Virus record (IMG/VR): IMGVR_UViG_3300021400_000012
Span: 1 to 64,000 of that record
DNA: 64,000 bases
Origin: a virus
Taxonomy: Duplodnaviria > Caudoviricetes
Reading direction: 5' to 3' (one strand)
The position numbers and the translations under genes are program-made. The notes beneath the pieces are model-generated. The model was not told where the DNA came from. It saw only the letters and a program-made list of their open reading frames with translations, and did not search any database. Below are positions 1 through 64,000 of this stretch, piece by piece. Position 1 is the stretch's first letter; every line of letters starts with the position of its first letter.

Positions 1-199
1 AAACTCCCGTGGAGTTGTCCACGGGAGGGAGGGGAGGTCGCGTTCTGCCGATTTTTCATTCCCCTTGTCGGCTCTGCCCACTGATTTGTTACACGGGATT
101 GGTCTTACATTGACAACTTGTGTCTTCCGTCTTTACGGTTGCCTTGCGCGAGTGGCATCATGACCCGTGGGTTTGGTGGGTTGTCCTTCCCTTTCTGTG
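1..199 (-). ncRNA. Candidate structured non-coding RNA (~200 nt)
   Basis: Bounded by a consensus promoter (205-233) and a terminator (4-27). Nested complementary segments. Only an 18-codon ORF with no suitably spaced RBS. Confidence 0.55.
4..27 (-). terminator. Intrinsic terminator closing the ORF-less transcript
   Basis: 10-bp GC-rich stem CTCCCGTGGA/TCCACGGGAG with a 4-nt loop, followed on the minus strand by TTT at the window edge. Confidence 0.7.
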
Positions 200-204
200 A
201 GTTA

Positions 205-233
205 AGTATAACACAGATTTTCGGGTTTGTCAA
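205..233 (-). promoter_or_regulatory. SigA/sigma70-type early promoter
   Basis: TTGACA-N17-TATACT with an A/T-tract UP element upstream. Confidence 0.85.
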
Positions 234-277
234 GTACTTTTTAAAAATTTTTTTTGCTTGTCCCGGGGAAAACTCTC

Positions 278-766
278 TCATCCTGCGAGAGAGTTTTCCA
301 AATATTTGTTGATTGTGTTATTGCTTTTCGTAAAACGCCATTTCTTTTCGTGCGCTCCATCATCCCAACTGCCGCACTTAAGAACGAACGTTTTAAATTC
401 ATTCATATCCATAAACCAAAGGTCAACAAAATCGCCGTACTCATAAACCCAAATATAAGTTGTGTTTGGTAATTCATCGGCGAAAAACTTATTGAAGAAA
501 TACCATTTGTCAACTCTTAAATCTTTTCGGTCGGAAAGTCCGCACTTATAAGATTTCACGCTTGCGTTCAGTTCGGGAATATCATGCCCTTTATCGTGGC
601 GAGTGTTCGCGTCTTTTTTCGGTTCGTAACCGAGAACTGACTTGGCAAGAATCTCACATAAATCGCCATGATTGAAAAATGTTTCGCCGTTAAGGGAATA
701 ATGGGCATTCTTTCTGTTCGGGTCAAAAATATAAGAGATGTTTTTTTTGAAAGTTTCTTTTCTCAT
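278..766 (-). CDS. Early hypothetical protein, possible PD-(D/E)xK nuclease fold; paralog of 2831-3235
   Basis: 162 aa, AAAGGA RBS, own promoter; NxGxxxE...GxD...SVK pattern; TAG-free, ends TGA. Confidence 0.75.
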   Translation of the reverse strand: MRKETFKKNISYIFDPNRKNAHYSLNGETFFNHGDLCEILAKSVLGYEPKKDANTRHDKGHDIPELNASVKSYKCGLSDRKDLRVDKWYFFNKFFADELPNTTYIWVYEYGDFVDLWFMDMNEFKTFVLKCGSWDDGAHEKKWRFTKSNNTINKYLENSLAG

Positions 767-794
767 GGCGATTGTCCTTTCTCTTGATGATTTT

Positions 795-822
795 ATTATA
801 TCAGTTTTTCAAAAAAAGTCAA
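795..822 (-). promoter_or_regulatory. SigA-type early promoter
   Basis: TTGACT-N16-TATAAT, followed by leader ATCAAGAGAAAGGA. Confidence 0.75.
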
Positions 823-920
823 CCCCTTTTTAAAAATTTTTTGCATCTTGGATTATTATTTTTTTGCATCTTGGATGTTTGCGCCCGCGCCTTCCGCCGT
901 CATTCCCTGTCTGTGATTAT

Positions 921-949
921 AGTATAGCATGCGCCCGGGCATTTGTCAA
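921..949 (-). promoter_or_regulatory. SigA-type early promoter with no gene of its own
   Basis: TTGACA-N17-TATACT; the spacer contains the GCGCCCGGG motif. Confidence 0.8.
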
Positions 950-985
950 GTACTTTTTTAAAATTTTTAAAAAGAAAAAGAGGAA

Positions 986-1345
986 TCAGTTTGATTCCTC
1001 AAAAAATCCGCTATATCGTTTTTCAATAATTTCATCATCAAGAATTTCATCTGTTCCTTTTGAGTCCATAATACATGAACAAAAATCTCCAATCATCCAA
1101 TCTTCCGCGCCCTCAAACTGGAAAATAAATCCGTTTGCGTCTTTAACTGTAACGATATCTTCTTGAATATCCACAACTTTCATTGTTTTTGGATAAGTGT
1201 TTTTTTCGTTTGTGATGGTTTTTTCATTTTCGATAGATTTTGCAAGAAAATAAATTCCAATCAAAAATACAATCAAAATTCCCATAACTCTTACAAAACC
1301 AATGAAAGTTTCTTTTATTATTTCTTTCCACATTTTTCTATTCAT
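986..1345 (-). CDS. Early membrane-anchored hypothetical protein
   Basis: 119 aa, N-terminal hydrophobic helix, AAAGGA RBS, own promoter. Confidence 0.8.
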   Translation of the reverse strand: MNRKMWKEIIKETFIGFVRVMGILIVFLIGIYFLAKSIENEKTITNEKNTYPKTMKVVDIQEDIVTVKDANGFIFQFEGAEDWMIGDFCSCIMDSKGTDEILDDEIIEKRYSGFFEESN

Positions 1346-1374
1346 TTTTGGAATTCCTTTCTTTTGTTAAGTTT

Positions 1375-1403
1375 ATTATTACATAAGTTGTAAAATTTGT
1401 CAA
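1375..1403 (-). promoter_or_regulatory. SigA-type early promoter
   Basis: TTGACA-N17-AATAAT with UP element. Confidence 0.7.
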
Positions 1404-1452
1404 GTACTTTTTAAAAAATTTTTCATGTTCGCGCCCGGGATTTTGGAAAATC

Positions 1453-1890
1453 TCAAGACGCTAATTTCTTGAGATTTTCCATCATCAGATTTGCGGGAAT
1501 TGCTTTGCCAGTCCATTTTTCAAGATGTCTTGTTTCATCGTCAAACAAAATATCGTTTCCTTCGTTTACGTCATTTTTGGAAAACCAGTAAGGAACAAAT
1601 TTTATGATATCGAACTTCACACTTTTTAAGTGAATTTTTAACCATTTCATTTTTGCAGATTTTACTTTTTCGTCATATTCTGTATCGGTATTTTTGGCAA
1701 GTGCGCTGACGATACAAATTTCAAAACCCTTGCGCTGTAATTTATTTACAAATCTTGCGAAAACCGAAAGATTCGGGATAGGTTTGGCGGTTGCGTAAGG
1801 GGTCGCATCTTTGGCGGTTAATTTTTCCAACCAGTTTTCAACGCCGTAAAGGTCTGCAATTGTTCCGTCCATGTCAAACCAGATTTTCAT
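1453..1890 (-). CDS. HAD-superfamily phosphatase (5'(3')-deoxyribonucleotidase-like)
   Basis: Motif I FDMDGTIAD, motif II VSA, motif IV ILFDD. Confidence 0.8.
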   Translation of the reverse strand: MKIWFDMDGTIADLYGVENWLEKLTAKDATPYATAKPIPNLSVFARFVNKLQRKGFEICIVSALAKNTDTEYDEKVKSAKMKWLKIHLKSVKFDIIKFVPYWFSKNDVNEGNDILFDDETRHLEKWTGKAIPANLMMENLKKLAS

Positions 1891-1921
1891 TTTCGGAATT
1901 CCTTTCTCTTTTTCTGACTAT

Positions 1922-1950
1922 AATATAACATAAAAGTAAAATTTTGTCAA
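1922..1950 (-). promoter_or_regulatory. SigA-type early promoter
   Basis: TTGACA-N17-TATATT. Confidence 0.75.
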
Positions 1951-2011
1951 TAGTTTTTTAAAAAATTTTTAGTTAGCAACCGCTAACTCGGCGCCCGGGC
2001 GACTCAGAGGG

Positions 2012-2230
2012 TCACCCCTCTGAGTCGATTTCAACCGAACCATCTTCGTTCAGTTCTAACACAATCTCGCCCGTTTCACTATCAATCACCATCACGTTTG
2101 CAACATCCTTGCACTTGATAACTTCGCGCGACCACTTGCGCGCGACCCATTTGGAATAAAAGCTTACGCGGTCGGTATGGGTTACAACAGAGTCTGCATC
2201 GCCACAGAGGGCAACATCTACAATATACAT
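2012..2230 (-). CDS. Early hypothetical protein (72 aa)
   Basis: Start moved to ATG 2230 (MYIVDVAL) behind an AAAGGAAG RBS; the track's longer start overlaps the -10 box. Confidence 0.75.
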   Translation of the reverse strand: MYIVDVALCGDADSVVTHTDRVSFYSKWVARKWSREVIKCKDVANVMVIDSETGEIVLELNEDGSVEIDSEG

Positions 2231-2260
2231 CTTTGATTCTTCCTTTCTCTTGATGATGTC

Positions 2261-2289
2261 ATTATACCACACTGTTGTCTGTTTGTCAA
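2261..2289 (-). promoter_or_regulatory. SigA-type early promoter
   Basis: TTGACA-N17-TATAAT with extended -10 TG. Confidence 0.85.
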
Positions 2290-2374
2290 GTCCTTTTTAA
2301 TCTTTCCCGGCAGCGGGCGCCCGGGCGATGCCAGTTAGTTGCGACTAACTCCGTCTCTAAAGAGAAGAGGACTG

Positions 2375-2536
2375 TTAGTCCTCTTCCAGTGGACACTCTT
2401 CGTGAACAAGAACGATGGTGGCAAGCACTTCATCACTAATCTGTGGATTCTCCATCAGTCTTGCAAATTCAATAACTGCCTCATGCTCAAAGCCATATAA
2501 TCTAATCATTGCGTTTAATAATGCTTCTCTTTTCAT
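2375..2536 (-). CDS. Early hypothetical protein (53 aa, below the track cutoff)
   Basis: MKREALLNAMIRLYGFEHEAVIEFARLMENPQ...CPLEED-TAA; AAAGGA RBS; own promoter. Confidence 0.75.
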   Translation of the reverse strand: MKREALLNAMIRLYGFEHEAVIEFARLMENPQISDEVLATIVLVHEECPLEED

Positions 2537-2566
2537 TATGTTATTTTCCTTTCTCTTGATGAGTCT

Positions 2567-2595
2567 ATTATAGCATATAGCTTCCGGTTTGTCAA
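2567..2595 (-). promoter_or_regulatory. SigA-type early promoter
   Basis: TTGACA-N17-TATAAT with extended -10 TG. Confidence 0.85.
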
Positions 2596-2629
2596 GCCCT
2601 TTTAATCTTTTTCTTCGCGGCAGCGGCTT

Positions 2630-2785
2630 TCAGGCTGCATTGAGAGCCGCGATGATCTGCCGCATTTCTGCGTGGATCCGATCGAGAGCTTCCCAATCGG
2701 CAGCGGTGAAGCGGTCTGCCATATTGATGAAGAACTCGCGGTTCTGCAGGTCTTCAAGTTTCTTCTTCAGTTCTTCTCTCGTCAT
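2630..2785 (-). CDS. Early hypothetical protein (51 aa, below the track cutoff)
   Basis: MTREELKKKLEDLQNREFFINMADRF...ALNAA-TGA; GGAGG RBS. Confidence 0.75.
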   Translation of the reverse strand: MTREELKKKLEDLQNREFFINMADRFTAADWEALDRIHAEMRQIIAALNAA

Positions 2786-2830
2786 TTCTTTGTCCTCCGT
2801 TAATGTTTTAGCTGTTTTTGGTGTGGGAGC

Positions 2831-3235
2831 TTACCTTGCAAGGTAAGCTCTCTGTTCTTCAACTTTCCGGTTCAGTCTCATCTTGACGCTCCCGCCGTTC
2901 TTGCCGCTCTCTCTGCTGATTTCAGCGAAGGCCGTAGCGAACTGGATGAACTCAGCCTTGCTCATGATGTAGGCGGTTTCGGTTTCGAGGTCTCCGAAGA
3001 TGAAGCCGTCCGCTTCAGCATATTCGGTTTCGATACCGCTCAGGTTGGCGCCGTGGCAAAGGGTAGCTCTGAAGCCCTTGACCTGATAGCCGACACCATC
3101 AATCACGAGGTCAGCTCCGCCCTTGCGGTTGTCAGCTTTGGTAGGCTGCCCGAACATCGCGCGCAGACAATACTCGAGATGCTGCCCGTTGTTCTTATAA
3201 ACACGTTCGAGGTTCGAGAAGTGGAAAGTTTTCAT
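2831..3235 (-). CDS. Early hypothetical protein, possible PD-(D/E)xK nuclease fold; paralog of 278-766
   Basis: Start at ATG 3235 (MKTFHFS) behind AAGGAG; NxGxxxE...GAD...QVK pattern. Confidence 0.75.
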   Translation of the reverse strand: MKTFHFSNLERVYKNNGQHLEYCLRAMFGQPTKADNRKGGADLVIDGVGYQVKGFRATLCHGANLSGIETEYAEADGFIFGDLETETAYIMSKAEFIQFATAFAEISRESGKNGGSVKMRLNRKVEEQRAYLAR

Positions 3236-3263
3236 CGGTTTGCTCCTTGCTTTTGTTGACACA

Positions 3264-3292
3264 AGTATATCACCGACGAGAATAGTTGTCAA
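3264..3292 (-). promoter_or_regulatory. SigA-type early promoter
   Basis: TTGACA-N17-TATACT. Confidence 0.8.
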
Positions 3293-3469
3293 TCACTTTT
3301 TTAAAATTTTTTTATTTTTTTTAGCTGCTTTTTCGGAGTAAATATCGTTATCGAAAAACGATAACCCCGCCGGTGCTTTTAGGATTTCAGAAAAATTGTT
3401 CACACCAGAACGACGGCTCTGGTACATTTTCCTTACGAAATCAAAAATCCATTTTCCTAAAATGAAAAT

Positions 3470-3498
3470 TTGCAATTTTCCCCAATTTTTTATATAAT
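3470..3498 (+). promoter_or_regulatory. SigA-type promoter for the first plus-strand gene
   Basis: TTGCAA-N17-TATAAT, divergent from the early array. Confidence 0.65.
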
Positions 3499-3546
3499 TA
3501 GAATAGATACAAAGGAGAAGTCCAGTCTAAACCCTGGCGCATATAA

Positions 3547-4836
3547 ATGATACAACTTGACTTTAAACTTGAATGGAGAGACGAGCGCGCCAAATATGTG
3601 CAAGATCACCTTACTAGTGACATGAAGCTCTCTCCCACCGAATTAAATACAATTGGCGACTATATATTATGGGGTAAAAATCGTGAAAACGGTCTAAATG
3701 GTCTCCAAGAAGGTCTCGACCTCTACTCAAAGTGGAACCAATCCGATCAAAAGGTCGAATCTCTCGACGCCCTAATCGAATCCCCGACTTTTAACGAAAA
3801 TACATTGCGCCGGCCATCCGATCCGCCTTCAAAGCTCCCGCGCAATGTCTTTTCGCGTTCTCAAACACGCAAAAACTGTCCCGCGCACCTGATCGCCGAC
3901 TTCGAAGCCCTTTGGCGCCAAATTGACGAGACCGAGTTTTTAGTTCAACAATATGATCTCGACCACGACAAACGTAAGACGCCTTTGCGCGACGAGCTTT
4001 TAAAGCGTTTCTCTGAAGCCGAGCTTCAAACCTTGGCTTAGAAGGCGCGCCAACTAAGCCCTTACCACTACTTGAAGCTAAAACGTGAACTCGTCGATCT
4101 GCGCACACAGCAATACATTCTCAAAGACTCCTACTCGTCCACAATGCTCTCAAACCCAACTCCGAACTTCGAAGTCCAAGAACCGCCAAGCTTTGGAGAT
4201 GAGATTACATTGCGCCCACTCAACATCACGTACGACCCCGATCTCTTTTCGAAAATCTGGCGCAATGATCGCTTCCCGCAACCAGACGATTTCACCGACT
4301 TAGACCTTCAAAAGCTTTCAAAGCTTTTATGGCGCAAAGACACCGAACGTTTTTACTTCGACTTCTGCAACCGCGATCACCTCTACACTTTTTTCAATAT
4401 TTACGATTCGCTCGAAGCTGCGCCCGACTCATCATCTAACTACGACATCTTCAAACGTATCCTCCACTCTTATTTGAGTCTCGCGCCCTTAGAGCCATTA
4501 CATCGCGAAATTTTAAACCTAAAAATCAAAAAAGAATCAAACCAACTTATCGCTGACAAAATCAACTCCTAGTTTGGTCGCAAATATTCCCCAAACTACA
4601 TCTCCACCCTTTATGTTTAGAAATGCCTGCAAGGCATTTGTGACACCGCCGCACTTCACAAGCAAATTATTGAAAATTTGTTCTTTCCCGAGAACTTCAA
4701 AACTTGTAAAGATTGCGGCCGAGTCTTACTTTTAAATGAGACTAATTTTGTCAGAAGATAGAGATCAAATGACGGATTTTCTCCACGTTGTAAAGCTTGC
4801 GAGAAGATTAAACGAAAAGGAGGAAAGGCCCAATGA
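3547..4836 (+). CDS. Putative transcription regulator: sigma region-4-like HTH plus C-terminal C4 zinc finger (429 aa, code 15)
   Basis: One frame across TAGs at 4039, 4570, 4618 and 4759, ending TGA. LEPLHREILNLK...NQLIADKINSQFGRKYSPNYIS helix-turn-helix; CKDC...CKAC. Confidence 0.6.
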
Positions 4837-5117
4837 GAGCAATTACACTTAATGAAAAGTTTATATTAGAGATTTCTAATATTAAGGCACCGGAGCTATT
4901 CTTAGGAGTAGCACGTATTTTAAAAGTTCAACTAGTAAATGATAAAGACGTAAGAGATTTCGCAGACATCTATGAAGATGTATTAAATGCATTTGAAGCA
5001 GCTCCCCGCAAACGTAAACGTGAACTTTTAAAGATTTTGCATGATGCGAACAATGCGCCGGAGGCTATGGTTAATGGGAATAGAACCAAAAATTCAAAAG
5101 AAACAGAGTCTAACTAA
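4833..5117 (+). CDS. Hypothetical protein
   Basis: 94 aa, GGAGG RBS, ATGA overlap with the previous stop. Confidence 0.75.
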   Translation: MRAITLNEKFILEISNIKAPELFLGVARILKVQLVNDKDVRDFADIYEDVLNAFEAAPRKRKRELLKILHDANNAPEAMVNGNRTKNSKETESN

Positions 5118-6069
5118 GACTTGCGCGAAGTGTCATATGACAACTTCTACTGATGACTTCGCGCCGACTCATTCGATCTTTTATCCAGATCATTTTCTTC
5201 CCATCTGCAACAGCTGTGTAGATGAGTATTTAAAAGATAATAATTATTCATGGGATGCAATCGACAAACTTTGTTAGTGGGCTGACATCCCATTTATCGT
5301 GAAAGAGTGGGTTAGGATTCAAGATTTAAATGATACTCAGAGTATATGGCCCGTTTACTCTAAAGTATTTGCGGCCGAGTGTTATCGAAACCTGGGATGG
5401 GCAGACTATAATAAACAATATATAGCACTGCGCGAAGCCGGCTTAATCGAAGATGAAATCCCACTCGTAAATGATTAGCACGTTCAAGAGCTTCAGAGTA
5501 TATGGGGCGCTAATTATGAGAAATCAGAGTTAGAGTACCTTGAAGATCTTTACAAAGGTGTGCTTGCCACCCAAAATGTATCGGGATCGTTACAAGAGGA
5601 CCAAGCACGTAAAATCTGTAAACTTTCCTTAGAAATTGATAGTAGAATTCGCGCGGGCGACAAAGAAGTTGATAAGTTCTTGGCATCATATGACAAACTT
5701 ATTAAGGCCGCAGAGTTTACACCTAAGAACACGAAAAATGCGGCCGACTTTGACTCGTTTGCGGAAGTTGGTATGTGGCTTGAAAAGCGCGGACGCCAAA
5801 ATAAGTTCTATGATGGTACTACTCGCGATATAATTGACGAGTCGATTAAAAATATTGAAGCATATAACCAAAGACTTTATATTAATGAAGGTGGCATTGG
5901 TGACGAAATTACAAAACGTATCGAAGCGCTCAAAAATGCGACCAAAATTGAAGAAAGTTCGAATATGTATGATATTCAACCAGAATTTGATGTTGATGAA
6001 TATGAGAATGAAGTCTATGGGAAGTATGAAGAAGATGAATTTGATCCGACAGGAGGTATGGGCGTGTAA
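5074..6069 (+). CDS. Putative terminase small subunit with N-terminal Zn finger (331 aa, code 15)
   Basis: GGAGG RBS; joins track ORFs 5041 and 5560 over two TAGs; CAKC...CNSC; directly upstream of the large subunit. Confidence 0.6.
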
Positions 6070-7877
6070 TGGAACAAGAAGTGATTACATTGCGCGACCC
6101 TACCAAAACTCGGTTTAACCGATAGGAAAAAATATACAGAGACAATATCGAATTAGAAAAAGGTGTTGTTATAAATGAAAATTGGTTAAGAAAAAATGAA
6201 GAGTTATTATATGATTGCTGGTGTCTATACGCGGCCTACCCAGATATATATTTGGATACGATAAAACCAGTTAATTCTAACTTCGATCTTTTTCCTTATT
6301 AGCGAATTTTCTTAAGAGCTTGCATGAGATATACTACTTTGTATATTACTGCGGCGCGTGCTACGTCAAAGACATTCTTATCCATTCTTGCAAAGTATTT
6401 ATAGTGTATATTTATTCCTGGACACGTTGGATCGATCGTTGCGCCGAACAAATCGCAGGCCGCAAAAATCTCACAATAGAAAATAAAAGAGATTTGGAAG
6501 ATTTGGCCTTTATTAAAGAATGAACTTGAATATTCTGCTTCATCAAGTGACGGAGTAAGAGCTAATTTTGGTAAAGATTATTGCGATCTTTATTTTAAGA
6601 ATGGCTCACGTCTCTCCATCGTGGGCGCGCTGGACTCGGACCGTGGTATTCGTACCCACGCAACCCTTATTGATGAAGTGCGCGACCAAGACGGTGATGC
6701 TATCGCAGAGATTATTCTGCCGCAGATGAACGTGTCTCGTCGTATGGTCAATGGGCTTGTAAATCCTTATGAAAAAATCAATACACAAGTTATTTATGCG
6801 ACTAGTGCGGGCACTAAGTCGTCTTTTGCTTACGAGGCGCTTATAGATACGTTTGAAAAAGCCATCATCGATCCCGAACATAACTTCTGTATTGGTCTTG
6901 ATTATAGAATTCCTGCCATGCATGGACTTATAGATAATAACTATGTCCGTAACCTAAAATTGTCTCCGTCTTATAATGAGCAAACATTTGCGGCCGAGTA
7001 TATGGGGACATGGTTGGGTGGTAGTGAAGAGAGTTGGTTTGACTTTGAAAAAATTTCTCGTTATCGAAAACTAAAAAATCCAGAATGGAAGCAAAAATTT
7101 AGAGAAGATCCTAATGTGTTCTACTTAATATCAGTGGACGTAGGTCGTCTTTCTGACCAAACTGTTGCTTGTGTATGGCGCGTTAATATTCGTGAGAACA
7201 AAATGTTTTCAACACTTGTGTACATTGAGGTTCTTGGGCGCCAAGCTGAAACAAAACAATTTAGTTAGCAGGCAATTGATTTAAAGCGTCTCATTTAGCT
7301 TTATGATCCCAAAGAAGTCGTAATTGACTGTAATGGATTGGGCGTTGGTCTTGCGGACGAAATGATCCGGCCATAGTTAGATGATTAGGGAATTGAGTGG
7401 CCGGCCTATGGATTTTTTAATAATGATGATTATAAGAAAATTCAACCTAAAGACATTCCACTAATTCTTTACTCATTAAAGGCAAATGGACCTTTAAACT
7501 CCAAAATTCATTCTAATGCGTATACCCGTTTAAATAGTGGCCTAGTAAGATTCCTTATTACCGAACAAGAAGCGCGTGCTGCGCTAATGGCTACTAAAGC
7601 GGGTTCGCATATGAGTTTTGAAAAACGAGTTCGGCGTTTAATGCCACACGAACTCACCACTAAATTATTTGAAGAGATGGCTAACCTTCGACTTAAACGA
7701 ACAGGTTTAGATATAGTTCTTGAATAGATCAACTCTCGTTTTCCAAAAGATAAATATTCGGCTTTTGCTTACGGCCAATGGCGGATTAAAGAACTCGAAG
7801 AAGAGATGTTTAAGAAAAATAAGCGTAAAGCTGCTCTTGGGTCAAGAAGCCTAATATTTTTTACTGGAGGGAAGTAA
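6069..7877 (+). CDS. terL: Terminase large subunit (602 aa, code 15)
   Basis: LFPYQ adenine-binding motif (Q = TAG at 6300), Walker A AARATSKT, Walker B LIDE, RNase H-like ISVDVG...VIDCNGLG...KD; nine in-frame TAGs. Confidence 0.92.
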
Positions 7878-7882
7878 ATTAA

Positions 7883-9373
7883 ATGAAAGAACGATCAGTT
7901 GATTTAACTGCCTTCAAAAAAATACAAGAGGAAATAATCGCGGCCAATGAACAAGCTTGGGAACGCTGGTTTTCAGCGGAACGTGCTTGGCATCATGCAG
8001 CACGCGAGTACAAACCAGAAGAGATTGAAAAAATTATCAATTCTGGAAGTATCGAACAATAGCAAAAGTTATCCCGCGATTTCTTTGAGCATAAGGGTCT
8101 TTATAGACGAATCATTTTCTATTATGGTACTTTATTAACCTATTAGGGATTATTAATCCCAAATCCAGGTTTTGGTAAAAAACTCTCCACTCCGCATATT
8201 GCCAAAAGGTATTACAATGCAATTGATTACGTTGATAGACTTAATTTGCAAGAAGTATTGACACGGGTTACTTTAAAAGCCTTAATAGATGGATGTTACT
8301 ATGGTGTTATCAATACCTTAACAAAAGATGAATTTGTTATGTTTGATCTACCCACAAAATATTGCCGCTCAAGATTCAAAGATTTTCATGGAAATGATAT
8401 TGTTGAATTTAATGTAGCATATTTTAACACCTTAGACGATCTCGACTTACGGAAAGCCGCGTTATCTACTTACCCCGAAATAGTGCGCAAGCATTATAAC
8501 AAGTTTATAAAAGCAGGAAGCGACTTAACGCCTTGGGTAAGATTACCAGCCGAGATTGGAATTTGCTTTTCATTTTTCGAACTAGGTGGACCACTTTTCT
8601 TGGATGTAATTCCAGCCACGATTCAATATGAAGATGCTGTCGATACAGAGCGCGAGCGCGAACTTGAAGAGATTCGCAAGATTATCGTTCAGAAAATCCC
8701 GCACTTAGCTGATGGACAACTTCTATTTGAGCCTGATGAAGCCTTAGAAATGCATCGTGGCGCAGTTAATATGATGCACGGTAATAAGAATTTGTCAATT
8801 TTGACAACTTATGCTGACGTGGATGCAATTGTATCAAAAACGACTGCAGAGAACGTGTCAACTTCATTAGAAAAAATGTTGCAAAACGTCTATTCTGAAG
8901 CAGGCGCTAGTACTCAGATTTTTTCGCCCACAGGAAGTTAGGCATTAGAAACGTCTATTAGAAATGATACGGCGTTAATGATGGTTTTAGGTACAAAATA
9001 CTCAAGATTTATAAGTTTTATTATCAATTCACTATTTGCAAATTCTAATATTACTTTTAAATACACGATTTTACCTATTACTTATTATAATCAAAGCGAT
9101 TATATTAAAGATAGTTTCAAACTTGCCCAAAGTGGTTACAGTTTTCTTATTCCAGCATTGGCAAGTGGACTTAGTTAGAGAGAACTTTCCAACGTTAAAG
9201 AATTAGAAAATGATCTATTAGAACTTCATACTAAATTGCTACCGCTGTCGTCTTCTTATACTCAGTCTGGCACTGGTGATGTGGGCAGACCACCGCTAGC
9301 TAATGAAGATAAAGCATTAAAGACAATTTAGAATGAAGAGTCGCTTGATCATTAGGGAGGCTCTGATGAGTAA
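7883..9373 (+). CDS. Portal protein (496 aa, code 15)
   Basis: Follows terL; one frame over six TAGs; C-terminal PLSSSYTQSG...GRP typical of large Firmicute phage portals. Confidence 0.8.
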
Positions 9374-10733
9374 ATCTGAATTTGAGTTTCCGATTAGTAT
9401 TTATGGGTAGATTACAGTCTATAATGATGTTCTATCAAAAGCTCGTTGCCGCATTTTCTATAAAGGCGCGAATCGCAATGGTACATTTATTACCGACGAA
9501 TTTGCAAATGAGTTAATTTCAACCTTACACTATGTACCAATTAAAGGTATATATGTTGGTGATGATTTTAGTGATCACGGCCAATCGCGCGAAGATGGTT
9601 AGATTTATGGTATCGTACCAGAGTCTAATAATTTTGCGTGGGAGCAACACTTGGACGAAGATGGTGTTGAACGTACATACGCTTGCACCGATGTTTTACT
9701 TTTTACTTCATTATATCCCGAAGCGTCACAAATTGTTGGTAAAGGCCAATCTATGGAACTGTATGAGCCATCATTACAGTACCATACCGCTATCCTGTAG
9801 GGTTAGAGATATATTATCTTTGAGCATGGTAGTTTCTTAGGCTTACAAGTTCTTGGTGATAATGTAGAACCTTGTTTTGAAGGGGCATCTTTCTTCTCAT
9901 TACAAGAATCTATTCGTAGTACGATTCAAAAGATCAAAGAATTTACTATGTTAAGTGAGGAATCGGAAATGTCACAAATTAATTTTAAGCTTTCTGATGA
10001 CCAGAAATATCGTGCGCTTTGGATGTTATTAAATCCGAATTACTGCGAAGAGGGTAATTGGACTTGTGAATATTCGATCTGTGAAGTATTTGACGAATAT
10101 GCACTTGTGGTCTCTCTTGAAACTGGAAATTATGAAAGAGTTTATTATGTAAAGAATGATGAAACTGATAGCGTCGAACTTGGTGATCGCGTTCAAGTTT
10201 ATGTCATTGATGTTACAGAAAACGAAAAAAACACTTTAGATACATTACGCAAGTTAAATGGCGATACTTATGAATTAGTATCTGAAAATTTAACAAATGC
10301 CGAGCAAAATGCGCAAAATTGTGAAAGTTATAGCGCCAAAATTGACGAGATGACTGAAACTATTGCTACTTTAAATACGGAAGCGGAAGCTGGAACAGAA
10401 AAATATACTGCCCTTGAAGGTCAGTATAACGATCTGAACGCCCAGTATTCAGCTCTTGTCGAAGAAAATAACTCTTTGAAAGATTATAAGCACAACGTCG
10501 AGACGCAGCACAAGGAAGCTGTTATTGCAGAGTATGCTGACAAGCTTTCCGAGGAAGTCATTGATGCTTATAGAGTAAAGCTTGATGAGTATACCGCCGA
10601 AGATCTTGATATGCATCTTGCTTATGAACTGAAAAAGAGTGGCGCGGCATTCACTCAGCCTGCTGCTGGGTACGTATTAAAAGACACACAAAAGTCTGGT
10701 GTCGAAGAAATTTTATCTCGTTATAAGAAATAA
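9366..10733 (+). CDS. Prohead protease/scaffold (455 aa, code 15)
   Basis: GGAGG RBS; N-terminal GANRNGT domain with four TAGs; acidic coiled-coil C-terminal half; lies between portal and capsid genes. Confidence 0.75.
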
Positions 10734-10748
10734 TGGAGGAATAAAATA

Positions 10749-11294
10749 ATGGCAAGACTGCAAATTGATGGATATGGCCAGATTGAAATTAACAACTGCG
10801 CTTTCCGTCGTGACGGTCGTATCGAAGCCCAGTGTGCTCCTGATACCACAGACTTCGCAACTGCGAAGCTTGAAAACGGTATGCTGCTTGCTGTCGATGC
10901 TGCGAACCGCACAGTTAAGTTCGCTGTCGATAGCTCTCTGCCGATCGCTTTAAATTACAGTGCTGAGCATATGTATGATGAACGCAAGCCTGGTTTAAAG
11001 AATTTCTATCTCAATGGTGAAGACGACTTCTTCCCACGCCTTGGTTACCTGTCTGTTGGTGATAAATTCACCACAAACTGCGTAAGTTATGGTACTGCCT
11101 ATGCAAGTGATGCTGCGTTTGAATCTGCGCTTGCGTCTTACAAGACCAACAAGCTGTATGGTGGCGCTAGCTCCGATGGCACAATTTTTGTTGACTCCAG
11201 CAAGCCTTCATTTGGTCCTGTTCTGGAAGTTATTGAAAAGACAACGATGCCCGACGGCAAACTTGGTATCAAGTTCCGTTGCATCGCAGAATAA
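10749..11294 (+). CDS. Capsid decoration/minor head protein
   Basis: 181 aa with LENGM motif, immediately before the major capsid gene; biased codon use; no TAG. Confidence 0.65.
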   Translation: MARLQIDGYGQIEINNCAFRRDGRIEAQCAPDTTDFATAKLENGMLLAVDAANRTVKFAVDSSLPIALNYSAEHMYDERKPGLKNFYLNGEDDFFPRLGYLSVGDKFTTNCVSYGTAYASDAAFESALASYKTNKLYGGASSDGTIFVDSSKPSFGPVLEVIEKTTMPDGKLGIKFRCIAE

Positions 11295-11313
11295 TTGAGG
11301 AGGGCAGATTATT

Positions 11314-12384
11314 ATGACTATTAGTGAATTAAAAGAGATCGCCCTTCATGCTGCTAAGGGCACAGTTCCTGCTTGCTTTGCAAATCAGGACGTTGATGTT
11401 AATGCTGCTTTTGTCGATGGTTTACGTGAACTCGCTGGTTCTGTTAACCAGTTCATGAAGAACCGTTATGACATTTATGAAATTATGATCGAGACAATCG
11501 ACCAAGTTATGCCAAAGAACGTTATCGCCGCTCTGTCTCCGTTCGCGGAAGTACAGGTTGTGCCACAGGGCCAGAAGGCGCTGTTCAAGGTTAAGACTGG
11601 TAAGGCTCGTGCGAAGAAGTTCCTGACTCAGGTTGGTCTTTCTGGCGTGTACGAAACATTCCGTCTTGATGCTAAGACATTCGAGCTTTCTGCTCATGCA
11701 GTCGGTGGCGGTGCTACAATCGACTTCGAGCGTATGCTTGATGGCGCTGAATCCCTTGCTGAAGTCATGGATATCATGACCCAAGGCCTCACAGATGCCG
11801 TGTTCGTCGAAGTTCAGCGTGCTCTTCGTGCTGCTTACGACTCTGCTGATCGTCCAGATGCTAACAAGGCTACATCTAACCACTTCAATGCTGATAAGAT
11901 GGTTAAGCTGATGAGCGTTGTTCGTGCGTATGGTAATCCTGTGATTTTTGCTCCGCCTGAATTCATCGCTGATATGGGCGCGGATGCCATCGTTCCTGTA
12001 ACGGTTGGTAACAACACAAATTACGGCGGTGTTGGCGGCGTTTACTCACCGGATGACATCGAACAAATCCATCGTACCGGTTATGTTAATATCTTCCGTG
12101 GCGCTCCGATCGTTCAGATCCCGCAGTCCTTTACGGATGAAGACAACAAGACCACTTATGTTGACCCACAGCTGGCTTATGTCCTTCCATCTACTGGCGA
12201 AAAGGTTGTCAAGGTCGTGCTTGAAGGCCAGACTCAGATTAATGATTTCAAGAACCGCGATAATTCTCTTGAAGTTTATGCTTACAAGAAAATGGGTTGC
12301 GCGATCCTTACACATTATAACTGGGGTGTTTATAAGAACACTGGCGTTGACCAAACATATTACAATCCTTACGAGAATATCTGA
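11314..12384 (+). CDS. Major capsid protein
   Basis: 356 aa; size and synteny; strongly biased codons; no TAG; followed by a terminator. Confidence 0.85.
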   Translation: MTISELKEIALHAAKGTVPACFANQDVDVNAAFVDGLRELAGSVNQFMKNRYDIYEIMIETIDQVMPKNVIAALSPFAEVQVVPQGQKALFKVKTGKARAKKFLTQVGLSGVYETFRLDAKTFELSAHAVGGGATIDFERMLDGAESLAEVMDIMTQGLTDAVFVEVQRALRAAYDSADRPDANKATSNHFNADKMVKLMSVVRAYGNPVIFAPPEFIADMGADAIVPVTVGNNTNYGGVGGVYSPDDIEQIHRTGYVNIFRGAPIVQIPQSFTDEDNKTTYVDPQLAYVLPSTGEKVVKVVLEGQTQINDFKNRDNSLEVYAYKKMGCAILTHYNWGVYKNTGVDQTYYNPYENI

Positions 12385-12395
12385 GGATAATCATA

Positions 12396-12428
12396 AGGGG
12401 AGAGGGATAAACTCCCTCTCCCTATTTC
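12396..12428 (+). terminator. Terminator after the major capsid gene
   Basis: AGGGGAGAGGGA...TCCCTCTCCCCT hairpin followed by ATTT. Confidence 0.7.
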
Positions 12429-12454
12429 AATTTAGGAGTTAAAGGAGAATTTTA

Positions 12455-12928
12455 ATGAGTAAAGTTAATATTGTGAATACCACTCGTGGTTCAGTTTTCG
12501 TAGAAGTTCGTGAAATTCCATTTCGGCATGACTGGACCGTCCAGGGCGCTAAGTTCGCCGTTGAGCATGATGTGCTTGAACAGCTTATGTATGATAAGGG
12601 CTTCAAGTATATGATTGATACTGGTATGCTTTATATTGAAGATATGGAAGAGAAAAAAGCTCTTGGTATCGAACCCGAAGAAGCAAAAGAACCAGTGAAT
12701 GTTATTGTTTTAACTGACAAAGAGCGCAGACGTTACATGGTCAATCTTTCTCTTGAAGAGTTCAAAGAAAAGGTTAGAAAGTTAAGCTATGAACAGGTTA
12801 CGCAGTTAGCAGATTATGCCGTTGCTAACAGACTTGCTGATTTTGATAAGGCAGAATTCTTAAAGGAGCTTTGCGGCCGGGATATTCTTCAGGCTATTCG
12901 TTTGAGCGCACAGAACAAGGAGGCGTAA
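12455..12928 (+). CDS. Hypothetical head-module protein
   Basis: 157 aa, AAGGAG RBS, no TAG. Confidence 0.7.
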   Translation: MSKVNIVNTTRGSVFVEVREIPFRHDWTVQGAKFAVEHDVLEQLMYDKGFKYMIDTGMLYIEDMEEKKALGIEPEEAKEPVNVIVLTDKERRRYMVNLSLEEFKEKVRKLSYEQVTQLADYAVANRLADFDKAEFLKELCGRDILQAIRLSAQNKEA

Positions 12929-12929
12929 T

Positions 12930-13358
12930 ATGACTTCTTTTGATGTGGTTTATGACGCATTTTTAAGCAAAATCTTAGAAGACGAGTGGGAAGACTGGGA
13001 CGAGAATGAACTGCGGCAAGATATGTTTATGCTCTTACAAGCAGCAATAATGCGCTTTAAATTCCCCCGTGTCTCTTTGGAATATACAAAGTGTGGATTT
13101 AATGAAACACTTACAAACGATGAAATACAAATACTTGCAAGCTATATGAAGTGTGAATGGTTAAATAGAACCATTTTAACATGGGAAAATGTTAAACCTT
13201 TATATGTTGAGCGAGATTTTTCACAAGCAAATTTAATTGATAAGTTCAATGCTATGTTGGCGGCCGAACAAGCCAATGCAAGACGCTTAGAATCTATTTA
13301 TTACAGATCGGTAAATAAAAAACCGTTCGAGTATAGACATTTAGCAGATAAAGTATGA
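12930..13358 (+). CDS. Putative head-tail adaptor
   Basis: 142 aa, helical, KDFSQAN-like motif (RDFSQAN); synteny. Confidence 0.6.
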   Translation: MTSFDVVYDAFLSKILEDEWEDWDENELRQDMFMLLQAAIMRFKFPRVSLEYTKCGFNETLTNDEIQILASYMKCEWLNRTILTWENVKPLYVERDFSQANLIDKFNAMLAAEQANARRLESIYYRSVNKKPFEYRHLADKV

Positions 13359-13603
13359 ATTTAGTTGAAGAGGGTTATAATAACCGCTTAAAAAACAAAT
13401 TGTTCGGTTTGCTTTGTGAATTTGAAAAGAACGGAGAGTGGGAATCATTTTTAGATAGCATTATTATTGAATTAAATGGTATTCCTAAAGAAGAGCAAAC
13501 CATTAATTATTTAACATTAATGCACAAGATTAGCACTCTACGTTATTTAAAGTATGAGTATTTTAGGAAAACAATTTTTGATTGTATGAATTTAATCTCG
13601 TGA
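13355..13603 (+). CDS. Hypothetical protein
   Basis: 82 aa, start overlaps the previous stop. Confidence 0.7.
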   Translation: MNLVEEGYNNRLKNKLFGLLCEFEKNGEWESFLDSIIIELNGIPKEEQTINYLTLMHKISTLRYLKYEYFRKTIFDCMNLIS

Positions 13604-13613
13604 GGAGGTGTGA

Positions 13614-14357
13614 ATGAAATACCTCGATATTTATCAACATCGCCTTTCACGGTATGGTAATGACTATCAATCTCGCTTGCAGCGCAAGCGTGAGATTGGA
13701 TTTTAGTATTATCTTGCAAAAAGTGTCTATCGAATCGAGTTTGACTGGGAAGGTAAAACAGAAATTGGTAGCTTTGAAAAATATAAGCAAGATGATACGA
13801 AAACATTACATTATTTATTAACCAGAGTCGATTTAAATATTCCAAATGGTTCTATTCTTTATTTAGCCGATAAAGATGATGAACTACAGCCTTGGATGGT
13901 TTATTATCTTGAACGAATTAAGGCTAGTGGTTATAATCGTTATATCATGTTGAGAATGTCTCATTATCTTACATGGACGGCGCGCGATGGTAAAGAATAT
14001 CATTCTTGGGCTTATTTATATGGACAAGAAGATAATATGTTAAAGGACGAATTAAAGTCTAGAAGTCGTATGGATACATTATATACAGAAAACTTAAAGT
14101 TAAGTTTTTTTGTATTACCAGTGAATCCTATGATTCGAAAAGACGATTATCTTATTGTCGGTGAAAAGCCACTTCAAGAATATTATCGAGTTACTGGTTA
14201 TGATATACAGTCTTCTGAAGGTGTTGAATACGTTTCTATCGACCCTATTTACGAATTTGATTTAACTCCGCCGCCAACTCAAACGGCAGAAGATGAGCCA
14301 GAAGATTTCTATTGGCTGAATCAAGGAAAGACGGAGGTAATTGATAATGGTCCGTAA
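13614..14357 (+). CDS. Putative head-closure/neck protein (247 aa, code 15)
   Basis: GGAGG RBS, ATG 13614, one TAG joining it to track ORF 13896; synteny. Confidence 0.6.
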
Positions 14358-14835
14358 TTTGGGAGAATTAGGTATTAACCTTTAGAAAATTGTAAATAGA
14401 TTACAAACTAATCAAAAACTTTTAAAGTTATTATATTATACAGATAAAGATCCATATGCGGGCGCAGATTTAACTCCCGAACAGATTCAATCTGAAGTAT
14501 TTGAGAAGTTGATTAAAATCGTACCACGTGTCGGTCCAAAAGAAACTGCAAAAAGTTTAATTTCATTGCGTGTAGTGCGCGCGAGTGCCGATAGATCTAA
14601 TGATGAATTTAATAACTTAACGCTTTGTATAGAGGTATTTGTGCCGCTTACTCAGTGGTTTATCAAGGATACGAGTTTGCGGCCATTTTGCATTATGGGC
14701 GAGATTTTAACAAGTCTTAATCATAAAGTAATAAATGGATTGGGTAGAATGGAGCATGTTGGATTTGATTTAAACTTTATCACCGAAGAAATTTCTTGTT
14801 ACGAAATGACTTTCACTTTGATAGATTATGAATAA
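14347..14835 (+). CDS. Putative tail terminator/neck protein (162 aa, code 15)
   Basis: GGAGG RBS; one TAG; synteny. Confidence 0.55.
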
Positions 14836-15559
14836 TTTAGCATTTTATTTCGGTGAGCCTGTTGAGTTTAAAAATATCTGTTATGTTTATCCACCCAAAG
14901 TTCATGATGTGGCCACAAATCATGAATATTATATTTATACAAAATTATTAACTTTTTCATAGGAAGAAATAGAAGACGAGTTTGTCGAAAAAGGATTAGA
15001 TTTAAAAGACTTACTAACACCTTTTGAATATCTTTTAAATAATGCATATAATAATTTGCGTTTTAAAGAATTGTTAGATAGAACTTTTTATTTCTTTTTA
15101 CATGAAAAAGTAACTTATTTATTTGAGCAAAAACAGATTTTAATTGGAGATTTAGTTGAGATAAAATCATTAGAAAATCTTCGTGCTTTAACCGAAGAAG
15201 ATTTTTTTGATTTTTAGAACTTAATAAGGGATGCAATTGGCGCGAAGTCAATTGAACCTCCTAATCCAAATGAAAATCCGAGAATTAAAGCTATGAAAGC
15301 CAAAGCTCGATATCGTGATCGTATTAAAGCTAAAAAAGGATTGGGTTTAAAATTATTATCTACAATTTCATCAATTTGTTGTATGGGTTATGGATTAAAT
15401 CCACTTAATATTGGAGAGTTAAGCTATGCGGCGATCCCTGTTCTATTGGCGACATACCAAGAGAAAGAAAAGTACGATATTGATATTCGTAGTTTACTGG
15501 CAGGCGCAGATAGCAAAAAAGTAAAACCAAAATACTGGATTAGAAATTTAGATGATTAA
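14828..15559 (+). CDS. Hypothetical tail-module protein, possible assembly chaperone (243 aa, code 15)
   Basis: One frame over two TAGs into track ORF 15293. Confidence 0.55.
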
Positions 15560-15581
15560 AAATAAGGAGGCTATTTGAAGA

Positions 15582-16424
15582 ATGGCTAGTATTCTTGATC
15601 GTTATGGTATCAAAGAGGTTGCTGACGTTACTTTCTATGAAATCGATAGCAATGGCCAGCCTGGCAAGCCAGTCCTCTACTTAGATACTTTAAAGGTTTC
15701 GACGATTGAACAAACCGCAGAAAGTGTTGATGCTCGTGGTGGTAAAGGTAACCCGAAGCTTGTTACTTGGGATTACGGTAAAGAAATCAACGTCACTCTT
15801 GAAGATGCACTGTTTAGTGCTAAGTCAATGAGTATTTCTCTTGGTAATGGTTCAGTTGCAATGGATACCGCTTATGATATTGAGCGTGTTGTCATGGTTC
15901 GTTGCACGGAAGCTCAAAAGTTACCAGATTATTTCGTAGCCGATGTGTATGTAGATGGTGGTTCTGAGCGCAAGCGCGTTTGGACTGGCGCAGACAGTAG
16001 TATGCCTGATACAGATCAGTATGTTGCACTTGCAAGTTCTGGTTTAACAGTTGAAGCCGTTTGGGATGAAGCTGGTACTGCTTCTTATGCATCTTATGCC
16101 GCAGCTGCAAGTTCTGCTGTTGCTGGTAATAAATATTTCGTGAAGTACAAGACAAAAGCTACATCTCGTACAATCACTATCTCTGGTGATAAGTTCCCTG
16201 GAACATACTATGTCACTGGCGATACCTATGCTCGTTCGGATGTTGATGGTAAGGATCAGTTCTTCCAGTTCATTATTCCGAAGGCTAAGCTGACAGCTGA
16301 ACAGACCATTACTCTGGAAGCTGAAGGTGATCCGTCTGTCTTCAACATGAACCTTACGGTTCTTCGTCCGGAAGACGGCGACATGATGAAGCTTGTGCAG
16401 TATGACCTTAATGCCCCGGCGTAA
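15582..16424 (+). CDS. Major tail tube protein
   Basis: 280 aa; ARGGKGN...W, IPKAK and EGDPSVF motifs; no TAG; followed by a terminator. Confidence 0.8.
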   Translation: MASILDRYGIKEVADVTFYEIDSNGQPGKPVLYLDTLKVSTIEQTAESVDARGGKGNPKLVTWDYGKEINVTLEDALFSAKSMSISLGNGSVAMDTAYDIERVVMVRCTEAQKLPDYFVADVYVDGGSERKRVWTGADSSMPDTDQYVALASSGLTVEAVWDEAGTASYASYAAAASSAVAGNKYFVKYKTKATSRTITISGDKFPGTYYVTGDTYARSDVDGKDQFFQFIIPKAKLTAEQTITLEAEGDPSVFNMNLTVLRPEDGDMMKLVQYDLNAPA

Positions 16425-16453
16425 TCGTTATAAATAATTAATATTTTTAGTAG

Positions 16454-16487
16454 GCGGAGGAGGTAAACACTCCTCCGCTTATTTTTT
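16454..16487 (+). terminator. Terminator after the major tail gene
   Basis: GCGGAGGAG...CTCCTCCGC hairpin plus T-tract. Confidence 0.75.
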
Positions 16488-16497
16488 AGGAGATAAA

Positions 16498-17280
16498 ATG
16501 GGTAGTGAGTTTAGCTTCAAAGATTTCGAGAACGTGTTAATAAAGTCTACTTATAGTATAGAGACTGGAACGCGGACAATTTCTGAAGGTGAAGTAATCG
16601 CGCGTTTTGATAGGATTTAGATTGCTGGACTCCACGAATTAAAAGAGTATGTTACTGCTCATGGTGGGTATGGCGATCGTGATTTAGTTTATTGGGAAAC
16701 AACAAAATAGTTAGATTTAACGTTTTCGCAAGGTGTGTTTTCTAAAGAACAGTTAAGCGTGATGTTAAATTCAAAACTTATAAATGTTGAGAGCGCGAAA
16801 GCAATAGAAATTAGCGAGTACGAAGAATTAGAAACTGATGAAAATGGCAAAGTAACTCTTAAACATTTACCAGTAGATTAGTTATTTGTATATTCAAAAG
16901 AAACCGGTTTACCTATTGAATATACGATTAATGGGCAAGAAATTACAACAAGTAATAGTTATCAAGAGTTAATTATTACATATGTTTATCATTATACAAG
17001 CGGAGCAAAGATTTGTAGAATTGGAGCGCGACTTTTAAACGGGTTTGTTTGTTTAGAAGGTCGTACCCGTGTCAAAGATGATGAAACGGGAAAGGTTGTG
17101 ACGGGAATTATTAAAATTCCTAGACTTAAATTGATGTCGGATTTATCTATAAGACTGGGTACTCAAGCTTCCCCGGTTGTGGGGACATTTAAAGCCTAGG
17201 GAATCCCAGTGGGGTCGGGAATGAGTTCTTATGTAAGCGAATTTTGCTTCTTATAGGATGATATAGACAGCGACTTATGA
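16498..17280 (+). CDS. Tail tube protein paralog (260 aa, code 15; absent from the track)
   Basis: AGGAG RBS; open under code 15 to TGA; AHGGYGDRDLVYW and IKIPRLKL align with the major tail protein. Confidence 0.7.
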
Positions 17281-17288
17281 TAGAAATT

Positions 17289-17321
17289 TCGGCATTAATG
17301 AAAGTTAATGCCGATTTTTTT
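17289..17321 (+). terminator. Terminator before the tape measure gene
   Basis: TCGGCATTAA...TTAATGCCGA hairpin plus T7. Confidence 0.75.
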
Positions 17322-17335
17322 ATTTGGAGGTTAAA

Positions 17336-20300
17336 ATGTCAACTACAAGAGATGCTACAATAAAAACAGCAATTGATATTAGCGCAAAAATTGATTCATT
17401 TCAGAGTGCGGTAAAAAATATACAAAATTCTTTAAATTAGCTGCATCTTAATGCTGATTTAAAGGGAGAGTTCTCTGAACTGTTTTCAAATTTTGATAAA
17501 GAATTTAAAAATATCAAAGATAGAACGAAAAATAATTAGTTAAGACTAATTGATGAAAAAAGTACTCGCGAAAGCTTTACTAAGATTGAAAAATTTTATG
17601 ATGACTTAAAAGAAAAATTAAAAGAAAATGGTGTAAAAACTTCTATTTTAGAAAAAGATGCGGCTCTTATTAATAAATTAACCGTGGCTGCAAAAAAATA
17701 CTCTGATAGTTTAGACAATTCAGATGAAATAAAAAAAGTTACATCTGCTTTAGAAAAAGAAAAAAGAGAACTTGATGAGATTATCAAAAGATAGTCAAAA
17801 TTAAATAATACTGTCACCAATCAGGAAGAAAGTGTTGAATCTTTAAAAGCACAATTAAAAGCAACTAAAGAGTTGACTTCAAAAGATGAAGAGCGTCGGA
17901 AAAAATGGGAAGAGCTTGTTGCGGCTTAGAGAAAAGTAGAAGAAGCAGCAAACAAAGCAAAAGCTGCGTAGTATGAAAAAAGTGGAACTTCTACTCGAGG
18001 CTGGAATAATAATTCTGAATATATAGCTGCTTTAAAGGCAGAGAGGCAGGCTCAAGAAGATGCTACTCGTGCTTAGTAGGAATATGAAAATGTTGCTAAA
18101 TAGACTAGTGCTACTGTTGATACTGCTGCGGCCGAACAAGAACGATTAGAAAAAGCATTAGCTAGAGCTCAATAGAGTCTTACAGATAATAAAGTAAGAT
18201 TAGAATAGCAGAATGAAAAATATAGAGAGTCTACGGAGGCTATTAAACAATTTGAAAATTAGCTTTCTAATTTAAAAAGTGATGCTTTTGAAAAAATAAA
18301 AAGCGATATTGACAGTATTGATTGGACTAAATTTGGTTTTAAAAAGGCCCCAATTATTAATTCTTTTGATGATTTAAATAAAGTAATCGAAGAAACTAGA
18401 GAAAAGTCAGAAAAAGCTGCTGTAGAATTATTAAAGAATTTAAAACCTTCGCTTGAAAAAGCAGGCGCAGCAGGGAAAAATGCTAATTAGGCATTTAATG
18501 AAAGTGCTACTGGGCTTAAAAAGCTCAAGGCAACAGCAACAGATATCGAACGTTTAACTGGGCGCCTTGTTTAGTTTTTCTCAATTGATAATGCAGTTCG
18601 TTTATTCCGTCGCGCGATTCACTCTGCTGCAGAAACTGTCAAAGAACTTGATAAAGTTATGACTGAAACAGCAGTTGTTACAGATTTCTCTATTGGAGAC
18701 ATGTGGAAGCAATTGCCTGATTATACTAAAAGAGCGAATGAACTTGGACTAGCCGTTAAAGATGTATATGAAGCTTCTACTCTTTATTATCAGCAAGGTT
18801 TAAATACTAATGAAGTTATGGCTGTTACGAATGCGACACTTCGTATGGCTCGTATCGCTAGTCTTGACGCAGCGGATGCTACAGACCGTATGACAAATGC
18901 GCTTCGTGGTTTTAATATGGAAATCAATGAAGCCAATGCTGATAATATTGCGGATGTTTATTCGAAGCTGGCCGCTATTTCTGCATCTGATGTAGATGAG
19001 ATTTCAACCGCTATGACTAAGGTTGCTTCTCTTGCTAGTTCTGCAAATATGCAATTTGAAAATACCGCTGCGTTCCTAGCACAGATTATTGAGACAACTC
19101 GTGAATCTGCGGAGACTGCGGGCACTGCATTAAAAACTGTTATAGCACGTTTTTCTGAGGTTAAGGATTTATATTCTAAAGGTGAATTACTTGGAACCGA
19201 CGAAGAAGGTGAAGAGATCGATGTTAATAAGGTCTCTAAGGCTTTACGTACTGCCGGTATTAATCTTAATGAGTTTTTAACTGGACAGCGCGGCCTTGAT
19301 GAAATTTTCATAGAATTAGCTTCAAAGTGGGATTAGCTGGATATTGTGCAATAGAGATATATTGCTACAATGGCGGCAGGTTCTCGTCAGCAATCTCGTT
19401 TTATTGCTTTGATGTCTGACTATCAGCGTACTTAGGAGCTTACTAGTGCAGCAGAGAATGCGGCCGGCGCATCTATGGAGCAATACAATAAGACGCTTGA
19501 GTCCGTTTAGACGAAACTAAATAGATTAAAGAATGCCTGGAATGAATTTCTTATGGGTATTGCTAATGATAAAGCGATCCGTTTTGTATTAGATACATTA
19601 ATTAATTTCTTAAATGGAATTAATAAGGTTACTGATAGTATTAGTGGCGGAAAAGGACTGATTAAATCAATTGCAAGTTTAGGTATTGCAATTGGTGGTT
19701 TAAAAGTTGGTGGTAATATTATTAAAAAGATATTTGGTGATCCTTCTGCGCACATTAAGGGTTTGGTTCAAGAAATTATTACTGGAATTAAATCTCCTAA
19801 GCAATCACACACTTTATATGGCGTGGGATAGTAGTGGGGGTCCGCTCTTGTAGATGGGATGTCATCAACATTTGATAATGTTAAACATTTATTCGCTCGT
19901 ACTTTTAAAAAGAAACTTACTTTTGAAGATTTGGGCATAGATAAAGCAGAAGTAACAGATATTATTAATTCACATGATACGGGTAAAGTTGCTGAGTTAT
20001 TTAATTTAAGCAGTGGAAAAACAAAATATCTTGATTCTTTAAATTAGCGTTTAAAAGAAGGACAAATCTTTTAGAAAGATTATGAAGCTGGATTAAAAAG
20101 AATTGGTGTAACTTCTGAAAAAACATTTGAAAATTAGCAATAGGCGTTAAATACGACTCGAATAGCCTGCCTTGGTTTGGGAGCTGCATTTACAACAGTA
20201 GGCACGATACTTGAAAAGACTCAAGGTAAATCTAATAAAGCAGCCAAGGCTTTTAAAACAATAGGAACTGCACTTATGAGTGTAGGAGCTATTTTGCCTG

Positions 20301-23300
20301 TGCTTAGTGGGGCTTTTTAGGTTTTTGGAATTTCTGTAACAAAAACCATTCTTGGTATTCCTATTATAGGCTGGATTGCAGCTGTTATTACTGCGGTTAT
20401 TACATTAATAACTTTTTTAACTGATGCAATCGAGACTCCTGCAGAAGTAGCAGAAAATGCAAAAAAGGCTTTGGATGAAGCAACTGAAGCTGCCGAAAAA
20501 ACCACAAATAAATTAAATGAATTAATTGATGCATAGACGAAATTAGCTGAAACAAAAGATAAATTTGAAGGTTTAACTCGTGGCACGGAAGCTTGGAGTA
20601 AAGCTATCGAAGAAAATAATGCCTAGGTATTAGAACTTTTAAGCAATTATAAAGAACTTGAGGTAGTTAATAAAGATGGCATTTTAACAATTACTAATAT
20701 GGATAAAGCGATTGAAGCTTAGAATCAACGAAATCGTAGTGCTAGAGTTGGTGAGATTGGAGCTTAGATTAATTCTGTTGAAGCTTAGGTAGATTCTTAT
20801 GTTGAAACCGTTAGTAAAGAAATTGGTACTAACTTATCTCAATTTTTTGTAAGTAGAGTTTTAAGCGGTATCGCCAATCAAAGAATAACTAGCCTCGAAT
20901 AGATAGAGATTGAATATAATAAGGAACTTAAAAGAAATAATAATCAAGTTGAGGCAGTTGGACGTTTAGCTGATAATTTATCTTTTGAAGATTGGCAACG
21001 ATATGCACAATCAATTACTTCAATGTACCACGAAATTGATAATTTTGAGCGTGCTTTAGGTGCGGAAGCCTCATCGCTAGCAGATTTAACTGAAGAACAG
21101 TAGAAATATATAGGAACAGTTAGTAATTTAGACAAAACAATTGATAATTTAGATATTGCATTATTTCAAAGTTATAGTAGTGATCATAGTAAATGGACCT
21201 CTCAGCAAAACGTAGAATATGACGAGTGGGCAAAAATGCGGTATGGATCGACCGCAAAAACACTTGAGAACGGAGATGTTATTACAGATGATGGAACAGT
21301 TTTATTTGATACGGCACGATCAGAATTTCTTAATCAAAAAATAGTTAATGAGTTGACAAAAGAAATAGAAAAAACTACTTAGGGTTTAATATCGTTAAGT
21401 AAAGGTAATACATAGGCAAAAGCTGCCGCGCGAGCATTTGAAGAGGGTGGAACTCTTCTTAATCTTGCAGATCTGTAGGCTATTGTAGGAAGTGACGTAA
21501 ATCCGTTTGATTTGACTAGTACAGATGCTTTTAGGACTTATGCAGAACAAATTTATAACAAAAATGGTGGAGAAGCTTTAGGAAATAAAGAAGATTTTAT
21601 TCGTAATCTTTCAGAAGCATTTTTTACCGCTTTAACAAATTATCGAAATGCTGGTGTTTCAGATACATCGTCTCTTTCTGGCGTTTCCGCTTCTGTTATT
21701 GGGGCTTTTAATGATAAATTTGAAGACTATATTCAAAATATTCTAAGTTTTGATAACATTATTAATTCTAAACTAAATGACATGGGTATTACAGAAGCTG
21801 GAGATATTACCAAAATTTTAAATACCTTAACTGGAACCGATTTAAGCTCAAGACGAGATATAGAATCTGTTACTGGCATCTTAGAAACTATGGGTTTAGA
21901 CGTTGCTTCAGAAGAATGGAATAATTTTATAAACTTTATTATTGAACGTACTGGCGCGCTTGATGAAATTGATTTAACTCATTTTAAAGAAAATCTTGAT
22001 AGCATTAAAAAGACTATTAGTGACTTAAGAAGTGGCGAACATAATAATATTTTTACTGATGAGGAATATGCCGCAATTCGTCCTTATGTAAATGATGAAG
22101 ATTTTTAGGAAACTGCATATGGCGTAATATATGTCGGTGATGATTTTGAAAGTCTTGGTGATAAAATACAGTAGGCAATTAGTGATGGATTTGAGGAAAC
22201 TTCTCGAATCTTAGAAAACAAAATAAATTTAGTTGATGTCTATGAACAAGCAAGCTCGGAAGCGGTTAGACAGGCTAGAGTCTCTGCTAGAAATTTATAT
22301 GAGCAATTAGGATTAAGTTCGCGAGGTGTAAGTTTTGATTAGTTTTATACTAGTAGAGAAAATGAATATACTGCACGTGAAACTCTTAAAAATGTACTTC
22401 GAGCTTATGGAGAAGATATCAAATATCTTCAAATTCCTGGTCTTGTCGACCTTGCGAAAAATGGAGGAGTAGAAAATTTAAAATTAGAAGAGGTTGAAAA
22501 TTATTTAAAATTAATTCAAGCTGAAGTTGCAAAATAGACTGAAAATGAAAGTCAATAGGCTAGCCTTGAAATTAGTAAAAGAATTGAAGGTGGTATTCAA
22601 AAATTAATTGATCAGTGGCAAGGAAATAATTATGATACAACAGCATTCGCGCAGTTAATTGAATAGCTTGATTTACCCAAACAAATAGCCAATTCTTTAA
22701 CACAAGGTCTTCAAGATCTAAACGCTCAAGAAATTGGAAGTCGTTATAGAGCGGCAGAAGAATTAAAGATTAGAGAAAAAGAAGGCTTAAATTTAGATGA
22801 ATTGACTGCTTTTGCTAATGCGCTAGAAAATACGAAAGATCTTGCTATAGATACTTCTATCGCAGTTGCTGCAGCAAATACAAAATTAAATACTGGTTTA
22901 AAAAGTATTATTGATTCGTATGAAACTGTTAATGAATTAATTGAGAATGGGCCTTTAGGTAAAGATTAGCCATTAGTTTTTACTAATTCAGAAGAATTTA
23001 AAAAATTTGATACGCTTAAAAAAGATCTTTAGATAGCTTTAGATTTACATGGGGATTTAAGCGATAGTTTCTTTGAGTCCGCAGAAAATATGGAATTATT
23101 ACGTTAGGTGGCGAACGGTACGGTTGAAGAACAAGAAATTGCATTTGAAAAATTACAAAAAGCTGCGGCGTTTGATTTGGTTGCAAATGTTGATTTTGGA
23201 GAAGCTCAAGAGGAAGTAGATGGATTTTTAGATACTTTACGGAATCTTGAAATACCTGATTTAGAAGTTGGTGCCGTTCTTAAAGATGGACCTTTTCGCG

Positions 23301-25414
23301 CGGCATTAGATGGTCTGGCAAAAATAAGTAAAGAGGCTGCTCAGGCGATTGGTTCAGCGCTTGGCTTAAAGCAGAGTTATGTTAAGATTGGATCATAGGA
23401 TATTTATGTACCATCAGACCCCAATGAAAATGATATTGGAGGCGGCGCGAAAGAGTTAGGTCTTGAGATGGGGTTAAAGAAAGTATCAGCACCTATTTAT
23501 GAATTATAGTGGGTGTCTACCGGATCAGGGAAAACAGATTTTAGCGGATTAGATAAAAATCGTGACGATAATGGTTCTAAAACCTCCAAATCTGGGTCAG
23601 GTTCTTCTTCAAAGCCAAAGCAATGGAAAAATCCTTACGATGAACTTTACAACCTCCAAGAAAAAATCAACTCTGCGCTTCGTGAGCGCGAACGCCTTGA
23701 ACATCGCTATCAAGATATGTTAAAAGACCATACAAAAGTTGCTCAGGATCTCACAAAAAATTCTTATGAAGAAATTGCTTCACTTAAAAAGCAATTAGCG
23801 CTTCAAAATCAGATGTTATCTGGTCGTTAGAAGCAAATGAAAAAGGTTTTAAGCGAAACCTACGAAGATAGTGAAGGAAATCGTCGTACTTATTCTTCTA
23901 TGGGCGTTCAAAAATATGGATGGTATGAAGCTAAAACTCAAACAGTTCATATTGAATGGGATAAAATCAATTAGGTAACGGATGAAAATCTTGGCGGTGC
24001 TATTGAAGCTTATATTTCTCGATTAGAAGAGATTCGAGATAAAATTCAAGATACTGAAGATGCAATTGAAGATGCAAAAGATTAGCTTTTAGAAATCGTC
24101 GAACGCGGTAAAGAAGAGTATATTGATTTTGAACAACAAATTTATGACGCTCTTATTAATCAACAATAGAAAAACATTGAAACTCTTGAGAACATTAATT
24201 CTTCTATAAAAGAAGCTGCGGATAAAACAATTAATGCCATTCAAGACGAAATTGAAAAAGAACGTCAGGCGCGCGAAAACGAAAAAGCACAAGAAGATAT
24301 TTATGACAAAGAAATGCGTCTTGCATATCTGCAGCGTGATACTTCTGGCGCGAACGCATTAGAAATTCAAAAACTGCAAGAAGAAATTCAAAATGATCAA
24401 TTGTCTTATCAAGACAAAATAATTGATCAAACGATTCAAGAAATGCAAGACGAAGCTGCTCGCGCAGAAGAACAACGTCAAGCTGAAATTGATTTGTTAA
24501 ATGCGTAGTTGGAATGGGATCAGGAGCATGGATTCTACTGGAGCCAAGTTGAAGCTTTAATTCAAAGCGGCATGAACTCTGATGGTAGTTTAAAACTTGA
24601 TAGTGAACTTGATTAGTTATTAAAAGATACTGAAGGGCCACTTAGTAAGTTTGGTGATATTAAATGGAAATAGGATTTGGCTCGTTAGATTGCTTCTGCT
24701 ATGCAAGGTCGCGCTAATTGGGAAATGAGTGTTGCAAAAGAAGCTGGTGAAATGACTTTAGCTAATGGAACTAAACTTTCATATAATGCTAAAAATGATA
24801 AGTGGTATGATAGTAAAGGTAAAGAATATACAAACTTTAATTGGAATTCTGAAGCGGATGCTTTTACAGCATCAAAAGTAAAAACATCTAGTACATCTTC
24901 AACCACGTCTACATCATCTAGCAAGTCTGCTTCTTCATCTGATTCTTCAGTTAAGGCTTATACTGTTAGAGATGGAGATAGTTTATGGACGATTGCGGCT
25001 CGTGAATATGGCGATGGCAACAAAGCTTATGATATTGCTCGTTATAATAATATTGGTAATGCTGATATGATTTATACAGGTCAAGTCCTTAAGCTTCCGA
25101 AAAAATTTGCGAAAGGTGGTCTTGCTGATTTTACTGGTCCTGCTTGGCTAGATGGTTCAAAGTCACATCCAGAAATGGTATTAAATGCGGCCGACACACA
25201 AAATCTTATCACGCTTAAGAATGTATTAGCTGCAATTCTTCAAAATGATACCAACGCCGCGAAGAACAGTAGTGGTAATAACTATTTTGATATTAACATT
25301 CAAGCAGATATTGATTCTGATTATGATGTTGATAGACTTGCGGATCGTATTAAAAAACAAATTTATGACGATGCTTCATATAGAAACGTGAACGCCATTA
25401 GTTATATTAGATAA
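17336..25414 (+). CDS. Tape measure protein with C-terminal LysM domain (~2692 aa, code 15)
   Basis: All track fragments from 18659 to 24701 share one frame and are split by TAG. TP901-type core (RESAETAGTALKT). YTVRDGDSLWTIA...IYTGQVLKLP LysM. Confidence 0.88.
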
Positions 25415-25427
25415 TTTAAAATCGGTG

Positions 25428-25449
25428 TGGGGCCTCTTTTGAGGCCCCA
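25428..25449 (+). terminator. Hairpin after the tape measure gene
   Basis: TGGGGCCTC-TTTT-GAGGCCCCA; no T-tract. Confidence 0.45.
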
Positions 25450-25512
25450 AGATCGCCGAGATTTCTATTAATTTTTCTACTCTATTTTAGAGATTAAAGG
25501 AGAAAAAGGATA

Positions 25513-26463
25513 ATGGGTTATTATGGAGATTTCATGGGGTTCCAATTTGGTGAATATCATAGTCATGATCTTGGGTTGGTAAGAGTTAGTGATGGAAGCC
25601 GGTATATAGACCCATCAATTCCTAATTTTACCGATACCACTACTAAGATACCTGGCGGCGATGGCACCTATTATTGGGACTCTTTTTATTCATAGAGAAA
25701 TTTTAACATTTAGTGTGCATTTGATAATTTAACTGAAACATAGATTAGAAAAATACGTTAGGTTTTTAACGCTAAAGCTGAAGGTTGGCTTATTTTTGAT
25801 GAAACACCTTTTAAAAAATATCGAGTTAAAATGTCGTCTCCTCCGCAATTGAAATATGTTGCTTTTGGAGAAAGTCCAACAAATCGTATTTATAAGGGCG
25901 AGTTAGATTTATTATTTGTGAGTTATACACCTTATGCCCTTAATACTTTTAAATATTTAGATCAAGCTACTTATATTAATGCGGCTGGAAACACGACTAA
26001 TTACCCCAATAAAAATGAGTGGCAAGATTCTGTTTAGCTTGTTAATTCTAATAATTCTTATATTTCTAAAACAGCTACCAATACGTTTTATGTATATAAT
26101 CCTGGAGATGTAGCAACTGATAATTTAATTACTTTTTCTGCGCCGCCATCTGCCGCGACCATGACTATCAATTATGTACGACAGGGTGGATCTACTAATT
26201 ATTTAGGACAATTAGTATTAGATGGAATTGTTAAGGCTGGATCTGACTCTAGTATTGTGGTTGATTCTGCCAAGAATTTAATTTATGGATTGGATTCTTC
26301 TGGCGCGCAAACTGGTAATTTATATAATAAATATGTCACAGCAGGGGACTTCTTTAAAATTGCTGTATCATCTGTATAGCCGCCAACTAGTCGAAGTGTA
26401 TTAGATTATGTACAGTGCGCGACGAGATCAATTACTGTTGATTATAACTATTTATACTATTAA
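25513..26463 (+). CDS. Distal tail protein (Dit) (316 aa, code 15)
   Basis: GFQFGEYHS...IPGGDG...LIFDETP...YNPGD motifs; directly after the tape measure gene. Confidence 0.75.
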
Positions 26464-26474
26464 TGGAGATTTAA

Positions 26475-29400
26475 ATGGCTAAGGATAAATATGAAATCTC
26501 ATTATGGGATGATATATTCGTTTCTGCAAGTGGCACTATTCCTGGCCATTATGAGGAACAAAGAATTGCCATCATCGGATCGGATTCAATGACGGCATAG
26601 TGCCGCGCGATCGAACCAAAATTTGTATAGAACATTAATGGTAAAAACACTTTAACCTTTAAAATGTTTTATACTTATCACGATGAATTAACTGGCGAAA
26701 ATTATTAGAATCCATTTTTAAATTTATTGGTTAACGAAAGAAAAGTTAAGGTTAATTGGTATGGTAATTGGTATGATTTGATTATAAAAAATATTCAAGA
26801 ATCATCTAATGGAAAATCGGTCGTTTATACTTGTGAAGATGCTAACATAAATGAATTGGCTAAATCGGGTTTTGAAATTGAATTTGATGATGAGTTAAAC
26901 GACGAAGAATTCACAAATTAGGGAACTGCGCAGGAACTTGTTGCGGCTACCTTAAGTGGCACAGATTGGGCGTTAGATGAAGACAGTTCAGATACCATTT
27001 AGCAAACAAATGAAGAGCCAACCTTTGAATTTGTTTTAACTGCTGCACTGTCACCTGTTACTGATTAGACAACGGAACAAACTGGAGTGACTATACCTAG
27101 TGGTGCTACTATTTTAGTATATTATTCACAACTATAGACCTTATATGATGGAGATGTAAATAGAGTTGATCTTCCAAAATTATAGTTTGCTTATGCGGCG
27201 GAATATAGTCGGGAAGTAAATAGTGAATTAGTTGTTAACGCACATTGTTATGAATTTGCTAATAATAGTACCTATTGTGAAAAAATTAATTCACAATTAA
27301 ACTTACATATTGGCAGTATGATATTGACTTGCGGCGCCGTTTCAGATCGTTATCGCGCGAAAAGACTGATAGAATCCATCAAAATGGTAAAGGATAGCTT
27401 AACAGGAAAAACTTGTTATGTTTATAAAGCTTTATCGAATGGTAGCGGCGATTATGCTGGAAAAATTTCTGCTAATGATATTATTTATAAATATGTTGGT
27501 TCTGATTTTGGTACAGCAAATTATATAACCAATATTGTTGCAAATTCAAACAATTTTCTATCTACTGATGGTTGGAACGGTGATGATACACATTTGGTTG
27601 GATTTACAATTTATCCAATTTCTAATAATGCTTTACCAGAACATTCTTATATCACCATTCCCGCGCAATCAAATGCATATGTTCCTTATTATAATGATGG
27701 GATGCGTGCTAATTCACAGTATTTTTCATAGGGTGTGGTTTAGGGCGAACAATATGTAGTAAGAATTAAAGCTAAAACTGATTTAAGTTCTGCTAATTAT
27801 GCTCAATTAGGAAACAATTTAAAAATTAACCCAGAGATTAGATAGTGGTATTTTCCTGAATCAAGTAATTATCGACAGCCATTAAACAATGGTATTGTTT
27901 ATTTTTCTGCAGCAAGTAGTTCCGGTACTTTTGTTGATGATTGGATAGAATTTACATTTGAATGTAAGAATTCTTTTAGTGGAGCAGATATTTATAGTAA
28001 ACGAATTGGCTTTTTCTTAAATATCTAGACAGCAACACAGTTGTATATAGAAGAAGTTCAACTATTTAAATATATTACAGATAAAAATAATACTCGTATT
28101 AATCCAGGTGAATTTGATAAAGAAGGAATTGTAAAAACAGTTTATACTTATTACAATTTTACTAAAGCTAGCGCCGCTCTTGATGGCGCGAATAACTTAA
28201 CTGAATATGAATTATATAAAGGCACTAGTGATTGGAACGGAAATATTGGTAGTTCCACTATTGAGCCTGTTAAAAATGAAAATTTCGTAAAAATTCGTTC
28301 AATTTCAGTTAAGAATTCTAATCGATTTAATATTTTATAGTCTATTGCTGAAACATTTTAGTGTTGGATAAAATTTATTGTGCCGCACAATGAGGAAACA
28401 GGACAATTAATTTATGTAAACGGAGTTCCAACTAAAAAGGTTAGAATTTTAAGTTCGATTGGAGTAGAGCGCAATATTGGGTTTGTTTATGGAATTGACT
28501 TACAAACAATTTAGCGCACCATTGAATCTAATTCAATTGTGACAAAAACTATTGTTAAGGCTAATAGCAATCAATATGCGGAAAATGGTACTTGCCGTAT
28601 TTCACGTAGTGAATTTAATATTCCACGTACAGATTTTATCTATAATTTTGATTATTATATAAATCATAGTTTATTAGATGGAACTGAGCTTAATAAAGAC
28701 TTATACTTAAAAACCATAGCTGATGAGGCAGCCGCGAGTGTATTACCGGAAGGGTATTACTATTGGATGAATAAATGGAATTTAGAGTATGAAAGTCTTG
28801 CTCTTTTAATTGCAAAATATCAGATTACAGTATTAGAAAGTGAGGCTCGATTAAAAGCATTTTCTACCGCTGTTGATGCCGCGAATGATACTGTTATTAA
28901 TTATTAGCGTTAGATTTGTAATTTAGCAAAATTATCAGATAGACCATATACTGATGATGAAGTAAAGAAGTGGATTAATAACCATAAAGATGAAGCTTAG
29001 GTACAACCAATTCTGGCCGCGATCGTAAGCTAGACTAATTTAAGAGATTAGTATTTAGCATCAAGTTAGGCTTTAACAAATTCAATTAGTAGTTATAGTT
29101 CTGAAATTAATAATTTTAATGAACGAAAGAGCGAATTAGAGCATTATATAAAAACAAAATCTACTGCTTTTTATAAGAAATATGCTCGTTTTATATCAGA
29201 AGGCTCATGGATTGATGAAAAATATTCTGATGATAATTTATATTTCTTGGATGCAACTTCAGTAGCTTATACTTCTTCTCGTCCGAAAGTAACTTATAAT
29301 ATTTCTGTTTTAAGACTTACTGGACTTGAAGGATATGGACTAAAAGATTTCGCACTTGGAGACATCGCATTTGTACAAGATACTGAATTTTTTGGATATA

Positions 29401-30839
29401 CTTATCCAATTATTAATAATGTTCAAATTAAAACTCCATACAAAGAATAGGTCTTAATTTCTGAAATTACTTATAATTTTGATGATCCATCTAAAGATAG
29501 TTTTAAAGTCCAAAATTATAAAACATAGTTTGAAGATTTGTTTCAGCGTATCGCCGCGACTACCCAAAATTTACAATATGCTAATGGGTCTTATGAAAAA
29601 GCAGCTGGAATCGTAGAAACTGATGGTACTATTAATGCAGAAACGTTAACTGCCTCAATCGCGGTAAATGCGAATGTATTAAATCATACTTCTCTTAACT
29701 AGTCTGTTATAACCGATGAATAGGGTGTAACAGTTACTGATTTAACCGATCCAGCAAGAGTAGTACGCATCACTGCAGGTGGTGTTTTTATTTCAACTGA
29801 TGGTGGTAATACATGGAAGAACGCAGTCCGTGGGGAAGGTGTAGCAACTTAGTATTTAACTGCAGGATCTATTAATACTTCTATTATTTAGATTATGGAT
29901 GGAGAGTATTCTGCTTTTAGATGGGATATGCATGGTATTAGTGCATATGATGCGGCTTATGATAGTTCTACTCCACCGCGCGCGATTGGTTATAATCTTG
30001 GTAAGTTTGTAAGATTTGATCATTTTGGTATATATGGTATCGATTAGCAATTGGCTAGCGAATATAGTCCATTAAATGAAGACTAGATTTGGGATGACGC
30101 TAAATTTGGTTTAACCTGGGACGGATTTTTTGTTAAAAATAAATATAGTAATCATTACGTTGAAGTTTCTAGCAAAAATGATATTGCAGTTGTCGATACT
30201 TCTGGAGCATAGTCAATTGATCGTGTAAAAATTGGTAAGCTTGATGATAATTCATTTGGTATTCAGTTAAAAGATTCTGCAGGCTCTAGCGTGATGCGTA
30301 CTGACTCAACTGGTTAGTTATGGCTTGATAATGCACTTTATGTGTCACGCAGCAATTCAAATTATGATGTTGCTATAGGTGCTTTACCTTCAGATTCTTA
30401 TGCCGTCAATAGCGCGGGCGCAAAATAGGTTATTAATTCAACTGATAAATTTATTGTATATGAAGATGGTTCTATGCGCGCGACCGATGCATATTTTGAG
30501 GGCACTGGTTCATTTACTGGTGCGATTTATGCAACTTCTGGAAAAATTGGTAATTTAGAAATTGGTGACATAGAAACCTCTGTTTATTAGGTAAGAATTG
30601 AAAGTAATAGCGGCACGATTTTTAGACCTGAGTCTTCTGACAAAATTTTAACGGCTAAGCTTTATAAAGGTAATAGTGAAGTTACTAATGGAACAAAAAC
30701 ATATCAATGGCTTTTAGACGGATATTCAATTACTGGTGCAACAAGTGCAACTTATACTGTAATGAAAAGTACGTTTGGTGACAATGCAGTACATACTTAT
30801 GATTGTGTAATTACATATACGCCACCAACTGGAGGTTAA
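26475..30839 (+). CDS. Baseplate hub/Tal-like tail-tip protein (1454 aa, code 15)
   Basis: Track fragments from 26727 to 29247 share one frame; SNRFNIL and NYKTQFEDLFQRI segments; follows Dit. Confidence 0.7.
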
Positions 30840-30840
30840 A

Positions 30841-33666
30841 ATGGCAGAGAATTATAAAGGTTCAATCACTTTAGCTTCTGTCGAAAATGGGTAGGATGGC
30901 GCGCCCGGTGCTCCTGGCGCGCCAGGAGCAGCTGGGGTTGGAATTGATACTACAGCAACTGTTATAAAGTACGCGGTAAGTGATAATAATACGGCTCCGC
31001 CATCGAGCGGCTGGAATACATCTTGGCCATCTAATATACCATAGGGGTCTTATTTGTGGACTTGGACACATTTGGTGTATACTGATAGTACTTCTTCAGA
31101 TGATTATACAGTCGCTTACCAAGGTGAGGATGGCTCAGAAAAACTTATTATCGAATCTTCTGATGAAAAGATTTATAAATTTTATACTTCTTAGGGTAAT
31201 AAACAATATAGTCCTGAAGAAATTACATTATGGGTCCATAATACTGGTACAAGTGATTTATTAGTACCGGGGACGGATTATGATCATGAGTTAGGATTAA
31301 TTGGTACTGATGTTAATGATTATAAAAATTTATGGAACTTTTTTAATCGCCTATATGGTAATGTAGGTACTGATGCAGAAGGTCATCAAACTGGTCGCGT
31401 TTTAGAATTAGTTCGTGAAATTTCTAATAACCAAATAAAATTTAAAATAGATGTTTTAAGTGAATTAGTGTTAGAAATAGGAACTGGAAAAACATCCACG
31501 GCGGATGCTCAATTATTTGAAAATTTACGGAGCATTTTATATAATAATAATTATTATCTTAACTTTCGAGTATACACTCATTCGAGCAATATTCCGCCAG
31601 TAGCTTCGGATTTATTGATACAGAAGCCTATTGGAGTAGAATTTGGTACTTCTGATGATATGGCTTAGTTTGGTTTAACTGCCGCAAGTATCAATATGCT
31701 TGTGCGAGATAGTAAATTAACTTTTGACGCAGAAGGACTACATATTGAAAATGGAGCTTTCGATATAACAGATGTAGGCTATCATTCTAGCTATCCTACC
31801 GTAGAAGAATTTAATAATAGTAAAACTGATTATTATATCTACAACGAAGGCTCTGATACCTACACCCAATGTACCAATAGCACTATTTATGATGCGAATA
31901 CTTAGTATTATACTTATGGCTCTTTAGAATTATTAGCTTATGATCCGACACTTCAAACTTTACGAGTTAATGGCAGTGGTAGTTTTACTGGAAGAATTGA
32001 AGCAACAGATGGTTATTTTAGCGGTGAATTAAGAGGTGCTTCTGGCACTTTTGAAGGGTCTATTTAGGCCAATAGTGGTGAAATTGGCGGCTGGGTTATT
32101 AAAGAAAATGGATTATATTCAACCGCAACAGATGAAAATGAATCATCATTATTAGAACTACTTGGTGCTGAAGGCATTATTAATGCTTAGACCATTAATC
32201 TTGGTACTGGCGCGCATATTAATAATTATATATAGCTTGGAAATAATGCTATTTTATATAATCCTGACAACGCTAATGGAAGAGTTTTAAGTTCTGGTGA
32301 TATTTTATTATTGAATAATGGACAACTTTAGTTAGGTGATCTTTTATTAGACGGCGCGCAATCAACGATAAATGGTAATAATTGGTCAATTGACCCCGAA
32401 TTTGCTAGGTTTAAAAATGTTGACATATCAGGAAAAATTTCTTCTGCTGTTTTTGAAACGACTTCCGTTTCTGCCGTCGGTGGAATTATGCTTTTTAAAA
32501 CTTCTTATAAAGTAGAAAGTTTTAATAATACAACTATAATTTTAGACACTAAATATAATGGAATTGTTGGTGATAAGGTTTATTTAACTAATGCAAATGG
32601 AAAATTATCTTCGTTATTATCGATTACAGCTATTAACGAAAAGCAAGTGACTTTAAATAGTCAACCTTTTTCTAATGAAACAAATGTTTAGCTTACTAGT
32701 TTAATTCAAATTGGAAAGGAAATAGATGGATAGCCTCCAATTGTAATTGGTGTCAACTCTACTGATACGGATACAGGTTTTTTAAAACACCAGGGTATTA
32801 CTGTTGCAGAAGTTTATGATAATGGCACTAGTACCATTAAAACTTTCTTAGGAAACCTTGCGGCTTTAAATATTAATAATGTAAATGGCTATGGTTTATA
32901 TGGATCAAACGTTTACTTAACTGGATCATTAACCACTTAGGTACAAAGTACCAATAATCCATCTTATGCTGGTATTAATACATTAAATGGAGCTTCAGCA
33001 GTTAAATTCGGAAGCGAAGATAATTCAAAAATTGTATTTTGGGCTGGCTCTGAGGGTATTAATAATGACTAGATTGCGGCGGCGCCATTCTAGGTCACTG
33101 AATAGGGCTCATCGTATGCATCACGAGGTATATTTGAGGGATCCATTATTTCGCGGTCTATAATTGAAGGTTCTGTTATTAGAACGGCTCGTATTGAAGG
33201 CACTGGCGCCAACCCCGCTTTAAAAATATTAGATGCTTTAAATGGCATTGGATTTTATACTATAGAATCCAACGAAGATAAGGAAATATTTACAATTGGC
33301 ACAGAAGGTTTTCGTGCTGGAGAGAATCATTTTATTACTATTTCTTCAAATGGCCAAGTTAATTTTAATGGCAATAATATAGCAATTAACAGTTTATAGA
33401 CTAAAAATACTAGTGGAATTTCACTAAATATTTCTTAGAACATAATTCAAAGTGAATATGGTAATAATAATATGCCGAGTATAACTTTTTCATCAGAAGG
33501 TATTGATTGGAAAATTCAAAGTAATATAAATAGATTTTCTGTTACAGAAAACTTAACAACATTAAATACAGATGTTGTTACTATGAAAAAAGATGTTGTG
33601 TATGGTTAGAACATAATGAAATATGAGGCGGTTGAAAATGGATATAATTTGTATGTTTTAGAATAA
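30841..33666 (+). CDS. Tail fibre/baseplate protein with short collagen-like repeat (941 aa, code 15)
   Basis: GGAGG RBS; GQDGAPGAPGAPGAAG; G-x-F-x-G repeats. Confidence 0.65.
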
Positions 33667-33696
33667 TTTTCAATCGTTCTATGGGAGGTTTAGATA

Positions 33697-36600
33697 ATGG
33701 CGCAAGTACTTAAGGGTTCAGTTTCCACGCCCGCGATATCATTCGCGCATAGTGATGGATCTGGTACTAGTAATAACTATTTAAGATTAGATTGGACTGC
33801 GAAATAGAGTGGAAATAAAAGTACTATTACATGGACTTTATATTATGGTGGTAATCTTCTGTCTGGGTCTAATGGCCCTCAACGGACTCGTATTTCTCAA
33901 TGTTTGCTAAGCATTAGGTCCGTTAGTGGTGGTGGAACCATAAGCAAGACTTATTCAACTTCTTCTCCTTTAGCCATATTACCATATGATACTACTCGCG
34001 CCTTTACTTGGGCTACATTAAATACAACCACATCTTATACTGGTTCTTTTACAGTTACGCATAATAATGGTGTTGGTAAATTTACTTTATAGTTACATGC
34101 TAATATTTATGATCATGGAACTGCTGGATGGGGTGGTGGTAATGCAACAAGTTCTTCAGTTACTTTTGAATTACCGACAACAACAACAGCTTGTACGGCA
34201 CCTACCAGCGTCACTTTAACTGATGCTATCATTTTACCGAGTGGATCTTTTTCTGTTGCGTGGTCTGGCGCGAAGGCGGGAACTAATAATACTATTAGTG
34301 GTTATAGAATTTATTATACAGTAACTTCAGGCGGTACTGCTCCTACAACTTCATCAACTTACGTGGCTGTAGATTCGACTGCAACCTCAGGTAATGCTAC
34401 AATAACCTTATCAAATGCATCACGTGGATATATCGTAAAATGTGCAGTGCAAACAATAGGCAGTGCTGGCAGCTCATATTGGTCAGGACTTAAGCAAGCT
34501 AGTGGAACTGTTACGATTAATCAATTACCAGCTCCGCCAACTTTAGATTAGGCGGACTAGACAATTTTATCAACTTCTAGTGGGGTGTCTGTAACCGCTA
34601 CGGCGGGAATAGACCCAGATGGACAAACTGTAGAGGTGTGGTATAAAACAAGTTCAACCGGTACTTTAGCAAAATATACAACCAATCCTAGTATAATTAA
34701 TCCTTCTGCTGGTGATAGTGCGACTTGGTATTTTTATACTAAAGATAGTCTTGACGAATATAGTTAGCCGGCTGAAATTACAATTATTAAAAATCTAAAA
34801 CCAGTATTGACAGCGGGAACTTATACTACAGATACTTATAAAATTTAGAATTCAACTGGTGCAAGTGGTAACTATAATAAGGGATATGCTTATGGTATTA
34901 CACCAACCCTTACATGTAATAAAACATGTACATTACAAATTACTCGTTAGTATTATGTTGGTAATACAACTAGTTCAATTTCAAATTGGAATAGTGGTGA
35001 TCCGCTTGAATTTGAAGTTAATGAAGCTGGATCTGTTACTTTAAATAAATATATTCTTTATGATTAGATAGAAAGTCTTAATAGTTAGACCACAGCATTT
35101 AATTGGCGCTTAAAAATTGAAGTAATTAGAGATTTGGAAACATCGAATATTATTTATTTTCCAAGCGCGACCACCTATTATATGATTGCACCTTTTATGC
35201 AAACAACTAATATATATAATCAATTTAGTGATTTAAATGTGGCGGGCAGTAATAGCAATTAGGTATATCGACAATTGAGAGTAAAATTTCCTACTGACAC
35301 AAGCATTGATTCTACAACTTATACTGTTAGTGCTGGTAATTCTATTACTGGTATTAGTCATGCCACTTCTGTTGCCAATGATTATACTAGAATTGATATT
35401 ACTTTGCCCGAAGACATCGCTAGCGCGACTTAGATTGTTTGTACAATATCAGCTTAGACCATAGCTAGTGCCGATATTGTTAGAACAAAAACCCTATCTT
35501 CTGTTTAGGAGACTTAGGTACCCTCTCTTTCAAGTAGTCCGATATATCCAGAGTTAATTAAACCTTTTTCTACTTCTGGTATTACTGCAATTAGTATTGC
35601 AGATCCATTTGATGGAAATTCTTATTCAACTTATAACATTTTAAATTTAAATAGTATTAAATTAATAATTGCTCCAACTCAGGATAGTAGTGATAGTTAC
35701 GAAATTGCTTCAACAGTCAGCGGCGCGCAATGGACAAAAAGTAATGATGTGTTTGTTAAAAATTTTAACAATACTGATTTTTATGATTTTTCCAATCCCT
35801 GGTCTTTATCCTATGATGGAGTAAAAACATATTTTGCACGGATACAGATCACAAATGTTTTTGGTCAAATATTTTATTCTCCGTGGACAGAAGCGAGAAA
35901 ATTTGATTTTGTTGAAAATTTAAACTCTGTTACAATGGGCTAGTTTTTCTGGGCTACCAGCTCCACAGGGACTTTTAATAATTTAGATAGTGGTAATTTA
36001 GGGCGTTTATGGGAAGGAATGTATTTACGCATCCAACCCACAATTAATTATTGGACAAAAGGAACAATTACTGTTAATTTGTTCAACAATAATAACGTAC
36101 TAATCGAAACAAAAACTATTAATGCTCCTGGTGCTACAAATCGTACAGCGGTTGATACTTCTACTTCTTTTATAGTGGGGCCACTTGGCACCTTTGCCTC
36201 TACTACCGGGCAATCCTATACAGTTTCAGCTTAGTTGAATAATACGACTACTGCTACTACTTCATCAGTTACTCACAATGTAGGTCGATTAACTACCGCG
36301 GATTATAGTTTAGTATCGGCTTCGGTTTCTAAACCAGATAGCTCTTCGCATTATTATATTGATTATAATATTGCTGGATCTGATTCAGGCATTGATAGCG
36401 CTTTAAATAGTACTTATACTGTTGGACGGTATTTGGAAATTGGAGCGACTAGTAGCATTAATATTGGAGTTGCTTCGTCAACTGGACGAGTGGATACACA
36501 ATTAACTGCATGGGATGTATAGCAAGTTGATATTTTAACCTCTGTGGCAGTTAATACAAAACCGAATTCTAATGTAAATGTATCTTATACTCTTACTAAA

Positions 36601-36807
36601 CTTTCTCGTTCACCAGCAGTTACAGTATATAGTTTAGCACCAACTCTTGCCTATAGACAAAATCAAATTGGTATTAACACAAGTGTTAGCAGCGCTGATA
36701 ATGATGCTGCAGTCGTTGTCCAGGCCGCGTCTAATCATAATTTAATTAAACTGAAAGGCGCTTCAAATATTATTTATATTGATTTGGAAAATGGAAGAAT
36801 TTATTAA
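33697..36807 (+). CDS. Putative receptor-binding/tail fibre protein, Ser/Thr-rich with Ig/FN3-like repeats (1036 aa, code 15)
   Basis: GGAGG RBS; track fragments from 33904 to 36544 in one frame; APTSV...VAWSGA...ISGYRIYY FN3-like pattern. Confidence 0.65.
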
Positions 36808-36808
36808 T

Positions 36809-36837
36809 TTGACTTTTGAAAAATTTTTTGATATAAT
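36809..36837 (+). promoter_or_regulatory. SigA-type promoter
   Basis: TTGACT-N17-TATAAT with extended -10 TG. Confidence 0.75.
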
Positions 36838-36870
36838 ATAAATAGTAAGATAAAGGAGACTAAAATTAAA

Positions 36871-37254
36871 ATGAAAATAAAAATGTCAAATGCACTTGAT
36901 ATTTTAGCGGTATATAGAAAAATTAAAGATCAAGTAATGCCAATTTCTATTACCTATAAGCTTGCAAGACTATTTAATAGCTTTCAAGAAGCATCTGAGT
37001 TTTATTCGGCTGAATTAAGTAAAATAATTGATCGCTATAGCGAAAAAGATGCGGGAGGACACCCAATTCCGCTTGATTACGGCTCTGGCGTAAAAATTCA
37101 GCAAGAATATTTAGTAGAAGCGCAAGAAAAACTGAATGAACTTCTTCGGTTGGAGGTAGACGTTCCCGACATCACGTTTACTCTTCAAGAGTTAGAGCCA
37201 GTTCAACTTTCACTTGATGAATTTAATCAATTATTACCATTTATCCAAGACTAA
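36871..37254 (+). CDS. Hypothetical helical protein
   Basis: 127 aa, AAGGAG RBS, TAG-free. Confidence 0.8.
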   Translation: MKIKMSNALDILAVYRKIKDQVMPISITYKLARLFNSFQEASEFYSAELSKIIDRYSEKDAGGHPIPLDYGSGVKIQQEYLVEAQEKLNELLRLEVDVPDITFTLQELEPVQLSLDEFNQLLPFIQD

Positions 37255-37255
37255 C

Positions 37256-37289
37256 AAAAAAGACGGAGTTTAAAGCTCCGTCTTTTTTT
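37256..37289. terminator. Bidirectional terminator where the two arms converge
   Basis: AAAAAAGACGGAG...CTCCGTCTTTTTT. Confidence 0.85.
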
Positions 37290-38007
37290 ATTCCCAACTT
37301 ACAATTTCCGTTTTCTTTTGATGACGTTCTGCAACATATTTGCCAATTCCAATTGCATCCGCGCAGTCGTCACTTACGCTTATATCAAACCATTTTTTTA
37401 CGAGATTTTGCATCGACTTTTTCTTGTCGCTTCTTGTTTGTCCTTTTACTCCACAGTAGGCGCGCCAGGTATTTGTTGGACAAATTTCATATGGCAATTT
37501 TAAGCTTACACATTCTTCAATCAAAACTCCCTATAACCGCGCGAGAGCCTAGAATGTTGTGACACCAAAAGACTATTGATACTAAATACCCTCAATACCA
37601 ATTACATCAGGCTAGTAGCTATCTACCATAGATAAAAACCATTCTTTTACTTCGTGGATACGAGTATCCTCTTCAGCTGTTTTTGTCTCAAAAGTGCCAT
37701 AAGTAATTAATTTTGCATCATCATAAATTGAATAACCACAAACATGGCTGGCTTGATCGAGTGCTAATATTCTATTAGCACTTTTATTTTTTTCAATTAT
37801 AAGTGGTTTTACATCTTTAAATTTATTGGCTTTACAAATAGGGCATTCGCGCCGTGTACGCAATTTGCCCCAGCTAGTATAAACTGAGTGACCTTCGGGA
37901 CATTTAAATTCTAACTACTCATTTAAATTTTGATAGGTAGTAGATATAATTTTCCAATGGTCTACTTCTAATTCTTGTGCTATCTATTCTATTGTAATTT
38001 TAGCCAT
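37288..38007 (-). CDS. ruvC: RuvC-like Holliday junction resolvase with N-terminal Zn ribbon (239 aa, code 15)
   Basis: ILALDQAS, VIGIEG and DDCADAIGIG catalytic motifs; CPEGH...CPIC; seven in-frame TAGs. Confidence 0.85.
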
Positions 38008-38924
38008 TACTTTAATCCAGTACTCCCAAATCCGCCTCCACGGTCCAAATCATCAATTTTTGCGATTGAATCAACGCGATAAAAAACTGCTTTTGGCACT
38101 TCTGATAAAACTAGCTGGCAGAATTTTTCGCCTTTTCCAATAGTATAAGACTAACCAAACTCAATATCGGAAAAATGAATTACTGGATCATTTTCAGCAG
38201 TATCCCAATTGTGAATATCAATTTTTCTAATTGGCGGATCAACATTTTCGATAATGATCTTGATCTCATCGCGGTATCCACTATCAATTGTGCCCGGTGT
38301 ATTGGCCACGCGCAGTTTTGTTTTGAGAGCGCGACCGCTCTTAGGACGAACCTGAAGTTCATATCCCGGCGGCAGAGCAACTTTGATGCCCGTTGGCACT
38401 AAAACGGTTTCACCAGGCTTTACAGTAATATCATCTAATGCATAGACATCGACTCCACTATCACTTATGTGCGCGTACTGTGGAATTTTTGCGTTTTCAT
38501 GGCATAACTCTAAAGGAATTGAAATATAACGTTTTGCAATTCCTTCTGTTTCAGAAACGGCATTAACAATGGTCGCAACAAGCTGTTTTAAAAAATCTTT
38601 TTTTGCAACAGGTAATTCTAATTTTTCAAATCCAGTTAAAACCTCATTTATATCATTAACAATATCATCGCTTGTATAGCCCAAAGAATTAAGAGCTTGA
38701 ACAAGCATTAACTTGTCATTTGGATTATTAACTGATTGTTTGAATGATTCTAAAACACCTGGCGCCAGAATATCAAATTGTTCATCTGGTGCTTCAAGTA
38801 AAACTAAAAGGCTTTGAGATAAATCTGCATTTTGGTCATCACCTAACTCATGAAGTGATTCATTAAGTGTAGAAGTTACATTTTTTATATCTTCTTGTGT
38901 TACTTTTCTTTCTTCGTTAGCCAT
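38007..38924 (-). CDS. dut: Trimeric dUTPase with N-terminal extension (305 aa, code 15)
   Basis: SGVDV, RPKSG and GTIDSGYRDE motifs. Motif 4 (CQL) and motif 5 (RGGGFGSTG) lie after the TAG at 38151. Confidence 0.9.
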
Positions 38925-39136
38925 TATTCCTCCCAGAGAGCGCCAAACACTTGCGTTACGCTAACAACCCACTTTTCTCCGATTATTTCTCCCTTTGCCT
39001 TTTTTACTTTATATTCATAACCAGCCTTTTTTACAACATATCCTTTTTCTTCCGCTTGCTCACGAAAAGCTTCGATCATATCTTTTGCCTTGACTTCACT
39101 ATCGACAGCATATTTTTGCGTTGTTTCTAGTAACAT
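38924..39136 (-). CDS. Hypothetical protein
   Basis: 70 aa, AAGGAG RBS. Confidence 0.75.
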   Translation of the reverse strand: MLLETTQKYAVDSEVKAKDMIEAFREQAEEKGYVVKKAGYEYKVKKAKGEIIGEKWVVSVTQVFGALWEE

Positions 39137-39158
39137 TATTTACTCCTTTTTCTCCATT

Positions 39159-39809
39159 TTAAATTTCCATAATATCTTTTATATATGGTAAATTTTTAAG
39201 TGTTTCTACAAACTGATTCCATTCATCTAATTTGTGACCAGTTCGTTGATTGATGATGGTAACTACGTTTTCATAATTCATAGTTACAGTTCTTTTCTGA
39301 TTATAGGATGATGGAAGTAATTGAATCATCTACCACCAGTCAGGCTTACATTTACAAGCCAAGTATTTTTCCCTATAATCATTTAGGCAATCAATGATTG
39401 AATTAAATACTTCTAATGCAGGCTTATTTAAATGCTCATGACTAAAGTCATCAATCATAAATTCTTTTGAAGCAATCTTATGCATTGTAGAGCATGAATT
39501 TGCAACTGTACCGACCTTATAAGTATCAAATTCTTTCCACCAATATAATGGTGCAGTAATGTCCATAGACACACAAATTTGTCTTAAATATTTACGATGC
39601 TCTGTTCCTGCTTTATATAATTTTTTCATAAGATTTAAATCGCTGGGACCAAGATTGAAAGAATATTCTTCTTTTATCGAACCATCATTATATTCAACTT
39701 TTTCTTTAAAAATACCACTGTCACTTTTATCCCAGCTATTTAAAGGATTTCTCATTCCCCTAATAGCATGTGCTAATCCCCATGAATCAATATTCTCTAC
39801 TTTAATCAT
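39159..39809 (-). CDS. thyX: Thy1/ThyX-like flavin-dependent thymidylate synthase (216 aa, code 15)
   Basis: EHRKYLR, APLYWWKEFDTYKVGTVANSCSTMH, WW-TAG-MIQLLPSSYNQKR, R..HKLDEW. Confidence 0.75.
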
Positions 39810-39831
39810 TTTTCCTCTAATTATTTTAAAG

Positions 39832-40023
39832 TCAACTTTTTATTTTGTAGTAAAGGCCGCAATGACAATATTCTCCACTTTTTATGTTTTCTCTAAAATC
39901 CTTACATATACAACGAGTATCATCATTTTTTTCGAGCGCGCAAGGACAATATCCATCATTCTCAGCAATAGCTTTTAAAATTGTCATCACTTCTTCGACA
40001 TCTTCATTTACGATAAATTTCAT
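39832..40023 (-). CDS. Ferredoxin:thioredoxin reductase catalytic-chain-like protein
   Basis: YCPC...CIC...CHCGLY cysteine pattern. Confidence 0.75.
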   Translation of the reverse strand: MKFIVNEDVEEVMTILKAIAENDGYCPCALEKNDDTRCICKDFRENIKSGEYCHCGLYYKIKS

Positions 40024-40499
40024 TCATAATACCTCGCGTATTGATTATCACTTGCAAGATTTACTCCTAGAACTTCATCGTAATGTGACTGCTGGCCGGG
40101 TTTAAATCTACCATATTTAATGTAAATATTTCCTTGCCAGACAATATGACTAAATCCGAGCATATTTTCTACTTCTTGTTCAGTATATCCAGTATAGATT
40201 ATAATTGGATCATTTGAAACGTGGCGAAAAGCTAAAATCAATTCATAAAGTTCATGAATTGAATCAAATGGTTCTAATCCACCGCAAATTAATGCTGTTG
40301 TAATTGGATTTTGTAAATATCGTTCAATAATTTTATTGATGGGTACTTCAACTGGATTTTCATTTGCTAGTGCTGAATTTTGGCAAACTGGGTGGCCGCA
40401 TTCTTGATCGCATTTAAAGCTGCAATTTGGGAATACGACCATCATCCCAATTTCTTTAAAGTCACCAAAACATTCGTCTTTAATTCCTTTAATTAACAT
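40020..40499 (-). CDS. nrdG: Anaerobic RNR activase (radical SAM)
   Basis: CSFKC...C cluster, GGLEP, YTGY, ASDNQ; adjacent to nrdD. Confidence 0.85.
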   Translation of the reverse strand: MLIKGIKDECFGDFKEIGMMVVFPNCSFKCDQECGHPVCQNSALANENPVEVPINKIIERYLQNPITTALICGGLEPFDSIHELYELILAFRHVSNDPIIIYTGYTEQEVENMLGFSHIVWQGNIYIKYGRFKPGQQSHYDEVLGVNLASDNQYARYYE

Positions 40500-42411
40500 T
40501 AACATCCTCCCACTCTCTTAGCTTATATTCTGCTTTACGCTCTTTAGACCAAGATTGAATAGGAGTATAAAATCCTACTACACGAGTATACTCGGTAGCC
40601 ACTGGTTCACCGCATAACGGACAAACTTTTCCATAAAATGCGTGATTATGCTTACAAGCTTGAATCTTTGTATTAAATGCAAAATATGTTAAACCTTGAT
40701 CTGCAATATATTCGGTCATCTTCCATGCTTTTTCAAAACTATCAAATGGGGCTTCAATATTAATATGGGCAATTGAGCCACCATTACAATAAGAGTCAAA
40801 TAAAGATGCAATGCGAATACGTTCATTTAAAGTTGTTTTAATTCCAAGCGGAATAAATTGATTGCCATATAATGGAAGATCGTCTACGACTTCATCACCG
40901 AATAAAAGTTCATCCGCTTTTTGGAACTTCGCCGCGCATGATTCGCCTGGGATTTGTTCAAGATTGATTTTATAATTCTTGTCCAAAGCGAATTGATCTT
41001 TTGTACGATGAATTACTTCAAAAATCTTTTTACCAAATGCATCTGCTTCAGCTGTATAATAAGTATTACCAAATTCGTCCATTCTTGTATAGCCAAACTT
41101 CTTCATAGTTTCGTAAACGCCAATAATACCAATAGTATTATATAAATGGTCAAAATCTACAAGGCCTTTAGAGAAATTTGGAAGTAAACCTTTTTCAACA
41201 TTACGAGTTATGATATGGCGGACAACATCCAATACCTTACAATCCAGTTCAACCATGTCGCGCAATGCAACCAAATATTCTTGTTCATTTCTATGTTCTA
41301 ATGCAATTCGTGCCAAGTTCACCGTGGAAACTTTCACCGAACCAACCTTTAAAGCCGTACCACCAATAGAGTTGAAATACCCAAGATCATCAATATTAGA
41401 TTTTAAACGGCAGCAATTTGATAATGAAGTAACAGAATCATCAATAAAGAGATTACTATCATTCCATTCCATATTATGCTTAATGCCCCAGCGTGCAAAT
41501 TCTTCATCTACAAACTTATGGTCTTGCCGCAGTAACGAGATAGTTAAAACTGGGAAAGTGAACATATTCTTTTGACGAATTGATGCTACTACTTCCATAA
41601 AAACTTTTTGAAATTCTTTTATCTCGTCTAATTCATCCACCATAAAGGTACCGTCGGGGAATTCTGCACCTCCAAATAAAGCTTCGAGGTAGGGTCCGTC
41701 GAATACTGATACATTTGTAAAGGCGGACTGCATACCGTCGCGGACGTAGGGTTGGTTGACAGCGTATATAAAACGTTGGATTTGCTGACGGGCATAGTAA
41801 TCGTTATCTTTTGTCGTGTATCCATTTTCACAATCTTTCTTCCAGAAATAATACATATATGGGATTAAATTTGGTAATCCTACTGCGCCAGATGAACGAT
41901 TTGCCGCAAAACTAATAAATTCTTTTACAAAATCTACAAATGTTGACAGATGCTTTGGCGCTTCATAGTTAAAATTATTTAAGAAGAACAAGCCTTTTTC
42001 AGCTAAGTCTTTTAAATCATATGCAAAGCAATAATGCAAAAATGTAGCTGTGTCAGCATCGTGCATATAAAGTGCTTTATTCCATTCTGCTCGCAGCCAG
42101 TCATTTGCAATTTTAAACCCATATTTTTTATTAAGTTCATAGTAAATTTTATTATAGGCTAAAAGTTTACGATGCGGCTTAGGCATTTCATTCATGAGCG
42201 TGCGCATATCTTTTGACGAGACATTTGCATTACTGTCAATGGAAGCATCGGCGACAGTTTCGGTATCAATAAAGTTTTGGATAAAATCGGTATAAGATAA
42301 TTGTTCATCTCCCATACCGTTCAGTCTCGCAAACTCTTCGCCATATTCGCCTTGTAACTTATTGAACTAAGTTGTAAAATTTTTATTAAGCTTTACATTA
42401 ATGGACGCCAT
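40489..42411 (-). CDS. nrdD: Class III ribonucleotide reductase (640 aa, code 15)
   Basis: TFPV, SNCCRL, glycyl-radical RVVGF. True start is ATG 42411 behind AAGGAG, with a TAG at codon 15. Confidence 0.92.
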
Positions 42412-42613
42412 TCATCACTCCTTTTAAGAATTTATTGGCGGCCATAAAATCCATTACTTGTCCATCGACTTCAAGTACAGGCGCCATTCTAAAACCTTTT
42501 TTAATCATTTCTTCTACGTCATCGACTTCTGTGTAATTTAATCCAGCTTGTTTTAACTTCGTTTCAAGTACTTTACACTTCGGGCAATGCGTAGAGTATA
42601 ATGTTATTTCCAT
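42398..42613 (-). CDS. Glutaredoxin/NrdH-like redoxin
   Basis: YSTHCPKC...APVLEVDG. Confidence 0.85.
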   Translation of the reverse strand: MEITLYSTHCPKCKVLETKLKQAGLNYTEVDDVEEMIKKGFRMAPVLEVDGQVMDFMAANKFLKGVMNGVH

Positions 42614-42805
42614 TTACTTATACTCCTTGTCACAATAAATACAGAATCCCATTTCATCATACTCATGAGGACACTGGTCTTGTAAACGACGGTTCTCATC
42701 AAGCAGCTCTTGGATTTTCTGATTTAAGACAAAGATATTGTGAGGTTGTTCAGCAATTAATTTATTGTTTTCGATAATTCGTTTACGGATTTCTAGTCCA
42801 TTCAT
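42614..42805 (-). CDS. Small coiled-coil/Zn-binding hypothetical protein
   Basis: MNGLEIRKR...CPH...CIYC; AGGAGG RBS. Confidence 0.65.
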   Translation of the reverse strand: MNGLEIRKRIIENNKLIAEQPHNIFVLNQKIQELLDENRRLQDQCPHEYDEMGFCIYCDKEYK

Positions 42806-43937
42806 TAATAAATTGTCCTCCTTCATAGACAACTGAGTCCCATTCATAAAACATTTTGAAGATTGAATAATCTCGCTCACGAAAGAACTAAAATATAGAT
42901 CGCATTTCATCGACCGTTACAGTAATTGTTCTGAATGCCCAAGTCAAATAGCGCATTGATGAATCTTTTGCACAGATTCGATAGAGCGTTTGATAACGTG
43001 GCGCGCAGTCATCAAAATAACAAAAACTTAACCAACAATTTAGCAATTTAATATATTTTTCTAATTCCGGAGTTTTGAAAAAATCATCGTCATATTTAAG
43101 TAAAATTTTTATACCGCTCTTTCGTAAAAATAAAGTTTGGACAAAAATTTTTCTTGCCCGATGTATCAAAAAATCATTCTCGTCGGTACATCCATAGGTT
43201 ACATTATAATATACTTGACGGGCCATTCGCTTATTTTGCATACACAGATTATAAAGTACTTCATCAGTCATAAGTCCTTTATATTCAAGCAAAAGCCCAT
43301 TCGGAATTGTAACAACCTTTAACCAGTTTTGTAGTTCATCAGAAGAATAAATATTGATTGGATATTTATTCCCTACTGGGTATGGGCGTATTTCATCTTT
43401 ATAAATAAATTTACGTCTACTTTGAATTTCAGAAATTACGTCATAGGCTTTAAGGGCGGCCAGGTCATAGTCATGTAAAAAGATACCAGTGATGCCCTTG
43501 TAAAAATATGACGAAAATTCTTTTGCCGGCATCAAGTTATGTCCATCTGGCGCCAGCCGCATATGCGCGCAATTTAAGATACGCTCAAATACTTTCTAAT
43601 CAGTTTGCGTGCGGCCGAAGTAAGATGAATATGGGTCATAGACGTGCATATTCGGAATTGTAGCTTCCACCGCAGGCGGCAAAGGCTTAGATTTTTCAAC
43701 CGAGAAGACTCTGCCGCCATATTCGACATTTGGAAGGAATAGTTTCTTTGGGTACTCTCCATCGTCATATTCTTTTCGCACAATAAACGAGGTATATCGT
43801 TCGGGTTCTAACTACGTTGCTAGTGCAGCGATTGTTTGGTGATTTCGATAATAAGTAAGGTACTTGGCGCAGTCAATGTTAGGAATTACGTGTTCATAAT
43901 TAAAAAAATCATAATCATGGATACCAACAACTGCCAT
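42783..43937 (-). CDS. Hypothetical protein resembling a degenerate phage radical-SAM protein (384 aa, code 15)
   Basis: One frame over TAGs at 43812, 43596 and 42888. N-terminus VGIHDYD...IPN...YGG...LP..VE..IP; no CxxxCxxC. Confidence 0.55.
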
Positions 43938-46900
43938 TACTGCGCCTCTGTAGAGCGGCTATGTGTTACGATCTCGCCATTATCAATTTCAACAATTTGT
44001 TCAACTGTATGGTATGGAGTTCTGCTATATTTCTTCGCTCTGAATTCATCAGTATCTCTAATGCCGCACACTACAACAATGTTTCCACGGCTAAACATAC
44101 TCTTTTCAATCACATGCTTATGACCGCTCGCATCTTTTTCACTTAATTGTTTATCATACTGTTGGAATACACCATAAATCTTTGTTGTGACTACTCCATC
44201 TCGAGTAAGAAGTGTTACAGTCTTCTTAGATTTATCTCGATCGAGAACTGTTCCAGCAATTCTATGAAGTTTAAATATCGGAACCATTTTCCCTTTAATC
44301 GGGATATATCTTTCGATCTCTGGAGTTTCACTCAGCTCATAAAACTCACTAAATCCATATTTCTCAAAGTCAATATCTTTCAGTTCATGTTCGTGAAGAT
44401 AACATGAAATTGATTCCATTTCCCAATGAGAAATTGTACCTTTACAATATTTGTCCCAAGTGTCTTGTGTCAACTTTTTATTTACTGCATCTAATAATTC
44501 TTTATTATGCTTTTGAACATATGGTCTAATTCGATCCATATATTTTTGATAAATCGCATCCCATTTTACTTGCTTTATTTTAAAACCGCTTTCCGTCTCT
44601 TCACTTGGAGTACATAAATCAAGGTCAAAATTATTACTATAAAAGTTAAAAGCAATATTATCAAGTCCGTAATAATCTGTTCCTTCTTTCATCTTCTTTA
44701 AATACTTATTAAAGTTATATACGCGGCGCTCCAAATCATATTCATCGGGAATAAGACCAAAATCAATCAACATCTTCATATTCTGAAGAGTAATACGCTT
44801 CTTCGCGCCACTAATCTCATTTACATAATTCTGCATAATCGTCACACGATCACCAAAACTATCAAATGCGCCCGACTTAATTAGATTTATCATCTGTGTC
44901 TTATTAACTTTAATTCGATTCAAGAAATCATTGATTCCAGTATATGGCCGGCCGCCAATAATTTCATTTACTAAGTCATTACCAATTCTTGTGATGCCCG
45001 AAAGACCGTATCGAATTGTATTATTCTCAATATCTGGCGAGAATGTAAACGTTGACTTATTAATATCCGGCGGCGCCACCGTCACGCCAGTCATCTTAAT
45101 GCGACCGATAGCTGTCGCAATCTTTCCATAGTTTGTTGCTTTAACCTTTTTCTTTTTGCGACCTTCAGTTGTCTTTATAACTTCAGCTGGATACCCGTCA
45201 CAATCTTCTTCTTCATATGAATCTTCTTCTTCATCAGTTTCATCATTGAACTCTTCCATTTCATTCGAATAAGATTCTTCATGTTTAAGTTCTTCGATGG
45301 CTTCTTCATCTTCTTCTTCATCATTGTCATTGCCGCCCGCATCACTAATCAGACACGCGCAATTCCAAAACATAATCGGAAAATGAAACGCAAGATTCAT
45401 TTCTTGAAGTGCAATCAAACTATATGCAAGCGTATGAGACTGGTTGAAACCATATCCACGAGACATCGCAATCAAAACATTCCACACATATCGCGCGAAC
45501 GATTGATTGATACCTTTTTCTTTTGTCACTTCATAAAATTCTTTTGTTAAGGCTTCGTATTCTTTCGGATTCTTCTTCGCAATCGACTTACGAAGTTTAT
45601 CTGCCCAAGTCAGACTAAATCCACCCAGTTCAGGAAGCTGAACGAGTTCCATGAACTGTTCCTGGGCAATACAAAGTCCATACGACATTCCCAAGACTGG
45701 CTCTAAGATTTTCTTCTCTTCTGCGCCAAGTCCATATTTTTCCAGTTCTCTATCCCACTCCGTCGGATCTGCCTTGAAGCGCGCCAGCTTATCGGTTGGC
45801 ATTTCGCCACCACGCTCTTGCGCCATCAGACGAATCGTTGAGTTTAAAATCGCTAAATCATCAACCGAAGTCGGCTTCAGCGTTGCAATACCTTTAATAC
45901 CGGACTGCTTTTCCATCTGGAATAACGAGTTAATCTCGTGATTCCAAACCATTTCCCACATCTTTAGATTATCACGCTCTAATTTATAAATACCAATCAG
46001 ATCTTCATAAGTTTCTTTTAATGTTGCTTTACGTTCAACATATCCAGCGTCACAAAGTAAGTCAATACAATTATGAATCTTATCCATTGCTTCGACGGAT
46101 AACGCATCATATTTAATCAAACTTACATCTTCACAGTCATGAAGTTCAAACTGAGTACAAATCGTACCATCAGGCGCCCGCATCAGCGCGGTCGAGTTTG
46201 TGAATGGTTCATCAACGAAGATAACACCACCTGCATGAATACCGCTACCGCAAATCAATCCTTCAACGCTATGCGCAACATTCCACAGCTCTGGATAATT
46301 CTGCGTCATTTCAAACACAAACTGTTTAATCGGTTGCCAATCATTTTCTTCATCACCATACATACACTGATCAAGTGTTCTTAACATACCACGATCAGCC
46401 GGGATAAGACTGGCAATATACTGCGCGATGTCAACATCAATACCTAAACCACGAGCTGCGGTTAAGATTGCTGACTTCGACTTTTCTGTTCTAAAAGTTG
46501 CGACGTTTGCTACTGCGTCATTACCATAGAACTCTCTAAACTTATTCAATACTTGAGCACGGCGACCGCCCTCAATGTCGAAATCGACATCAAGAACACT
46601 AACACGTTCAGGATTCAAGAATCTCCAAGAAAAACATCTTGTTGTTTCTCTTAATGGGTTAATCTGTGTGATACCTAAAACATATAATAAGATGAAACCT
46701 ACGCCTGAGCCGCGACCAGGACCTACAATCGATCCCGCTTCCCAACACAGGTCAATAATCTGTTGAAGATTCAAATAGTAGGCACTCCATCTCGCTTTAT
46801 TTACTTCTGATGAAACCCAAGTCATCTGTAAGTTTTCATTGATTTCATCATAAGCGCGCTGATTCTGAAGGTCTGAATGAAGTCTAATACCATCAATAAT

Positions 46901-47950
46901 TGCATTAACTAAATATCTATCTGCTTCATACTCTGAATCATAAAAAGTTTGAAGCATCGGCATATTCTTAAACCATTCTTCGTAGTCTGTATAATATGTT
47001 AATACAGGTTTCCATTTTAAGTTCGGAATACGCAAAGGTTTCAGAATACTATAATCTTCACAACTTCTAATAATGCTTCCAATATTTATATATGCTTCTT
47101 CCAGTACATCATGATCAAAATAATTGAAATAAGATTCCAATTCTTTTGTATCCATCATATATGTAGTTGCATAAAACTCATCAACTTCTCTGTCACCATC
47201 TTGAGCATTTAAATATGCTTTATGAATAACTCTATCTTCTTTTTTAAGATAATGACTATCAGTTGTAATAATATACGGAATATTAAGCTCGTGCGCGAAC
47301 TCTAATAATTTCTTGTTTACTGTAATCTGGTCTTTATTTTTGCTTGGCTGCATTTCAAGATAGAAATTGCCTTCACCAAACAAATCATTTAACTGTCTAA
47401 TCCACAGTTTTAGTTTCTCGTCACTTGTCCCTCTTAAAATCTGTGTCGCAAGCGCGCCACCTAAACAAGCCGTTGATCCAATAACATGACCGGGGTTCGC
47501 GCCAATAATATCAAATAGATCTTGATAATATGTTGGGACTCTTCTCATACCGCGCGCCATATAGCTTCTAGTCCACGCACGAGTTGAGATTTCACAAATC
47601 TGACGGAACCCCTCGAGATCACGAGCAAGCAAAATAAAGTGGTAATACCTATCGACCCCACTTACATAATTTTGACTATTTAGTCCATTCCTGACTAAAT
47701 AAATCTCATTACCACGAATGACCTTAAAGTCAGGATTGGACTCTTTTATTTTTTTATAATACTTTTCAACCTTAACTGCACTTGCGACTGTTTCATGGTC
47801 AGTAATCGCAACTGCCGAATGCCCTAACTTGATTGCATAATCAATCAAATCAGTTTCTTTGTTGATACAATCACGAAGCCGCAGATTTGAATATTGGGTA
47901 TGATTGTGTAATGAACCAGGATAATTCAATTCTTTATGCTCCTTTTCCAT
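43937..47950 (-). CDS. dnaE: DNA polymerase III alpha subunit (family C)
   Basis: PHP domain HNHTQYS, AITDH; GRGSG; LDVDFD; GYGFN. TAG-free. A TTG start at 47929 behind AAGGAG is also possible. Confidence 0.95.
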   Translation of the reverse strand: MEKEHKELNYPGSLHNHTQYSNLRLRDCINKETDLIDYAIKLGHSAVAITDHETVASAVKVEKYYKKIKESNPDFKVIRGNEIYLVRNGLNSQNYVSGVDRYYHFILLARDLEGFRQICEISTRAWTRSYMARGMRRVPTYYQDLFDIIGANPGHVIGSTACLGGALATQILRGTSDEKLKLWIRQLNDLFGEGNFYLEMQPSKNKDQITVNKKLLEFAHELNIPYIITTDSHYLKKEDRVIHKAYLNAQDGDREVDEFYATTYMMDTKELESYFNYFDHDVLEEAYINIGSIIRSCEDYSILKPLRIPNLKWKPVLTYYTDYEEWFKNMPMLQTFYDSEYEADRYLVNAIIDGIRLHSDLQNQRAYDEINENLQMTWVSSEVNKARWSAYYLNLQQIIDLCWEAGSIVGPGRGSGVGFILLYVLGITQINPLRETTRCFSWRFLNPERVSVLDVDFDIEGGRRAQVLNKFREFYGNDAVANVATFRTEKSKSAILTAARGLGIDVDIAQYIASLIPADRGMLRTLDQCMYGDEENDWQPIKQFVFEMTQNYPELWNVAHSVEGLICGSGIHAGGVIFVDEPFTNSTALMRAPDGTICTQFELHDCEDVSLIKYDALSVEAMDKIHNCIDLLCDAGYVERKATLKETYEDLIGIYKLERDNLKMWEMVWNHEINSLFQMEKQSGIKGIATLKPTSVDDLAILNSTIRLMAQERGGEMPTDKLARFKADPTEWDRELEKYGLGAEEKKILEPVLGMSYGLCIAQEQFMELVQLPELGGFSLTWADKLRKSIAKKNPKEYEALTKEFYEVTKEKGINQSFARYVWNVLIAMSRGYGFNQSHTLAYSLIALQEMNLAFHFPIMFWNCACLISDAGGNDNDEEEDEEAIEELKHEESYSNEMEEFNDETDEEEDSYEEEDCDGYPAEVIKTTEGRKKKKVKATNYGKIATAIGRIKMTGVTVAPPDINKSTFTFSPDIENNTIRYGLSGITRIGNDLVNEIIGGRPYTGINDFLNRIKVNKTQMINLIKSGAFDSFGDRVTIMQNYVNEISGAKKRITLQNMKMLIDFGLIPDEYDLERRVYNFNKYLKKMKEGTDYYGLDNIAFNFYSNNFDLDLCTPSEETESGFKIKQVKWDAIYQKYMDRIRPYVQKHNKELLDAVNKKLTQDTWDKYCKGTISHWEMESISCYLHEHELKDIDFEKYGFSEFYELSETPEIERYIPIKGKMVPIFKLHRIAGTVLDRDKSKKTVTLLTRDGVVTTKIYGVFQQYDKQLSEKDASGHKHVIEKSMFSRGNIVVVCGIRDTDEFRAKKYSRTPYHTVEQIVEIDNGEIVTHSRSTEAQ

Positions 47951-47961
47951 TTTATAATTAT

Positions 47962-47990
47962 ATTATAACACAATTTTTATTAAAAATCAA
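47962..47990 (-). promoter_or_regulatory. SigA-type promoter for the polymerase/nucleotide operon
   Basis: TTGATT-N17-TATAAT with extended -10 TG. Confidence 0.65.
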
Positions 47991-49734
47991 GTAATTTATC
48001 TTCTTTCACTTCGCAATTTTCAATAAAAATCTGCGGAGTAATGCGGCCGCCCCATTCATTGAGGTTCGCGCGACCTACTACTTCAAGCTTGATGTCATTC
48101 GGATAAGACTTCAGCTCTTCGATAAAATCTTTTGCAAAAAACTTCATATATGCAATTCCATTCTTTGTGATTTTAACTGTATCTTGGTTCTTACCCATGA
48201 CTTGAATATCTTTTTTCTCGACATGAAGATCGCGGATATAAATGAGCGGTTCGTCATTCCCTTGCGACCAGACGTGTTTGTACTTGGTCAGATCTTCAAT
48301 GAGATCACCTAAATCATCAGCAAGAGCTTGACGCTCAAAATTAACTTCATAAAATCCGTCGCCAAAATTATACTGCGCCAGGTCATGGTTAGCCATCTCA
48401 TGCAGCTTCGGCAAGTTCGTATTCAGAATGGAAATACCACATGCATTATCATGGCCCGCCGTATACTCGAATAGTCCAGTCGAGTCCATGTACTTCTTGA
48501 AGGATTCCAGTTCTGAATTATTAAGCCCGCGCGATGAGCCACGAATATAGCCCTCATCATTTAGACGAGCAACAATAGTTGGCCGCTTATACTTTGCAGA
48601 CAACTGCATCGCAACAAGGCCGTTCAACTCCGCTGGGAAATCGTCATCATCATCAAGCCTTACAAACAAAATCTTATTCTCTAACAGGTCGTGTTTGAAG
48701 ATTTTCTGTTCAAGGCGCGCCACAGTCGCATCCTTGGCTTTATTCTGGTGAGAACGAGCGTTAACACATTCGCGCACAGATTCAATGCAAGCTTCTTCCA
48801 ATGTTCCTTTGGCGCCGCGCTTATTACACGGAATCATACGATGTCCATCGACAAATGCAATAAACATTCGTTCCTTTTCTTCCTGTGTGCCAACTCGCAC
48901 CATTGCATTAATCAATGGGACAATATAAAATGCAACTGTAGTCGGGTCAAGAGCTTCTTGAATCTCTTCCCAGCTTGCATTCATCTTCCCAGTAATAGAA
49001 TATGCTTGTTTCTGCGCGATAGCTGCAAAGAATGGATTTTCTACATTTGCAAAGCCTTCTTGCCAAAACCACTGATTTTCAATTTCAAGACCGCTCATCA
49101 TATCTGCGCAGATACCAAGTGCAGCTAAATCTAAATAGTCTATTGCCCAGTCTTCTGAGGCATGAAAAGCTAAATCAATTGCATCGCAAAATTGCCAAAC
49201 TACGCCTGCGCCAGACAAACTTTTGTTTTTATACTTTTCTGACAACTGATTATTAATTACAACCATATTCGGCGCGAAGTTTGTATCTTCAACAATATGG
49301 TGGTCTAATACAAGAATTGGGCAGTTTATTTCAGCTGCATATTTACTGTCATTACTACCTGCATCGGGAATAATTACTAAATCATAATTTGCGTCTCGAA
49401 TAGCTTCCCAATGTTCTTCTAACCCATGAGCTTTACCATCATGAATATAGGCAGTAATATCAATTCCAGGGTATAATCGCTTTAAAAATTTATAAATAAT
49501 AGTAGCTGATGTATATCCATCGACATCACAGTCTACCACCAAACCAACTGTTGAGTTTTTATTTAATTTTTTAATTAACTCAACGCCAGCGTTAATATTA
49601 TCAAGATCATAGCATGACTGAACATCATTAAAAGTGGGTGCTAAAAACTCGTCAACGTCTTTTACACCGCGCAGCTTTAGTAGTTCGTGCCCATAATCTT
49701 TTTTAATATTTTCGTTCTTTAGTCTTACTTTCAT
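47980..49734 (-). CDS. recJ: RecJ-like DHH exonuclease
   Basis: DCDVDG, HG, LDHH, GSSR, AGH..ACG. Confidence 0.9.
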   Translation of the reverse strand: MKVRLKNENIKKDYGHELLKLRGVKDVDEFLAPTFNDVQSCYDLDNINAGVELIKKLNKNSTVGLVVDCDVDGYTSATIIYKFLKRLYPGIDITAYIHDGKAHGLEEHWEAIRDANYDLVIIPDAGSNDSKYAAEINCPILVLDHHIVEDTNFAPNMVVINNQLSEKYKNKSLSGAGVVWQFCDAIDLAFHASEDWAIDYLDLAALGICADMMSGLEIENQWFWQEGFANVENPFFAAIAQKQAYSITGKMNASWEEIQEALDPTTVAFYIVPLINAMVRVGTQEEKERMFIAFVDGHRMIPCNKRGAKGTLEEACIESVRECVNARSHQNKAKDATVARLEQKIFKHDLLENKILFVRLDDDDDFPAELNGLVAMQLSAKYKRPTIVARLNDEGYIRGSSRGLNNSELESFKKYMDSTGLFEYTAGHDNACGISILNTNLPKLHEMANHDLAQYNFGDGFYEVNFERQALADDLGDLIEDLTKYKHVWSQGNDEPLIYIRDLHVEKKDIQVMGKNQDTVKITKNGIAYMKFFAKDFIEELKSYPNDIKLEVVGRANLNEWGGRITPQIFIENCEVKEDKLLDF

Positions 49735-49918
49735 TTATTTTCCTTTCCAATTCGTTAATTGTATCAATTAACTCATTTATTTTCTTGTCAAATTCATTAA
49801 TTGTATCAATTGATTCGTTTACTTTATCAACTACATCGTCTAAGTCAGGATGTTTTTGCCAATTTATAATGCCACCAACGTTAGTACCACCGCTCCAGTA
49901 CTCTAATTTTTCAATCAT
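49703..49918 (-). CDS. Hypothetical coiled-coil protein
   Basis: 71 aa, in the operon. Confidence 0.6.
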   Translation of the reverse strand: MIEKLEYWSGGTNVGGIINWQKHPDLDDVVDKVNESIDTINEFDKKINELIDTINELERKINESKTKERKY

Positions 49919-50111
49919 TTAAGCCCTTCCTCAATGTAATAACTAAATCAGGTTCGGTTATTGCCGTGTTGACCGAAATACTAAAATTGCGCTCCATACC
50001 CGCGATGTGATAACCATTTTTTATGTCGTCAGCTAATGTTAAGGTTAAGTTTTCAATACCACGCCAACCATCATAAAAAGTACAACACTTATAAGTTTTT
50101 TCTACTATCAT
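49911..50111 (-). CDS. Hypothetical protein, paralog of 50318-50518
   Basis: 66 aa, GGAGG RBS. Confidence 0.7.
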   Translation of the reverse strand: MIVEKTYKCCTFYDGWRGIENLTLTLADDIKNGYHIAGMERNFSISVNTAITEPDLVITLRKGLND

Positions 50112-50321
50112 TTATGCCTCCGCAGCCTCCTTGTCATGGATTGCATTTTCAATCATTTCCTTAAAGTAATAAAGATCAGCAGTAGAACAATTAAATAAAA
50201 CATCCCAATTTTGCGGTAAAAAGATGAGTGTTTCATCTTTAAGGTCGAGTTTTCGCATCTGATAATACATTTCATTTACTTCATCTATATCATCATTTGT
50301 ATCATATCTAACAATTATCAT
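50112..50321 (-). CDS. Hypothetical protein
   Basis: 69 aa, GGGAG RBS. Confidence 0.7.
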   Translation of the reverse strand: MIIVRYDTNDDIDEVNEMYYQMRKLDLKDETLIFLPQNWDVLFNCSTADLYYFKEMIENAIHDKEAAEA

Positions 50322-50518
50322 ATAAACTCCCTTCTTAATGTAATAATAGCAATAAGTTCTGGTTCTAAGTGAATCTTTGATGGTCTTACAAATTTACTAA
50401 TAGATGCAATATACCAACCATTATCTAAATCATCGGCTACTATACGTTCAATGTCTTCAAGTCCATTATAACCATCATAACAACTAGAACATGTTAATGT
50501 TTTTTCTACTACTTTCAT
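50318..50518 (-). CDS. Hypothetical protein, paralog of 49911-50111
   Basis: 66 aa, overlaps the primase stop. Confidence 0.7.
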   Translation of the reverse strand: MKVVEKTLTCSSCYDGYNGLEDIERIVADDLDNGWYIASISKFVRPSKIHLEPELIAIITLRREFI

Positions 50519-51564
50519 TTGACGATTACCCTTTTATTCAAAAGTTGTATAAAAATGTCTTCGCCTCTGTCACTTGGCGAATCTTTTTTATTTGTTAAAC
50601 CTTCTCTATCATAGATAAAGCTCATACCGCAATAGTTTGTATATTTTTTACACATTTTATAAAGTTTATCAAAATATTTACTTTGACCTTTTTCTTCTTC
50701 ATTATCAAAACATACTACAACATATTTAGGCTGACAATATCGCATCAATAAATCAATTTGATATTTATTTAAGTTGCTACCACACGCTGCAACCGCATAA
50801 TTTTTCATTATGAAATTATCAAATTGAAGAACGCTTTTTTCACTTTCAAAAACAAATGCAATACCATCTTTTTTAATATTTTTCCAGTTCTTATTTAAAC
50901 CATATAAGTTCAAACTTAATGGATGAGAATAACATTTACCTTCAATCCAAACTGGTGCATATTTACCAACATTTTCTACTTCCCAGGCATTGAGGGCGCG
51001 CCCTCTAATCCCAACAAGTTCATTATGAATATTATAATGCGGGATAATAATTTTATTTTCTGTATGAGAAAATTTGATATTAAACTTATCCATCGCTCCT
51101 TTTGTAATTGAATCTTGGAGCCATTCAACTGGATAATATTTATCATAAATATCTAAAATACCTTCAGGATAAGTTGGAAGTTCTTTTCTTATTTTTTGCG
51201 GTTTATAATTATCAACATTACTTTTATAGGCGTTCTTGTTGGCAAAAGTATCAGAAGAAGCAGAGCAATTTAAAATAACTTGAAGAACATCGTTATACCA
51301 ATCATATTCAATTTGTCGAGCTTCATAAAAATGTTGAAGAAACTTAAAAATTGATTGCCCGCCGCACTCTGTATAACAATAAAACATATGACTATCTTTA
51401 TAATAATAAAGTTTCCACGATGCTTCATCTAATTCTGCATTATGACAAGCCGTTGGCATAATCAATGCTTTTTCTGTGTCTTTATATGGAATACCTAAAG
51501 AGTCTAATAACCTTTCAACTCCCTCTAATTCCAAATTTTCGATAATCTGATTATAATCAATCAT
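50515..51564 (-). CDS. dnaG: DNA primase
   Basis: Zn finger CH...CYTEC; IIIPH...GIRGR; TOPRIM FESEKS and CFDNE. Confidence 0.88.
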   Translation of the reverse strand: MIDYNQIIENLELEGVERLLDSLGIPYKDTEKALIMPTACHNAELDEASWKLYYYKDSHMFYCYTECGGQSIFKFLQHFYEARQIEYDWYNDVLQVILNCSASSDTFANKNAYKSNVDNYKPQKIRKELPTYPEGILDIYDKYYPVEWLQDSITKGAMDKFNIKFSHTENKIIIPHYNIHNELVGIRGRALNAWEVENVGKYAPVWIEGKCYSHPLSLNLYGLNKNWKNIKKDGIAFVFESEKSVLQFDNFIMKNYAVAACGSNLNKYQIDLLMRYCQPKYVVVCFDNEEEKGQSKYFDKLYKMCKKYTNYCGMSFIYDREGLTNKKDSPSDRGEDIFIQLLNKRVIVK

Positions 51565-53117
51565 AACGTTAACTCACTTATAATCTTTAATTCTTTCAAA
51601 TATTCTGCTGTTACATCTGATTCCCAATTCTGTTGATAATTATAATACGTTCCAACATTCAAAACTTCCATTCTTGCATCAGTTACAAACAAATCTTTCT
51701 TTCTAAGATTTCCTAAATTTACATCACTCCAAATTCTGACTTGGTTCCACTCGCCGCTTCGAACTTTATAAATATCAGTTACCATCGTTGGTGTTATTGA
51801 AATACCACCTTCATTCTGTAAGAATTCCAATTCTTCCTTAGTGGGCCGCGCCATAATCGCTCCAATATCAGCTTTATTGATGATACTACGCGAGCCAGAA
51901 ATTGAAGCTTCATTTCTGATGTTCGAATTATCGTCACCTTTCGCATTTAACTGCGTCGATGACATCATAAACACATTTAGCTCAACCGCCAGATCTTTCA
52001 GTGCCGTCGAAAACATCAATAACACTTCATCATTTCGAAGATTAAATCCTTTAAACTCATTCAATAACGATGGAGAAATGTGAATATAGTCATAAAACAC
52101 ATATTCAATATCATGCATCAATACATTTTCTCTCACAATCGTCTTAACAAGTTCAATTGTTGGATTCGGCATCCTTACAATAAAAAAATTATTCTGATAT
52201 TGTTCCAGCACCCACAGCGCCTGGCGCACTATAAGCTGTTCTTCTTTTGTGAATCCACCATATCTAAACTTAGTTTCATTAAAACCAGTTAAATATGCTA
52301 AAATCATTTTCTGAATTTCTTTTGCACTCTGCTCAGTCGCAATAAACAATACTTTGCGGCCGCTACCAATTTGAACCCACTTCTTCTGTGACTCTTCATA
52401 CCTAAATGGAAATGCAATATAACACGCATCTCCAACTGCTTGACGGGTTTTACCAGTACCAGACCCAGCCGATCTTAATACAAAAACTCCTTTTCGCGCG
52501 CCAGCACACACTTCATTAAAGATTTCGCCTTGAAGCGGGATACCTACATCAGCTTGCTCGTTTGCTTCATTTAAAATTTCTGTGATACCTTCAAAAACAT
52601 TAACTGTTTCTGTTGTATCATTTTGAATAAATGCGCGCTCAACTCCTAACAGTTTAGACTTAATTGCATTTACAATGTCATCAATCTCTAACGCTTCAAA
52701 CTTTTCATTCGTTTCTAATGCCTTCGGAGTTAATGGATTTTCTACATAAAACTCTTCGACATCAAAACCCTTATTTTTAAAAGTCTCTAATAAATTGAAC
52801 TTTTTAAGTTTTTTATAATAATACGGAAAGTTTGTTTCTTCTGAAAGATAATCTGCATCTTGAAGATACTCAATACCTTTCAGCTGTGCGAACATTAGCT
52901 TTGCATTTTCATTTGTACTTAAATAGTTCTCAACATCAATGGGCTGAATACGTTCTGCGCCATTTCTATATAAACTATCAATCGCGACAAAGATAAACTT
53001 ATCAAGTCTATAATAAAAATCATCCGGAGTAAGATTATATTTATCCGTTTCGCTCAAATACTGCGGATGCTTCATCAGAGCGCCAATTATCTGTAAAATT
53101 GTTGATTTATCGACCAT
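51561..53117 (-). CDS. dnaB: Replicative helicase (DnaB-like)
   Basis: GSGTGKT, FYDYIH, TQLN, KAD, KVR. Confidence 0.9.
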   Translation of the reverse strand: MVDKSTILQIIGALMKHPQYLSETDKYNLTPDDFYYRLDKFIFVAIDSLYRNGAERIQPIDVENYLSTNENAKLMFAQLKGIEYLQDADYLSEETNFPYYYKKLKKFNLLETFKNKGFDVEEFYVENPLTPKALETNEKFEALEIDDIVNAIKSKLLGVERAFIQNDTTETVNVFEGITEILNEANEQADVGIPLQGEIFNEVCAGARKGVFVLRSAGSGTGKTRQAVGDACYIAFPFRYEESQKKWVQIGSGRKVLFIATEQSAKEIQKMILAYLTGFNETKFRYGGFTKEEQLIVRQALWVLEQYQNNFFIVRMPNPTIELVKTIVRENVLMHDIEYVFYDYIHISPSLLNEFKGFNLRNDEVLLMFSTALKDLAVELNVFMMSSTQLNAKGDDNSNIRNEASISGSRSIINKADIGAIMARPTKEELEFLQNEGGISITPTMVTDIYKVRSGEWNQVRIWSDVNLGNLRKKDLFVTDARMEVLNVGTYYNYQQNWESDVTAEYLKELKIISELTL

Positions 53118-53127
53118 TTAACGCTCC

Positions 53128-53658
53128 TTACACGTCGTCAAGATTAAATTTCGATTTATCCTTTTTAACCTCATGACGTACAATTGAAACCACTTCCCTA
53201 TCTTCGCGCGCCTTAATTTGAGCAACAATTGCTTCAATCGTGCCAGCTTTTCTATTTTCTAATTCTGTCCAATACCGCGCGGCATCGCTATAAATATTCG
53301 CAACTATGCCAATACCACCTAAAGCCTTTTCTTTATCGCCTTTCTGTACTTCATAATAATACCGAAGAGCGAAGTAAATACCTTTAGGTGTCATTTTTCT
53401 GTCTGGTTTTGTGAAGTTTTTCCACTGACTCTCAATTTTTGAGAAGTCCATTAACATCTTTACATCTCGATAGAGATAATCAATTACGCTTTCTTTCCAA
53501 AAATCTTCATCTTCATTTACTTTTGCATCATTTCTCTTTTTAACCCAAGCTGTATAACATTCTTGGTGATAATAAGACTTCTTTCCAATCAGAGTAAATG
53601 GTTCTTTTTCTGTATCAAAGCGCACTTTACATAAACGACATTGAACTATATGAGCCAT
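53128..53658 (-). CDS. Zn-finger hypothetical protein (possible helicase loader)
   Basis: CRLC...HQEC; upstream of the helicase; own promoter. Confidence 0.6.
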   Translation of the reverse strand: MAHIVQCRLCKVRFDTEKEPFTLIGKKSYYHQECYTAWVKKRNDAKVNEDEDFWKESVIDYLYRDVKMLMDFSKIESQWKNFTKPDRKMTPKGIYFALRYYYEVQKGDKEKALGGIGIVANIYSDAARYWTELENRKAGTIEAIVAQIKAREDREVVSIVRHEVKKDKSKFNLDDV

Positions 53659-53690
53659 TTATAATCTCCTTTCGATATTTTTCTATATAT

Positions 53691-53719
53691 ATTATATCAA
53701 AATTTTAAAAAAAAGTCAA
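53691..53719 (-). promoter_or_regulatory. SigA-type promoter
   Basis: TTGACT-N17-TATAAT with extended -10 TG. Confidence 0.75.
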
Positions 53720-53767
53720 ATTAAAAATAGGGGCAGATACACTACCCCTATCTTTTATGTTGTAGCC

Positions 53768-54733
53768 TTACATTTCACGCATTTCTGCAACTACCAGTGC
53801 CAAAAGATCGGTCTGATCTTCGGTAAACTCTGAAAGTTTCATCTTATGACCCATTGTCATCTCAATCTTCTTAAGGATTGTTACCGCATTTTCTTCATTT
53901 TCGCTAACGAGTTTTGTCCACAGATTCTGTGCTTCTGCGCGAACCTTATTAAAGTCGAGCTTTTCTTCAATATGGACCTCTGGCGCTTCATCGACAACAG
54001 TTGCACCATCAAGCTGCGCGCTCTTTTCAATTGCTTCTGCGATTGCATCAACGAGCTGCTGATAACCAAACTCGATCTTCGGCGCGAGATACTTGAATCT
54101 ACTGCCAGCCATGACATAAGGTGTCTGCCGCGTATAGAGATAACGATGAGAATTTCCCTGTTCATCCCATTCGATTGCAATGTATCCGATGACGTCCACG
54201 AGACGATTACAAATTTCATAACAACGCTTATTCAGCGCGGGCTTATAAAATTCTTTTTCTGAGTCATCAATTGTTTCTTTTCTGACTTCTTCGTGGGCAA
54301 TGAGAATTAATCCATAACCCAGCATTGTGATCTGTCGCAGCGTTGACTCAAATTCCTGTTTAACGGCTGAGTACCCAGCACCCCATGGGATTTCGCTAAT
54401 CTTTTGAACACCATTCTGCACGCAGATATATTGTTCGCAAAGGTCATATGCTATCGACGCAGTGTCGACGGTAATGGTGTCATACATTTCGCGAGCCTTT
54501 GCATTAGCGAGCTGACGAACGATAAGTTTGAGATCACTCCACTTTTGAACGGGCTGAACATATACGCCATCTAGCGCGTTCGTTCCCATTTCAAAAGCAA
54601 GAATCAGGTTCTTTTTGAACTTGGCGGCGAAGGAGGTTTTACCCACCTTCGGCGCGCCATAAATAAGGACATATTTGCCCTTTAAATCACGTGAAATAAC
54701 ACTAGGCTTAATACTTAAAATATCAATAGCCAT
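53768..54733 (-). CDS. Sak4-like/AAA_24 ATPase (ssDNA annealing recombinase)
   Basis: YGAPKVGKT, ITVDT, LIAH, AGSR; next to the SSB gene. Confidence 0.8.
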   Translation of the reverse strand: MAIDILSIKPSVISRDLKGKYVLIYGAPKVGKTSFAAKFKKNLILAFEMGTNALDGVYVQPVQKWSDLKLIVRQLANAKAREMYDTITVDTASIAYDLCEQYICVQNGVQKISEIPWGAGYSAVKQEFESTLRQITMLGYGLILIAHEEVRKETIDDSEKEFYKPALNKRCYEICNRLVDVIGYIAIEWDEQGNSHRYLYTRQTPYVMAGSRFKYLAPKIEFGYQQLVDAIAEAIEKSAQLDGATVVDEAPEVHIEEKLDFNKVRAEAQNLWTKLVSENEENAVTILKKIEMTMGHKMKLSEFTEDQTDLLALVVAEMREM

Positions 54734-54747
54734 TCTTCACCTCGCAA

Positions 54748-55671
54748 TTAAAATCCGAGGTCAAGTGCTCCCTTCGTGCCATGCTGCACTGGAGTCTTCT
54801 TAACTGCCGGAGCAGACTTACGCTCTTCAAGACGAGCCTTCCGAGCGGCCATAGCTGCCTTAATATCACTCAGTTCCCAGCCAAGATCGCCATCCAGCGG
54901 TGCCTGAGAACCACCAGTGATAACAAATTCGCTAACATTAATTGTGCGATAAGACTTCTGAGGCTCACCAAAATCAACTTCTTCTACCACTTCTTCAGTA
55001 CGAGAAGAGAAATTCAGACGGCCACTTGCCTTAAAGCACTCACCAGCACTCCAATATCCTTCGATGGCATCAATAACACTTGGAGACGAAGCAACCAGTG
55101 TAATGAGATCGACATTCATCACGCTAGCATTTGGAGCCGTATACTGCGGCACAATAACTTCCACCTTCAGCTTCGCGGGATCCAGTTCAACGCCTTCTCT
55201 ATCAACCATACGAGCAATACTGGAAACCATAAATTCAAGATTAAATGTAGCCTGCGGTGTAAATTCACCAGTTGCCTTGCTTACGAACGAAGCATTAACA
55301 CGCGGCTGCGAAACCATCTGACCATTCTGACCAAGGAATTCATTCATACGAATGTTTGCATTGGTGATACGAACCTTATCTGCCTGCTCAACCGAACCAG
55401 CGGCTGCGATAGACACATATTCTTTCATGACACGTTCAATCGACTCATACGCCGGATTGATCTTTCCAGCCTTAGTATACTTGGTCGAGAACATATAAAC
55501 CGGGATCTCAAGATTCACTTCGGAGCCATTAATATTCTGATTTACCAGAACCTTAATCGAACCACCGATTGCTTCAACATCTGCACCATCTCTCTGAAAT
55601 GAGCTATACTTTAAATCAGTTTCTGCAAGAATACCTTCAATCTTAACTTTGTTTTCTGCCTGTCTAAACAT
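54748..55671 (-). CDS. Single-stranded DNA-binding protein
   Basis: Tandem OB-like organisation, NKVKIEGIL start, ends LGF; adjacent to the Sak4-like gene. Confidence 0.6.
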   Translation of the reverse strand: MFRQAENKVKIEGILAETDLKYSSFQRDGADVEAIGGSIKVLVNQNINGSEVNLEIPVYMFSTKYTKAGKINPAYESIERVMKEYVSIAAAGSVEQADKVRITNANIRMNEFLGQNGQMVSQPRVNASFVSKATGEFTPQATFNLEFMVSSIARMVDREGVELDPAKLKVEVIVPQYTAPNASVMNVDLITLVASSPSVIDAIEGYWSAGECFKASGRLNFSSRTEEVVEEVDFGEPQKSYRTINVSEFVITGGSQAPLDGDLGWELSDIKAAMAARKARLEERKSAPAVKKTPVQHGTKGALDLGF

Positions 55672-55711
55672 TTTTTTCTCCTAGTTTTTTTATTCAGTTT
55701 TTTTGAGAGAG

Positions 55712-55740
55712 AAATGCCCGTAGTAAAGACCACGGGCATT
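55712..55740 (-). terminator. Hairpin/terminator after the wHTH gene
   Basis: AATGCCCGT...ACGGGCATT. Confidence 0.6.
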
Positions 55741-55752
55741 GCTAATGATCTA

Positions 55753-56007
55753 TTACTCTTCGTCAGCTTCCGGAACGTAGTTCAGACCAGCATCAGTCAG
55801 GGTGACAATCGTGATCTTACGACCTTCTTCAGTCTTGCCGCCATCTTCTGTCGTAGCCAGACCATTCTTCACCAGCGAGTTCACACGACCGGTAACAGAC
55901 GCGATCTTCTCAAGGCCAAGGCCATTCATAATCTCAGCAGTTGTGCAGCTGCCACCATGATTCTTAATAAAATCAAAAGCTTCCTGTGTCTTCTCTTTAA
56001 GCACCAT
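55753..56007 (-). CDS. Winged-helix (MarR-like) DNA-binding protein
   Basis: TTAEIMNGLG...SVTGRVNSLVKNGL...LTDAG. Confidence 0.8.
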   Translation of the reverse strand: MVLKEKTQEAFDFIKNHGGSCTTAEIMNGLGLEKIASVTGRVNSLVKNGLATTEDGGKTEEGRKITIVTLTDAGLNYVPEADEE

Positions 56008-56137
56008 TCTATTCTCCTATTCCGCCATTTATTTTTTATAGTTTATTTTATTTGTTGGGCGGCCAACTACAATTAAGAAAGTCATCTTTAACTTTCTATA
56101 TTATTATTATAGTAAAAATTTCATCATTTTTCAAACT

Positions 56138-58483
56138 TTAAACGACTGAAAGATTTATAATTTTAGAATTTTCTGTTAATTTTAAAACTTTCACGCCTTG
56201 TGTCCCGCGCGATAAAAGCGGTACGTCTTGAAGTTTGATACGAATTTGTGAAACATTTGAAGTAATTAATAGATCATTCTGTGAATTAATTGGTAAAATA
56301 TCACAAAGTGAGCTGGTATTTTGAATTTTTACACCTTTGGTAGCGCGCCCCGTCACTCTAAATTCTGAGAGAGTGGTTCGTTTGATGTATCCATCTGTTG
56401 AGATGGAAGCGAGTTCAGTGGCACCTGCAGGCATGACGCAGGCCCCGCAAACCACGTCGCCTTCATCAAGTTTAATGCCCGTGATGCCGCGGCTAACGCG
56501 ACCAGTTGATCGAATGTCTTTCGTGTCGATCCAGATAAAGTTGCCGGATTGAGAAGCAATTCCGATCCGTTCTTCGTCCACAAACAATCCTGCCACAATT
56601 TCGTCGCCTGGGTCGAGTTTAATAGCGGTTGCGCCCACATTTCGTTTAAGATTGTATTCATTTATTTCTGACTTTTTGAGTACTCCGTGTCTAGTAATGA
56701 AAATAATGAACTTTTTCCTAGCGCTCGTGGATAATACAGCACCGGCGATGACCCGTTCATTGGGAACGAGGTTGCAGTATCCAGACAACAAAGTTTTGGC
56801 ATCGACTTCAAATTGGCCCAACCGGACATGATAGAAGTTGCCGAGCTGAGTGAACAAGAGGATTTCATCGCTGCTTGATCCAACGGCAGTCGATATAACG
56901 TATTCTCCTTTGTCCAATTTAAACTTGGAACCAACTCCAGTTCGCTTTTGGGTGTAGAGAGTACTGGTTTCTTGAGCGAAGATGGCGCCGGTGTTGCAGA
57001 AGGCGACTGAGATTTGTTTTTTCTCAATTGGTTCCGAATCTTCGCTTTCTGCGAGCGATGTAATTTTTGTCCTGCGGGCATCGCCGTATTTTTTGGCGAC
57101 TTCTTGCCAGCCTTTTTTGATTTCTGCATTGAAGAGCTCTTCATTATTTAATATCCTCTCAATTGATTCTGCTTCACTTAAAAGTTTAATACGTTCATCT
57201 TCTAATTTTTTAACTTCCAAATGTGCTAGACGACTCAGTTTCATATCCAAAACGGCCTTAGCCTGAATATCATCTAGTAGGAACTGATTACATAATTTCA
57301 ATGTGGCGGCCGCAGTCGAAGCAGAAGATTTAATAACTTGTACTACTTCTTCGATTCGCGCCAAACAAATTAAAAGACCATCAATAATATGTATACGATC
57401 TTTAATTTTTTGTAAATCATATTCAAATCCACGGCGATAGACTTCTTTTTCGTGATCGATATGAGCTTGGAGCATTTCCTTCCAAGTAAACGCTCGCGGA
57501 AAACGACCTTTGTCAAGCATTGTGAAGTTAATGCCGAAGTAAGATTGCAGCGATGTATTCTTGAAAAGATATTTCAGAACTTTATCAGGGTTAGCTTTCT
57601 TCATCAAATAAATTTTGATGAGCGGTGTTTTACCCGTTAAGTCATTAAAGCGCTCAACGCCAGGGTTCTCTTCTGATTCAATTATCTTTTCAAGCTCTCC
57701 GCAGATTGTGTTTGTATATACTCCATAAGGAATCTCTGTGACAACAAAGCATCTTTCTTTGCTGTCGAAGTCAACGACTGATCGCAATTTACAGGCAAAA
57801 CCGGTTCCGGCGCGCATTGATTGTTTGACTTCGGATTCATTATATAAAATTGCGCCCGTCGCAAAATCGGGAGCGCAGTAGATGTCCTCGAAGCTACATT
57901 CTGGGTTATCAATTAAATAACAAAGAGCATTGTTCAGTTCTTTTAAGTTATACTGCGGAATGGAACAAGCCATTCCAACGCCAATACCTTGCGCGCCATT
58001 AACGATATTGTAGAAACCTTTTGTAGGAAGAATAGCTGGATACTGTTTCGTATTATCATAACTATCACGCCATTCAATAATTGTTTCTTTATCAATATCA
58101 TCAAACATCTGGCCAGCTATTTTTGACAAACGAGATTCAGTATAACGTGGTGCTGCCCAGTTTCCACTTTCGATTAATGATCCAGCATTACCCTTTACAT
58201 CAATTAATGGATAACGCATAGCAAAAGGCTGGCCGGCGCGCATGATAATTCCTTCACAAGAACTGTCACCATGGATATAAAAATCAGCCATGGCCATACC
58301 AACTGCGTTCATTGTTTTCTTATGTGGGTTATTTGCAGTTAATTTATGAATGAGCATAGAATAAAAGATCTGACGTGCAGAAGGTTTTAATCCATCGCGT
58401 ACATCGATCAAGGCTCTATTTTGTAATACTGCGCCCGCATATTGTATAAATGAATCTTGAATTACGGTATTTAATTCACTCAT
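56138..58483 (-). CDS. gyrA: Type IIA topoisomerase subunit A (gyrase A-like)
   Basis: RDGLKP, HGD, AAPRYTE catalytic Tyr, beta-pinwheel repeats, GyrA-box-like QKRTGVG. Confidence 0.9.
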   Translation of the reverse strand: MSELNTVIQDSFIQYAGAVLQNRALIDVRDGLKPSARQIFYSMLIHKLTANNPHKKTMNAVGMAMADFYIHGDSSCEGIIMRAGQPFAMRYPLIDVKGNAGSLIESGNWAAPRYTESRLSKIAGQMFDDIDKETIIEWRDSYDNTKQYPAILPTKGFYNIVNGAQGIGVGMACSIPQYNLKELNNALCYLIDNPECSFEDIYCAPDFATGAILYNESEVKQSMRAGTGFACKLRSVVDFDSKERCFVVTEIPYGVYTNTICGELEKIIESEENPGVERFNDLTGKTPLIKIYLMKKANPDKVLKYLFKNTSLQSYFGINFTMLDKGRFPRAFTWKEMLQAHIDHEKEVYRRGFEYDLQKIKDRIHIIDGLLICLARIEEVVQVIKSSASTAAATLKLCNQFLLDDIQAKAVLDMKLSRLAHLEVKKLEDERIKLLSEAESIERILNNEELFNAEIKKGWQEVAKKYGDARRTKITSLAESEDSEPIEKKQISVAFCNTGAIFAQETSTLYTQKRTGVGSKFKLDKGEYVISTAVGSSSDEILLFTQLGNFYHVRLGQFEVDAKTLLSGYCNLVPNERVIAGAVLSTSARKKFIIFITRHGVLKKSEINEYNLKRNVGATAIKLDPGDEIVAGLFVDEERIGIASQSGNFIWIDTKDIRSTGRVSRGITGIKLDEGDVVCGACVMPAGATELASISTDGYIKRTTLSEFRVTGRATKGVKIQNTSSLCDILPINSQNDLLITSNVSQIRIKLQDVPLLSRGTQGVKVLKLTENSKIINLSVV

Positions 58484-58504
58484 TTTTATTTCCTTTTATA
58501 AAAA

Positions 58505-58726
58505 TTAAAGATGGCTAAAACATTGAATATGTTTATTTATTTCATTACTATTACAGTCACCAGTAATAATTAACTCTTTTAACTCTGAAAATGGGAATAA
58601 GTATTGTTTGTCTCGTGAGCGTATTATTACGTTTTTTAAACCGTTAATTAAAATAGTTCTTTTGTTTGTGTGAATTGAAATATCAATTACATTTTCATCG
58701 GCTGTGTTTGTAATAGATTCTGTCAT
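58505..58726 (-). CDS. Hypothetical protein between the topoisomerase subunits
   Basis: 73 aa, GGGAG RBS; AT-rich. Confidence 0.55.
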   Translation of the reverse strand: MTESITNTADENVIDISIHTNKRTILINGLKNVIIRSRDKQYLFPFSELKELIITGDCNSNEINKHIQCFSHL

Positions 58727-58733
58727 GTTTTTT

Positions 58734-60587
58734 TTACTCCCTTATCTTTGAAAAATCAATATTGTTCATTATAAATTCACGGCGAGGTTCAACTTCTACA
58801 CCCATTAAATCATAAAGTAAATTAATTGCTTTATCACCCCACTCCATGCGTTCCATTCTTTGATATTCTTTAGTAAACATAGAAATATGGGCAATTTCGG
58901 CGTCTAACTCACCAAGACCTTTCGCGCGAGTAACTTCGCCTTTAATATTTTTTCTTACTTTATTAAATTCTTCATCTGTGAAATAAAATGAATATTTATT
59001 TTTATTTTCAACTATATATAGAGGAGATCGAAGCCAATATAATCGTCCCTCTTTAATAAAATCAGGAGCAAAATATGTTAAAGCTGCCATTATCAAAAGA
59101 CCTATATGCGCACCATCACTGTCGGCATCAGTACAAATTGCAATTTTTCCGTATCTTAATTTAGAAGCGTTATATTTGCCAGGAGTAATATTCATTGCGC
59201 TAAGTAAAAGTTTAATTTCTTCGTTTTGAAAAATTTTTTCTTCTTGATTAGACAGACAATTAATAATTTTACCACGAATTGCTAAAAGTCCATATCTTGT
59301 ATAATCTCGAGCTTGCGCCATTCCTCCCATAGCACTATCACCCTCTACAATTAAAAGAGTTGAATTTTCTCCTAAAAATTCAGCATCTTTTAATTTATCT
59401 GATGCAAATACTTTTTTCTTTTGATTTTTTTCAATTTCTTTTGCTGCATTTAGGACTTGCTGGCGGGCTCGCTCGGCTGCAGCTTCAGCTTTTGCAATCT
59501 TTTTAAGGAGATCCACAATTGTATTGAACTCATCCTTATATCGTAGCTGCATTTGTTTGAGAGCGTCGGAGAATGCATTCGAAGCCAAAGTTCGCAAACT
59601 CGCGTTATTGATTTTTGATTTTGTTTGGTTAGCAAAAGAAGGATTCGCCACGGAACAGTTGATGACATAGAATAAACCAGATCTAATACTATCCCCATCA
59701 AACTTTTGCCCTGACAACGAGTTGAAAGTACGAGTAATCGCGGTCTTGGCTCCAGTAATCGGAGATCCGCCCTCTGGACAACGTAGGCCATTAACGAAGA
59801 CATATTCAGATTCTTTGCCGCTTCCCCACTGAAAAGCGATGTCAACTCGATCGGTTCCATCTGTTGCACTCCCAGTAATAATATGTTGATGTAGTGGATC
59901 GGTGATATTATCTTTTACAAAATCAACAATACCATTTTTTGCACAATAAGTTTTAATTTTATTGTTTTCACCACGAACTTCAAATGTAATTCCGCTATAT
60001 AAATAGGAAATATTTTTTATATCTTCGGAAATTTTATCAAATGAATAACCAATCTCTCCATTTTTGAAAACTTCGGGATCGGGTCGGAACCAAACATAAG
60101 TTCCATCTTTTTCACTTGTTTTAAATTCTTTATAATTTGTTAAAAAGCCCTGATGGAAAGTTGCTTCTGCGCCCTGGCCGCCACGAAAGCTTTGTACAAT
60201 AAAATCTTGGGCGCTTAAACATACGCATTTCGCGCCAATGCCATTTAAACCACTAACATTCTTATAAACCGAATCATCAAACTTGCCGCCAGTATGAGAA
60301 CGAGAATAAATTGAAACTAAAACATTTTCTCCGTCTTCTCTAATACCGAAAGGTACGCCGCGGCCATAGTCACGAACACTTATTGAATTATCTGTTTCTT
60401 GAAGACAAATTTCGATTTTTTTGCCAAATCCAGCAATTGCTTCATCGGTTGCATTATTGATGATTTCTTTTAGTGCTTGATAAGTGCCATCATTATCATC
60501 TGTACCAAGATACATTTGAATACGGGTTCTTACGCCTTCTCTAAAGTCTAATGACTTAATGTCGTCGATTCCATATTCTTGGCTCAT
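58734..60587 (-). CDS. gyrB: Type IIA topoisomerase subunit B (gyrase B-like)
   Basis: EIINNATDE, DYGRG, GGKF, GLNGIG, EGDSA, RGKI, DADSDG, KGLGE. Confidence 0.92.
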   Translation of the reverse strand: MSQEYGIDDIKSLDFREGVRTRIQMYLGTDDNDGTYQALKEIINNATDEAIAGFGKKIEICLQETDNSISVRDYGRGVPFGIREDGENVLVSIYSRSHTGGKFDDSVYKNVSGLNGIGAKCVCLSAQDFIVQSFRGGQGAEATFHQGFLTNYKEFKTSEKDGTYVWFRPDPEVFKNGEIGYSFDKISEDIKNISYLYSGITFEVRGENNKIKTYCAKNGIVDFVKDNITDPLHQHIITGSATDGTDRVDIAFQWGSGKESEYVFVNGLRCPEGGSPITGAKTAITRTFNSLSGQKFDGDSIRSGLFYVINCSVANPSFANQTKSKINNASLRTLASNAFSDALKQMQLRYKDEFNTIVDLLKKIAKAEAAAERARQQVLNAAKEIEKNQKKKVFASDKLKDAEFLGENSTLLIVEGDSAMGGMAQARDYTRYGLLAIRGKIINCLSNQEEKIFQNEEIKLLLSAMNITPGKYNASKLRYGKIAICTDADSDGAHIGLLIMAALTYFAPDFIKEGRLYWLRSPLYIVENKNKYSFYFTDEEFNKVRKNIKGEVTRAKGLGELDAEIAHISMFTKEYQRMERMEWGDKAINLLYDLMGVEVEPRREFIMNNIDFSKIRE

Positions 60588-60746
60588 TTAACTCTCCTTT
60601 ATTTAATTTATAATATAATTTTATATTATTTTTAATAATTAATCAAATTTTATAAATATCATTATTTTATTAAAATTGATATATCTCCATTATTATAATT
60701 AAATTATATCAAAAATTTCAATAAAAATCAAATTATAAATTGGTTT

Positions 60747-60790
60747 CAAATTCGTGGAAAAATAGGATTAAATTTCTACTTTTATTTAGA
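60747..60790 (+). promoter_or_regulatory. Putative phage late promoter (CAA-N25-TCTACT-N7-AG)
   Basis: Same bipartite motif and spacing at 7092, 10337, 15372, 16518 and 25448. Confidence 0.55.
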
Positions 60791-60889
60791 AATTAAATAT
60801 GAGCATGGGAAACCGCGACTTTGTCATTTTTGCTTATAAATTTAGTGGTATGCCATGTGCATACCATTTTTTAATTTTGAGGTATATAA

Positions 60890-61105
60890 ATGGAAAATTA
60901 TATTTTAGTTGAATCATTTGGCCGTATGAATGTGCAACATAGGCTGTGGTATGCAATGAACCTTACAGACCTTGTAGACATAAAGGCTCACTTTGGTGAT
61001 CGTGCATATGTTATTACAATGGGAGCTAATTATTATTATGGAAATGATAATAGTTGGTATGATGAATCTGGCAATGTGGCCGGGAGTGATAGCGAACCTG
61101 CATAA
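60890..61105 (+). CDS. Hypothetical protein
   Basis: 71 aa, GAGGT RBS. Confidence 0.7.
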   Translation: MENYILVESFGRMNVQHRLWYAMNLTDLVDIKAHFGDRAYVITMGANYYYGNDNSWYDESGNVAGSDSEPA

Positions 61106-61122
61106 ATTGACGGGAGGTATAA

Positions 61123-61494
61123 ATGAAAAGAGGAACTACACCAACCTTACCCGTTCGATTAAAACTTAAAATTACTGATATTGAGTCTATTGAATTTCTT
61201 TTCAAACAGATAAAAGCAGAATCAGCTCCGGAAATTTTAAAAAAAGTTTATCCAGGTGATGACGTTGAATTCAATGAAGAAACTGGTCTTTTTGGAATTT
61301 CATTTTCAGAAGCTGATACACGGTTATTTACCGAAGATTAGCCGTTCTATATGGATACGCGTATTACTTTAATAAATGGTAAAATACCAGAAACACCTAT
61401 TGTAACATTACGTATGCATCCGACTCTGTTTGAATCAATAGATGAGGAGTCTGAAGACGATGGGTCTGAACAAGAAACCTCGCCAGCTGGTTAA
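61123..61494 (+). CDS. BppU-N-like baseplate/fibre-associated protein (123 aa, code 15)
   Basis: MKRGTTPTL start; reads through the TAG at 61339 to TAA. Confidence 0.55.
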
Positions 61495-61819
61495 TGTCGA
61501 GGTTGTTTGTACGCCTGTCACTGACGTTGAAGTTTTAATTGATCCAGTTACAGGGGTAGAAACAAAAACAGAAGTGATCCCTGGCGTGAAAGGTACAACA
61601 TTTATACCTTCCGTCTCTTCGGAAGGGATCATCTCTTGGACTAATGATGATGGGTTACCAAATCCTGAACCTGTAAATATCAAAGGACCGCAAGGTAATC
61701 CAACGACGATTAATGGTAAAACTGGTGAGTCTATTACATTAACTGCCGAAGACGTGGGCGCCTTATCATCAGCAGATTTTGATTTGATCGATTGCGGGAC
61801 AAGCACGGAGGTGGTATGA
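61460..61819 (+). CDS. Fibre-associated protein with short collagen-like motif
   Basis: GAGGAG RBS; FIPSVSSEGIISWTND.GLPNP..VNIKGPQG...INGKTG..LTAEDVGA. Confidence 0.65.
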   Translation: MGLNKKPRQLVNVEVVCTPVTDVEVLIDPVTGVETKTEVIPGVKGTTFIPSVSSEGIISWTNDDGLPNPEPVNIKGPQGNPTTINGKTGESITLTAEDVGALSSADFDLIDCGTSTEVV

Positions 61820-62187
61820 TGTCAATAAAAACAAGAATTAAATTAAAACGTGATACTACCGCTAATTGGAATGCCGCACATGGATTTATACCGCTCGAGG
61901 GAGAAATTATTATTTATTTAGACGGTAGAAAAATTGAGAAAAATGGCGAACTTGTAAATATGCCTACTATCAAAATTGGGGATGGAAAAGCTTATGTCCA
62001 AGATTTACCTTTTGTAGATGATGATACAAGAGATACACTTTTATTACATATAAATGATTCATTAATACACGTAAGTGCGCGAGATCGTCAATTTTGGGAT
62101 AATAAAATTAATATTGACGATTTGTATGAATCATTAAATGAAGAATTAGAAAATGAAACTTTAATATTCAGCAGAGATTTTCTGTGA
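61816..62187 (+). CDS. Protein with hyaluronidase/Mtd-type N-terminal fibre domain
   Basis: IKLKRDTTANW...PLEGE...KIGDG...LPF. Confidence 0.65.
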   Translation: MMSIKTRIKLKRDTTANWNAAHGFIPLEGEIIIYLDGRKIEKNGELVNMPTIKIGDGKAYVQDLPFVDDDTRDTLLLHINDSLIHVSARDRQFWDNKINIDDLYESLNEELENETLIFSRDFL

Positions 62188-62200
62188 ATAAGGAGATAAA

Positions 62201-63370
62201 ATGGCAGATATTAGCAAAATTAAGTTACCTTCTGGTAATGAATATGACATAAAGGACGCTGTAGCCAGATAGATGATTGCTGGTGGTGTTTCTTTTAATA
62301 TTGTGTGGACAGCCGCAGAATATGCTAGTACATCGGCGCCTAACGCCGCTAAATTAGCAACCATCCCTGCTGGAGTTAATGTCTATTACAATAACGGCGC
62401 AGCCCATGCAACTGGTACTCTCGCGGCCAGCGATGATACGATTGGTAAGTTTTATTTAATTTATTCTAAAACTTAGGCCGGCACGTTAGATGCTTTTGAT
62501 GAATATGCGACAATTGGCGAAAGTACCAAAACGTGGGAAAAGATCGGTGATACATTAATTGATCTGTCAGGATTAGTAACAGATGTTACTCTTAATAAGT
62601 AGACTGATTCAGCCATTGGTGTGGATGCTACTTTCACTGTTACCCAACCGACGGTTGCATTAGCAACTGATACTACTTCTGGTACTGGCAAAGTACAAGT
62701 AGCAACTGGCGCGTCTGGCACAACTAAATATATTGGCGCGACCGCGACTGGTGGTGGCGCGGCTTGGGCTTCTAAGGATACAAAAACTGTTGTTACAAGT
62801 GTTACTGCTTCGACAAGTAATCTCGCAACAAGTAGCGTTACTGGTGTGCAGGCGGCAACCACAACCGCGTCTAAAGCTACTGCTGCGGCCAGCTAGGTTA
62901 CTGCGAATGGGTCTGGTACTGCTACAACCGAAAATACCGATTGGTTAAAAGGTGTTAGTGTGGCTAACGAGGTTTTGACCATAGGGGCGGCCGCGATGGA
63001 CACTCAAGCAACAACTCAATTTACTTTTGCAGATGTTACTGTTCCAATTAAGAATAGTTCTGCTACAACAGTTGCAACTGGACAGCTTGTTGCTACAGGT
63101 GGTGGAGCATCGGTTGCTACCAATGTAAGCGTAGGAAGCTCTGTTGATGTTATCGGTTCAAGCGCAACCCTTAGTAATACGCAGCCGACCATCAGTCTCG
63201 CTCAAAATGATGCTACTGCAACAGGTAGAGTTGGAGTTGTGACTGATATTAGTGCGTCTACTACCTATTTAAAAGCTACTGCGGCGGATGGTAATGTTGC
63301 TTGGAACAATAAAGATAGTGTAAGTGTCCTTACAAGTACTTCTTCAATTACTGTTACAAAAGGCGAGTAA
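62201..63370 (+). CDS. Ala/Thr-rich virion fibre-like protein (389 aa, code 15)
   Basis: AAGGAG RBS; four TAGs; starts MADISKIKLPSGNEYDIKDAVAR. Confidence 0.7.
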
Positions 63371-63396
63371 TTTATACCGTTTTTTAGGAGGTATAA

Positions 63397-64000
63397 ATGG
63401 CTGATATTAAATAGATTACATTACCAAATGGTAGTGTTTATAATATAAAAGACGAAGTCGCAAGAAATGCTATTAGTAACTTAAATAGTTTTAATATTGC
63501 AGTTGTTCAATCTCTTCCTACTTAGAATATAGATAGTCATACTATTTATTTTTTAGGAAATCCTCCTTCAGTTGTTGGTGAAGCAGCGGTTGGTTCAGCA
63601 TATGTTACTGAAGAAAATAATATTTATGAAGAGTGGATATATGTTAATAATCGATGGGAGATAGTTGGAACTACTGCAATTAATTTGGATGATTATGTTC
63701 CTACTTCGAGAAAGGTTAATGGAAAAGAACTAAGTAATGATATTACTATAGGCGCTGGAGATATTGATCTTGACATGTATGGCGATATTATGCCATTAGA
63801 TGAAGCTATATAGGATCTTGCTGGCAACCTTTCTTCTGTAGCTTGGAGTGGTAGCTATAATGATTTAAGTGATACTCCACCCTTAGCTCCGGTGGCTCTG
63901 AGTGGTAGTTATAATGATTTAAGTGATACTCCAACTTTGGCTTAGTCTAACTGGGAAGAAACGGATGGTACTGATCTGAGTTATATTGAAAATAAACCAC
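63397..64000 (+). CDS. Fibre-like protein, truncated by the window end (code 15)
   Basis: AGGAGG RBS; starts MADIKQITLPNGSVYNIKDEVAR; VAxSGSYNDLSDTP repeats. Confidence 0.7.
63847..63933 (+). repeat. 33-bp intragenic direct repeat (54-bp period)
   Basis: AGTGGTAGYTATAATGATTTAAGTGATACTCCA at 63847 and 63901. Confidence 0.85.

What the first reader, a model, noticed from the sequence alone, without database searches (positions are those of the whole stretch)
1..233. Promoter-to-terminator ORF-less RNA with a four-way junction
Seen: a perfect TTGACA-N17-TATACT promoter fires into ~200 nt ending in a GC-rich terminator, with no credible ORF. Complementary segments nest cleanly: 77-81/176-180, 92-95/166-169 and 101-104/162-165 close three hairpins (112-115/121-124, 127-130/135-138, 140-143/154-157), giving a cloverleaf-like junction on a long stem. 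Another hairpin lies at ~47-72. It lacks tRNA D/T-loop consensus. Inference: an abundant early phage sRNA, perhaps a decoy for a host defence, an RNAP-binding RNA or a tRNA mimic.
Basis: partly seen in the sequence, partly recalled or inferred. Interest (0 to 1): 0.72.

Follow-up and report, generated by a model that had tools for sequence, protein, structure and literature searches.

The report
New phage early structured RNA family
A strong early promoter and a terminator in this gut/rumen phage bracket a roughly 200-base RNA that codes for no protein. It is a diverged copy of a previously undescribed family of folded RNAs in the early regions of related phages, and its function is unknown.

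Summary
The unit is real but lies on the MINUS strand. Its promoter is TTGACA-17-TGnTATACT (233..205). About 200 nt without a credible ORF follow. An intrinsic terminator (stem 27..4) ends it, and its U-tract runs over the contig junction of a circularly assembled 127.5-kb TAG-recoding phage.

The proposed four-way junction folds no better than shuffled sequence. Comparative data still rescue its core. I found a paralogue in the same genome (G000 125680..125435) and six further members: four IMG/VR phage contigs, one yak-rumen MAG contig and one Clostridia MAG contig. All sit behind consensus early promoters, and none matches Rfam.

- **Supported:** the closing helix (window 92-97/164-169) pairs in 42 of 42 cells, with compensatory changes at 5 of 6 pairs.
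- **Not supported:** the outer stem, the third stem segment and the 47-72 hairpin.

The window copy keeps only the 5' module. It lacks the family's near-invariant 3' hairpin and carries a C-rich tract plus a terminator instead.

Best reading: an independently transcribed, stabilised early noncoding RNA that acts in trans. tRNA mimicry is not supported. Expression could not be tested.

The parts
234..256 (-). A/T-rich UP-like element upstream of the -35, shared by many early promoters of this arm
   Evidence: Sequence. The same flank recurs at 943-965, 1396-1420 and in G000 120028, 125984.
205..233 (-). Early promoter: TTGACA (233..228), 17-nt spacer, extended -10 TG, TATACT (210..205). Predicted start near window 198.
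   Evidence: 11 of 12 matches with TG present.
184..195 (-). 5'-proximal purine-rich Shine-Dalgarno-like tract (GAAAGGGAAGGA) with no start codon behind it. Part of a small 5' hairpin (189-191 with 178-180).
   Evidence: The same tract is conserved at the 5' end of every family member.
75..174 (-). Module A: a multi-branched domain closed by helix P2, plus the conserved single-stranded linker. This is the part shared with the family.
   Evidence: CM R3, built from six other members without this copy, hits window 75-174 at 34.3 bits, E 4e-7.
164..169 (-). P2, 5' strand (CACGGG)
   Evidence: Pairs with 92-97. Probability 0.80-0.87. Covariation across 7 sequences.
92..97 (-). P2, 3' strand (CCCGUG)
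140..157 (-). Hairpin H1: 4-bp stem with a 10-nt loop starting ACUC
   Evidence: Probability 0.69-0.86. All 12 cells paired and 2 of 4 pairs compensatory against the paralogue and L008.
127..138 (-). Hairpin H2: CCGU-AAAG-ACGG
   Evidence: Probability 0.90-0.99. The natural variant 131 C>T falls in the loop. A like hairpin sits at another position in L008.
112..124 (-). Hairpin H3: GACA-CAAGU-UGUC
   Evidence: Probability 0.71-0.83. The paralogue keeps it as GGUC..GACC with an A-U to U-A swap.
76..91 (-). Conserved single-stranded linker UAACAAAUCAGUGGGC (family consensus UAUAAAUNAGURG)
   Evidence: Mostly unpaired in the ensemble. One natural variant falls inside it (83 G>A).
30..65 (-). 3' helix AGGGGA (60-65) with UCCCCU (30-35) around an internal loop. 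It stands where the family has its invariant hairpin.
   Evidence: Probability 0.87-0.98. The domain-B model R2 does not match it.
23..37 (-). C-rich tract CCUCCCCUCCCUCCC holding three CCUCC (anti-Shine-Dalgarno core) motifs
   Evidence: These are the only CCTCC sites on the transcribed strand of the roughly 12.7-kb early arm. They are predicted mostly paired.
1..27 (-). Intrinsic terminator: 10-bp stem and 4-nt loop (27..4). The U-tract starts at 3..1 and continues in G000 127467..127458.
   Evidence: L002 1527..1504, tail TTTTGATTTT. Pair probability about 1.0.

Best explanation
Window 233..1 (minus strand) is a self-contained early gene for a roughly 205-nt noncoding RNA. It is a diverged paralogue of a previously undescribed family of structured RNAs in the early arms of a clade of gut/rumen Firmicutes phages.

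**Shown**
- The host-type promoter and the terminator.
- No ORF.
- Homology to seven other units.
- A conserved closing helix (P2) with compensatory changes.
- Cassette-like mobility between strains.

**Inferred**
- Host sigma-A RNA polymerase fires the promoter right after infection.
- The 5' Shine-Dalgarno-like purine tract and small 5' hairpin shield the RNA from 5'-end-dependent decay, in the manner of STAB-SD and polypurine stabilisers of Bacillus.
- Module A folds into a P2-closed multi-branch domain.
- The terminator releases a discrete stable RNA.
- The RNA acts in trans, most likely by binding a protein or RNA partner of the host or phage through its conserved unpaired linker and loops (decoy or sponge type).

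This copy has lost the family's invariant 3' hairpin. It carries instead a C-rich, anti-SD-like tract plus a true terminator, so it may have a changed or partial function.
For: - **Promoter and terminator:**
- **No SD-led ORF:**. Family hairpin lengths of 78, 80, 79, 91, 80, 79 and 78 nt exclude a conserved reading frame on either strand.
- **Paralogue in the same genome:** 67% mean column identity.
- **Positional orthologue of that paralogue in the sister phage:** nhmmer E 1.9e-23. It is conserved in near-identical blocks split by unalignable segments, at about the same overall identity (74%) as the neighbouring coding cassette (77%).
- **Six further members found with an invariant 19-mer:**
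- **P2:** 42 of 42 cells paired, 5 of 6 pairs compensatory, 0 of 500 shuffles as good, slid controls 35-55% paired.
- **H1:** 2 of 4 pairs compensatory.
- **Family 3' hairpin:** four Watson-Crick or wobble variants of one stem and a variable apex.
- **Independent model:** a CM built without this copy finds it at E 4e-7.
- **Strain data:** the cassette is present at about 98% identity in contigs of four animal-gut runs from four studies. In one run it is followed by a different downstream cassette.
- **Stabiliser precedent:** an SD-like 5' element without a start codon stabilises RNA in Bacilli (PMC3997798).
- **Precedent for the kind:** highly expressed early-promoter-driven noncoding RNAs of unknown function occur in a Firmicutes phage (PMC7698491).
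Against: - There is no expression data of any kind.
- Folding energy of the RNA body is no better than shuffles.
- This copy lacks the most conserved part of the family. Model R2 gives no hit at E <= 10, so it could be a decaying duplicate.
- The four strain-level SNPs avoid the stems, but that is not significant, and one falls in the conserved linker.
- Divergence among strains is similar to that of the neighbouring gene.
- The P2 covariation was counted on an alignment fitted to the structure by the model.
- H1 and H3 are supported only within the closest three sequences.
- No partner or target was identified.
Confidence: 0.55

Rival explanations
1. Cis-acting element. The RNA acts on the polymerase that makes it (put-like processive antitermination) or serves as a regulatory or stabilising leader for downstream early genes. 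The promoter at 233 would then also feed the next cassettes through the terminator.
For: - In L030 the family RNA runs straight into the SD and ATG of a 94-aa gene.
- In L033 it is followed directly by the next promoter with no terminator.
- In L031 a tRNA-Lys gene lies 300 nt downstream.
- Family units always sit immediately after an early promoter.
- Near-invariant sequence would fit binding to a conserved host enzyme.
- Several other promoters of this arm are tandem upstream promoters with noncoding leaders.
Against: - Here and in L029 the unit ends in its own terminator-like hairpin with a U-run.
- Every downstream cassette has its own consensus promoter, so read-through is not needed.
- The downstream neighbour differs between strains.
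- This copy lacks the invariant domain.
Confidence: 0.15
2. Base-pairing riboregulator. The C-rich tract with three CCUCC cores pairs with Shine-Dalgarno regions of host or phage mRNAs and blocks translation, like the C-rich regions of RoxS/RsaE.
For: - These are the only CCTCC sites on the transcribed strand of the early arm.
- Pyrimidine-rich tracts also occur 3' of the L008 and L034 members.
- C-rich regions are the targeting elements of conserved Firmicutes sRNAs (PMC4409812, PMC6158497).
Against: - The tract is predicted to be paired with an internal AGGGGA and with the terminator stem.
- It is not conserved in the paralogue or in four other members.
- No extended complementarity to any phage gene was found.
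- The host genome is unknown.
Confidence: 0.1
3. Decaying duplicate. A copy of the family RNA lost its functional 3' domain and persists only as a transcribed remnant, or as a promoter/terminator spacer in a fast-shuffling cassette array.
For: - There is no domain B.
- Folding is no better than chance.
- The closest sister contig lacks it within the 10 kb upstream that is held.
- No U233-type copy exists in the other family-bearing records.
Against: - The promoter has 11 of 12 consensus matches and the terminator is canonical.
- P2, H1 and H3 keep pairing through double substitutions relative to the paralogue.
- The unit is kept in four independent gut samples, and a roughly 87% variant of its core occurs with other flanks.
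Confidence: 0.15
4. The unit encodes a small protein: the 18-codon ORF MMPLAQGNRKDGRHKLSM, or another short frame.
For: An ATG-started 18-codon frame exists. A frame through the same CUC codon is open in two relatives.
Against: - It has no Shine-Dalgarno sequence.
- Start, stop and length are not conserved (18, 10, 13 or none in relatives, read).
- Conserved blocks show no third-position pattern.
- The SD-like tract at the 5' end has no start codon 5-12 nt behind it.
Confidence: 0.03
5. DNA-level element, such as a packaging site, a genome end or an origin, at the place where the contig was cut.
For: The 107-bp terminal repeat of the record lies inside the unit. The unit is richer in GC than its flanks.
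Against: - Contigs of other runs run across the junction.
- Compensatory changes in helices whose arms lie 35-180 nt apart fit RNA, not duplex DNA.
- The paralogue and other members lie inside contigs.
Confidence: 0.02

Closest known systems
Early-promoter-driven noncoding RNAs of Firmicutes phages (Kayvirus vB_SauM-515A1 lncRNA1/lncRNA2; PMC7698491)
   Same: A noncoding region of a Firmicutes phage transcribed from a typical host-type early promoter, with unknown function. In Kayvirus these reach 2-8% of counts.
   Different: There is no sequence similarity. The Kayvirus regions are 525-570 bp and lie next to tRNA genes. This unit is about 200 nt with its own terminator, and expression is not shown.
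phi29 pRNA (Rfam RF00044)
   Same: A roughly 170-200-nt structured RNA with a multi-helix junction, made from an early promoter of a Firmicutes phage.
   Different: Rfam gives no match. pRNA belongs to about 20-kb terminal-protein phages and their packaging motor. This is a 127-kb phage with an unrelated sequence.
HK022 putL/putR cis-acting antiterminator RNAs
   Same: A structured RNA placed directly behind early promoters. There are two copies per genome, and in some relatives no terminator stands before the next gene.
   Different: put is about 70 nt with two stem-loops and comes from Gram-negative lambdoid phages. Antitermination is not shown here, and each cassette has its own promoter.
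STAB-SD / polypurine 5' stabilisers of Bacillus (cryIIIA leader; phage SP82 early RNA; reviewed in PMC3997798)
   Same: A strong Shine-Dalgarno-like purine tract within the first 20 nt of the transcript, with no start codon behind it.
   Different: Those are elements of mRNAs. Here the tract heads a noncoding RNA, and stabilisation is inferred only.
C-rich Firmicutes sRNAs RoxS/RsaE (Rfam RF01820; PMC4409812, PMC6158497)
   Same: A stand-alone sRNA gene with a terminator and C-rich anti-SD-like motifs.
   Different: Rfam gives no match. The C-rich tract here is predicted paired and is not conserved in the family.
CsrB/RsmZ-type protein-sponge RNAs
   Same: Repeated GGA-containing purine motifs (CAAGGGGA type) at the 5' end and in loops. 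In L029 there are three or four CCAAGG repeats inside the 5' hairpin.
   Different: The motifs differ from the A(N)GGA consensus and are few in number. No CsrA sponge is known in Firmicutes. The resemblance rests on my recollection only.

Membership tests
tRNA / tRNA-like RNA | Cloverleaf recognised by a tRNA detector, with a 7-nt anticodon loop and a T-loop | tested here: not met
   ARAGORN finds no gene in the window, even at a relaxed score, while it finds 23-25 tRNAs elsewhere in the genome. There is no Rfam tRNA hit in 1-3000. The loops are 10, 4 and 5 nt, and 14 nt separate the last hairpin from the closing helix.
phi29 pRNA, 6S RNA, tmRNA, RsaE and all other Rfam 15 families | Match to the family covariance model | tested here: not met
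   cmscan at E <= 10 gives no match overlapping 1-233. The family members in L029-L031 give no match at their positions either.
Stand-alone bacterial/phage sRNA gene (generic) | Own promoter, intrinsic terminator and no translated ORF | tested here: met
Stand-alone bacterial/phage sRNA gene (generic) | A discrete transcript is made | not testable with these tools
   No RNA run is listed for this stretch. Only contigs could be laid.
New early structured RNA family (this report) | Module A: P2 closing helix, interior GUAAGAC block and linker UAUAAAUNAGURG | tested here: met
   CM R3, built from six other members, hits window 75-174 at 34.3 bits, E 4e-7 in a 4-kb search. P2 is paired in all seven sequences. 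The genome-wide run of R3 with its loose first look listed only the paralogue.
New early structured RNA family (this report) | Domain B: long hairpin with invariant GAUGCC..GGCACAG..CCGCC..GGAUGGACGGAGCAGAGCCA | tested here: not met
   CM R2 scores the seven full members at 87-101 bits but gives no hit in L028 (window 1-1674) at E <= 10, and only the paralogue in the whole genome.
New early structured RNA family (this report) | Position directly behind a consensus early promoter, with a 5' purine-rich CAAGGGGA-type tract | tested here: met
HK022 put-type antiterminator | Makes the transcribing polymerase read through terminators in cis | not testable with these tools
   Only the placement behind promoters could be seen.
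RoxS/RsaE-type C-rich riboregulator | Unpaired C-rich regions that pair with Shine-Dalgarno sequences | tested here: inconclusive
   Three CCUCC cores are present, but the unpaired probability of most of the tract is 0.00-0.11. No target could be sought because the host is unknown.

The most novel reading that the evidence does not exclude
The family is a host-takeover RNA of TAG-recoding Clostridia phages. It binds and neutralises or re-programmes a conserved host machine through its near-invariant 3' hairpin and purine motifs. Candidates are RNA polymerase (put-like), a CsrA-type translational regulator, a ribonuclease or a defence protein. The window copy would be a specialised derivative that keeps the 5' module and adds an anti-Shine-Dalgarno tract.
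Probability: 0.2. Interest if true: 0.8.

Novelty: new member of a known kind. Interest (0 to 1): 0.55.

Why it matters
Noncoding RNAs made from phage early promoters are seen more and more in transcriptomes, but almost none has a known function, and few have comparative support. This work gives an uncultivated clade of gut/rumen phages a defined RNA family. The family has a covarying closing helix, a 3' hairpin with roughly 20-nt invariant stretches, two covariance models, and members in stand-alone, leader and truncated forms.

The invariant stretches suggest a specific partner, so pull-downs or in vitro transcription tests are feasible. For the finding itself, the work shows which parts of the hand-drawn junction hold up and which do not.

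Tried and rejected
**Searches that found no homologue of the window copy**
- Megablast and blastn of the region against GenBank phages returned only promoter-flank matches. L029u found nothing there either.
- Flanking proteins in IMG/VR had no relatives.
- Exact 20-mers from the window copy: none in IMG/VR. The single JGI metagenome hit (L024) was a chance match.
- Block-C patterns found only the L008 contig in IMG/VR and nothing in GTDB genomes.
- The 13 more distant relatives (38% identity in the first late-arm protein) have neither module A nor domain B.

**Expression**
- No RNA holder is listed among public runs, so expression could not be examined.

**Target and context searches**
- Target search inside the phage: blastn-short found no significant antisense match. 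Duplex folding against 210 start regions was uninformative because long sequences allow unrealistic loops.
- Pfam and PHROGs on nine early proteins gave only an NT5C-like nucleotidase at 1453-1890. A homologue of it lies within 1.7 kb of the RNA in 5 of 8 contexts, which I take as shared early-arm content rather than a functional link.

**Ideas rejected**
- Suppressor-tRNA idea: the phage has a normal tRNA with anticodon CUA at G000 90172-90244, and the unit contains no CUA.
- CRISPR-repeat mimic: no repeat-like match in Rfam.
- Plus-strand RNA: it folds better (z -3.35), but it has no promoter and the gain comes from G-U pairs.
- Small peptide: see the rival explanations.

**Tool problems**

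Full report
**Where the unit lies**

The window is the first 64 kb of a 127,574-bp IMG/VR virus record. Its ends repeat over 107 bp: window 1-107 equals 127468-127574 at 100% identity. Contigs from other gut samples run across this junction. The record is therefore best read as a circular assembly, with position 1 an arbitrary cut.

The phage reads TAG as sense. ORFs of at least 100 aa sum to 44,028 aa with TAG open, against 24,967 aa under code 11. It carries 23 tRNAs, including one with anticodon CUA at 90172-90244.

**Promoter, terminator and coding check**

It is one of about 30 near-consensus promoters, each with an A/T-rich upstream flank. Together they drive an array of small early cassettes running from window 3292 down through position 1 to about G000 119000.

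The transcript would start near window 198. It ends at a canonical intrinsic terminator with a 10-bp stem, 7 GC pairs and a 4-nt loop at 27..4. The tail TTTTGATTTT lies across the junction. Next come a GCCCGGGC palindrome and the promoter of a 136-aa gene.

The only ORFs on the RNA strand are 18 codons (ATG) and 27 codons (GTG), both without a Shine-Dalgarno sequence. The purine tract GAAAGGGAAGGA near the 5' end looks like the leaders of the coding cassettes, but no start codon follows it.

Rfam gives no match at E <= 10. ARAGORN finds no tRNA-like gene here.

**Is the drawn structure more than chance?**

By energy, no.
- The whole 204 nt has z = -1.74, and that comes from the terminator.
- Without the terminator, the RNA strand has z = +0.32 for 31-204 and -0.73 for the junction region 73-184.

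In the ensemble of the full RNA, four helices are favoured:

| Helix | Window coordinates | Pair probability |
|---|---|---|
| P2, 6-bp closing helix | 92-97/164-169 | 0.80-0.87 |
| H1 | 140-143/154-157 | 0.69-0.86 |
| H2 | 127-130/135-138 | 0.90-0.99 |
| H3 | 112-115/121-124 | 0.71-0.83 |

- Outer stem 77-81/176-180: probability 0.18.
- Third stem segment 101-104/162-165: 0.02-0.07.
- The 47-72 hairpin: 0.00. An AGGGGA/UCCCCU helix (60-65/30-35, probability 0.87-0.98) outcompetes it.

**Relatives**

Direct searches with the window copy failed. Listing what follows each early promoter exposed a second long ORF-less unit in the same genome, behind the promoter at G000 125709. It aligns with the window copy at 67% mean column identity.

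A profile of the two found a positional orthologue of that second unit in the sister phage contig L008 (E 1.9e-23). L008 is 94% identical to this genome from window 3411 onward, but its early arm is otherwise rearranged. Between those two orthologues, near-identical blocks (37/40, 57/59 and 29/30 nt) alternate with unalignable segments. One stem changes from CCGAGG/CCUCGG to CCAAGG/CCUUGG.

An invariant 19-mer from that comparison then found further members:
- Three more distinct units in four IMG/VR contigs of 50-135 kb (L029, with L032 identical; L030; L031).
- Two in short MAG contigs, one from yak rumen and one binned as a Clostridia bacterium.

All of these sit directly behind TTGACA-17-TAnAnT promoters and begin with a CAAGGGGA-type purine tract or a small 5' hairpin. 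None matches Rfam or GenBank phages. Thirteen more distant relatives of the phage have neither part of the family.

**Family architecture**

From 5' to 3':
1. A 5' purine tract or small hairpin.
2. Module A, a multi-branched domain of 96-143 nt closed by helix P2.
3. A conserved unpaired linker (UAUAAAUNAGURG).
4. Domain B, a 78-91-nt hairpin with invariant stretches of up to about 20 nt and a variable apex.
5. A small terminal hairpin.

P2 takes these forms: CACGGG/CCCGUG here, CGCGGG/CCCGCG, CAAGGG/CCCUUG, AGCGAG/CUCGCU, AGCGGUG/CAUCGCU, AGCGGAG/CUCCGCU and CCCAGAG/CUCUGGG. On the model-made alignment of seven sequences:
- All 42 cells pair.
- 5 of 6 pairs show changes on both sides.
- No shuffle of 500 reaches this.
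- Slid controls pair at 35-55%.

That alignment was fitted to the structure. However, P2 is also the unconstrained minimum-energy closing helix in four members and lies within 1-5 kcal/mol of the minimum in the rest.

Domain B's basal stem occurs in four pairing variants, and its apex always forms a hairpin of different sequence. Its lengths differ by 1-2 nt between members, which rules out a conserved reading frame on either strand.

**The window copy within the family**

A model built from six other members, without the window copy, finds window 75-174 at 34.3 bits, E 4e-7. Module A membership therefore holds.

H1 keeps all pairs through two double changes against the paralogue and L008. H3 keeps three pairs, with an A-U to U-A swap against the paralogue. 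These two supports come from three sequences only.

The domain-B model scores all seven full members at 87-101 bits but gives nothing for the window copy. In that place the copy has the AGGGGA/UCCCCU helix, a C-rich tract with three CCUCC cores, and the strong terminator. These are the only CCTCC sites on the transcribed strand of the early arm, and they are predicted mostly paired. No other family-bearing record has such a module-A-only copy.

**Population data**

Contigs of four animal-gut runs from four studies carry the cassette at about 98% identity.
- The few variants lie in loops or unpaired parts: 64, 83, 131 and 176.
- Variant 83 lies in the conserved linker.
- In one run the cassette is followed by a different downstream cassette.
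- One short contig holds a roughly 87% version of window 36-151 with other flanks.

The density of variants is similar to that of the neighbouring gene, so these data show modularity rather than extra constraint.

**What it most likely is**

The unit is an independently transcribed early noncoding RNA and a diverged paralogue of a new family. I infer, but have not shown, three further points:
- The 5' SD-like tract or hairpin acts as a stabiliser, as strong SD sequences without start codons do in Bacilli (PMC3997798).
- The RNA accumulates early.
- It acts in trans by binding a partner through its conserved unpaired parts.

Early-promoter-driven noncoding RNAs of unknown role that make up several percent of counts are documented for a staphylococcal Kayvirus (PMC7698491).

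The main rivals are:
- A cis-acting role, either put-like antitermination or a leader. It is favoured by L030, where the RNA abuts a gene start, and by L033, where no terminator follows.
- An anti-SD base-pairing role of the C-rich tract (PMC4409812, PMC6158497).
- A decaying duplicate.

Coding and DNA-site readings are unlikely.

**Verdict**

The interpretation as an early sRNA is supported in kind. tRNA mimicry is not supported. Function and expression remain open. The main gain is the discovery of the family.

Noticed in passing
G000 C1 125435-125709 (outside the window; L007:952-1226): This is the full-length paralogue of the finding. It has the promoter at 125709..125681 and a roughly 245-nt ORF-less RNA with module A, domain B and a 10-bp terminal hairpin without a U-tract.
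   Followed up: yes
window 790-949; G000 C1 125989, 125859, 124233, 120032: Five short ORF-less units sit behind consensus promoters (-10 mostly TATACT). Four of the transcripts start with UUGUCAAGGGGAGAGA-like tracts, and the window-949 unit starts with CACAGACAGGGAAUGA. They lie as tandem upstream promoters in front of another promoter.
   Followed up: partly
G000 C1 123893-123999; L008 374-477 and 4612-4715; L012 3888-3996 and 4801-4904: A conserved roughly 70-nt leader with a GAGAG..CUCUC hairpin and an AAGGGUUGC box precedes a 94-130-aa gene family in both phage lineages. It may be a regulated leader.
   Followed up: no
L008 5810-5903 (minus strand): The sister phage's RNA carries an extra 5' domain closed by a perfect 14-bp stem (z -4.9). 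Its interior resembles that of module A of the window copy.
   Followed up: partly
L012 6465-6748 (minus strand): In the distant relatives, an early promoter drives a roughly 280-nt unit. Its only SD-led ORF is a 17-aa hydrophobic peptide (MVVGGLGKIFSLVLIFF), which may be a small membrane peptide or a type I toxin-like gene.
   Followed up: no
G000 C1 90172-103426 (outside the window): A cluster of 23 tRNA genes includes one with anticodon CUA. This fits TAG read as sense in the late genes: ORF content nearly doubles when TAG is left open.
   Followed up: partly
window 1-107 and G000 C1 127468-127574: The 107-bp 'direct terminal repeat' of the record cuts through the RNA gene. Contigs of other runs bridge it, so it looks like an assembly overlap rather than a physical genome end.
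   Followed up: partly
window 1-1000, runs X3/X9/X12: Early cassettes are reshuffled between strains at their shared promoter and UP flanks. One run joins the RNA cassette to the 55-aa gene's promoter, without the 136-aa cassette between them. Other contigs join window 253 to 781 or 818, but these are short matches of 20-25 nt at the repeated promoter flanks and may come from other cassettes.
   Followed up: partly
window 1453-1890; G000 124878; L008 5440; L029; L033: An NT5C-like (5'-3' deoxyribonucleotidase-like) early protein of about 145 aa recurs within 1.7 kb of the RNA in five of eight contexts.
   Followed up: partly
L034 510-640: Directly after the family RNA, a further consensus promoter drives another apparently noncoding transcript that starts with CAGUCAAGGGGCGG.
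   Followed up: no

Follow-up and report, generated by a model that had tools for sequence, protein, structure and literature searches.

The window analysed here (IMGVR_UViG_3300021400_000012:1-64000; 64,000 nt of phage DNA) raises the question of how a phage can express genes that are interrupted again and again by one and the same stop codon, TAG. The window makes up about half of a complete 127,574-bp genome of a terminally redundant siphophage, whose ends overlap by 108 bp (closure) and whose IMG/VR entry gives its completeness as 100%. A sequence-only reading of the window proposed that TAG is reassigned to glutamine and pointed out, correctly, that such recoding had already been described in gut phages; TAG-to-Gln recoding in gut and rumen phages is established, and the phage described here adds a further case. 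Judging from the sequence comparisons presented below, TAG is very probably a sense codon for glutamine (NCBI table 15) in this phage, which would read it with its own, host-charged tRNA(CUA) in almost complete competition with RF1 and would thereby gate the synthesis of its late proteins.

TAG as the Only Interrupting Codon

From position 3547 on, 24 ORFs of the window contain 186 in-frame TAG codons and not a single in-frame TAA or TGA, in line with the initial observation of genes broken solely by TAG. Across the 166 ORFs of the whole genome, in-frame TAG occurs 356 times and in-frame TAA or TGA never, versus 1320 TAG and 5616 TAA and TGA off-frame within called genes, and thus the TAG-only pattern is far beyond chance. 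The coding density of the window, the first check that the sequence-only reading suggested, is 0.727 with code 11 versus 0.961 with TAG, 0.731 with TGA and 0.871 with TAA as sense; the corresponding values for the whole genome are 0.696, 0.924, 0.724 and 0.848, and 209 code 11 fragments are replaced by 166 genes when TAG is sense. Recoding of TGA or TAA was rejected because the density gain is below that obtained with TAG and because TAG is the sole in-frame stop. The terminators in the phage genome are TAA and TGA only; the earlier statement that every gene ends in one of them holds for the genes as called but is partly circular, since TAG had already been counted as sense. Some 5'-proximal TAGs may precede the true start (for example in 1453-1950, at codon 4 of 38007-38972 and at codon 15 of 40489-42411).

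The genes with in-frame TAG on the plus strand of the window are organized as follows:

3547..37254, + strand: virion (late) operon, 21 back-to-back ORFs with TAG as sense versus 56 fragments with code 11
3547..4836, + strand: sigma-factor-like gene, the first of the operon, 4 in-frame TAG (PHROG 5767, sigma factor, E 6e-13)
6069..7877, + strand: terminase large subunit (TerL), 9 in-frame TAG (PHROG 2, 9, 38)
6300..6302, + strand: codon 78 of TerL is TAG (FPY-q-R); the invariant Walker-A-type Lys101 follows 23 residues later
7883..9373, + strand: portal protein, 6 in-frame TAG (PHROG 2739, E 2e-62)
17324..25414, + strand: tape measure protein ORF, 2696 codons, 53 in-frame TAG
25513..36807, + strand: Dit-like distal tail protein and three large tail proteins, 6, 33, 18 and 17 TAG (PHROG 33, Dit)
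61430..64000, + strand: first part of another TAG-rich virion/tail-fibre block, which extends to genome position ~78 kb; its ORFs here have 4 and 8 TAG

The coding density of the virion operon is 0.980 with TAG as sense versus 0.580 with code 11, and TAG accounts for a 0.43 share of Gln-type codons over 16498-36807, the Dit-like and large tail genes included. Downstream of 61430..64000, tail, LRR and lectin-type domains are encoded. The coordinates reported earlier for the TAG in TerL (6300), for the tape measure tandems (18074 and 19829) and for a minus-strand gene discussed below (39330) are correct, the tandem in-frame TAG-TAG occupying 18074-18079 and 19829-19834. The tape measure ORF is weakly similar to the tape measure region of Geobacillus virus E3, in which a sigma factor gene likewise lies a few genes 5' of the terminase. 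As had been anticipated for standard annotation, a code 11 run breaks up about half of the genome and would miss the genes of the terminase, portal, tape measure and tail; table 15 is therefore the appropriate choice for annotating this record as well as some 35 recoded relatives of it in IMG/VR.

It is exceedingly improbable that the sequence is decayed or mis-assembled and the genes are truly broken. Nothing but the code 11 fragmentation suggests this, and it would have to be reconciled with an in-frame stop that is always the same one of three, with dozens of independent metagenome contigs that repeat the pattern with TAG at shared positions, and with the 108-bp terminal overlap and 100% IMG/VR completeness.

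The Amino Acid at TAG

The alignments are unbiased with respect to the amino acid, the TAG of the query being scored as X; residue columns were taken from 45 standard-code relatives and the codon tally from 80 IMG/VR relatives. Of the residues that the standard-code relatives have at the TAG sites of the query, 49.8% are Gln, and all invariant columns facing a TAG are Gln: codon 79 of gene 5041 (39/39), portal codon 432 (43/43), codons 45 and 130 of gene 14828 (31/31 each) and TerL codon 78 (39/39), where E3 also has Gln and recoded relatives have CAA or TAG. Portal codons 60 and 491 face Gln in 40/44 and 41/43 sequences, and TAG columns of TerL, which is 42% identical to the TerL of E3, are mostly Gln in relatives. 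The likelihood per aligned pair is best for Gln (-2.07; Lys -3.16, Glu -3.34, Ser -3.70, Tyr -4.82, Trp -7.18), and the Gln share at TAG columns is 47-50% versus 46% self-conservation of true Gln codons. When TAG sites were pooled from the six closest recoded relatives of the query, 27 had a conservation of 90% or more in standard-code relatives, and 24 of these were Gln. The plurality residue in relatives is not Gln at 17 of 36 TAG sites (Arg, Glu, Lys, Asn, Asp and others), as expected for variable Gln positions, though this is no proof.

Codon usage points in the same direction. The codons found at query TAG sites in the 80 relatives are CAA (32%), TAG (12%) and CAG (9%), and alignments of at least 90% identity have TAG 63 times, Gln 14 times and Thr 3 times at these sites, i.e., TAG is exchanged with Gln codons as a synonym would be. 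The sum of CAA, CAG and TAG per codon is about 3.0-4.6% across gene blocks; in TAG-rich blocks CAA and CAG reach just 1.8-2.7%, and adding TAG restores the range of TAG-free blocks. CAG is scarce where TAG is frequent, and TAG-free genes hold CAG at or above CAA. Genome-wide, 356 TAG, 717 CAA and 380 CAG are present, TAG thus occupying about a quarter of Gln positions. When the TAG=X proteins were compared by tblastn with just one genome, that of Geobacillus virus E3, no residue stood out (Q 3, K 4, E 4, etc.); a single genome this distant (21-42% identity) is uninformative, and the 80 close relatives were used instead.

Three genes of the minus strand provide additional positions:

37288..38007, - strand: RuvC-like resolvase gene, 7 in-frame TAG (Pfam RuvC, E 1e-9)
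38007..38924, - strand: dUTPase with an N-terminal extension (Pfam dUTPase), TAG at 38151-38153
39159..39809, - strand: PHROG 6721 protein, an abundant phage family, weakly Thy1/ThyX-like, TAG at 39330-39332

The claim that dUTPase motifs 4-5 lie beyond a TAG is supported by PDB alignments: they span both sides of the TAG at 38151-38153, and motifs 4-5 (GEKFCQLVL, RGGGFGSTG) align to solved dUTPases only past it. The TAG at 39330-39332 sits in PDWW-q-MIQLLPSSYN, and 115/119 homologues have Gln at the WWQ column. The Gln assignment made here earlier therefore stands, but the accompanying ThyX-like label is uncertain, as the match to Pfam Thy1 (PF02511) is just 17 bits versus a cut-off of 24.8. 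Sub-threshold matches are given by 11 of 22 family members, sequence and profile searches of the PDB returned no match, the AF2 model is poor (pLDDT 62), and an ESM Atlas cluster that scores near-identically (0.98) to this gene has 10% Thy1 members.

The Suppressor tRNA

There is no suppressor tRNA inside the window, as had been noted, and the proposed search of the rest of the genome for a tRNA with the CUA anticodon was successful: ARAGORN locates a 71-nt tRNA(CUA) at genome positions 90173-90243, which matches the Rfam tRNA model over its full length (52.3 bits) and is one of 23 tRNAs encoded by the phage. U1-A72, G2-C71, G3-C70, G73, G10 and U35 belong to the Gln identity set of E. coli GlnRS, and U1-A72 is also used by GatCAB. 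The sequence and fold of the phage tRNA(CUA) contain all of these elements and depart from the Gln set at G36 and U38 (A36 and C38 are present instead); the acceptor features are judged here by E. coli rules and are largely common to tRNA-Trp. The 5' UGGGGU.UCG and 3' CCAG ends are the same as in the phage's tRNA-Gln(UUG), while overall identity to the other phage tRNAs is unspecific (Met 0.68, Ile 0.65, Gln 0.63). BLAST found no match in E. coli genomes and, in phage records, only a tRNA-Trp-annotated gene of 78% identity. Sequence similarity does not settle the isotype of tRNA(CUA). Moreover, relatives with TAG at Gln columns have very different tRNA(CUA) genes or none detectable, so the tRNA sequence alone does not fix the amino acid.

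It is from the tRNA side that another residue at TAG, such as Glu (from unamidated Glu-tRNA), Lys, Trp, Ser, Tyr or pyrrolysine, could be argued for: ARAGORN labels the gene 'Pyl' (from the anticodon alone), its nearest BLAST match is annotated as tRNA-Trp, and relatives have class II-like tRNA(CUA) genes with a long variable arm; Glu, Lys or Arg also occur at some TAG columns. We nevertheless consider insertion of another residue very unlikely. The phage tRNA(CUA) is a 71-nt class I molecule, the likelihood of Gln (-2.07) stands against those of Lys (-3.16) and Trp (-7.18), the invariant columns are all Gln, the commonest counterpart of TAG is CAA (two changes away), and the share of Gln codons plus TAG is narrow across blocks, with TAG filling the shortfall of CAA and CAG in TAG-rich genes. 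Decoding as Trp, Pyl, Ser or Tyr was rejected on likelihoods and stop counts.

Amber suppression by a tRNA-Gln(CUA) is known from E. coli supE (glnV44), CUA suppressors can be mischarged with Gln, and a CUA tRNA with U1-A72, G2-C71, G3-C70 and G73 is accepted by GlnRS, so that Gln is inserted at UAG against RF1. In the phage-infected cell, a host enzyme, either GlnRS or a non-discriminating GluRS followed by GatCAB, would charge tRNA(CUA) with Gln, and the charged tRNA would outcompete host RF1 almost completely. Suppression by supE is inefficient and tolerated as few genes end with UAG, whereas the phage depends on hundreds of essential TAG sense positions, which implies near-complete suppression: the 53-TAG tape measure gene alone needs a read-through of about 98-99% per codon for a third to a half of the product to be full-length. 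No RF-1, PCRF or tRNA-synt_1c domain and no gene of a release factor (RF2 included), GlnRS or GluRS is found in the whole genome; the absence of a visible release factor from the window thus extends to the entire phage, and the genome-wide search for RF2 and GlnRS that had been recommended returned neither. A promoter scan around tRNA(CUA) gave no more sites than shuffled sequence.

Alternatively, TAG could have a dual meaning, with partial read-through and a sizeable fraction of ribosomes still terminating, so that truncated products or low yields arise by design. Neither an RF1 antagonist nor RF2 is found among the phage genes while host RF1 is presumably present, several lineages avoid TAG in their most abundant proteins, and TAG precedes the TAA or TGA stop by 1-7 codons in three ORFs. 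However, single essential tail genes contain 53, 33, 18 and 17 TAGs as well as tandem TAG-TAG, a 90% efficiency would give just 0.4% complete tape measure chains (computed), and TAGs are evenly distributed along genes without a pile-up at 3' ends. A dual meaning is therefore improbable, and near-complete decoding as Gln remains the preferred reading.

A free-standing, TAG-free gene of a GIY-YIG homing endonuclease lies 12 nt 3' of tRNA(CUA). The suppressor locus is syntenic across relatives, but the tRNA(CUA) alleles are unrelated: a relative with 92% TerL identity has an 88-nt long-arm tRNA and no nuclease at this locus, and a standard-code relative has a 91-94-nt long-arm tRNA. It is conceivable, if rather unlikely, that the code switch is a swappable cassette in which the suppressor tRNA is replaced by homing endonuclease activity. 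If so, co-infecting phages would pass on or renew TAG decoding by cassette swapping, which would help to explain the interleaving of recoded and standard-code phages described below. Wide mobility of the cassette is not supported by two scans: an exact-pattern scan of IMG/VR for the phage tRNA(CUA) gave no match, and no close relatives of the GIY-YIG nuclease were found. When the tRNA was compared with five recoded and five standard-code relatives, only T-arm matches or one anticodon-arm match resulted.

Genes That Avoid TAG

Several genes of the window are free of TAG:

10749..13603, + strand: TAG-free block inside the TAG-rich operon, with a putative scaffold, a capsid of predicted HK97 fold and three small head genes
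10749-11294, + strand: putative scaffold gene, assigned by position only
11314-12384, + strand: major capsid protein, predicted HK97 fold
15582..16424, + strand: major tail (tube) protein (PHROG 2729; homologues annotated as major tail or tail tube)
43937..60587, - strand: replication block with Pol III alpha, RecJ, primase, DnaB, GyrA, GyrB and small genes (Pfam)

The block at 10749..13603 has TAG at 0/31 Gln-type codons (P=2.7e-6 at the TAG share of the operon). Sequence and profile searches of the PDB returned nothing useful for its capsid protein, as was also the case for TerL; the HK97 fold is predicted from an AF2 model (pLDDT 88.2, pTM 0.84), for which Foldseek returns numerous phage capsids and encapsulins at probability 1.0 and E values of 2e-9 or lower. 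Relatives that were recoded independently also have next to no TAG in the putative scaffold, capsid and major tail genes: the counts are 0 TAG per 3881 codons and 1 per 6011 for genes of the block at 10749..13603, and 2 TAG in 1877 codons for the major tail gene versus 23-26 per 1000 in flanking genes. The replication block has TAG at 0/182 Gln-type codons (P=2e-33), its density is 0.982 with either code, and it is readable with the standard code.

We infer from this distribution that TAG decoding may act as a timer. The genes presumably needed first, i.e., replication and small early genes, are TAG-free, so that they could be translated by a naive host. Synthesis of the sigma-like factor, terminase, portal, tail proteins, RuvC, dUTPase and a putative lysin would depend on the suppressor and would thus be gated by accumulation of the tRNA. 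The virion proteins expected to be most abundant (putative scaffold, major capsid and major tail) avoid TAG, likely because suppressor-dependent decoding is slower or capacity-limited. The avoidance of TAG by the capsid gene means that efficiency effects exist alongside any timer.

It is also possible, though in our view somewhat doubtful, that there is no timing role and TAG arose by CAG-to-TAG drift under weak selection for translation speed once the suppressor was present, being purged from early and highly expressed genes. The low level of CAG in TAG-rich genes (at or above CAA in TAG-free ones), the absence of TAG from the putative scaffold, capsid and tail-tube genes of the same late operon in independent lineages, at least three flips of code state among close relatives, and a standard-code relative that already has tRNA(CUA) and terminates only 9/153 genes with TAG all agree with drift. 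What it accounts for less well is that the entire replication block is TAG-free (0/182), though very high expression is not expected of it, that the first gene of the late operon, the sigma-like factor, is itself TAG-dependent, and that unrelated recoded phage clades repeat the early/late split (bioRxiv 10.1101/2021.08.26.457843).

Relation to Other Recoded Phages

TerL groups with large Bacillota phages, and the relatives of the phage were recovered from metagenomes of gut and rumen; the closest cultured TerL is that of Geobacillus virus E3 (42%), the nearest relatives otherwise being metagenome phages. A host search of GTDB genomes returned only phage-like contigs, binned in a Methanobrevibacter MAG and a Faecalibacillus MAG. 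The TerL tree interleaves recoded and standard-code phages, with TerL identities of 75-83% between neighbours of different code, and requires at least three state changes; no TGA-recoded relatives were seen among the 80 loci. With code states side by side, TAG avoidance in abundant proteins and suppressors that differ or are undetectable, the clade is a good natural experiment that bears on how phages override host RF1, on whether the TAG pattern is a timer or a product of drift, and on code change over short evolutionary distances.

The closest described kin are the phAss-1-like siphophages of the 'code 15 clade' and, perhaps, Agate phages. PhAss-1 (OQ749652; proposed Phassvirus group, NCBI 'Caudoviricetes code 15 clade') is likewise a gut siphophage, about 130 kb in size, which has a giant tape measure gene and decodes TAG as Gln in its genes for TerL, portal, tape measure and tail fibre (PMC10607447). 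It also has its own tRNA(CUA), no aminoacyl-tRNA synthetase, a Pol III alpha replication module, intermixed standard-code relatives, and a TerL and capsid detectably homologous to those of our phage. Among the four markers of the phAss-1 paper (TerL, MCP, tape measure, Pol III alpha), suppressor TAGs are named only in TerL and tape measure, and the Phassvirus genus is defined by synteny and by high genome-wide nucleotide identity, 80-86% between members (PMC10607447). Our phage is only 35% (TerL) and 34% (capsid) identical to phAss-1, so the two do not belong to the same genus and are kin at a higher rank only; phAss-1 also encodes three suppressor tRNAs and 36 tRNAs versus one and 23.

The resemblance to Agate phages (Borges et al., bioRxiv 10.1101/2021.08.26.457843) is one of size, habitat and code patchiness, by description only. 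These are large phages of cattle and pig guts, one lineage being about 127 kb, with structural and lysis genes in several recoded modules, replication genes in standard code, code differences between close relatives, and a standard-code relative with a suppressor tRNA. However, the lineage analysed by Borges et al. is TGA-recoded, and our phage has no RF2 gene.

Late genes of crAss-like and Lak phages also read TAG as Gln, deduced there from TerL alignments, with CAG-to-TAG change proposed as the origin of TAG codons in the code-15 members (PMC9523058; PMC8346664). In contrast to our phage, they are podo- and megaphages of unrelated lineages with Bacteroidota hosts, and RF2 is present in some Lak phages. 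Peptides with Gln at TAG are shown only for crAss-like phages (PMC9523058), and in one crAss-like phage the capsid gene is TAG-free (2026 preprint 10.64898/2026.08.21.746148).

Genome organization and nearest relatives

The genome is a single contig of 127,574 bp with a GC content of 36.8%, and the window covers its bases 1-64000. The initial 107-108 bases of the contig are repeated at its terminus, and a genome search returned the virus record listed with direct terminal repeats and a completeness of 100%. Gene blocks were delimited by Pfam and PHROG matches:

3547-37254, + strand: virion operon (sigma-like factor, TerL, portal, HK97 capsid protein, major tail protein, tape measure of 2696 codons, Dit, large tail proteins)
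37.3-43.9 kb, - strand: nucleotide-metabolism group (RuvC, dUTPase, PHROG 6721 protein, NrdG-like protein, NrdD)
43.9-60.6 kb, - strand: replication block (Pol III alpha, RecJ, primase, DnaB, GyrA, GyrB)
from 61.4 kb: second tail-fibre block

The TerL protein is nearest to those of large siphophages of Bacillota, with 42% identity to Geobacillus virus E3 and 35% to 'Phage Phass-1', which is classed by NCBI as 'Caudoviricetes code 15 clade'; Enterococcus and SPbeta-like phages are among the further matches. The GTDB contigs of two TerL relatives (L116 and L117; 62% and 57% identity) had been placed in the bins of a goat-ileum Methanobrevibacter MAG and of a Faecalibacillus MAG. Such contigs are probably of phage origin and were picked up in binning, so they are weak evidence of host at best.

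TAG is a sense codon

The sequence-only reading, whose coordinates all proved correct on checking, had proposed that TAG is reassigned to glutamine (code 15) and had named a comparison of coding densities as a check. Reading TAG as sense does raise density, from 0.727 to 0.961 in the window.

Coding density under four readings of the stop codons (code 11, the standard code; TAG, TGA or TAA as sense)
Window: code 11, 0.727; TAG, 0.961; TGA, 0.731; TAA, 0.871
Virion operon: code 11, 0.580 (56 pieces); TAG, 0.980 (21 genes); TGA, 0.598; TAA, 0.816
Replication block: code 11, 0.982; TAG, 0.982; TGA, 0.927; TAA, 0.957
Whole genome: code 11, 0.696; TAG, 0.924; TGA, 0.724; TAA, 0.848

Across 166 ORFs there are 356 in-frame TAG codons and no in-frame TAA or TGA, while out of frame TAA and TGA together outnumber TAG about fourfold. 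That every called gene terminates in TAA or TGA, as the reading also stated, is built into any ORF calling that treats TAG as sense. The TAG codons are spread evenly along gene length with no excess at 3' ends, and a handful of 5'-proximal ones probably lie upstream of the true start codon. In three small ORFs beyond the window (genome positions 89868-90167 and 119317-119874, + strand; 122251-122436, - strand) a TAG stands 1-7 codons ahead of TAA or TGA; these may be former terminators that now have a second stop as backup.

TAG is read as glutamine

All proteins of the phage were compared with 80 IMG/VR loci carrying TerL relatives (50-97% identity), with TAG translated as X so that alignment scoring was unable to favour any residue. 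The relatives' codons at our TAG sites are CAA (32%), TAG (12%) and CAG (9%), followed by Glu, Lys and Arg codons. Two substitutions separate CAA from TAG, so the dominance of CAA reflects meaning rather than closeness by mutation. Where alignments reach 90% identity or more, the counts are 63 TAG, 14 Gln and 3 Thr, a Gln codon being the sole frequent alternative to TAG. When the residue spectrum of TAG columns is set against the substitution spectra of genuine codons, Gln fits best by far (-2.07 per pair, with Lys at -3.16 and Trp at -7.18), and the Gln share of 47% matches the rate at which real Gln is conserved (46%).

About 45 of the 80 loci contain no in-frame TAG and therefore use the standard code. 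In these loci alone, Gln makes up 49.8% of the residues at our TAG sites and is the plurality residue at 19 of 36 sites. Invariant columns are all Gln there: TerL 78, codon 79 of gene 5041, portal 432, and codons 45 and 130 of gene 14828. Of 119 homologues in the PHROG 6721 family, 115 have Gln in the WWQ[M/L]IQLLP column. Codon usage agrees: CAA, CAG and TAG together account for about 3.0-4.6% of codons in each gene block, and in TAG-rich blocks CAA plus CAG is low (1.8-2.7%) and adding TAG restores the range of TAG-free blocks; CAG is specifically depleted in TAG-rich genes. The proposed assignment is upheld by the invariant columns, the fit and the Gln share alike, and it is very probable that TAG means glutamine and is decoded via the phage tRNA described below.

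The PHROG 6721 protein itself (39159-39809, - strand) belongs to a very abundant phage family with more than 8000 database relatives, a conserved WWQxIQLLPSSYNQ motif, no Pfam assignment and a Thy1/ThyX match that is sub-threshold only.

Suppressor tRNA and decoding

The 64-kb window is devoid of tRNA genes, in line with the sequence-only reading, which saw no suppressor there; the genome as a whole does encode one. All 23 tRNAs lie between 90 and 103 kb, and a single one, at 90173-90243, has the anticodon CUA (full-length match to the Rfam tRNA model, 52.3 bits). This class I tRNA is 71 nt long and has U1-A72, G2-C71, G3-C70, G73 and G10, and both its ends nearly match those of the phage's own tRNA-Gln(UUG). 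By the E. coli identity rules, these features are compatible with charging by GlnRS, and U1-A72 is compatible with GatCAB. tRNA-Trp has similar features too, and similarity in BLAST is unspecific; as judged from its sequence, the tRNA supports the glutamine reading without proving it.

A release factor and a GlnRS had also been suggested as search targets, and a domain search of the whole genome found neither an RF-1/PCRF domain nor a class Ic synthetase domain. Charging of the tRNA(CUA) must fall to host enzymes, and host RF1 must either lose the competition or be neutralised by an unrecognised component. One gene contains 53 TAGs, for which the computed yield of full-length product is 0.4% at 90% suppression per codon and 59% at 99%, so we infer that suppression must be near complete. 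In the proposed mechanism, the phage tRNA(CUA), charged by host enzymes, would decode TAG as glutamine at near-complete efficiency.

The tRNA array is adjoined by a full-length ROOL RNA (genome 102151-102758, + strand, beyond the window; Rfam RF03087, 268 bits), over which two spurious small ORFs were called. The relative with 92% TerL identity has one too (L102:4593-5187, 258 bits).

TAG-rich and TAG-free genes

None of the 182 Gln-type codons of the replication block is TAG (P about 2e-33 at the TAG share of the virion operon), and TAGs are few at 108.5-127.6 kb, a region of mostly small ORFs whose early role is an assumption. The pattern agrees with a published model (bioRxiv 10.1101/2021.08.26.457843) by which the host's code serves early genes and translation of late genes has to await the suppressor. 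The virion operon opens with the gene of the sigma-like factor, which itself has four TAGs to be read. Inside this TAG-rich operon sit TAG-free islands:

island 1: putative scaffold gene, assigned by position only
island 2: major capsid protein, HK97 fold (model pLDDT 88, Foldseek probability 1.0)
island 3: major tail protein, with homologues annotated as tail tube or major tail

Recoded relatives from outside our phage's clade likewise have almost no TAG in these genes: 0 of 3881 codons of the putative scaffold gene, 1 of 6011 of the capsid gene and 2 of 1877 of the major tail gene. Their TerL, portal and connector genes carry 12-26 TAGs per 1000 codons. Our interpretation is that codons dependent on the suppressor are selected against in the messages translated most heavily. 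A capsid gene without TAG was reported in one case for a crAss-like phage (2026 preprint 10.64898/2026.08.21.746148), and among four marker proteins in the phAss-1 paper suppressor TAGs are named in TerL and tape measure only (PMC10607447). Because of these precedents, TAG avoidance in abundant virion genes is an extension and not a discovery.

Comparison with known recoded phages

As the sequence-only reading stated, recoding itself is a known phenomenon. TAG-to-Gln reassignment, a phage tRNA(CUA), TAG-free replication genes and patchiness of the code among close relatives have been reported in crAss-like, Lak, Garnet and Agate phages (bioRxiv 10.1101/2021.08.26.457843; PMC8346664) and in the phAss-1 group of 133-138-kb siphophages (PMC10607447), and peptide evidence exists for crAss-like phages (PMC9523058). 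Our phage resembles phAss-1 in architecture and is distantly homologous to it (TerL 35%, capsid 34%) but belongs with it by no genus-level criterion; kinship with the Agate lineage (about 127 kb) is plausible. What the finding offers is a correct annotation and a clade that lends itself well to tests of how, and for what reason, phages change their code.

Changes of code among relatives

On a TerL tree of 45 sequences with TAG columns masked, the recoded or standard label changes at least three times, all forced by well-supported branches. Our phage is one of six members of a recoded group that is embedded among standard-code phages; the other recoded lineages are a separate 19-member clade and one further branch. 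For every recoded group, the residues that standard-code relatives strongly conserve at its TAG sites are overwhelmingly Gln.

Genomes of three relatives
G001, 92% TerL identity, 120 kb: recoded; tRNA(CUA) of 88 nt with long variable arm
G002 (record of L028), 122,701 bp, complete, terminal repeats: fully recoded, 333 in-frame TAGs in 74 genes; no tRNA(CUA) detected by ARAGORN among its 10 tRNAs
G006, 111 kb: standard code, no in-frame TAG, 9 of 153 genes ending in TAG; tRNA(CUA) of 91-94 nt with long arm

With a standard code and a tRNA(CUA), G006 could represent a state before or after recoding. Its tRNA(CUA) (L112:7851-7941; long variable arm, CCA encoded, Rfam 57 bits) lies 1273 nt from the orthologous upstream gene, the same distance as in our phage. 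In a further relative, G005, a 71-nt tRNA(CUA) (L089:1478-1550) has an anticodon arm identical to that of our suppressor and a CCCCC/GGGGG acceptor stem, and thus the 'Gln identity' of the acceptor stem is not conserved among the suppressors of the clade.

The long-arm tRNA(CUA) genes of G001 and G006 are syntenic with ours and unrelated to it in sequence. Beyond the window, at genome positions 90173-91239 (L086:8173-9239), our tRNA(CUA) has a TAG-free gene of a GIY-YIG homing endonuclease 12 nt downstream; it alone among these tRNA(CUA) genes has this neighbour. In G001, between syntenic flanks, about 115 nt including the unrelated 88-nt tRNA(CUA) replace this 1.1-kb segment. Scans of IMG/VR for close copies of our tRNA(CUA) or of the nuclease found none elsewhere. 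That the suppressor locus is a mobile cassette is a lead to which we assign a low probability.

In several relatives (L053, L060, L061, L068, L070, L073, L076-L078, L081, L082) the TerL match spans 2.0-2.6 kb (against 1.8 kb) or is split, which suggests insertions in the terminase gene (intron, intein or endonuclease). In Geobacillus virus E3, the standard-code relative whose TerL is the closest cultured one, the topoisomerase II gene GP69 (L003:9519-13622) is annotated as joined across an in-frame stop codon, with the join, according to the annotation, confirmed by peptide sequencing; this is a separate case of read-through.
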